DNA of 16,355 bases. Source: a virus. How positions within the stretch are numbered: position 1 is the stretch's first letter; each line of letters begins with the position of its first letter. The position numbers and the translations under genes are program-made. Below are positions 1-16,355 of the stretch, one piece after another. The notes below the pieces were generated by a model, which saw only the letters and a list, made by a program, of their open reading frames with translations, was not told the origin of the DNA and ran no database searches. The stretch lies in the IMG/VR virus record IMGVR_UViG_3300029822_000764, positions 1-16,355 of that record; one strand, 5' to 3'.

Positions 1-86
1 AGATAGTTATACAAAAGAAGAAGTAGAGAAATTGTTTACTGACTATGAGAGCAATTACAATACTAAAATATTGGATTTTGAAGCAA
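1..86. repeat. Terminal overlap, copy 1 (identical to 16270-16355)
   Basis: All 86 nt (AGATAGTTATACAAAAGAAGAAGTAGAG...TTGGATTTTGAAGCAA) match nt 16270-16355 base for base. The overlap lies inside one uninterrupted reading frame, so it looks like the overlap of a circular assembly rather than a biological terminal repeat. Confidence 0.9.
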
Positions 87-421
87 GGATAAAGGATGCA
101 GATGCAAAGATACAGGCAGGAGCCAAACAAGCAGAACAATTAAAACTTTTAACTAAGAGTAATTTAGAAAATAGTATAAAAGTTGAGATGCTGAAGCAGG
201 GACTCGATGAAGATATGTTTGATTTAGTAGTAGATAGTCCAGATATTGCTGCGGCCAATAAAAAGATTGAAAAATTAGTGGCCATTAATAAAAAAAATAC
301 CATTAGTGAGGGTTACAGGCCACAAGAACATAATACTGTTAATAACGCCTATGAAGAAGCTAAAAACAAAGGTGATGTAGGCAGTATGTTAAAAGCTAAA
401 ATGAGTAAATTATTTCAGTAG
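1..421 (+). CDS. Phage scaffolding protein, 3' portion (gene starts at ATG 16256 and crosses the junction; full length 144 aa)
   Basis: Codons 2-4, 5-7 and onward continue the ORF begun at 16256 (MKFDKDSYTKEEVEKLFTDYESNYNTKILDFEARIKDADAKIQ...). The TTG at 32 in the ORF track is an internal Leu codon created by the window edge. The protein is highly charged and helical or coiled-coil-like, and it sits directly upstream of the major capsid gene. It resembles Phage_GP20/DUF4355-type scaffold proteins (by eye). Confidence 0.7.
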   Translation, partial: DSYTKEEVEKLFTDYESNYNTKILDFEARIKDADAKIQAGAKQAEQLKLLTKSNLENSIKVEMLKQGLDEDMFDLVVDSPDIAAANKKIEKLVAINKKNTISEGYRPQEHNTVNNAYEEAKNKGDVGSMLKAKMSKLFQ

Positions 422-492
422 TTTATACAGTGGATAATATCCACCGTTGAATATAATAAAAAATAAATAAAATTTAAGGAGAATGATAATAA

Positions 493-1377
493 ATGATAAA
501 AACAAGTGATTTTTTAAGTTTAGAAAACGTTGATTTAATGGCAGAGTTAGGCGTGGCACAACCTCTTGATACTCCTCTCTCAACACTTTTACTAGGAAGA
601 AACCAATATGATAAAGAAACTTCATATTTGGTTAACTGGAGAGAAAAGACACTGGACACCACTTCTGATATTAGTCAAGTCGAAGGTAGTGAGACTACAG
701 TTTTTCAAACATCTACTAGAGCAGAGAAATTAAATTACTGTGAAATATTTAAAAAAGCAGTAAGTGTATCAGGAACCGCAGAAGCTTCCAGTATTACAGG
801 AATTTCAGATTTATATACTTCTGAAATGGCTGATAGATTGGTAGAATTAAAAGTTAATTTAGAAGATAAAATAATCAATGGAACAAAAAATGATGGTAGT
901 TTAACTCCATTTATAAGACGTATGGATGGTTTATTACAGTTTGTTTATAGTGAAAATGCTGTAACAGATGCAGGAGCATTGACAGAAGCTTTATTTAAAA
1001 GCACAGTAAAAAAATTATGGGATAATGGATTAGGCAGTAATGGTTACATATGTATGGTTAATTCTGACTTTAAAGAATTAATAGACGGATTTTATAATAC
1101 ACAATATAACTACAATGCACCTACAGGGCAATTTGGACTTGTTGCTAATCAGATAAATACAAACTATGGACAGGTTCAGTTAATTTTAAATAGACATATG
1201 CCTGTAGATAAATTAGTAGTATTTGATCCTACATATGTAAGATTAGGATTCCTAAGACCTGTATTTTCAGAAATTCTTGGTAAAACAGGAGATAGTGTAA
1301 AAGGACAGGTTATTGGTGAAGCAACATTAAAAGTATTAAACACAAAAGCAGTAGCAACATTCACAAAAACAGCATAA
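493..1377 (+). CDS. Major capsid protein (HK97 fold, DUF5309/SU10-like family by eye)
   Basis: This 294-aa ORF lies right after the scaffold gene, with an AAGGAG upstream. Its sequence style is typical of this capsid family (N-terminal ...LSLENVDLMAELGVAQPLDTPLSTLL, C-terminal ...GQVIGEATLKVLNTKAVATFT). A strong terminator follows it. Confidence 0.8.
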   Translation: MIKTSDFLSLENVDLMAELGVAQPLDTPLSTLLLGRNQYDKETSYLVNWREKTLDTTSDISQVEGSETTVFQTSTRAEKLNYCEIFKKAVSVSGTAEASSITGISDLYTSEMADRLVELKVNLEDKIINGTKNDGSLTPFIRRMDGLLQFVYSENAVTDAGALTEALFKSTVKKLWDNGLGSNGYICMVNSDFKELIDGFYNTQYNYNAPTGQFGLVANQINTNYGQVQLILNRHMPVDKLVVFDPTYVRLGFLRPVFSEILGKTGDSVKGQVIGEATLKVLNTKAVATFTKTA

Positions 1378-1380
1378 TTA

Positions 1381-1411
1381 AACAGGGGAATTTAACTCCC
1401 TTGTTTTTTTA
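1381..1411 (+). terminator. Rho-independent terminator after the capsid gene
   Basis: AACAGGGGA (1381-1389) pairs with TCCCTTGTT (1397-1405): 9 bp with one G-U, and a 7-nt loop. A T7 run follows. Confidence 0.8.
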
Positions 1412-1441
1412 TTATAAATTAAATGATTAGGAGGAAATTAT

Positions 1442-1597
1442 ATGGACATAGTAGAGATTTCTAAAAATGGATTAGATAAAGAAATTTACACAAAAGAAGA
1501 AGTAAAACAAATATGTGAGCAATATTTATCTTTAATTTTTAGATTAGAAGATGTAATGCTGCAAGAGCAAAAATTATTAAAAAAAGCAATTAATTAA
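1442..1597 (+). CDS. Small 51-aa protein sharing the N-terminal motif of the scaffold protein
   Basis: It is not in the ORF track because it is under 60 aa. AGGAGG lies 7 nt upstream of ATG 1442. Translation: MDIVEISKNGLDKEIYTKEEVKQICEQYLSLIFRLEDVMLQEQKLLKKAIN. DKEIYTKEEVKQICEQY aligns with scaffold DKDSYTKEEVEKLFTDY (9 of 17 identical; 15 identical nt ACAAAAGAAGAAGTA). Confidence 0.5.
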   Translation: MDIVEISKNGLDKEIYTKEEVKQICEQYLSLIFRLEDVMLQEQKLLKKAIN

Positions 1598-1691
1598 GTA
1601 AATTAAAGGAGTGTTTTTGAGTGATTAGAGAGATAAAAAATAAATTAATTTTAAGAAAGAAAGGTGAAATTATGAATTTTGATAGTGCTTA

Positions 1692-1727
1692 ATCTACTCT
1701 TCTTTTTTGGAGAGTATAAGAGTAGAT
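1692..1727. other. Perfect 10-bp hairpin without a U-tract on either strand
   Basis: ATCTACTCTT (1692-1701) pairs with AAGAGTAGAT (1718-1727) around a 16-nt loop. The flanks are not T-rich on either strand, so it is not a canonical terminator. Confidence 0.4.
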
Positions 1728-1798
1728 AAAAAGTATAAAAATTAAATAATAAATATAAAGAAGAGTTAGGATTTTAACTATTAAAAATTCTAACAATT

Positions 1799-2605
1799 AT
1801 GAATAATAAAATAAAAAAACAATATCCTGAATGGATAAATAATGGAGTTAAATATGATAGTTGCTTAACAGATGACCTTGACAGTTTCTTTAGTTGTTTA
1901 CTATTAGAAAAAACACTAAATTATAAAATAACACATTTTTATAGTTTCGATAAGTTATATGAAGATATTACATATGTAAAAGACAGGCAATTAATAGGTG
2001 TTGATATGGATATGGTAAAATTTAACGCATGGGGGAATCACGTCTTAAAGAGTTATAATCCAAATTCTGCAAACATTAATAATATTTTAAGAATCGGGAC
2101 TGATACATATAAGTGGAAATACGCAGGAAGTGTTTTGCTCCAGATAATTAGTTACTATGATTTAGATATAAGTATGTTAACAGAAGAATGTTTAATGATT
2201 TTATTGGCTGTGGACACCACATTTAAAATGTATGGTTTTGATAAATCTAATTGCAGGAGATACCTAGTAGATATATTGGAATTACCAGAACTATATAAAC
2301 TATGTGAAAAACACAAACGAAATGAATTTTATAACTTAATAACAAAATATAATTTACATAAGAAAATATTTATAAATAAAGATGGCATGTTACAAACTGA
2401 AATTGATTTAAAATCATTAGAAGTTTTGTTTAATATGTCTTTTGTTTTACCCAAAAATCAATTTAAATTAATTAAAAATTATACAAACATTGGTTTAACT
2501 GCATATCAATATGATTTAAAAAAAGATGAATTTAAGGAACAGGGTAAAACATTATTCACAAAGGCATGGACTAGCAATTATTATATTAAATTATCTTATT
2601 ATTAA
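1799..2605 (+). CDS. Hypothetical protein, 268 aa (acidic motif clusters DDLD, VDMD, GNH, AVD)
   Basis: This is a long ORF in AT-rich DNA, which is unlikely by chance. There is no Shine-Dalgarno sequence before ATG 1799, and an in-frame stop at 1775 rules out an upstream start. I cannot recognise any family by eye. Confidence 0.6.
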   Translation: MNNKIKKQYPEWINNGVKYDSCLTDDLDSFFSCLLLEKTLNYKITHFYSFDKLYEDITYVKDRQLIGVDMDMVKFNAWGNHVLKSYNPNSANINNILRIGTDTYKWKYAGSVLLQIISYYDLDISMLTEECLMILLAVDTTFKMYGFDKSNCRRYLVDILELPELYKLCEKHKRNEFYNLITKYNLHKKIFINKDGMLQTEIDLKSLEVLFNMSFVLPKNQFKLIKNYTNIGLTAYQYDLKKDEFKEQGKTLFTKAWTSNYYIKLSYY

Positions 2606-2630
2606 TTAAATATAGAAAGGAAGAAATTAT

Positions 2631-3131
2631 ATGACAATAACTAAAATGTTAAAAGAAATTAATGAAGCAGTAAGTATAGGACAGCAAATTGTATTGGATG
2701 GAGAAACAGGCCTAATGGAAGTTTTGTTTTGTAATGGACAAATGATTTTAAAAATACAAGATGGACAAGAATGTTTTAATTATAGCTGTAAAGTAACTAA
2801 TGAAAATTCTATCTCGAATCTTATTATACAAGAATTAATAAATGAAATATACCAAAAGGACTTATTGCCCAGAAAATATGAAATAAAAAGAATTAAAAAA
2901 TATTTGGATAGACAATTAGAAAGAATTTTTAAGTGGAAAGCAAAAATTGTTATGATGAAAAAACAAAAAGTTTATGATTTTGGACTGGAGCATAAAGTTA
3001 CACAAAAGCTAAATGAAATAAATGAAAACATATATATTAATTGGAAAACAATGGATGATATTAAGGCGGATTTATATGAGTATGAAGTTTTCAAGGATAT
3101 ATTGTTTCAATCTTTAAAAGAATTACCATAG
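2631..3131 (+). CDS. Hypothetical protein, 166 aa, with a Lys/Glu-rich helical C-terminal half
   Basis: GAAAGGAAG lies upstream of ATG 2631, 25 nt after the previous stop, so it probably forms an operon with 1799-2605. A terminator follows. Confidence 0.65.
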   Translation: MTITKMLKEINEAVSIGQQIVLDGETGLMEVLFCNGQMILKIQDGQECFNYSCKVTNENSISNLIIQELINEIYQKDLLPRKYEIKRIKKYLDRQLERIFKWKAKIVMMKKQKVYDFGLEHKVTQKLNEINENIYINWKTMDDIKADLYEYEVFKDILFQSLKELP

Positions 3132-3152
3132 TACATAAATTAATTAATAAAC

Positions 3153-3189
3153 GGAGTGTCCTCCTGTAATGAGGATGCTCCTATTTTTA
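3153..3189 (+). terminator. Rho-independent terminator closing the 1799-3131 cassette
   Basis: GGAGTGTCCTC pairs with GAGGATGCTCC: 11 bp including two G-U pairs, with a 7-nt loop. TATTTTTAT follows. Confidence 0.7.
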
Positions 3190-3209
3190 TATAAAGGAGA
3201 GATTAAACA

Positions 3210-3389
3210 ATGATTAATTTTAATATTAATAAAAAATATTTGGCTGATGCGTTGAGTTGGCTGGGCTTTAGATATTACAAATACAACACAAGTTCTGGAG
3301 TTATTTATTCCTTTGAAAGGACAGACGAATTTCTGGAAGCCATGAAACAACTAATTGAATTTAAAAAAATATATGGAAAAAAGTATTAG
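3210..3389 (+). CDS. Small 59-aa protein, DUF5659-like (by eye)
   Basis: AAAGGAGAG lies 8 nt upstream of ATG 3210. Translation: MINFNINKKYLADALSWLGFRYYKYNTSSGVIYSFERTDEFLEAMKQLIEFKKIYGKKY. The pattern L..L...GF......G..Y.FE.T.EF.EA is typical of small Firmicute phage and plasmid proteins of that family. I prefer it to the overlapping minus-strand ORF 3144-3350. Confidence 0.5.
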   Translation: MINFNINKKYLADALSWLGFRYYKYNTSSGVIYSFERTDEFLEAMKQLIEFKKIYGKKY

Positions 3390-3580
3390 TACACGCCCAG
3401 TATAAATATGTGTAAGAACTCTAAAGAAACACATCAAAAAATATATAGTAAATAATCTTAAAAATATAATAAATATCAATAAAAAATAAGTATTAAAAAT
3501 CAAAAATAAAATTTCCCGACTTTAAGAAATAAGAAATACAAAATATTAAAAAATTAATTATATAAGGAGATAAAAAAATT

Positions 3581-4531
3581 ATGATACATACAATTGAGTA
3601 TGCAACAATTATGATAGATGATATTGAATTAATAAAAGATAATTTCAAGATAACAAAAGAAGAAAAACAATTAGTATATTATAGAAAATATAGGGCATTA
3701 GATTTTAAATATTATCAAGTATATAATGTATTACATATAAAAATAAACTTAAATAGATTATTAGATAAAGATGTAATAGTGGAAGGTGATTATTCTAAAG
3801 TATTAAAAGAATATAAGAAACAATTTTATGAGTTTGGATTCTACTGGACTAATCCAACTTATCAATTAAATCGAGTGGATTATAAGAGTGATATAATTAC
3901 AGAAAATAAGGATATATATATAAAATTATTGAAAAAGGCATCTAATAATTATCGTGCATTAAAACAATATAGTAAATATAAATCTTCTGTCTATTATAAT
4001 TCTAAAAGCATGAATATAAATGTTTATGATAAAGAGCAAGAATTAATTGATACAGATAGTGAATTATTAGTTGATATTAATAAATATAAAAATATGTTAA
4101 GATTTGAAGTTCAACTAAAAAGAAATAAATTATATTATTTAGAAAAGACATGGGGACAGACCAGAGAATTAGTAAATTATTTTCATCAAAAAGATCACGA
4201 TTACTGGATTAATTATGCTTTAAAAAAAATAATATATTGTGGTGATTATTATAATTTATATCACAGCAAAAAAATCTTGCAGGAGCATTACAGTAAAAGT
4301 ATGGTGGGCAAACTAACTGAATTGCAAAAAGACATTTCTATAAATGGAATTAGTGAAGCAAAGAAAAATTATACAAGTGCAACATTCAATAATCATATCA
4401 AGAAATTAGAATCTGTGGTTAATCCTATATTAATACCAAAAGGCGAGGGCATAACACATTTAAAGAACATATTTAATTTTACAGATGAAAATATTTATCT
4501 ATTAAATGAATATTGTTTAAGAGCATCTTAA
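3581..4531 (+). CDS. Rep_trans-like protein (rolling-circle replication initiator or MOB_T-relaxase-like), 316 aa
   Basis: AAGGAG lies upstream. Three spaced motifs recall the Rep_trans / phage CRI layout (R.D...D, Y.K, R.E.Q): LNRVDYKSDI (aa 96-105), NINVYDKEQE (aa 145-154) and LRFEVQLKR (aa 173-181). The ORF itself is solid, but the family call is by eye only. Confidence 0.5.
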   Translation: MIHTIEYATIMIDDIELIKDNFKITKEEKQLVYYRKYRALDFKYYQVYNVLHIKINLNRLLDKDVIVEGDYSKVLKEYKKQFYEFGFYWTNPTYQLNRVDYKSDIITENKDIYIKLLKKASNNYRALKQYSKYKSSVYYNSKSMNINVYDKEQELIDTDSELLVDINKYKNMLRFEVQLKRNKLYYLEKTWGQTRELVNYFHQKDHDYWINYALKKIIYCGDYYNLYHSKKILQEHYSKSMVGKLTELQKDISINGISEAKKNYTSATFNNHIKKLESVVNPILIPKGEGITHLKNIFNFTDENIYLLNEYCLRAS

Positions 4532-4616
4532 GCCATTTTAAGGTGTACAAGGTATATAAACATACAATACTATTTGTTTTATATAAAATTACATATACAT
4601 AAACATATAAAAATTA

Positions 4617-4649
4617 TAGGTGGGCGTAAATTCCCATCTATTTTATTTA
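4617..4649 (+). terminator. Rho-independent terminator after 3581-4531
   Basis: TAGGTGGG (4617-4624) pairs with CCCATCTA (4633-4640): 8 bp with one G-U, and an 8-nt loop. TTTTATTTA follows. Confidence 0.6.
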
Positions 4650-4718
4650 TATAACCGATTCCTTTAAACGGATTCGGTGCATTATTGTCAGACAAATAAT
4701 AAAGAAAGGAACGATTAT

Positions 4719-4949
4719 ATGGAAGCAATATTTACACAAATAATTAATAGTAGTCCAATACTAGGAGTAATGTTAGTGTTCTGGTATTTTAACAGACAAG
4801 ATTATAAAAGTTTTGTTGATAGAGTCCAGGCAGAAAATGCAAATAGAGAAAAGAATTATCAAGATACAATCACAACATTATCTAATAATTTAAATATTGT
4901 GAAAGATGTGCAGCAGGATATAGAAGAAATAAAATATAAATTAAAATAA
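4719..4949 (+). CDS. BhlA/UviB-family holin-like small membrane protein (76 aa from ATG 4719)
   Basis: Translation: MEAIFTQIINSSPILGVMLVFWYFNRQDYKSFVDRVQAENANREKNYQDTITTLSNNLNIVKDVQQDIEEIKYKLK. It has one N-terminal TM helix and a charged coiled C-terminus ending in an ..D.EEIK.KL pattern, as in B. subtilis BhlA and C. perfringens UviB. ATG 4719 has a GAAAGGA RBS. The GTG 4677 in the track has none and sits in a hairpin. Confidence 0.7.
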   Translation: MEAIFTQIINSSPILGVMLVFWYFNRQDYKSFVDRVQAENANREKNYQDTITTLSNNLNIVKDVQQDIEEIKYKLK

Positions 4950-4973
4950 ATTATATGGAAAGGAAGTAATTAA

Positions 4974-5396
4974 ATGGCTAGAAATAATTTTAGAGAAGAA
5001 TTAAACAAACTAGCTAAAAAAAACAGGAAGAAATTTTTATATTTTTGCTTCATAAATAAGATTGATAATATAACAATTAAGTATTCTCAAATAAATAGGG
5101 ATGAATTTATGAGCAGATGGAATTTTAGTGAAATTTCTATGGAAACATTCAAACAATGGGAAGGTTCACAGGAATATCAAAATTTATATGGGTTGCTAAT
5201 GGAAATCAGGAGCAATAAAGATTTATATGATATTTATAATGTTGTAAGGGAAAAGGCGTTAAGTGGAGATGATAAAGCAGTAAAAACCTTTTTAGTATTA
5301 AGAAAAGAATTAAAAAATAAAACAATAAATGTAAATGTTGTAGAAGATAAAGAAGAAGGACAACAAGAAGAAGATTCATTGGATATTTCAGAATAG
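4974..5396 (+). CDS. Putative terminase small subunit (assigned by position)
   Basis: This 140-aa ORF has an AAAGGAAG RBS and lies immediately upstream of the large terminase. It has a basic N-terminus, a helical middle and an acidic tail. The only support is synteny and size. Confidence 0.45.
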   Translation: MARNNFREELNKLAKKNRKKFLYFCFINKIDNITIKYSQINRDEFMSRWNFSEISMETFKQWEGSQEYQNLYGLLMEIRSNKDLYDIYNVVREKALSGDDKAVKTFLVLRKELKNKTINVNVVEDKEEGQQEEDSLDISE

Positions 5397-5406
5397 GAGG
5401 AATTAA

Positions 5407-6972
5407 GTGAATATTACACATGATCAGAAATTAGAAAAAATAAATAATAATGCTATTTTGTGGTTAAAGAATTTTGTTAAGATAGTGGACAATCATTCTC
5501 AATTAATTCCATTTAAAGCAAATGACCAACAAAAAAATTTTATAAAGAATATGGGCAAGTTTAATATTATTGGTAAGGGTAGGCAACAAGGATTTACAAC
5601 AGTTTCTTTAGGACTTATGTTGTGGATAGCAATTACAAAGCCAAATTCACAATGCCTTATGTTATCTTATAGTGGGGATTCGGTAAGGGACATATTCACA
5701 AAATTACAAAATATGTATTTATCAATTCCAGAAAAATATACAGTAAAATCAACTAAATTTAATAGACATGAATTATCCTTAGAGAATGGAAGTAGGATAA
5801 GAAATGCAACTGTAGGAACAAAAGAATTAGGTAGGAGTGGGACATTTAGTTATATACACTGTACAGAGTTCGGATACTGGACTAATGAACAAGATACAAA
5901 AGGTTTACTAGGTTTAGAGCAATCACTGGCAAAAGATAAAGATTCGAAGATCATTATTGAATCGACAGCAAACGGTCTAGGCAACAATTATTATAGATTA
6001 TTTACTAATGCTTATAAAGGACATAGTAAATATAAAGCTTTCTTTTATCCTTGGCATGAGAACAAAACAGCATTTTATGATGATTATAAAGAAGCAGAAG
6101 CATGGTATAAATCCACTAATCATGGGGTGAGGTTGTCCGTTGGGGACTTAACACCTTATGAAAAAGGATTATATGATAAAAATTGCTCTCTACTCCAAAT
6201 TATGTGGAGACAATGGAAATTATTAGATACACCTAAAGATCAATTTTCACAGGAATATCCTGCAACACCTGACGAGATGTTTATTAGTTCAGATGTTGGT
6301 GTATTTGATGCAGATACAATTACAGAGAGATATAATTATCTTCCTCCAATTATGAATATTAAGGAGATAAAAGAATTGCCTAATAGTTTAAGAATTTATT
6401 ATGGTAATGGATTAAATATATATAAAGATATAAAGAAAACTGAAAGATATTTTGGTGGTATAGATACAGGAGCAGGATTAAAGGGTGATTATAGTTCTAT
6501 ATGTATATTAGATAGTTCAGGAGAACAGGTTGCAACATTCAATAGAAATGATGTGCCTGTTTATAAATTTGCAAAAATATGTTATGACTTAGGATATTAT
6601 TTTAATTATTGCTTATATTTACCAGAAAGAAATACATATGGATTAGATTTAATTACTAGATTAAGGAAAGAAATGGGATATATACAAATTCTAAAGATTA
6701 AACGGTTCGATAAAATAAAAGGTGAAAAAACATATGATTATGGCTGGTATACTGACAATGTAAGCAAAAGTAAATTAGTTATGGACTTTAAAGAAGCTTT
6801 TGAGGAAGGTATGGTACTTGTGAATGATAGAAATACATTAGACCAGATGAGAATATTTCAAGAAAAGAATGGTTCATTCGGAAATTCTAAAGGTTCACAG
6901 AATCATGATGACTTAGTCGATAGTTATTGTCTAGCAATACAAGCACTAAAGAGTGGCAAGTCATATATTTAA
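5407..6972 (+). CDS. terL: Terminase large subunit
   Basis: AGGAGG lies 6 nt before GTG 5407. It has a Walker A-like GKGRQQGFTT and a Walker B/catalytic YIHCTEF. RNase H-like nuclease motifs are present (GGIDTGAG..DYSSICILD and a terminal HDDLVDSY). At 521 aa the size is typical. Confidence 0.9.
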   Translation: MNITHDQKLEKINNNAILWLKNFVKIVDNHSQLIPFKANDQQKNFIKNMGKFNIIGKGRQQGFTTVSLGLMLWIAITKPNSQCLMLSYSGDSVRDIFTKLQNMYLSIPEKYTVKSTKFNRHELSLENGSRIRNATVGTKELGRSGTFSYIHCTEFGYWTNEQDTKGLLGLEQSLAKDKDSKIIIESTANGLGNNYYRLFTNAYKGHSKYKAFFYPWHENKTAFYDDYKEAEAWYKSTNHGVRLSVGDLTPYEKGLYDKNCSLLQIMWRQWKLLDTPKDQFSQEYPATPDEMFISSDVGVFDADTITERYNYLPPIMNIKEIKELPNSLRIYYGNGLNIYKDIKKTERYFGGIDTGAGLKGDYSSICILDSSGEQVATFNRNDVPVYKFAKICYDLGYYFNYCLYLPERNTYGLDLITRLRKEMGYIQILKIKRFDKIKGEKTYDYGWYTDNVSKSKLVMDFKEAFEEGMVLVNDRNTLDQMRIFQEKNGSFGNSKGSQNHDDLVDSYCLAIQALKSGKSYI

Positions 6973-7074
6973 TATTTACAATTGTGGGAATTTCCACTTT
7001 TGCAAAAACCAACAGATTTAATATCTAGGGGTAGCTTGAAGCGACACCTAAAATAATAAGAAAGGAATGATCGT

Positions 7075-8484
7075 ATGAATTTACAAGAATATATAAATTT
7101 ATATTATAGTAATAATCCTTACTGGTTTGTAGAAGAGTGTAATAAACCAATACATAAAGATAGGATTCTTAATATAATTAATATACAAGAATATTTGAAT
7201 GGCAGCCATGCTATATTGAATAGAGCAGATACAGTTTATAATGGTAGAACATTTACAACAACAAAGATTGTATTACAATATGCTAAACCACTTTTAGCAT
7301 TTCAGAAAAGCTTTTTATTGAAGAATCCAGTTACGCTAATATGTGAAGATAAAAATACATTAAATGCCATGAATGATGTATATAAACAAGGCCACCTTAA
7401 TATGGTTGATGATAAGATACTTGATAAGATGAATAAGTATGGATTATGTGCAGAGTATTTATATCTAGATGAAGATAGTAACATACAAAGTAAGATAATC
7501 TTACCACAAGATAGTTACCCTGTATTTACAGATAGCATGGATTATGTGTGCTTTATACAGCACTATACAATAATGGCGAGTGGTATAAGTTACTGGACTG
7601 TATTTTATCCAGATAGTGTATATCAATATGATAACATGGGTGGAGATGGGATATATCTTAGGAAGATAAGTAAGAATCTAAGTGGACTACCTGTACTATA
7701 TATTAAACAAGAGAATGAAGAAGATATGACACAGGGTAGAAGTGATTTAGAGGACTATGTAAATATAATAGATAAAATGGAAGAGTTATTGAGTAAATAC
7801 CATGATAGTTTCTATAAATTCTTAAATCCAATTCCTGTAGTTACTGGAACTAAATTAAATATAGATAAAGATGGGAATGGTGCAGTAGATAAAAATATAG
7901 TGGGTTCCTGCTTACAACTGGATGATGGTAGTAGTTTTAATTTAGTATTAAGTAAGATGGACACTAATTCATTAAAAGAACTATATAAAACGTTGATGAA
8001 TAGTTTATTAGACGTTTCTATGACACCTAGTTTGGCTTTCAATGGTAGTAGTAATCCTGCAAATTTGGCAGAGGAATCAATTAGAATGATGTATACATTA
8101 AGTATTTTAAAGGGCAACATGAGTGCTAATTACTTGAAGGAAGGATATTATAGCAGATGGGAACAGATAGAGAAGTTATTGCAATATAAGGATATTAATG
8201 TGGATGGCTTAATGGATTGTACGTTTAATATGAGTATTCCATCATCTGAAAGTGATATAGTAAATAATATAGTTAATCTTTATAATAATGGCTTGATGAG
8301 TATAGAAAGTGCATTAGAGCATAGTCCATATACGAATAATATAGAAGCAGAAATTAAGGCAATACAAGCCAATAAAGAGAATGTGAGTGATACTCAACCT
8401 GTAGATGGCATAAATAATAATATGGATATCAATAATAGTGGTGAATTACAGAGCAATGATAATAATAATATATCTAATGAATGA
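7075..8484 (+). CDS. Portal protein (SPP1 gp6-like)
   Basis: This 469-aa ORF lies directly after terL. The N-terminal pattern ...IINIQEYLNGSHAILNR... and the Asn/Asp-rich disordered C-terminus are typical of SPP1-type portals. Confidence 0.85.
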   Translation: MNLQEYINLYYSNNPYWFVEECNKPIHKDRILNIINIQEYLNGSHAILNRADTVYNGRTFTTTKIVLQYAKPLLAFQKSFLLKNPVTLICEDKNTLNAMNDVYKQGHLNMVDDKILDKMNKYGLCAEYLYLDEDSNIQSKIILPQDSYPVFTDSMDYVCFIQHYTIMASGISYWTVFYPDSVYQYDNMGGDGIYLRKISKNLSGLPVLYIKQENEEDMTQGRSDLEDYVNIIDKMEELLSKYHDSFYKFLNPIPVVTGTKLNIDKDGNGAVDKNIVGSCLQLDDGSSFNLVLSKMDTNSLKELYKTLMNSLLDVSMTPSLAFNGSSNPANLAEESIRMMYTLSILKGNMSANYLKEGYYSRWEQIEKLLQYKDINVDGLMDCTFNMSIPSSESDIVNNIVNLYNNGLMSIESALEHSPYTNNIEAEIKAIQANKENVSDTQPVDGINNNMDINNSGELQSNDNNNISNE

Positions 8485-8647
8485 TGATTGTTAACTTAAA
8501 ATAATTACAGGGTGACAATTAATGTAAAGTGTTGATATAGGTATGGTTGGATATGTAGGTGTTAAATCGTTGATTTTACTGGCGTGTTAAAGAAAAATTT
8601 AAAAAAAATTTTTGAATTAATTTTAAAAAACAAAATATTAAATAAAA

Positions 8648-8700
8648 ATGATATATATTCAGGAGCATTGATATAATACCTTAATATAGAATGATATAAT
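8648..8700 (+). promoter_or_regulatory. Twin extended -10 promoter candidates (TGATATAAT twice)
   Basis: TGATATAAT occurs at 8669-8677 and 8692-8700, 23 bp apart. Both match the TGnTATAAT extended -10 consensus. ATGATA at 8648-8653 is a possible -35 for the first copy, with an 18-nt spacer. Confidence 0.4.
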
Positions 8701-8812
8701 ATACAATATATGCAATATTATCGCAACTTTATACAATACAAACAAACAACAATATATATTAATATAAATGTAATTTATGGTAATAATAGGTGGAATAATT
8801 ACCATTTTTTTA
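8701..8812 (+). ncRNA. Candidate small RNA (about 105-130 nt) between the twin promoters and an intrinsic terminator
   Basis: The terminator is ATGGTAAT (8777-8784) paired with ATTACCAT (8798-8805), followed by T7. The body contains an unstructured CA-rich tract (ACAAACAAACAACAA). There is no ORF and no RBS-linked start. The transcript is purely predicted. Confidence 0.3.
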
Positions 8813-9062
8813 TGTTTAAAATTGGTAAGTTCATATAATCAATATATAAAAGTGGTGTAGATTCAGTTATATCAATAGTTTGCAAGGTATTTATGTATTG
8901 GTTATAACTTCGCTAAAATTTAATTTAGCGATCTTGTAGCAATTCTTAGATATATTTTATTAAGAAAGCACTACTTTATAAATGTATAAAAACACGTAGC
9001 CATCAAGATAAAATTTTGGTTTTATTTAAAGCAAATTACCCCTTTTTTAAAAAAAGTGCTTT

Positions 9063-9072
9063 TAGTTAACTA
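9063..9072. promoter_or_regulatory. 10-bp palindrome TAGTTAACTA upstream of CDS 9157
   Basis: This is a perfect palindrome centred on GTTAAC. The same 10-mer core recurs at 9532-9541 upstream of CDS 9601. Confidence 0.35.
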
Positions 9073-9156
9073 GATTTTTCACACACCAAAAAAATATAAA
9101 TTTCAGGAGGATTATACCTATATATGTAGAATTATAAATAAAAAGGAGATGTTGGC

Positions 9157-9435
9157 ATGGATGATTATAAAGAATGTATTGAAGAAAGTATACGACAATG
9201 TTTTGATCTACATGATAAAGTTATAGTACTTTATGAAAATACGCTTATGGAAATAAATTTAGATAAAGAAGATGCTTTAAAATATGATGGATATATTGAA
9301 TACAGTAATAATCATGGAAGAATAAATTATCATAGATATGATTTTAAAGAAAAAATATTAGATGCTAATAATAATCTAATACTTATATCTGATGGAGAAA
9401 CAGTTACTACAAGTAAAATCACACATGGTTTTTAA
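9157..9435 (+). CDS. Hypothetical protein, 92 aa
   Basis: AAAAGGAG lies upstream of ATG 9157. The gene is a monocistronic unit with its own terminator. No family is recognisable. Confidence 0.6.
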   Translation: MDDYKECIEESIRQCFDLHDKVIVLYENTLMEINLDKEDALKYDGYIEYSNNHGRINYHRYDFKEKILDANNNLILISDGETVTTSKITHGF

Positions 9436-9453
9436 TGTTTGACTAAAATAATT

Positions 9454-9481
9454 AGGTGCTATAAAATAGCATCTTTTTTTA
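9454..9481 (+). terminator. Rho-independent terminator after 9157-9435
   Basis: AGGTGCTAT (9454-9462) pairs with ATAGCATCT (9466-9474): 9 bp with one G-U, and a 3-nt loop. T7 follows. Confidence 0.7.
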
Positions 9482-9530
9482 TACTCAAAATACAAAAAAT
9501 ATGAATTTCATGACATATATATTTAATATT

Positions 9531-9542
9531 ATAGTTAACTAT
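9531..9542. promoter_or_regulatory. 12-bp palindrome ATAGTTAACTAT upstream of CDS 9601
   Basis: This is a perfect palindrome. Two more GTTAAC sites follow at 9563-9568 and 9571-9576. Confidence 0.35.
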
Positions 9543-9600
9543 TAAATTGCTCTATTATTGATGTTAACAAGTTAACTTAAAAAGAAAGGAATGAAAATAA

Positions 9601-9948
9601 ATGACTAATATAGATAGAATCAAGCTAGAAGTTGAGGGCGTTACTCTTACAGACGATACCCTTGCAATCTACTTACAAGAGAATAACCTCACGCCCAATG
9701 ATGAATATGCTCCAACTAGCAACATAAATAAGAAAAATATATATAGAACTGCACTTTCAATTTTAGAATCAATTGCAAATAATCCTTCATATATGAGGAA
9801 TGTTAAAAATGATGATATGACAATATCTGAATTTAGTAAAAATCTAAATGATAGGATAGATTCCTTAGATAGAAAAATCAGATTAATGTCAACTGATGAT
9901 AATGACAATGGAACTGGAGCATCTTTTGTTTATTTATTTACAGAATAG
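9601..9948 (+). CDS. Putative head-tail connector / adaptor-like protein (115 aa)
   Basis: The N-terminus IDRIKLEVEGVTLTDDTLAIYLQENNL...IYRTALSILESIA resembles gp6/gp15-type head completion proteins by eye. It sits next to the structural Big_2 gene. The functional call is weak. Confidence 0.4.
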   Translation: MTNIDRIKLEVEGVTLTDDTLAIYLQENNLTPNDEYAPTSNINKKNIYRTALSILESIANNPSYMRNVKNDDMTISEFSKNLNDRIDSLDRKIRLMSTDDNDNGTGASFVYLFTE

Positions 9949-9959
9949 AAGGTGATATA

Positions 9960-11672
9960 ATGGTAAATGACTACTTTAGTATAAAAGATACATATAATAC
10001 AATGCTTACTATGTTCTCAAAAGATTTTACAATAAATAATATCATAAAGCAAGGATTATTAAAAGAAATAAATGATACAAATAGTTCGATAGATGAAAAA
10101 TATCTTTTAACTGATACAGAATTATCACAGGGAAATATCATTAAATATAATAATATGAATTATATGATTATTACGAAGAATGAGAATATTAATAATATTT
10201 ATAATAAATACACAATTAGAAAATGCCCATATAATGTAAATTTTGTAATAGGTGGCATCATAAATGCAATTCCTTCGATAATTGAAACAAAAACACTGGA
10301 TTTATCATCTTCACAGTATATTGTATTACCAGATGGAAAAATCGTGGTCACAATAGAAAGAAATGATATAACGAATACCATTAGTGTAAATGATAAATTT
10401 ATAAAGATGGGATTTCCTTGGATGATAACAGCAATAGACAAGTCACTGGAGGGACTTATATTATTACACGCTGATATACAACAAATTGGCTCTGGTGATG
10501 ATATTACTAATGAAATTCCTTCAGGTGCTTCATTGGCTTCATATAGTTTTACAATTACACCTAGTTCAACAACAGTAAGAAAAGGAGATACACAACAATT
10601 AAATGTAAGTGTAAGCAGAAATAACACTGTACTCACTAATCCTAATCTTAAATATTCAAGTAGCAACACTAATATACTTACAGTGTCTAATTCTGGATTG
10701 ATAACAGCAATAGAAGAGGGTACTTGTAATATAACTGTTACCTGTATAGAAGAATATAATTCTGGAAGTACAACAGAAACAGCAACAGTTACACCATTAC
10801 ATAATTATGTATTAAGTGTAAGTCCTACGTCTGTTAGCTTAGATACAGGAAGTACACAACAATTAATTCCTACGGTCACAGATTATGGAATTGATGTCAA
10901 AAATGCTACTTTTTCTTATGTATCAGGTAATACAAGCATAGCCACAGTGTCTAATTCTGGATTAGTTGAAGCCATAGGAGCAGGAAATACAACAATTATG
11001 TGTACTTTCATTGGAGAGGATTCACAGACATATACACAACAAATACCAGTAGGAGTTGAATTGGCTCATATTTATGTATTAAGTGTAAGTCCTAGCAGTA
11101 TTTCTATTGATAATAATAGCACCCAACAATTGACAGCCAGTGTCACAGATAAAGGAATTACTGTATCTAATCCAACAATAACATATTCAAGCAATAATAC
11201 GAGTATAGCAACAGTTAATTCTACAGGTCTTATTACTGCAACAGGTGTTGGGAACTGCAATGTTACGTGTAGTTTTGTGGGTGAGGATTCACAGACATAT
11301 AGTCAAGTAATTTCAACAACAGTTAATGCTGTAGTAGCTAAAACAATTAAATTCTCAACGAATTACAACGGAGATACAGAAGATATTACAAATTATACCG
11401 ACAATGGAAATCCTTATAAAGTATTACAAGGTGATACAATTACAGTTACAGTATACGCATTTCAAACCAGTACACAATCAAATGATACGTTTACATTTTC
11501 TTTTAGTGGTGTAACTGCTAGTTATTACACAAAAACAACACCAGATGGAAACCATTTTACAGTCCATAATGTTAATGGTGATGGAGGAGAATATTTAATG
11601 TGTCAAGCCACAAGTAATTTAGATTCTACACTAAATAGTCATATATGTATACGATTGGCTGGAGAATGGTAA
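9960..11672 (+). CDS. Virion surface protein with three tandem Big_2 (bacterial Ig-like group 2) domains, 570 aa
   Basis: The three repeats are at aa 195-278, 283-366 and 372-456. Each shows the Big_2 signature (..V.P.S.S...G.TQQL...V......N....YSS.N..IATV...GL..A...G...). They are flanked by an unassigned N-terminal domain of about 190 aa and a C-terminal beta-rich domain of about 110 aa. Confidence 0.8.
   Translation: MVNDYFSIKDTYNTMLTMFSKDFTINNIIKQGLLKEINDTNSSIDEKYLLTDTELSQGNIIKYNNMNYMIITKNENINNIYNKYTIRKCPYNVNFVIGGIINAIPSIIETKTLDLSSSQYIVLPDGKIVVTIERNDITNTISVNDKFIKMGFPWMITAIDKSLEGLILLHADIQQIGSGDDITNEIPSGASLASYSFTITPSSTTVRKGDTQQLNVSVSRNNTVLTNPNLKYSSSNTNILTVSNSGLITAIEEGTCNITVTCIEEYNSGSTTETATVTPLHNYVLSVSPTSVSLDTGSTQQLIPTVTDYGIDVKNATFSYVSGNTSIATVSNSGLVEAIGAGNTTIMCTFIGEDSQTYTQQIPVGVELAHIYVLSVSPSSISIDNNSTQQLTASVTDKGITVSNPTITYSSNNTSIATVNSTGLITATGVGNCNVTCSFVGEDSQTYSQVISTTVNAVVAKTIKFSTNYNGDTEDITNYTDNGNPYKVLQGDTITVTVYAFQTSTQSNDTFTFSFSGVTASYYTKTTPDGNHFTVHNVNGDGGEYLMCQATSNLDSTLNSHICIRLAGEW
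10542..11327 (+). repeat. Intragenic tandem repeats encoding the three Big_2 domains (267-nt period for copies 2 and 3)
   Basis: TATGTATTAAGTGTAAGTCCT is identical at 10806-10826 and 11073-11093. GAGGATTCACAGACATATA is also shared by copies 2 and 3. Copy 1 is more diverged. Confidence 0.8.
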
Positions 11673-11711
11673 AAAATAAAAAGGGATATTATTTTGTATC
11701 TAATATCCCCC
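11671..11711. terminator. Hairpin terminator between the convergent Big_2 and rep genes (the U-tract is on the minus-strand side)
   Basis: GGGATATTA (11683-11691) pairs with TAATATCCC (11701-11709): a perfect 9 bp. It is preceded on the + strand by AAAAAATAAAAA, which gives a U-tract for the minus-strand transcript. It may act in both directions. Confidence 0.6.
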
Positions 11712-11812
11712 TAGAACGTCCATAGATGCCCCATATCGTGTTTTAAATTACTTAGACATATAATTATACCTTTTTAAAATTAATGTGTCTTAAAATGGCT
11801 GTATGGATTTTA

Positions 11813-12835
11813 TTACCATCCCAATAATCCTTTTTCTAGTTCTTTAATGTCTTTAGTATCATATTTTCTTTGTTTAAAATTGTCAAATGTGGTGGTCTTT
11901 GTATTCTCCTTTGGTTCATTAAATCCTTTTAAAAGTTCTCTCATATAGCCAATAATATTATCAACATTTTTATTAATAGCATAGTCGTAGCATTTTTTTA
12001 TCAACTCAATATTATTTTTAGAGTCCTCTAGTAAACAAGTGGCTTCAAGTTCTGTAATAGTATGCTTTGTAAATAATGCTTGGACTTCTTTTATTAAATC
12101 CTGTTTTTGTTGTGTTTCTGATGTAACTGCTCCTGCTGCTATTTCATTTTTATTATTCTTTATTGTAAACTTAATACTTGTTACCTTCCGGCCTGTTTTT
12201 ATTTCTTCAAACTTAAAGGATATATCACTTTTATCTAATTCCTTTTGTGCCTGAAGAATAACTTTCCTTTTAAAATCACCATATAATTTATATTCATGTG
12301 GCTCTATACAAAACATAGTTCTTAATGCTTCAATACTTGCGGTTCTTTCTCCAATTCCTTCATATTGCTTTAATAATTCATATATTCTACATGAATAGTT
12401 GCTATTAAATGTTATTACTTTATCTAATGATAACTTTGTAAATCTATTTTTTAACTGCAATAGATAAGGTTTTAATTTATCATCAAAACAGAGTTCAATA
12501 CTACCATCATTAAAATATTCTGCGGAGGATAGCCATTTTGTTTTTAAAATTGAATTCTCCTTTACAATAACTAACTCCCTATTTCTTAAACTGTCTATAT
12601 GTTGGCTTAATTCGTTAAAACTAATTTTATGTTTTGATAAAATATTATTTATTTCAGTTTGCGTAAATCTATAACTTTTAAAGTCAATATCATCTTTACT
12701 TATTTTAGTAGTTAGTATATAAATTAATCTTTGCTCTTGCAGATTTAATTTATATGATGCTTCAATTATATAGTTAGATTTTACCATCAAGGTTTTATAT
12801 TTTAATAAATCACCCCTAGTAACCATTTTTATCAC
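11813..12835 (-). CDS. Rep_3 / RepB-family theta-replication initiator
   Basis: The N-terminus ...VKSNYIIEASYKLNLQEQRLIYILTTKISKDD... is the classic Rep_3 (initiator RepB) signature. The second winged-helix half has SCRIYELLKQYEGIGERT. Iterons lie 60-155 nt upstream. The start is either GTG 12835 or, more likely, ATG 12826 (AGGGTGA RBS). Confidence 0.85.
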   Translation of the reverse strand: MIKMVTRGDLLKYKTLMVKSNYIIEASYKLNLQEQRLIYILTTKISKDDIDFKSYRFTQTEINNILSKHKISFNELSQHIDSLRNRELVIVKENSILKTKWLSSAEYFNDGSIELCFDDKLKPYLLQLKNRFTKLSLDKVITFNSNYSCRIYELLKQYEGIGERTASIEALRTMFCIEPHEYKLYGDFKRKVILQAQKELDKSDISFKFEEIKTGRKVTSIKFTIKNNKNEIAAGAVTSETQQKQDLIKEVQALFTKHTITELEATCLLEDSKNNIELIKKCYDYAINKNVDNIIGYMRELLKGFNEPKENTKTTTFDNFKQRKYDTKDIKELEKGLLGW

Positions 12836-12895
12836 CCTATACCATTTTATATTATGTCTTTTAAGTATGTCAAGTCATATTTAAAGTCATAATTA

Positions 12896-12990
12896 GTACG
12901 AATTGGTCATATTTCAGTACGAATTGGTCATATTTCAGATTATAATTAGTACGAATTGGTCATATTTCAGTACGAATTGGTCATATTTCA
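12896..12990. repeat. Replication origin iterons: four 21-bp direct repeats GTACGAATTGGTCATATTTCA
   Basis: Exact copies occur at 12896-12916, 12917-12937, 12949-12969 and 12970-12990. They form two abutting pairs separated by the 11-nt GATTATAATTA, equivalent to a 53-bp tandem duplication including ATAATTA. A partial copy (GTCATATTT) is at 12874-12882. Confidence 0.85.
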
Positions 12991-13049
12991 GTTAAATAAC
13001 TATAGATATATCAATGGTTTGTGATATGCCTAAAATATTAAAACTTGTT

Positions 13050-13094
13050 GTATATAAAACATATAAAACAACAACAAGGAAGTTTTGTTGTTGT
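13050..13094 (-). terminator. Rho-independent terminator of the par operon (minus strand)
   Basis: ACAACAACAA (13068-13077) pairs with TTGTTGTTGT (13085-13094): a perfect 10 bp. On the minus strand TTTTATATGTTTTATATA follows. Confidence 0.6.
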
Positions 13095-13108
13095 CCTATG
13101 AGAATTGT

Positions 13109-13393
13109 TTATTCTTCTGTAAAATCTAAATTATCAGTACACCAGTTGCACATTAAATTTATTAACTCATTTCGAGAATAACCACTTTTTTTACTTATTG
13201 CAGTAAGTTTTTTCAGTAAATCATTCTCCATATAGACAGGGAATGTCTTTTTATTGGTCTTATCAATTTTCTTCTTTGCTAGGTGAAATTTACTTTCAAT
13301 ATTGATATTATCTTTTGCAATTTGATCTTTATTCTTAATATTAGAGTTAACATTAATATTATCTTTGATACTATCTTTAAAATTATCACTCAT
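13109..13393 (-). CDS. Ribbon-helix-helix partition or centromere-binding protein (ParG/omega-like), 94 aa
   Basis: It lies immediately downstream of parA, with a GGAGGT RBS. A low-complexity Asn/Lys N-terminal tail is followed by a C-terminal RHH pattern: FPVYMENDLLKKLTAISKKSGYSRNELINLMCNW (beta strand, helix, helix). Confidence 0.65.
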   Translation of the reverse strand: MSDNFKDSIKDNINVNSNIKNKDQIAKDNINIESKFHLAKKKIDKTNKKTFPVYMENDLLKKLTAISKKSGYSRNELINLMCNWCTDNLDFTEE

Positions 13394-13460
13394 TATAAAA
13401 TATTACCTCCATAATCTAATATTATACATTGATATTACATATTAATATGAAATATTTATA

Positions 13461-14216
13461 CTATGAATCTATCCTATATAATAACTCATAATATAAATCA
13501 TTAAATGGTTTACCATAAGTCATATTATATTCTTGAATTGTTTTATGTAATGCCACTGATTCTTTATATTTTACACTATCATAAATTATTGTATCAAACA
13601 ATTTAGCTTTTAATTCTTCTTGTAATACTTCATTAAATTGTTTATTAAATAGGGTTCTTTTTTTAAATCTATTTCGCAGTATTCCTAAGAGTTTTAAATC
13701 GTCAATTAATCCATTTTCTTTTAAATTATTTACCACTTTATCAACCATGTTTAGTCCCTGTAATGCTGATGTGCTATTGTCTATTATTTCAATATAATAG
13801 TTACTCATGACCAATGAATTTTGAACTGTTATTCCTAAGAATGGACTATTATCTATAAGAATATAATCAAAGTCATTGTCAAACTGGGCAAACTTGTTTT
13901 TCAGGATGCTTTCCCTATTTCTTTTGTTGTATAACTCATTTTCAAGTATGGCACTGTCAATAGTATTGCTTATCACATAGATGTATTCATTATAGATACT
14001 AATACAATCATTAAAGGTAACTTTAGGATTAGTATATAAATCATACATATTATATTGGCTATTTATATTGAGTATTTGAGTTATGTTACTTTGACTATCA
14101 TTATCTAGTATTAATACTTTACGTTTTAATTTTGACATAGCTCCAGCCAGATTAATTGTAGATGTGGTCTTTCCAACTCCACCCTTAACATTCAGTAATG
14201 TTATTATTACACTCAT
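13461..14216 (-). CDS. parA: ParA/Soj-family partition ATPase (type Ib size, 251 aa)
   Basis: It has the deviant Walker A motif LNVKGGVGKTTSTINLA and then VLILDNDSQSN. Walker B-like ILIDNSP is also present. Confidence 0.9.
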   Translation of the reverse strand: MSVIITLLNVKGGVGKTTSTINLAGAMSKLKRKVLILDNDSQSNITQILNINSQYNMYDLYTNPKVTFNDCISIYNEYIYVISNTIDSAILENELYNKRNRESILKNKFAQFDNDFDYILIDNSPFLGITVQNSLVMSNYYIEIIDNSTSALQGLNMVDKVVNNLKENGLIDDLKLLGILRNRFKKRTLFNKQFNEVLQEELKAKLFDTIIYDSVKYKESVALHKTIQEYNMTYGKPFNDLYYELLYRIDS

Positions 14217-14281
14217 ATAATATCACCTACCTTTAATGATTATTATATATTATATAAATGAAGATGTAAATATATATTATA

Positions 14282-14316
14282 ATATTACATATTAGTATTA
14301 AGTATTAGTATTAAAA
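14282..14316. promoter_or_regulatory. Candidate par operator or centromere boxes upstream of parA
   Basis: AGTATT occurs three times, at 14294, 14301 and 14307 (6-7-bp period). The 13-mer ATATTACATATTA at 14282-14294 is repeated exactly at 13432-13444, upstream of the RHH gene. Confidence 0.3.
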
Positions 14317-14572
14317 TATTATTAGCGACATATTTTTTAACTTCATAGAGCCATTTTAAGCCACTTCTATTTTTAGGCATACAATTACACTACTTCAAAT
14401 TTTAAGGCACGTTAAATGCGATTTTTTGAGAAATGGACACTTGAAAAACGCTGATAAAACCGTATTCTTAAAAATCAAAAAATCAGGGGTGGATAGTCAT
14501 AAAAAATAAAATTCTAACGGTTTAGAAATGTGCTGAAACTTATAAGTTTACTGGGCTTTTTAAGTAATTATT

Positions 14573-15575
14573 CTAAAAATAAATAAGGTTTATTATATGA
14601 GATAGAAAAGATATTTTTTAAAATGTTAAGAAAATAGAATCATATAAAAATCAAGGATATAACAATGTGTTTAGATACCCATATCCAAAAATAAATAAGG
14701 TTACTTATAGGGGAAGAGAGAGCAAAAAATAAAATTCTCGCAAATAGAAATTAAAATGTTGACCAAATAGAACCATATAAATATTAAGGTTATATCAATA
14801 CTTTATAACAGTGTACTTGAAATTGCTTATAGTAGATAAGATAAAAATGTGAAGTAATAGAAATTAAAATGTTGACCAAATAGAATCATCTTAAAATCTA
14901 TTGGTATTATTTAGTTTTCAGGTAATGCTCCTAAAAATAAATAAGGTTACTTTAAGGGAGAGAGGAAATAAAAATCGGACGAAATAGAAATTAAAATGTT
15001 AAGAAAATAGAAATGTGTAAATATCAAAGTTATAGCAACACTTTACATGACATAGAAATTTATAACTTTTTTACAAAGTGTAGTATATTATTTATATATC
15101 AATAGATACAGCCATTTTAGCTAATGTGTCTCTATAGGAAGAAAAAATGTTGACCAAATAGAAACACCAATAGCGAGAAAATAGAATCCAATGTATATTA
15201 AGCATTTATCAAGGTTTTTAAGAAGATAAAAAAAGTTTATTATATAGAGAATGAATAGAAATTATTTTTGCTAGACAAATAGAAATTAAAAATGTTGACC
15301 AAATAGAAACCTATAATTATCAAGGTTATAACAATGTATATAAGATAATAAAAAAAATTTATTATATGAGTAATGGAAGAAAAAATATTCAACTAAAAAA
15401 TTAGTCCGATCAGGACAACCGCTGATATATATTAGTTTCCACGCCCATGAGGAAAAGACGTTATATGATAATAAAAAATCCGAAAAATAGAAAAACACTG
15501 ACAACATTGATATTACTAGTGTTACAAGTTATTTTGTATGTTTATTTATCAGTAATGGAAAGAAGATAAAACTGT
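14573..15575 (+). repeat. Array of six degenerate 113-151-bp same-orientation repeats with a 31-bp promoter-like core
   Basis: The core AAATAGAAATTAAAATGTTGACCAAATAGAA is at 14742-14772. Near-identical copies are at 14856-14885, 14982-15012 (TTAAGA variant) and 15277-15308 (one extra A). Partial copies are at 14620-14639 and 15144-15163. There are secondary modules CTAAAAATAAATAAGGTT (14573, 14686, 14931) and TTTATTATATGAG (14589, 15358; variant at 15236). No credible ORF is present. Confidence 0.8.
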
Positions 15576-15913
15576 GACGGTAGCAAAAAGTTTTATAATC
15601 ATTTATATTATTAGGGTTTGATACCATGTCAAACATTTTGCTTATAGTGTAATAGTTGAATTTAGTTATCTAAATTAGATGGCCAACTTGAACTATTATA
15701 TATAGTTCACTTATTGTATGTTATGATTGAACATTATTAGTAATTTGCTTGTTTAAGTGGTGCAAATCCACCTTCCTCGAAAATTAATGAAAACAAGCTA
15801 ATTCTGTAGCAGGTAAACTGTAAGATAAATAATATTTTATCTGTACTAAAATTTTAGTATCCTATGGAAGAAGTCATTTTCTATTTTGGACAATAACTTA
15901 AAATAGTTTTAAT

Positions 15914-16043
15914 ATATTTTTTATGCCTAAAATGGGGACTAACATTATTAAGAATTAAATAATATCAATACTTTTAAGAAGAAATTAATTCCTTGTATAT
16001 AGATATAAGGAGTTTTTTTTATATTTTTTATGCCTAAAAATAG
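15914..16043. repeat. 19-nt direct repeat ATATTTTTTATGCCTAAAA (two copies) just upstream of the HTH gene
   Basis: Exact copies are at 15914-15932 and 16021-16039. The 15-mer TATGCCTAAAAATAG (16029-16043) is the exact reverse complement of 14367-14381. Confidence 0.7.
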
Positions 16044-16062
16044 GTAAAGATTTAATGTTGAG

Positions 16063-16266
16063 GTGAGAGAGGTGGAGAGAGAAGAACTTATAAGAAAAAT
16101 AAAATACTTAAAAGAGCATAAAGGAGTTACTTATAGTTTTATAGCAAAACAAGTGGGATTGGACGGAACTACTATAAGTCACTTTGTTACATCGGGTAGG
16201 TATCTTTCTAAAGAAAGAATTAATAAATTAAATAAATTTGTAGGAGGTTATTTAAATGAAATTTGA
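16063..16266 (+). CDS. Small helix-turn-helix DNA-binding protein (67 aa)
   Basis: VTYSFIAKQVGLDGTTISHFVTSGRYLS is a plausible HTH. The start is ambiguous: GTG 16063, or GTG 16072 preceded by AGGTGA. The 3' end overlaps the scaffold ATG by 11 nt, which suggests translational coupling. Confidence 0.6.
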   Translation: MREVEREELIRKIKYLKEHKGVTYSFIAKQVGLDGTTISHFVTSGRYLSKERINKLNKFVGGYLNEI

Positions 16267-16355
16267 CAAAGATAGTTATACAAAAGAAGAAGTAGAGAAA
16301 TTGTTTACTGACTATGAGAGCAATTACAATACTAAAATATTGGATTTTGAAGCAA
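16256..16355 (+). CDS. Phage scaffolding protein, 5' portion (continues at nt 1 across the circular junction)
   Basis: AGGAGG (16242-16247) lies 8 nt upstream of ATG 16256. The frame runs off the window end and continues in frame at 2-421. Confidence 0.7.
   Translation, partial: MKFDKDSYTKEEVEKLFTDYESNYNTKILDFEA
16270..16355. repeat. Terminal overlap, copy 2 (identical to 1-86)
   Basis: Base-for-base identity with nt 1-86. Confidence 0.9.

What the first reader, a model, noticed from the sequence alone, without database searches (positions are those of the whole stretch)
1..16355. Plasmid-maintained, head-only phage module: candidate capsid-forming satellite plasmid
One 16.3-kb circle carries a complete capsid-building and DNA-packaging kit: scaffold, HK97-fold capsid, putative TerS, TerL, portal and a connector-like protein. 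It also carries a full low-copy plasmid kit: a Rep_3 initiator with four iterons, and ParA plus an RHH partner. I cannot find a tail tube, sheath, tape measure, baseplate, endolysin, integrase, repressor-type immunity gene or DNA polymerase. Only about 2.5 kb of ORFs with no functional assignment remains (1442-1597, 1799-3389 and 9157-9435), besides the partly assigned 3581-4531, 9601-9948 and 9960-11672. That is too little for a tail. Known capsid-forming satellites (cf-PICIs) are chromosomally integrated islands of about this size. They build their own small capsids and take only tails from a helper phage. Known phage-plasmids are much larger and are full phages. An episomal, iteron- and ParA-maintained element with a head-only module would combine both lifestyles, and as far as I know it has not been described in low-GC Firmicutes. 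A genome of about 16 kb fits a small capsid of the size class used by SaPI-type satellites.
Basis: partly seen in the sequence, partly recalled or inferred. Interest (0 to 1): 0.9.

Follow-up and report, generated by a model that had tools for sequence, protein, structure and literature searches.

The report
Head-only phage satellite kept as plasmid
A 16.3-kb circular Clostridium plasmid carries genes to build and fill a phage head but none for a tail, so it most likely spreads on tails borrowed from another phage; this lifestyle has so far been reported only from marine Vibrio.

Summary
The window is a 16,269-bp circle; 86 bp are repeated at the two ends. It was assembled independently, with different break points, in at least three datasets, and a 96%-identical 16,536-bp variant exists.

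- Head and packaging genes: scaffold-like protein, SU10-type capsid, TerL, SPP1-type portal, and a positional TerS.
- Neck-like genes: a highly conserved 115-aa adaptor-like protein and a YomX-family protein with three Big_2 domains.
- Plasmid genes: Rep_3 with four iterons, and ParA plus a small Arc/RHH-like protein.
- Tail genes: none found. The two largest unknowns resolve as a rolling-circle replication initiator (3581-4531) and a DHH-like enzyme fold (1799-2605). Under 400 aa stay unassigned.
- Selection: head genes are under purifying selection (dN/dS 0.07-0.28).

Relatives in Clostridium and Bacillus share the head-only chassis but carry integrases. One is a 16.06-kb island bounded by 65-bp repeats.

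Best reading: a capsid-forming satellite whose integrase was replaced by a Clostridium plasmid replicon. The concept is not new: cf-PISP was proposed for Vibrio in 2025-26. This lineage is unrelated to it and is found in Bacillota. No helper phage was identified and nothing was tested experimentally.

The parts
1..421 (+). Scaffold-like protein (144 aa). The ATG is at 16256 and the gene crosses the circle junction.
   Evidence: The ORF runs through the junction. It lies directly upstream of the capsid gene and is 54-61% identical in all relatives. No family hit was found. The role is inferred from position and helical, coil-rich sequence.
493..1377 (+). Major capsid protein, SU10/DUF5309 type (HK97 fold)
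   Evidence: PF17236 E 2.5e-78 and phrog_1328 E 2.8e-64. It is 72-77% identical to the capsid of the integrated Clostridium islands, 46% to the Bacillus island and at most 37% to capsids of real phages or phage-plasmids.
1442..1597 (+). Small ORF (51 aa), function unknown
   Evidence: No family hits. A 43%-identical ORF sits at the same position in L038.
1799..2605 (+). Conserved core protein with a DHH-like alpha/beta fold; probably a phosphoesterase or nuclease, not a virion part
   Evidence: AF2 pLDDT 94.8. The best PDB matches are all DHH-family (NrN, RecJ-Cdc45, PggH) but weak, E 0.04-0.1. D69, N80, H81 and D139 are invariant; D25, D26 and D28 are nearly so. It is present in every relative.
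2631..3131 (+). ORF of 166 aa, function unknown
   Evidence: No significant hits. It is 71% identical to an ORF in L039/L040.
3210..3389 (+). Small conserved ORF (59 aa), function unknown
   Evidence: 44-49% identical in all Clostridium relatives. Weak hit to phrog_32519, which has no known function.
3581..4531 (+). Rolling-circle replication initiator (G2P/Rep_trans superfamily), sitting in the variable 'replication slot'
   Evidence: 342 homologous clusters. 21 of 37 members hit PF05144 Phage_CRI and 5 of 37 hit PF02486 Rep_trans. The window protein itself is below threshold. ORFs at this slot in relatives are not homologous to it; L038 has a helicase there.
4719..4949 (+). BhlA/UviB-family holin-like protein (the ORF is open from GTG 4677)
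   Evidence: PF10960 E 2.3e-7, 31.1 bits against a cut-off of 22.6. The SPbeta family member yomB lies in that phage's lysis cassette. No endolysin is present in the window.
4974..5396 (+). Putative small terminase
   Evidence: Position only. It lies immediately upstream of terL and is conserved in all relatives at 44-58%. No Pfam or PDB match.
5407..6972 (+). Large terminase
   Evidence: phrog_2 E 8e-30; Terminase_6C and 6N hits are weak. dN/dS is 0.08 against L032.
7075..8484 (+). Portal protein, SPP1 gp6 type
   Evidence: PF05133 E 1.7e-59 and phrog_64 E 7e-49.
8485..9156 (.). Non-coding gap of 670 bp after the portal gene
   Evidence: No ORF of 60 aa or more. No remnant of the small recombinase that some relatives (L033, L028, L038) carry here. 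No Rfam match.
9157..9435 (+). ORF of 92 aa, function unknown, followed by a terminator-like hairpin
   Evidence: No hits. Terminator-like site at 9454-9474.
9601..9948 (+). Adaptor-like neck protein (115 aa); the most conserved protein of the family
   Evidence: Mean column identity is 80%, and 54% between Clostridium and Bacillus. It always lies directly upstream of the YomX-type gene. In the complete siphovirus contig L028 its 55%-identical homolog heads the neck-tail block. No PDB or Pfam match. The role is inferred.
9960..11672 (+). YomX-family N-terminal domain (about 190 aa), three Big_2 Ig-like domains and a C-terminal beta domain; probably a head-closure or neck protein with Ig arms
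   Evidence: Big_2 E 7e-28. Precomputed YomX_N and YomX_C hits. hhalign against SPbeta YomX gives 95.3% probability, E 2.3e-8. YomX lies between the virion protein yonB and the tail genes. AF2 pLDDT 88. The best labelled BFVD hits are 'Head closure knob'. One homolog hits phrog_161, head closure Hc1, at E 0.0034.
11813..12835 (-). Rep_3 theta-type replication initiator
   Evidence: Rep3_N E 2.8e-29 and Rep3_C E 4.5e-18. It is 65-67% identical to Rep proteins of Clostridium estertheticum and C. tagluense plasmids.
12895..12992 (.). Four iterons (AGTACGAATTGGTCATATTTCAGT), spaced 21, 32 and 21 nt
   Evidence: the repeat finder family D8, 96-100% identity.
13109..13393 (-). Small Arc/RHH-like protein; probable centromere-binding partner of ParA
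   Evidence: phrog_582 Arc-like repressor, E 3.8e-5. It lies downstream of parA in the same operon, with a terminator-like site after it.
13461..14216 (-). ParA partition ATPase
   Evidence: AAA_31 E 1.4e-35, CbiA E 5e-20 and phrog_164 E 4e-43.
14575..15340 (+). Array of six promoter-like repeat units of about 58 nt, inside the 1.8-kb non-coding region upstream of parA; candidate centromere or control region
   Evidence: the repeat finder families D1-D6. A 30-nt core gives 3 matches against 0 expected. The 19-nt core occurs only in the plasmid lineage among 36 loci. The arrangement differs in L032.
16063..16266 (+). Small HTH (Xre-like) regulator at the head of the scaffold-capsid operon
   Evidence: HTH_3 E 0.0039, below the cut-off. 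It is conserved at 32-62% in all relatives at the same position.
16270..16355 (.). Assembly overlap: a duplicate of bases 1-86
   Evidence: Exact 86-bp terminal direct repeat.

Best explanation
The window is a capsid-forming phage satellite that is maintained as a plasmid in a Clostridium host.

Dormant state (inferred from family knowledge). Rep_3 binds the four iterons and drives theta replication. ParA and its small RHH partner partition the copies, possibly through the repeat array upstream of parA.

Induction (inferred). A helper phage of the same cell is induced or infects, and the element switches on its own operons.
- The G2P/Rep_trans-type initiator starts rolling-circle replication, which gives concatemers.
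- The scaffold-like protein and the SU10-type capsid protein assemble on the portal into small heads sized for about 16 kb.
- TerS and TerL package the element.
- The 115-aa adaptor-like protein and the YomX-type Ig-armed protein close the portal and form the docking face.
- Pre-assembled siphovirus tails made by the helper attach to that face.
- Release relies on the helper's endolysin, perhaps with timing help from the BhlA-like holin.

Shown: gene content, circularity, absence of tail genes, purifying selection, and integrated siblings with the same chassis.

Inferred: the trigger, the two-mode replication, the capsid size, tail piracy and the identity of the helper.
For: Replicon
- Circular 16,269-bp replicon recovered three times, plus a 16,536-bp sister at about 96% identity.
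- A bona fide Clostridium plasmid replicon: Rep_3 is 65-67% identical to C. estertheticum/tagluense plasmid Reps, with four iterons and ParA plus an Arc/RHH-like protein.

Head kit and absence of a tail
- Head and packaging genes are identified.
- No ORF has tail, tape-measure, baseplate or lysin signatures in Pfam, PHROGs or NCBIfam.
- The two largest unknowns are an RCR initiator and a DHH-like enzyme fold.
- The rest (51, 166, 59 and 92 aa) is too small for a tail. The related full phage-plasmid pBFI_5 spends about 10 kb on neck and tail genes.

Relatives
- IMG/VR Clostridium contigs of 14-20 kb share the whole chassis but carry tyrosine integrases and no rep or parA.
- The Bacillus sp. REN3 island is 16,060 bp between 65-bp direct repeats, has an integrase and no tail genes.
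- The L029 island ends with the YomX/Big_2 gene, then a TIR-domain cargo gene and host genes.
- L033 uses a serine recombinase.
- The neck pair (adaptor-like plus YomX-like) also occurs in a complete 40-kb siphovirus contig, directly upstream of the tail genes and tape measure. Compatible tails therefore exist.

Selection
- dN/dS against the sister plasmid: terL 0.08, capsid 0.11, terS 0.07, o1799 0.16, scaffold 0.28.

Precedent
- The same lifestyle was proposed for Vibrio cf-PISP.
Against: - No helper phage was identified. No virion, transduction or copy-number data exist.
- The TerS, adaptor and head-closure roles rest on position, conservation and weak remote hits.
- A holin-like gene is present. 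The published cfPICI detection model treats holin as a forbidden component.
- There is no Stl-like sensor, only a 67-aa HTH.
- The RCR initiator is assigned through homologs. The window protein itself does not reach Pfam significance.
- The o1799-o2631-o3210 cassette is 63-72% identical to a cassette that sits next to a 2402-aa tape-measure-like gene in 33-37-kb contigs. Larger tailed relatives of part of this element therefore exist.
Confidence: 0.65

Rival explanations
1. It is a defective leftover. A Clostridium plasmid captured, or a phage-plasmid decayed to, a head module that no longer makes particles. The element persists only as a plasmid.
For: No tail, no endolysin and no recognisable lysis-lysogeny switch. 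At least one integrated relative is clearly decaying: an IS91-family insertion splits the o1799 homolog in C. pasteurianum. L002 carries an IS66.
Against: All head genes are intact and under purifying selection between two diverged plasmid variants. The same head-only chassis of about 16 kb recurs in Clostridium and Bacillus with different maintenance modules. A conserved design is not what random decay produces.
Confidence: 0.12
2. It is a self-sufficient minimal virus. The head, together with the YomX-type Ig-armed neck protein, and perhaps the unknown ORFs, forms an infectious particle without any helper. The particle would be a tail-less or stub-tailed phage-plasmid.
For: The 570-aa protein carries three Big_2 domains and a C-terminal beta domain that could bind cell surfaces. 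A holin-like gene is present. The C. scatologenes element L026 couples a head module ending in YomX/Big_2 directly to XhlA and a GH25 lysin, with no tape measure.
Against: No nozzle, tube, ejection or cell-wall-degrading protein was found. In a complete phage the YomX homolog sits in the neck position, ahead of a normal siphovirus tail module. There is no endolysin, so the element cannot lyse the cell by itself. No Caudoviricetes member known to me infects with only an adaptor and a closure protein (own knowledge).
Confidence: 0.08
3. It is an assembly artefact, or the excised circular form of an integrative island or of a larger phage.
For: All records are short-read metagenome contigs. The relatives are integrative.
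Against: Identical circles with different break points come from different datasets, and a diverged sister circle exists. The circle has no integrase or recombinase but has a complete Rep_3/iteron/ParA module, which the integrated relatives lack. Circle length is consistent (16,355 minus 86 equals 16,324 minus 55).
Confidence: 0.03

Closest known systems
[quoted passage not shown]
   Same: Extrachromosomal circle of about 16 kb (TG54 is 15.8 kb). Both have parA plus a rep gene, their own capsid, portal, terminase and head-tail joining genes, no tail genes and no integrase. In both cases the lifestyle is inferred from genomics.
   Different: The head module is unrelated. Here it is an SU10/DUF5309 capsid with a scaffold-like protein and no protease or HNH. 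TG54 has a PF05065 capsid, protease and HNH, and nests within gammaproteobacterial cf-PICIs. The host phylum differs (Bacillota against Vibrio). This element also has a second, rolling-circle initiator and a holin-like gene, and lacks an Stl-like regulator. The authors found no cf-PISP outside Vibrio.
[quoted passage not shown]
   Same: Elements of about 14-16 kb that encode capsid, portal, TerS, TerL and head-tail connectors but no tails. The integrated siblings of this plasmid (L003, L011, L029, L038) have the island architecture, with an integrase at one end.
   Different: The window has no integrase, no HNH and no prohead protease. Its capsid family is different. It has a holin-like gene, which is a forbidden component in the cfPICI model. 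It is a plasmid, not a chromosomal island. The described Firmicutes cf-PICIs use portal-protease-capsid plus HNH-TerS-TerL.
Phage-plasmids of Bacillota with the same capsid family, for example Bacillus cereus pBFI_5 (NZ_CP009637, 42.5 kb)
   Same: Plasmid-maintained. The capsid is DUF5309/SU10 type (36% identity), with an SPP1-type portal and scaffold-based assembly without a protease.
   Different: pBFI_5 is a full siphovirus: head-tail connector, tail tube, tape measure, further tail proteins, holin, amidase and an AimR arbitrium-type receptor. The window has none of the tail or lysin genes and is 2.6 times smaller.
P4 and pDolos (satellites that can live as plasmids)
   Same: Satellite elements that can replicate extrachromosomally (own knowledge for P4; pDolos is cited).
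   Different: P4 encodes no capsid protein and remodels P2 capsids. pDolos parasitises a filamentous phage. Neither builds its own HK97-fold head.

Membership tests
cf-PISP (satellite-plasmid, as defined for Vibrio TG54) | Extrachromosomal circular element of satellite size | tested here: met
   16,269-bp circle recovered in three assemblies, plus a 16,536-bp sister.
cf-PISP (satellite-plasmid, as defined for Vibrio TG54) | Plasmid maintenance genes (parA, rep) and no integrase | tested here: met
   Rep_3 with iterons, ParA and an RHH-like protein. No recombinase domain in any ORF.
cf-PISP (satellite-plasmid, as defined for Vibrio TG54) | Own capsid, portal and terminase genes, and no tail genes | tested here: met
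   The largest unknowns were resolved as non-structural.
cf-PISP (satellite-plasmid, as defined for Vibrio TG54) | Capsid nested within known cf-PICI capsids (PF05065), with protease and HNH | tested here: not met
   The capsid is PF17236 SU10_MCP. No protease or HNH hit. The element is analogous, not homologous.
cf-PISP (satellite-plasmid, as defined for Vibrio TG54) | Induction by a helper phage and transfer on the helper's tails | not testable with these tools
   Needs induction, EM and transduction experiments. This is also untested for TG54 itself.
cfPICI (SatelliteFinder model) | Integrase plus AlpA/Stl-type regulator plus pri-rep at the left end | tested here: not met
   No integrase. 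Only a 67-aa HTH. Replication is by Rep_3 and an RCR initiator. The integrated siblings do carry an integrase.
cfPICI (SatelliteFinder model) | TerS, TerL, portal, capsid, head-tail adaptor and connector present | tested here: inconclusive
   TerL, portal and capsid are clear. TerS, adaptor and closure are assigned only by position, conservation and weak remote matches.
cfPICI (SatelliteFinder model) | No tail and no holin (forbidden components) | tested here: not met
   No tail genes, but a BhlA holin-family gene scores above the Pfam cut-off.
Phage-plasmid (complete temperate phage maintained as a plasmid) | Full virion module (head and tail) and lysis module, plus plasmid functions | tested here: not met
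   No tail and no endolysin. Compare pBFI_5.
Iteron-regulated Rep_3 plasmids | Rep3_N/Rep3_C initiator with adjacent direct repeats (iterons) | tested here: met
   The closest Reps are on Clostridium plasmids.
Type Ib partition system (ParA plus small RHH centromere-binding protein plus parS repeats) | Walker-type ParA, a small RHH protein in the same operon, and repeated centromere sites nearby | tested here: inconclusive
   ParA is strong. The RHH assignment is weak (E 3.8e-5 to Arc-like). A repeat array specific to the plasmid lineage lies upstream, but binding is untested.

The most novel reading that the evidence does not exclude
The particle needs no helper. A small SU10-type head is closed by the adaptor-like protein and the Ig-armed YomX-type protein, and that assembly is itself the infectious, effectively tail-less unit. 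The Big_2 arms would bind the cell. This would make the element, and the tail-less head-plus-lysis element in C. scatologenes, a new minimal morphotype of duplodnavirus that lives as a plasmid.
Probability: 0.07. Interest if true: 0.9.

Novelty: new variant of a known kind. Interest (0 to 1): 0.62.

Why it matters
- Satellites that build their own heads and steal only tails were recognised in 2022-23. A plasmid-borne version was proposed only in 2025-26, for Vibrio, with none found elsewhere.
- This element would show that the same solution arose again in anaerobic Bacillota, from an unrelated head lineage.
- One head-only chassis of about 16 kb is combined with a tyrosine integrase, a serine recombinase or a Rep_3/ParA plasmid replicon. 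Maintenance mode would therefore be a swappable module of satellites.
- Current satellite detectors require an integrase, HNH and protease and forbid holins, so they would probably miss this family.
- In practice, plasmids of this kind would move between clostridia on phage tails. That is a transfer route not counted by conjugation-based mobility typing; the related Clostridium plasmids here are typed 'non-mobilizable'.
- The pairing of a theta replicon with a rolling-circle initiator suggests a testable way of switching from maintenance to packaging.

Tried and rejected
- Whole-window megablast against deposited phages and plasmids gave no match.
- tblastn of the adaptor-like protein and of the YomX N-domain against deposited phages gave nothing, and the adaptor-like protein also gave nothing against plasmids.
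- A homolog search with only the N-terminal 200 aa of the 570-aa protein returned nothing, although the full-length query did find homologs. I treat this as a tool-sensitivity issue.
- Foldseek of the full 570-aa model against PDB was swamped by Ig-repeat matches and said nothing about the N-domain.
- Profile searches against PDB sequences gave only chance-level hits for the adaptor-like protein, the YomX N-domain, TerS, the RCR family, o1799, o2631 and o9157.
- hhalign of the adaptor profile against the Phage_connect_1 protein of C. scatologenes and against SPbeta YomZ showed no relation.
- hhalign of the RCR-initiator profile against the ORFs that occupy the same slot in four relatives showed no relation. 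The slot is therefore variable.
- Rfam found no RNA family anywhere in the window, and no tRNA was found.
- PADLOC found no defence genes.
- Searches of IMG/VR with Rep and ParA found no further plasmid-type members.
- I looked in the 8485-9156 gap for a remnant of the small recombinase seen in relatives and found none.
- I looked for a hairpin-type double-strand origin near the RCR gene and found nothing convincing.
- pCF016-16 of C. estertheticum (16,351 bp, Rep 50% identical) might have been a sister satellite. It is a lanthipeptide plasmid with no head genes.
- I considered that 1799-2605 could be a tail protein, because its homolog lies near a tape-measure-like gene in L039/L040. I rejected this because the model is a high-confidence alpha/beta enzyme-like fold with invariant acidic and His residues.

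Full report
**1. What is in the window**

The last 86 bases repeat the first 86, so the molecule is a 16,269-bp circle. The same sequence, 100% identical, occurs in ENA contig ERZ724040 NODE_2747 and in a Logan contig from SRR1562008. NODE_2747 is 16,324 bp and is broken inside terL; 16,324 minus a 55-nt overlap is again 16,269. A 'fermentation metagenome' contig (UOOI01002364, L032) closes on a 55-nt overlap into a 16,536-bp circle. It has the same gene order at about 88-100% nucleotide identity. A chimera or a collapsed larger genome is therefore very unlikely. GC content is about 25%.

**2. Gene inventory**

Clear assignments:
- SU10/DUF5309-type major capsid protein, 493-1377 (E 2.5e-78).
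- SPP1-type portal, 7075-8484 (E 1.7e-59).
- Large terminase, 5407-6972 (phrog_2 E 8e-30).
- Rep_3 initiator, 11813-12835(-).
- ParA, 13461-14216(-).
- A small Arc/RHH-like protein, 13109-13393(-).
- Four iterons of 21-24 nt at 12895-12992, directly upstream of rep.

Rep is 65-67% identical to Reps of Clostridium estertheticum and C. tagluense plasmids. That makes the maintenance module an ordinary Clostridium plasmid replicon and points to a Clostridium host.

The scaffold-like gene starts at 16256 and crosses the junction. Its role rests on position and sequence character, not on a family hit. A 67-aa HTH protein (16063-16266) precedes it and is conserved in all relatives. A BhlA-family holin-like gene lies at 4719-4949, above the Pfam cut-off. 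No endolysin is present.

**3. Are tail genes hidden among the unknowns?**

- *3581-4531.* It has 342 homologous clusters. Of 37 sampled members, 21 hit Phage_CRI (the filamentous-phage G2P rolling-circle initiator) and 5 hit Rep_trans. It is a replication initiator.
- *1799-2605.* It is conserved in every relative. The model has pLDDT 94.8 and is an alpha/beta fold. All its best PDB neighbours are DHH-family phosphoesterases, but the matches are weak (E 0.04-0.1). Acidic and His residues are invariant. This is an enzyme-like protein, not a virion part.
- *9960-11672.* The model has pLDDT 88: a beta-rich N-domain of about 190 aa, three Big_2 domains and a C-terminal beta domain.
  - The N-domain is homologous to SPbeta YomX (hhalign 95.3%, E 2.3e-8).
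  - In SPbeta, yomX lies four genes after the virion protein yonB and far upstream of the tape measure yomI.
  - In a complete 40-kb siphovirus contig (L028), the YomX homolog follows the homolog of 9601-9948. It is itself followed by two ORFs, YomN and a 1432-aa tape measure.
  - The best labelled viral structure matches are 'Head closure knob' proteins. One homolog weakly hits PHROG 'head closure Hc1'.
  - I read it as a neck or head-closure protein with Ig arms, at moderate confidence.
- *9601-9948.* This is the most conserved protein of the family: 80% mean column identity, and 54% between Clostridium and Bacillus. It has no detectable family. Its adaptor role is positional.
- *4974-5396.* TerS by position only.

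The ORFs that remain unassigned have 51, 166, 59 and 92 aa. The related full phage-plasmid pBFI_5 spends about 10 kb on connector, tube, tape measure and tail-tip genes. A self-encoded conventional tail is excluded.

**4. Relatives**

- IMG/VR holds Clostridium-type contigs of 14-20 kb. They share the order HTH, scaffold, capsid (72-77% identical), o1799, o3210, a variable ORF, TerS, TerL, portal, the 115-aa protein and the YomX/Big_2 protein. They have no rep, RHH or parA, and tyrosine integrases were confirmed in the two tested, L002 and L003.
- In Bacillus sp. REN3 the same chassis is a chromosomal island of exactly 16,060 bp. It lies between 65-bp direct repeats, with an integrase at one end and host genes on both sides.
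- Other examples:
  - L038: an island next to polA/coaE, with a helicase in the variable slot.
  - L029: the island ends with YomX/Big_2, then a TIR-domain cargo gene and host genes.
  - L033: a serine recombinase follows YomX/Big_2.
  - L024, C. pasteurianum: a decaying copy with an IS insertion.
- The ORF in the 'replication slot' differs between members and is not homologous to the window's RCR initiator.
- The family is thus a head-only chassis of about 16 kb, combined with interchangeable maintenance and replication modules. The window lineage is the plasmid version.
- Searches of IMG/VR with Rep or ParA found no further plasmid-type members.

**5. Are the head genes alive?**

Between the window and the 16,536-bp sister plasmid, substitutions are mostly synonymous. 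dN/dS values are terL 0.08 (83.5 synonymous against 35.5 non-synonymous differences), capsid 0.11, terS 0.07, o1799 0.16 and scaffold 0.28.

Divergence is mosaic. The stretch from rep to parA, and o9157, are 100% identical. The stretch from o1799 to terL is 87-92% identical. This indicates recombination with related elements, as is usual in phage-like gene pools.

**6. Mechanism**

See Best explanation. The only steps that are shown are gene content, circularity, absence of a tail, selection and the existence of integrated siblings. Two-mode replication (Rep_3 theta for maintenance, RCR for concatemers), the small capsid size, docking of helper tails and helper-dependent lysis are inferences. 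They rest on established knowledge of Rep_3 plasmids, Rep_trans/G2P initiators, terminase substrates and cf-PICI biology.

**7. Comparison with what is known**

- *cf-PICIs.* These are integrated and use HNH-TerS-TerL with portal-protease-capsid modules, including in Firmicutes. The published detection model forbids holins and expects an integrase.
- *cf-PISP.* A plasmid-borne capsid-forming satellite was proposed on genomic grounds for Vibrio crassostreae. TG54 is 15.8 kb and has parA and repA. The authors found none outside Vibrio.
- *This element.* It works like a cf-PISP but is not homologous to it. The capsid family is different, and it has no protease and no HNH. It also has an extra RCR initiator and a holin-like gene, and its host is a member of the Bacillota.
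- *Phage-plasmid.* It fails that definition because it has no tail and no lysin.
- Literature searches for satellite-plasmids outside Vibrio found nothing further.

I therefore rate it a new variant of a known kind. Its claim of novelty is narrower than stated.

**8. Limits**

No helper was identified. The neck assignments are weak. All the data are metagenomic. Parts of the element (o1799-o2631-o3210, at 63-72% identity) also occur in 33-37-kb contigs next to a tape-measure-like gene. This shows exchange with tailed relatives and hints at, but does not prove, candidate helpers.

Noticed in passing
window 14575-15340 (within the non-coding region 14217-16062): Six units of about 58 nt are spaced 113-174 nt apart. 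Each has AAATAGAA on both sides of a TTGACC -35-like box, followed by a -10-like box. The 19-nt core occurs only in the plasmid lineage among 36 loci, and the unit arrangement differs in the sister plasmid L032. This could be a centromere for ParA/RHH, a copy-control array or tandem promoters.
   Followed up: partly
window 8485-9156: A 670-bp non-coding gap follows the portal gene. At the equivalent place L033, L028 and L038 carry a small tyrosine recombinase; the Vibrio cf-PISP TG54 also has one between portal and adaptor. No remnant is detectable here.
   Followed up: partly
window 1799-2605: This conserved core protein has a DHH-like fold. Its top (weak) structural neighbour is NrN, the SAM-AMP phosphodiesterase linked to type III CRISPR signalling (9lqb). 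A role in degrading a signalling nucleotide as a counter-defence is conceivable but untested.
   Followed up: partly
window compared with L032 (UOOI01002364): Divergence is mosaic. rep, the RHH gene, parA and o9157 are 100% identical at nucleotide level, and the portal gene is 99.7% identical. The stretch from o1799 to terL is 87-92% identical. This indicates recent recombination that replaced part of the head and replication region.
   Followed up: yes
window 4719-4949: A BhlA/UviB-family holin-like gene lies just upstream of TerS, with no endolysin anywhere on the element. A 47%-identical copy lies between terL and portal in L033. The other relatives lack a detectable copy.
   Followed up: partly
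L026, Clostridium scatologenes CP009933 5255170-5277368: This prophage-like region has TerL, portal, MuF, DUF4355, capsid, a GLUG protein, a 428-aa ORF, Phage_connect_1, a 91-aa ORF, YomX/Big_2, XhlA and a GH25 lysin, followed by host ruvAB. It has a head and a lysis cassette, but no tube or tape measure in the 22 kb seen.
   Followed up: no
L039 and L040 (Logan SRR18683128 and SRR18683123; contigs of 33-37 kb), about 10001-19921: Homologs of o1799, o2631 and o3210 (63-72% identity) lie next to a 2402-aa protein with PhageMin_Tail, NLPC_P60 and SLT domains. The scaffold and capsid genes there are of a different type. It may be a tailed relative or a helper-type phage. The rest of these contigs could not be read.
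   Followed up: partly
L011, Bacillus sp. REN3 NZ_JAERSD010000026, locus 3122-19246: A perfect 65-bp direct repeat (3122-3186 and 19182-19246) bounds a 16,060-bp island. The island carries an integrase, a 449-aa GLUG-motif protein and the head-only chassis. The YomX homolog there is only 189 aa, with no Ig domains.
   Followed up: yes
L024, Clostridium pasteurianum CP112872, locus 8129-10741: An IS91-family transposase insertion splits the o1799 homolog of an integrated relative, so that copy is decaying. L002 carries an IS66-family transposase between TerS and TerL.
   Followed up: partly
L029 (ERZ724026 NODE_1227), locus 11712-12806: A TIR_2-domain gene sits directly after the YomX/Big_2 gene at the end of an integrated relative. 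This looks like a defence cargo at the satellite's edge. The window itself has no PADLOC hit.
   Followed up: no

Follow-up and report, generated by a model that had tools for sequence, protein, structure and literature searches.

A small capsid-encoding plasmid with an iteron-type replicon also bears an intact gene for an initiator-type protein of a quite different kind (P0001, 316 amino acids), which is a real and very divergent member of the Rep_trans/gpII superfamily, belonging to an unmodelled clade outside PF02486 and PF05144 proper. The gene is under selection and separately transcribed, and a conserved cis element lies next to it. From its sequence and modelled fold, the protein is predicted to nick and rejoin DNA as an active, metal-dependent transesterase of the Rep_trans/gpII (Phage_CRI) superfamily, and we judge the chances to be about evenly balanced that it acts as a rolling-circle nicking initiator and so provides a second, Rep_3-independent replicon, possibly with a dual use. 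The fold, the motif set, its conservation, the structure of the cassette and the distribution of the family are shown by the analysis.

The window (the whole stretch of 16,355 nucleotides that was analysed) represents a complete circle of 16,269 bp: nt 1-86 are identical to 16270-16355, and the junction from 16269 to 1 is spanned by contigs of three sequencing runs. Its head genes encode a major capsid protein of the SU10 type, a large terminase and a portal of the SPP1 type, and further genes encode a BhlA holin, a Big_2 protein, an Arc-like protein, ParA and the Rep_3 initiator (Table 1). The window as a whole finds no match by megablast in the phage collection. A variant of the element diverged by about 5%, from another study and sampled ten years apart, retains the region of the nickase gene; in that variant (run X4), 192 other letters replace most of the holin gene (4749-4947), and the repeat array at 14756-15174 also differs. 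Within a gene-poor region of 1.85 kb, six promoter-like units (AAATAGAA…TTGACCAAATAGAA…TATAAC-like) follow one another at spacings of 113-174 nt (14588-15340).

Table 1. Features of the window, and loci in related contigs that hold other genes at the corresponding place
Feature	Position	Strand	Remarks
268-aa gene	1799-2605		
166-aa gene	2631-3131		
Intrinsic terminator	3153-3181	+	Ends upstream two-gene unit; left boundary of cassette
59-aa gene (phrog_32519)	3210-3389	+	Immediately upstream of variable slot in all relatives of the element, often duplicated
TATAAAT box	3402-3408	+	Putative -10 of the gene's own promoter; common to pSMBb, L024 and L025
TTTCCCGACTTT	3512-3523	+	58-69 nt before start; candidate cognate (nick/binding) site or leader-RNA stem
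Shine-Dalgarno AAGGAG	3564-3569	+	11 nt 5' of ATG
Rep_trans/gpII-superfamily nicking-initiator gene (P0001, 316 aa)	3581-4531	+	Intact ORF, homologues, fold, motifs
RVDYKSD	3872-3892	+	Residues 98-104
VYDK	4022-4033	+	Residues 148-151
RFEVQLKR	4100-4123	+	Residues 174-181
Putative active site	within 3581-4531	+	H3; R98-x-D100 (plus D104); Y149-x-K151-x-x-E154; R174-x-E176
GCCATTTTAAG 11-mer	4532-4542	+	Directly after nickase stop codon
Intrinsic terminator	4616-4641	+	85 nt after stop; right boundary of transcription unit
Holin gene	4677-4949		
Rep_3 (WH1+WH2) theta-type initiator	11813-12835	-	The element's other initiator
Four iterons (AGTACGAATTGGTCATATTTCAGT), about 21-24 nt	12895-12992	.	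Upstream of rep_3
ParA gene	13461-14216	-	
Group A genes	L060:5999-6928, L064:5091-6020, L058:3098-4060		
Group B genes	L061:5579-6766, L063:5763-6959, L065:5845-6996, L059:5156-6223, L066:5677-6732		

Family, fold and active site

A preliminary description, made from the sequence alone, had drawn attention to this reading frame and to three spaced motifs of Rep_trans style within it, all of which are present where they were described. The frame is not a chance one, because its homologues retain both its length and its start: 42 near-length homologues were found (28-69% identity), and nearly all members of the family begin with M-I-H-T at the extreme N-terminus. An exhaustive search collected 342 cluster representatives (50% identity clusters) at E<=1e-3, and 121 at E<=1e-10. 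The clade is a large Bacillota family, comprising hundreds of 50%-identity clusters, for which the profile libraries have no model.

Direct searches with the protein are blank. P0001 matches nothing in NCBIfam, in PHROGs or, even with the threshold raised to E<=10, in Pfam; phmmer and hmmsearch against PDB sequences, with P0001, A1 and A2 as queries, return no Rep protein; tblastn of P0001 finds no match in the phage collection, and a scan of IMG/VR with the family alignment finds no relative. Among the plasmids searched, the only match is pSMBb of Clostridium acetobutylicum. The significant match to PF02486 or PF05144 on which the preliminary description made its reading depend is missing for the protein itself, and the kinship is borne out only through its relatives: out of 117 diverse relatives, 55 match PF05144 (gpII/Phage_CRI; best E 4.4e-8), 20 match PF02486 (Rep_trans; best E 7.5e-7) and 5 match TIGR01629 rep_II_X, and homologues P0013, P0017, P0025 and P0032 carry a precomputed PF05144 annotation. 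Annotation pipelines mostly call members of the family hypothetical; an identity at the level of mechanism is gained here for a gene that is blank in every standard profile library.

The AlphaFold (AF2) model built on the family alignment (pLDDT 94.8, pTM 0.90) consists of ten strands arranged as two five-strand modules, followed by a helical C-terminal part; it displays the crescent sheet of two such modules, with a topology like that of the TATA-binding proteins (TBPs), by which Rep_trans proteins are recognized. All six significant PDB hits returned by Foldseek are Rep_trans initiators (4cwe, 4cwc and 4cij; prob 1.0, E 4.5e-7 to 3.5e-4), and the VIA structure aligner likewise places 4cwe first (Z 11.7, 225 residues aligned, rmsd 4.2), followed by 4cwc (Z 11.3) and 4cij (Z 8.9), which represent RepDE/RepSTK1. 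TBPs come next in VIA at Z ~7, well below these; the topological likeness of the Rep_trans fold to TBP has been described by Carr et al. (PMC4797284).

Alignment of the family profile with pT181 RepC by hhalign (E 7.5e-5, prob 62%; E 0.005 by pairwise BLAST) sets R98xD100 opposite RLD, Y149DKEQE opposite Y191NKKQE and R174FE opposite RVE of RepC. The putative catalytic tyrosine is Y149, which aligns with the catalytic Tyr191 of RepC (residue 140 of an aligned fragment that starts at residue 52) and is invariant in 117/117 relatives. Fold, tyrosine and motif set all match Rep_trans/gpII, so the superfamily assignment made in the preliminary description was right, and with it the claim that the element encodes two unrelated initiator-type proteins, the other being a Rep_3 protein whose iterons and ParA are real.

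The remaining positions of the putative active site are nearly as constant among the 117 relatives: R174 117/117, E176 116/117, R98 115/117, K151 113/117 and D100 112/117. The pairs R98/D100, Y149/K151 and R174/E176 occupy the positions of motifs I, III and IV as defined in PMC5714925, and mutagenesis of RepD and RelSt3 has found these positions to be catalytic or metal-binding (PMC4797284, PMC6499999, PMC5714925). Motif III (YxKxxE, Y149-D-K151-E-Q-E154) lies on strand 144-150, and motifs I (RxD) and IV (RxE) are present with two of the three acidic metal ligands. The third, the Asp of motif N' on the first strand, is absent from P0001, in which His3 stands instead; among the 117 relatives this residue is His in 93, Asp in 19 and Glu in 1. 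Such a swap of His for Asp is typical of a metal-ligand position, and His3 could still bind metal. Motif II (T/S-x-Y/E-x-G) is retained only in part, as S136-V-Y138-Y-N140 on strand 136-140, which hhalign places opposite T-K-Y-F-G of RepC, its Gly being absent. An INPILIPK tail and a GDYY motif are conserved as well. The protein opens directly with strand 2-10, an N-terminal HTH being absent.

The cassette, its upstream element and the slot it occupies

The nickase gene and the 59-aa gene before it form a unit flanked by two intrinsic terminators. Upstream of the start codon, TTTCCCGACTTT is invariant in four close relatives (the window, pSMBb and two metagenome contigs) though the proteins are only 66-68% identical, and the locus of a 46%-identical homologue, on a metagenome contig (L026), has TTTTTCCCGAGC at the matching position. 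Distant homologues (27-33% identity) share an arrangement at the same position in which an ATAAAT box comes first, (Y)GGGAAAA and TTCCC(R) follow with ~50-60 nt of spacer between them, and TTCCC(R) ends 10-25 nt before the ribosome-binding site. TTTCCCGACTTT corresponds to the right arm (TTCCCR) of this inverted repeat, and the TATAAAT box of the window is equivalent to the ATAAAT box that precedes its left arm. The whole conserved element, whose spacer has its own hairpin, lies at 3402-3523 in the window, at L004:9710-9808 and at the other loci of alignment A5.

The repeat arms pair in the minimum-energy fold of 22/26 sequences, with paired changes from C-G to U-A in six sequences and CAGGAAA/TTTCCTG in one. 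In-register pairing is found in 70.7% of cells against <=60% for slid controls; the covariation does not exceed column shuffles (68/500 of which reach the score), so that the arms are equally compatible with a leader RNA, with a DNA hairpin that can be extruded and with half-sites for a protein. Rfam recognizes no family in the window at E<=1, nor in eight loci at the gathering score. The canonical nick site of Rep_trans and MOB_T proteins is a GC-rich stem with CT'AA in its loop (PMC9371924). When perfect stems of >=5 bp were sought that include >=3 G-C pairs and enclose 6-16 nt of loop, a single site emerged, 11683-11709, at the convergent gene ends; no GC-rich hairpin with a CT'AA loop occurs near the gene, nor at the matching place in pSMBb, L024, L025 or L026. 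By virtue of its conservation, the upstream element is a candidate cognate site, and 3512-3523 offers a concrete position for it.

The 11-mer that follows the nickase stop codon (GCCATTTTAAG/CTTAAAATGGC) has three exact copies in the window (4532-4542, 11789-11799 and 14350-14360) against 0.49 expected. One sense-oriented copy stands directly behind the stop codon of each initiator gene (at 11789-11799 in the case of Rep_3), the third copy lies upstream of parA, and an inverted pair of it flanks the Rep_3-ParA module. Because the 11-mer also occurs in relatives of the element (L059, L060, L061, L065 and L067), it is a motif of the host lineage that did not come with the cassette, perhaps a module boundary or a regulatory site.

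The relatives of this head-only element are ten IMG/VR contigs that share with it the scaffold, the capsid protein, a 260-aa gene, a small terminase-like gene, TerL, the portal (76-81% identity), a connector and the Big_2 protein. The 268-aa gene is likewise present in all of them (35-47% identity) and on that ground resembles a core gene; what was fetched of these contigs lacks the 166-aa gene, the holin, Rep_3, the Arc-like gene and ParA. The nickase gene is missing from 8-10 relatives with the same packaging genes, which makes it an accessory gene of this lineage. Downstream of the 59-aa homologues, of which there are often two, each relative carries one of two mutually unrelated reading frames, either group A (291-296 aa, phrog_9501) or group B (351-398 aa, phrog_36702), both being PHROGs of unknown function. 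Pfam has no family for either, and the nickase-family profile detects neither.

Group A yields a confident model (pLDDT 90.6) with two winged-helix domains, and the only PDB entries that cover both are the replication initiators RepE54, Rep 8ac8/8aan and RctB, at modest scores (Foldseek E 5e-3, prob 0.97; VIA Z ~6). Its language-model neighbours include clusters partly annotated RepL, a lead that finds no support from Pfam, and directly 3' of all three group A genes lies a pair of direct repeats at a spacing of 32 bp (AACACTTAGCGATACA is one example). On this modelled likeness, group A is probably a RepE-like initiator with an unannotated iteron replicon; no other replication gene was seen in the relatives. 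Group B homologues of 548-570 aa are common in metagenomes. One group B contig also contains a 107-aa ORF (L061:12561-12884) with weak similarity (E 2e-5, measured against few sequences) to the helical segment at the C-terminus of the nickase family, a likeness that may reflect a shared DNA-binding helix motif or chance. With moderate confidence, we infer that the place after the 59-aa gene is the replicon slot of the lineage and that the nickase cassette has here replaced the resident initiator; with moderate confidence also, the cassette would have arrived with its own promoter and leader, which it shares with pSMBb.

Distribution and possible roles

Homologues of the nickase occur on plasmids and in chromosomal islands. 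Plasmid pSMBb (11.1 kb) encodes a 68%-identical homologue together with a Rep_3-type initiator and a small serine recombinase; on L026, a 5.5-kb fermentation-metagenome contig (1-5585) that is probably a circular plasmid because its ends overlap by 55 nt, a Rep_3 homologue lies immediately upstream of the nickase homologue. Rep_3 thus accompanies the nickase on 3/3 complete plasmids (the window and two further clostridial plasmids, pSMBb and L026). The N-terminal strand of the L026 homologue (…EIDTLSLS…) lacks an in-frame ATG, GTG or TTG start; the gene may use an atypical start codon, contain a sequencing error or be decaying.

In 20 genomes of Bacillaceae or Clostridia, chromosomal homologues lie within islands, where they adjoin cargo and an integrase of the serine or the tyrosine type. 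Several islands share one gene order: rlmH comes first, then a large serine recombinase or two of them, then an HTH gene and the nickase homologue, and finally cargo such as type I/III restriction-modification and AIPR genes; a tyrosine integrase is used in others. Islands of the former, SCC-like type in Bacillaceae (L004, L005, L009, L013, L014, L017, L018 and L020) lie in the region between ~6 kb before and 9 kb after position 10001. In these, rlmH encodes a SPOUT methyltransferase, the recombinases (490-620 aa) combine Resolvase, Recombinase and Zn ribbon domains, some cargo is transposase, and the set is completed by a divergent pair made up of an HTH gene and a ‘c3’ gene (160-250 aa, with no assigned function). 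The c3 gene adjoins the nickase homologue on pSMBb as well; no counterpart of it was found in the window. The family also marks integrase-bearing defence islands, and to learn whether its members replicate or mobilise DNA would explain how such islands spread.

The element shows that an iteron/ParA replicon and a nicking initiator can occur together on one plasmid that encodes a capsid. In the reading that we consider about evenly poised, Rep_3, its iterons and ParA would see to low-copy maintenance, and the nickase would drive a separate rolling-circle replicon: the protein would bind its cognate site, most plausibly the conserved stretch with TTTCCCGACTTT that immediately precedes the nickase gene; Tyr149 would cut one strand and remain linked to the 5' end; from the 3'-OH, host helicase and polymerase would continue synthesis round the circle; and a unit-length strand would finally be resealed by the enzyme. 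The same nick could serve as oriT if a conjugative element is present. A role as second replicon is the most likely one because the gene stands where relatives have what is probably a replication initiator, and replication is favoured over transfer by that slot together with the closer kinship to gpII-type replication proteins. Against this stand the missing direct profile match of the protein, the lack of a GC-rich CT'AA hairpin near the gene, and chromosomal islands of integrase, nickase and cargo that resemble mobilisable elements as much as replicative ones; the slot argument itself depends on the modest group A scores and on a RepL lead that Pfam does not confirm. That all three complete plasmids also carry Rep_3 suggests, moreover, that the nickase is perhaps not the vegetative replicon.

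The same observations lend some weight to a pure mobilisation relaxase of the MOB_T kind, which would nick an oriT so that the strand is exported by the coupling protein and pore of a co-resident conjugative element, Rep_3 being the sole replicon; we consider this a possible role, on the unlikely side. The fold and motifs are common to MOB_T relaxases, some of which (the NicK type) have no N-terminal HTH (PMC6499999), and a separate Rep_3 initiator accompanies the homologues on each complete plasmid. The layout in the 20 genomes, with integrases and cargo adjoining, is the classic one of integrative mobilisable elements (PMC5357655), and a conserved non-coding element just upstream of the gene is where an oriT is usually placed. 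However, the replication family PF05144 is matched by more relatives than is PF02486 (55 against 20), the nic hairpin with CT'AA that MOB_T and pT181 systems conserve is missing, and the gene sits in a slot that in relatives probably holds a replication initiator. Nor was any TcpA/FtsK/VirD4 coupling-protein or type IV secretion (T4SS) gene recognized among the proteins of the window or, with conserved neighbours annotated, among the conserved neighbour clusters within +-9 kb at the 20 genomic loci. Proteins of the superfamily often both replicate and transfer DNA (PMC5714925, PMC5357655).

A broader synthesis, which we put forward tentatively and think rather unlikely to hold in its entirety, joins these strands. 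The window would be one of a group of head-only clostridial plasmids with an exchangeable replicon slot, filled here by a His-for-Asp nickase of the ‘MIHT’ clade that recognizes the (Y)GGGAA...TTCCC(R) hairpin, and the plasmid would have two modes of replication (maintenance by iterons and ParA, amplification by rolling circle); the clade at large would be the engine of self-replication or transfer for defence islands of Bacillaceae that target rlmH and carry ccr-like recombinases.

The preliminary description had assigned theta replication to quiescent maintenance and rolling-circle replication to the supply of concatemers for the terminase. A lytic-phase replicon of this sort, switched on at induction, would suit an element that has terminase, portal and capsid genes besides a separate maintenance replicon, and whose nickase cassette is independently terminated; P1 offers a precedent for a split between plasmid and lytic replication. 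The RepC/gpII superfamily yields unit-length circles and not concatemers. Initiators of the RepC and gpII type stop after one round (PMC9371924 on RepC*), the family is found mostly, indeed overwhelmingly, on elements without packaging genes, and the 8-10 relatives that possess the same packaging genes do without the protein. On these three grounds (the products of the enzyme class, the whereabouts of the homologues and relatives that package without the gene) the concatemer scheme is unsupported, and we regard a packaging replicon as improbable. Least probable of all is a passenger or decaying gene, or a nickase with some different task, for instance to interfere with other replicons: the gene is accessory in its lineage and lies in a hypervariable region, but its frame is full-length with every catalytic residue intact, its promoter/leader block and Shine-Dalgarno sequence are conserved with relatives at 66-68% protein identity, and its region persists in the ~5%-diverged variant sampled ten years apart.

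Relation to known systems

The closest characterized proteins are RepC and RepD (of pT181 and pC221) and RepSTK1 (PF02486; 4cwe, 4cwc and 4cij), which have the same crescent ten-strand sheet with a C-terminal helical domain, the same RxD, YxKxxE and RxE motifs on separate central strands (Y149 corresponding to Tyr191 of RepC), a similar size (~310 aa) and no HTH in front. P0001 differs from them in its low identity by structural alignment (13-16%) and in giving no match to PF02486, in the replacement of the motif N' Asp by His3, in a motif II that ends in N and not G, and in its INPILIPK tail and GDYY motif; its gene has no GC-rich IR-II hairpin with CT'AA, and its plasmid has another replicon besides. 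The gpII/CRI proteins of filamentous phages (Phage_CRI, G2P N-terminal, PF05144; TIGR01629) are the family matched by most relatives (55/117) and have the same motif arrangement (PMC4797284, PMC5714925), whereas P0001 itself has no direct match to them and is hosted by a plasmid with a tailed-phage-type head module, not by an inovirus.

The MOB_T relaxases NicK (ICEBs1), Orf20 (Tn916) and RelSt3 (ICESt3) belong to the same superfamily, with the same catalytic Tyr and acidic ligands, and both transfer and replicate their own elements (PMC6499999, PMC9371924, PMC5714925). Homologues of P0001 adjoin integrases as these do; in contrast to relaxases of the RelSt3/Orf20 type, P0001 has no N-terminal HTH, no linked coupling protein or T4SS and no CT'AA nic hairpin. 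The chromosomal islands resemble staphylococcal SCC and defence cassettes, except that a gene of Rep_trans type takes the place of the SCC helicase operon.

At the level of the whole element, the nearest likeness is to phage-plasmids with two replicons, of which P1 is the type. P1 splits its replication between a plasmid system (RepA/oriR) and a lytic one (RepL/oriL), and its RepL is not known as a nickase of the Rep_trans type. As in P1, a packaged plasmid here carries an iteron replicon linked to partition and a second, unrelated initiator; unlike in P1, the second initiator is a Rep_trans-type nickase, and the division of labour between the two would hold by analogy. Three features of this member are notable: its His-for-Asp active-site variant, its conserved upstream repeat and its recurring partnership with Rep_3.

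What the first reader, a model, noticed from the sequence alone, without database searches (positions are those of the whole stretch)
14217..16062. 1.85 kb (about 11% of the element) with no gene: a six-unit array of promoter-like repeats with phased AAATAGAA boxes
There is no credible ORF between parA and the HTH gene. Within 14573-15575, six same-orientation units recur every 113-151 nt, with -35-like hexamers at 14626, 14759, 14872, 14999, 15150 and 15295. The conserved core is AAATAGAA-ATTAAAATG-TTGACC-AAATAGAA. Its geometry is that of a sigma-A promoter: TTGACC (or TTAAGA), exactly 17 nt, then TATTAA/TATCAA/AATCAA (14782, 15318, 15022, 14649). This is followed by a conserved AAGGTTATAnCAAyA. 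The -35-like hexamer is bracketed by two AAATAGAA boxes 23 bp apart (24 in one unit). The same 23-24-bp phasing links further boxes (15156 to 15179; 15253 to 15277 to 15301). I count about 15 ATAGAA boxes between 14602 and 15492, all on one strand. All units point toward the HTH-scaffold-capsid operon. Three readings are possible. It could be an unusually large centromere or copy-control array for the RHH or HTH protein. It could be a battery of repressor-gated tandem promoters producing small RNAs or boosting late expression. It could be a TerS recognition (pac) region. I cannot match it to any described plasmid or phage control region.
Basis: seen in the sequence. Interest (0 to 1): 0.8.

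Follow-up and report, generated by a model that had tools for sequence, protein, structure and literature searches.

The report
Hypervariable promoter-cassette repeat array, genes lost
The gene-free 1.85 kb of this small circular Clostridium phage-plasmid holds a real, fast-changing array of repeats that look like the promoter-bearing boundaries of a tandem cluster of tiny zinc-ribbon genes still present in relatives; it is not a centromere, a copy-control array or a known RNA.

Summary
Every coordinate, spacing and box count was reproduced, and the motifs are far above chance. All 13 AAATAGAA copies in the window lie in the gap (4.1 expected).

The window is a 16,269-bp circle carrying Rep_3, iterons, RHH, ParA and an HTH-scaffold-SU10 capsid-TerL-portal operon.

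Relatives with 36-76% capsid identity have an ORF-poor gap with a same-strand repeat array in the same position. This holds whatever their replicon or integrase. In eight relatives the array holds 2-6 full or truncated copies of a ~60-aa zinc-ribbon mini-gene. Many of these reading frames stop at or just before, or read through, a box equivalent to AAATAGAA.

In Clostridium sp. MT-14 that box is the -35 (TAGAAA) of TAGAAA-17/18-TATAAT promoters. The window keeps TAGAA-N18-TATAnC in four units, has lost all zinc-ribbon coding, and has no stable unit RNA fold.

The array exists in at least five alleles, on a Rep-ParA stretch and two gap segments that are 100% identical in DNA. A terminator separates the gap from the HTH gene.

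Best reading: a degenerate promoter/cassette-boundary array remodelled by recombination. Its function is unproven.

The parts
14242..14270 (-). Promoter-like site for the parA-RHH operon (TTTACA-17-TATAAT)
   Evidence: 11 of 12 matches, the best site in the region.
14290..14325 (.). TATTAG(TATTAAG) short repeats just upstream of the parA -35. This is the more likely RHH operator or centromere (inferred).
   Evidence: TRF (14290-14314, period 13, 100% matches); sequence.
14367..14381 (-). Operator-like 15-mer TATGCCTAAAAATAG, the inverted partner of the copy at 16029-16043
   Evidence: two exact copies. ATGCCTAAAA occurs 4 times against 0.13 expected, all intergenic.
14516..15340 (+). Hypervariable part of the array: whole units gained, lost or replaced among sister elements
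   Evidence: Rep, iterons, RHH, ParA, 14217-14515 and 15341-15700 are 100% (99.7-100% for 15341-15700) identical in DNA. The alignable pieces of the array are only 94.8-98.2% identical and the gap length ranges 1396-2119 bp.
14608..14665 (+). Unit 1 core: AAAATG-TTAAGA-AAATAGAA-N-ATCAAGGATATAAC
   Evidence: (D1), (TAGAAT-N17-TATAAC).
14741..14798 (+). Unit 2 core: two boxes 23 nt apart, word TTGACC, TAGAAC-N17-TATATC
14854..14911 (+). Unit 3 core: two boxes 23 nt apart (TAGAAA-17-TAGAAT), no downstream TATAnC block
14981..15038 (+). Unit 4 core: two boxes, word TTAAGA, TAGAAA-N17-TATAGC
15155..15212 (+). Unit 5 core: two boxes 23 nt apart, with the flanks otherwise unrelated to the other units. 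In sister element L002 the word just upstream (15150-15155, TTGACC here) reads TCACGA between identical flanks.
15277..15334 (+). Unit 6 core: three boxes at 24-nt spacing (the first at 15253, just upstream), word TTGACC, TAGAAA-N17-TATAAC
15341..15600 (+). Conserved, degenerate tail of the array. It includes the unit 15475-15546, which best matches the unit profile built from relatives.
   Evidence: nhmmer E = 0.0024; 99.7-100% identical among sister elements.
15447..15569 (+). 40-aa ORF with a hydrophobic stretch. Probably spurious: it coincides with a canonical repeat unit and has no good ribosome-binding site.
15650..15698 (+). Inverted repeat or hairpin with 24-nt arms
   Evidence: I5.: -18.5 kcal/mol, z = -3.3.
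15740..15804 (+). Nested hairpin with a tRNA T-arm-like inner stem-loop followed by CUUCCUCGA. It is conserved upstream of the capsid operon in relatives.
   Evidence: outer stem covaries (GCTTG/CAAGC, GTTAG/CTAAC, ACCG/CGGT, ACCGC/GCGGT); weak match to the tmRNA model 3' end in L027 and L020; it lies inside the integrated L036 element, so it is not the attP core.
15887..15915 (+). Promoter-like TGGACA-17-TAATAT, followed by the first of two 26-nt direct repeats (15907-15932 and 16014-16039)
   Evidence: (D16).
15987..16020 (+). Terminator-like hairpin (12-bp stem) plus U8, directly upstream of the HTH gene
   Evidence: -14.1 kcal/mol, z = -3.7. Equivalent hairpin-plus-U-run in L036, L037 and L038.
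16029..16043 (+). Operator-like 15-mer TATGCCTAAAAATAG between the terminator and the HTH ribosome-binding site
16063..16266 (+). 67-aa HTH gene, first gene of the rightward scaffold-capsid operon. The scaffold gene runs across the circle junction.
12874..12991 (+). Rep_3 iterons (21/53-nt period), outside the finding and unrelated in sequence to the array

Best explanation
What it is: the array is the hypervariable 'cassette' region that this family of small capsid-encoding Clostridium elements carries just upstream of its HTH-scaffold-capsid operon.

The repeat unit is one cassette boundary with four parts:
1. A short variable 'word' (TTGACC, TTAAGA, TCGGACG, GCTAGAC, TTCTCGC and others). 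In relatives this is the last codons of a ~60-aa zinc-ribbon mini-gene.
2. The AAATAGAA box. In relatives it coincides with that gene's stop region and is also the -35-like hexamer (TAGAAA) of the next promoter.
3. The ATCAAGGTTATAnCAA block, 17 nt downstream, which carries the -10-like hexamer. It reads TATAAT in one relative and TATAAC, TATATC or TATAGC here.
4. A TTATTATATGAG / ACTTTAAGGG block and a purine-rich leader.

In this window the coding bodies have been deleted, so six to nine boundaries lie head to tail and nothing is encoded.

How it works:
- Shown: the short repeated boxes act as break-and-join points at which units are lost, gained and swapped. This gives at least five array alleles while the sequences on either side stay identical.
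- Inferred: the modules are weak or factor-dependent rightward promoters. Their transcripts run into the conserved leader (hairpin at 15650, T-arm-like hairpin at 15740) and stop at the terminator at 15987-16020 unless antiterminated.

The origin, the homology and the hypervariability are shown. Promoter activity and any present-day role are inferred.
For: - Reality of the repeats.
- Position is conserved but replicon-independent. ORF-poor gaps with same-strand arrays lie upstream of scaffold/MCP in:
  - L012, Clostridium ganghwense;
  - L020, L027, L029, L032, L034 and L035;
  - L036, the C. tyrobutyricum chromosome, where an integrase gene adjoins the locus;
  - L037 and L038.
- Sequence links:
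  - Two 20-mers are shared with the L032 array: AAATGTTAAGAAAATAGAAA and AAAATGTCACGAAATAGAAA. The longest match in 100 shuffles was 17.
  - The same words precede the box in L036-L038.
  - A profile of 13 units from L036-L038 hits window 15475-15546 (E = 0.0024), window 14861-14959 (E = 0.029) and the L002 array (E = 8e-4).
- Mini-genes: 53-69-aa CxxC...CxxC proteins form only 6 clusters among 5.8 billion proteins. tblastn finds 1-6 full or 5'-truncated copies (two or more in seven of them) in the arrays of L019, L020, L027, L029, L032, L036, L037 and L038, and none in the window or in L002, L005 or L008. Their frames end at or read through the box.
- Box as -35: TAGAAA-17/18-TATAAT occurs four times in the L038 array, where promoter-like sites number 15 against 9.2 in shuffles. 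TAGAA-N18-TATANY occurs four times in the window, all in the array on the + strand, against 0.69 expected. L027 (TTGAGA-18-TGnTATAAT) has strong promoter-like pairs and L012 weaker ones (9 of 12), at other positions in their units.
- Hypervariability.
- Terminator before the HTH gene.
Against: - In the window itself no unit has a canonical -10: every candidate ends in A or C. Promoter-like sites are not enriched.
- The units do not fold stably (z = -0.4 to +1.3) and no terminator lies inside the array.
- Profile similarity to relatives is modest (E from 1e-3 to 3e-2). A profile of the six window units finds only L032, at E = 0.12.
- The eleven perfect + strand AAATAGAA copies are better conserved than their flanks. 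A purely decaying relic would not show that, so the box may still have a function.
- No expression or binding data exist.
Confidence: 0.5

Rival explanations
1. The AAATAGAA boxes are binding sites for an element regulator. The small HTH at the head of the operon is a candidate because it recurs in several relatives (window, L020, L029); the RHH is another candidate. The array would then act as a multi-site operator or titration sponge that sets immunity or induction specificity.
For: - The box is perfectly conserved in 11 + strand copies while its flanks diverge, for example in unit 5.
- Direct repeats fall at 23-24-bp phasing.
- The box is part of the exact 15-mer TATGCCTAAAAATAG, found in inverted orientation next to the parA promoter and in front of the HTH gene.
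- At least five alleles sit between identical flanks, and there are clustered changes in one operator-like site (15918-15935). Both suggest diversifying selection.
Against: - No binding data exist.
- The box-to-partner geometry changes between relatives.
- In relatives the box is read in all three frames as an ORF end and also serves as a -35.
- The ATGCCTAAAA motif, the better operator candidate, is absent from the six unit cores.
Confidence: 0.2
2. Each unit is a small-RNA gene, with a variable 5' segment and a conserved 3' box region. The array would then be a battery of regulatory or guide-like RNAs.
For: - Strong promoter-like sites followed by box-plus-hairpin occur in L027, L038 and L032 units.
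- The purine-rich-plus-word segment in front of a conserved box is variable.
- The + strand purine skew matches that of the transcribed strand elsewhere in the element.
Against: - Window units have no stable fold and no terminators.
- There is no excess antisense complementarity to the rest of the element: 9 twelve-mers against 11.2 in shuffles.
- No Rfam family matches.
- Hairpins in relatives differ in position and sequence, as ordinary gene-end hairpins do.
Confidence: 0.1
3. The array is inert relic or stuffer DNA: tandem duplicates of gene ends with no present function, kept only by recent ancestry.
For: - All coding capacity is lost.
- The -10 hexamers are defective.
- Gap length varies freely from 1396 to 2119 bp.
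Against: - ORF-less units of 92-110 nt are the rule across relatives with only 48-76% capsid identity. Neutral DNA should have been randomised at that distance.
- The box is more conserved than its flanks.
Confidence: 0.12
4. The array is a recognition region (pac) for the small terminase subunit.
For: It is a repeated, one-strand, A-tract-rich array in a capsid-encoding element. The TerS candidate (140 aa) has a conserved C-terminal half and a divergent N-terminal half compared with L020.
Against: - The array lies about 5.7 kb upstream of terS on the circle rather than in or next to it.
- Array alleles differ greatly while TerS is 86.6-94.3% identical where it could be aligned.
- Contig ends of sister assemblies do not cluster at the array.
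Confidence: 0.05
5. The array is a plasmid centromere, or an iteron-type copy-control array, for the ParA/RHH or Rep_3 proteins.
For: It lies next to parA, and it consists of direct repeats at roughly two helical turns.
Against: - Homologous arrays occur in relatives whose array-adjacent maintenance genes are an integrase or a primase-polymerase-like gene rather than ParA/Rep_3.
- In L012 the array is not adjacent to parA.
- The Rep_3 iterons are a different 21-mer, confined to 12874-12991.
- A separate short-repeat block abuts the parA promoter.
- The array differs among elements whose Rep, iterons, RHH and ParA are 100% identical.
Confidence: 0.03

Closest known systems
Clusters of very small genes with individual promoters in phage early or accessory regions (for example the SPO1 host-takeover module, moron loci, and hypervariable anti-defence loci followed by an HTH gene). 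Recalled from general knowledge, not tested.
   Same: Many tiny ORFs in relatives, each with its own promoter-like site. All are on one strand, next to a small HTH gene, and content turns over quickly among close relatives.
   Different: Here the ORFs are gone and only the boundaries remain. The units are 5'-truncated tandem copies of one mini-gene family rather than unrelated genes. No function of the zinc-ribbon peptides is known.
Iteron control arrays of theta plasmids (P1 incA, F incC) and Rep_3 origins
   Same: Same-strand direct repeats at about 22-24-bp phasing on a Rep_3 plasmid.
   Different: The sequence is unrelated to this element's own iterons. The array is present in relatives with other replicons, and it varies while Rep and the iterons are identical.
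Type Ib (ParA plus RHH) centromeres, and F sopC tandem repeats
   Same: A repeat array upstream of a parA-RHH operon.
   Different: The array begins about 350 bp from the parA start. It occurs in relatives where no ParA gene adjoins it or was found in the fetched locus. A better candidate (the TATTAG repeats) abuts the promoter.
Tandem small-RNA gene arrays (for example Listeria LhrC1-4). Recalled from general knowledge.
   Same: Units of about 100-150 nt, each with a promoter-like element, head to tail in one intergenic region.
   Different: The window units have no terminators, no stable conserved fold and no detectable targets.
Integron cassette arrays with attC sites
   Same: Same-orientation short modules bounding small cassettes. 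Whole-cassette gain and loss among near-identical backbones. Hairpin-forming boundaries in some relatives.
   Different: The window has no integron-type integrase. The boundaries carry promoter-like hexamers. The 'cassettes' are paralogues or truncations of one gene.
Lambda-type late control (a promoter followed by a terminator in front of the late operon) and the RNA-based immunity leaders of P4, P1 and N15. Recalled from general knowledge.
   Same: A long untranslated leader with structured elements and a terminator immediately upstream of the structural operon. One element is tRNA-like.
   Different: No antiterminator or processed RNA has been identified, there is no sequence or Rfam similarity, and the repeat array has no counterpart in those systems.

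Membership tests
   TTGACC in four units and TTAAGA in two.
   The hexamers are AATCAA, TATTAA, AATCTA, TATCAA, GCGAGA and TATCAA. None ends in T and two have no resemblance.
   In L032 and L038 the same word (GTTAAGA) is not followed by a -10 at 16-18 nt (sequences). The conserved pairing is instead box TAGAAA-17/18-TATAAT.
Sigma-A promoter, box-based reading (TAGAAA-17-TATAnC) | Both hexamers at the correct spacing, with a canonical -10 | tested here: inconclusive
   Four units have TAGAA-N18-TATANY, but position 6 is C in all four. The homologous units in L038 are canonical, with 10 of 12 matches.
Type Ib plasmid centromere (ParA/RHH) | Co-occurs with, and sits at the promoter of, the par operon | tested here: not met
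   Arrays occur next to an integrase or a primase-polymerase-like gene instead of ParA. The array is not adjacent to parA in L012, and it starts about 300 bp upstream of the parA promoter here.
Type Ib plasmid centromere (ParA/RHH) | Bound by the RHH centromere-binding protein | not testable with these tools
   Needs EMSA or footprinting.
Rep_3 iteron or copy-control array | The repeats share the origin iteron sequence | tested here: not met
   GTCATATTTCAGTACGAATTG, with up to 3 mismatches, is found only at 12906 and 12959.
Known RNA families (Rfam 15) | A match at or near the gathering score | tested here: not met
   No hit at E <= 1 in the whole window. In the gap alone only chance-level hits appear, at E of 1.5 or more.
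Tandem small-RNA genes | Each unit has a terminator and a fold more stable than shuffles | tested here: not met
   No terminator-like sites. z-scores run from -0.4 to +1.3.
Integron cassette array | An integron integrase adjacent to the array | tested here: not met
   No tyrosine-recombinase domain was found in the 20 window ORFs that were scanned, which include all the long non-overlapping ones.
Mini-gene cassette array of the SU10-capsid Clostridium element family (defined here) | Same-strand array in the ORF-poor gap upstream of (HTH-)scaffold-capsid, followed by the T-arm-like hairpin | tested here: met
   Window: array at 14573-15575, hairpin at 15740-15804. The same order holds in L012, L020, L027, L029, L036 and L038.
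Mini-gene cassette array of the SU10-capsid Clostridium element family (defined here) | Units homologous in sequence (shared words plus box) | tested here: met
   Shared 20-mers exceed every shuffle. nhmmer E-values run from 8e-4 to 2.4e-3. The evidence is modest but consistent.
Mini-gene cassette array of the SU10-capsid Clostridium element family (defined here) | Contains zinc-ribbon mini-gene copies | tested here: not met
   tblastn at E <= 0.05 finds none in the window, L002, L005 or L008, against 1-6 copies in each of eight relatives. The window is therefore an ORF-less derivative.

The most novel reading that the evidence does not exclude
The array may be a working specificity determinant rather than a relic. 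Under this reading each unit is an independently promoted short leader or decoy module whose box is recognised by a dedicated factor, either the small HTH seen in several relatives or a host or helper protein. The set of units would then fix which superinfecting or helper elements can trigger read-through of the terminator into the capsid operon. Diversifying selection would explain at least five array alleles, and the clustered changes in one operator-like site, between flanks that are identical in DNA.
Probability: 0.2. Interest if true: 0.8.

Novelty: new variant of a known kind. Interest (0 to 1): 0.55.

Why it matters
- It turns an unexplained 11% of a mini phage-plasmid into a defined locus. 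The locus recurs in plasmid-borne and chromosomally integrated forms across several Clostridium species and other Firmicutes.
- That locus is a fast-evolving cassette array sitting in front of a structured leader and a terminator that gate the capsid operon.
- If the modules are active, this is a compact system for studying how tandem promoters or decoy sites, and their rapid turnover, tune lysis-lysogeny or helper dependence in Gram-positive phage-plasmids.
- It also brings to light a zinc-ribbon mini-protein family with only six clusters in 5.8 billion proteins and no annotated function. The family is always found at this locus in the relatives examined.
- C. tyrobutyricum carries a related element in a complete genome, which gives a cultivable host in which to test these ideas.

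Tried and rejected
1. An exact-pattern scan of IMG/VR for the core gave one hit (L001). It lies inside a tape-measure-like coding region and is a chance match.
2. ParA-based locus search in IMG/VR found nothing. ParA relatives L013 and L014 are unrelated plasmids.
3. I thought the units resembled the 5' end of the HTH gene. Local alignment against shuffles gave z <= 1.8, so I rejected this.
4. Antisense or guide idea: there is no excess complementarity between the array and the rest of the element.
5. I first read the T-arm-like motif as a vestigial attP (tRNA or tmRNA 3' end). I rejected this because the motif stays internal, next to the HTH gene, in the chromosomally integrated C. tyrobutyricum element.
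6. The 40-aa hydrophobic ORF (15447-15569) as a real gene. I rejected it because it overlies a canonical repeat unit, has no ribosome-binding site and has no family hit.
7. A larger parent protein for the zinc-ribbon fragments. PHROG hits to the C-termini of 214-276-aa families were not borne out: only 53-69-aa proteins exist in the large database.
8. An element-encoded sigma factor or RNA polymerase that could read unusual promoters. Pfam, PHROGs, NCBIfam and PDB sequence searches found none.
9. Four literature searches found no description of this element family or array.
10. A profile of the six window units alone is too weak to find relatives (E = 0.12). The link needed intermediate relatives.
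Full report
**The element.** The window has an exact 86-bp terminal overlap, so it is a 16,269-bp circle, and it has low G+C. Its genes are:
- a long rightward operon: a 67-aa HTH (16063-16266), a scaffold gene across the junction, an SU10-type major capsid protein, a BhlA-type holin, a TerS candidate, TerL, an SPP1-type portal, and a Big_2/YomX-like 570-aa protein;
- on the other strand: a Rep_3 initiator, an RHH protein and ParA.

Rep_3-type iterons with a 21/53-nt period lie at 12874-12991. The finding covers the 1,846 bp between parA and the HTH gene.

**Check of the observation.**
- The six hexamers are at the stated coordinates, each with a 17-nt spacer to the stated second hexamers.
- Unit spacing is 133, 113, 127, 151 and 145 nt.
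- There are fifteen + strand ATAGAA between 14602 and 15487, with 23/24-nt steps.
- AAATAGAA occurs 13 times against 4.1 expected, all 13 in the gap. The 18-nt core occurs 6 times against 0.17 expected.
- The gap has no credible ORF, no tRNA and no Rfam family. It has no blastn match in the plasmid or phage collections.

One caveat applies. The repeat core has no indels, so the constant 17-nt spacing follows from repetition and is not separate evidence for a promoter.

**Are the units sigma-A promoters as drawn?** This is weakly supported.
- The -35-like words are good in four units. Every proposed -10 (AATCAA, TATTAA, AATCTA, TATCAA, GCGAGA, TATCAA) lacks the final T, and two have no resemblance.
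- The consensus scan finds 14 promoter-like sites in 14100-16355 against 17.3 in shuffles. The best site is the leftward parA promoter, TTTACA-17-TATAAT at 14270-14242.
- The six units do not fold better than shuffles, with z from -0.4 to +1.3.

**Sister elements: a hot spot between identical flanks.** ParA with the identical protein sequence is found on 22 contigs from several projects.
- Between the window and L002, L005, L008 and L009, several segments are 100% identical in DNA (99.7-100% for the last): Rep, the iterons, RHH, ParA, the left part of the gap (14217-14515) and 15341-15700. Structural genes range from about 86% to 99.7% identical.
- Between those identical flanks, the array (14516-15340) differs by gain, loss and replacement of whole units. 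The gap measures 1396, 1437, 1573, 1716, 1855 or 2119 bp, and these lengths correspond to at least five alleles.
- Breakpoints fall at the boxes.
- At one orthologous position only the 'word' differs, TTGACC against TCACGA, between identical flanks.
- One operator-like site (15918-15935) also carries a cluster of changes.

**More distant relatives: same place, same architecture.** Searching with the capsid protein found relatives at 36-76% identity. An ORF-poor gap of 1-2.7 kb with a same-strand repeat array lies upstream of scaffold/capsid in each of these:
- L012, Clostridium ganghwense, with six units;
- L020, L027 (13 units), L029, L032, L034 and L035;
- L036, a complete C. tyrobutyricum chromosome, where an integrase gene adjoins the locus;
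- L037 and L038, the latter from Clostridium sp. MT-14, with seven units of 92-152 nt.

The neighbouring maintenance genes differ: Rep_3/ParA here, a primase-polymerase-like gene in L020, and integrases in L036 and L038. That is the main argument against a centromere or copy-control role.

**Sequence links to the window.**
- The window family shares two 20-mers with the L032 array; the longest match in 100 shuffles was 17.
- The same words precede the box in L036-L038: TTCTAACGG, GTTAAGA, TTCGGACGA, ATCCGAAA, TTCTGTATA, GTCACGA and GTTTGA.
- A profile of 13 units from L036-L038 hits window 15475-15546 (E = 0.0024), window 14861-14959 (E = 0.029) and the sister arrays (E = 8e-4).
- A profile of the six window units alone is too weak, finding only L032 at E = 0.12. 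I therefore treat the homology as supported but not strong.

**What the units are in relatives.**
- The arrays of L019, L020, L027, L029, L032, L036, L037 and L038 hold one to six full or 5'-truncated copies (two or more in all but L038) of a 53-69-aa CxxC...CxxC protein with a basic tail. This family has only six clusters among 5.8 billion proteins.
- Their reading frames stop at or just before the box, or read through it. For example, TTA GAA AAT CCT ... TAG encodes LENPANLHE*. In different copies the box is read in all three frames. The box is therefore a DNA-level element at gene ends, not a conserved peptide.
- In L038 the box is the -35 of TAGAAA-17/18-TATAAT pairs in four units. Promoter-like sites there number 15 against 9.2 in shuffles.
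- L027 (TTGAGA-18-TGnTATAAT, 10-11 of 12) and L012 (9 of 12) also have recurrent promoter-like pairs in their units.
- Many units in relatives are too short (92-110 nt) to hold any ORF.
- The window keeps TAGAA-N18-TATAnC in four units, all in the array, against 0.69 expected.
- No zinc-ribbon coding remains in the window family.

**What else is in the gap.**
- Next to the parA promoter lie TATTAG short repeats (14290-14325). These are the better candidate for the RHH operator or centromere (inferred).
- ATGCCTAAAA occurs four times against 0.13 expected. All copies are intergenic: after the iterons, near the parA promoter, and twice before the HTH gene.
- Downstream of the array lie three structures:
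  1. a hairpin with 24-nt arms at 15650-15698;
  2. a nested hairpin with a tRNA T-arm-like core at 15740-15804, conserved with covarying outer stems in seven distinct sequences and weakly matching the tmRNA model 3' end in two relatives;
  3. a terminator-like hairpin plus U8 at 15987-16020 (-14.1 kcal/mol, z = -3.7), which has counterparts in L036, L037 and L038.
- The T-arm element is internal in the integrated C. tyrobutyricum element, so it is not an attP core.
- The terminator means that transcription from the array cannot simply boost the capsid operon. Read-through would need antitermination (inference).

**Conclusion.** The array is best read as a degenerate cassette-boundary and promoter array: tandem copies of the junction between tiny genes, with the genes themselves deleted. 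Recombination at the short boxes remodels it quickly. Its origin, homology and hypervariability are shown. Promoter activity and any present function are inferred.

The perfect conservation of the box, the persistence of ORF-less units across distant relatives, and the many alleles on one backbone keep a functional reading open, either as an operator or decoy array or as short leader RNAs.

The centromere, copy-control and known-RNA readings are disfavoured by test. The pac reading is untested and has nothing to support it. No description of this locus or element family was found.

Noticed in passing
window 1-86 and 16270-16355: An exact 86-bp terminal overlap shows the window is a circular 16,269-bp molecule. 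The 144-aa scaffold gene runs across the junction (16256 to 421).
   Followed up: yes
window 15740-15804; L012:11575-11640; L020:~2650-2720; L027:~1640-1710; L029:~1190-1260; L036:~8085-8150: A conserved nested hairpin lies upstream of the capsid operon. It has an outer stem with compensatory changes, an inner tRNA T-arm-like stem-loop (GTGGG-TTCGAAT-CCCAC type), and then CYYCCTCSA. It weakly matches the 3' end of the tmRNA model in two relatives. It is internal in an integrated relative, so it is not an attachment-site core. Its function is unknown.
   Followed up: partly
window 15987-16020: A terminator-like hairpin (12-bp stem, U8 tail) sits directly upstream of the HTH gene and its operator-like 15-mer, with positional counterparts in L036, L037 and L038. 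No good promoter lies between it and the gene. This suggests that the capsid operon is reached by read-through or antitermination.
   Followed up: partly
window 13026-13035, 14371-14380 (-), 15923-15932, 16030-16039: ATGCCTAAAA occurs four times against 0.13 expected, always intergenic: beside the iterons, near the parA promoter, and twice before the HTH gene. Two copies are an exact inverted 15-mer pair 1.65 kb apart. It is a likely operator of an unidentified regulator.
   Followed up: partly
window 8485-9156: This is a second ORF-poor stretch, between the portal gene and the next gene, with low-complexity tandem repeats. It is only 79% identical between sister elements, while the adjacent portal gene is 99.7% identical.
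   Followed up: no
window 11813-14515 and 15341-15700 versus L002, L005, L008, L009: Rep, the iterons, RHH, ParA and parts of the gap are 99.7-100% identical in DNA among sister elements (100% except 15341-15700 in two of them) whose structural genes are as little as 86-96% identical. This indicates a recently shared or exchanged maintenance module.
   Followed up: partly
L037:3-191; L029:594-830; proteins P0121-P0126: A family of 53-69-aa double-CxxC (zinc-ribbon) proteins with basic tails has only six clusters in the 5.8-billion-protein collection. In the relatives examined it is found in these arrays, often as 5'-truncated copies without start codons.
   Followed up: partly
L012:10974-11372: The Clostridium ganghwense relative has six units of 62-86 nt. 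Each carries AAAAAATGTMCACAAAA, then 14 nt, then TATACTATTATAATG, which contains a perfect TATAAT. The array is followed by a terminator-like hairpin. The architecture is the same but the sequence is mostly different.
   Followed up: partly
L012:7876-7951 (-): A sub-threshold match to the pT181-type countertranscript RNA model (41.6 bits against a gathering score of 56, E = 0.021) lies just upstream of the 437-aa gene that may be this relative's replication gene.
   Followed up: no
window 14290-14325: TATTAGTATTAAG tandem copies lie immediately upstream of the -35 of the parA promoter. They are the natural candidate for the RHH (ParG/Arc-like) operator or centromere.
   Followed up: no
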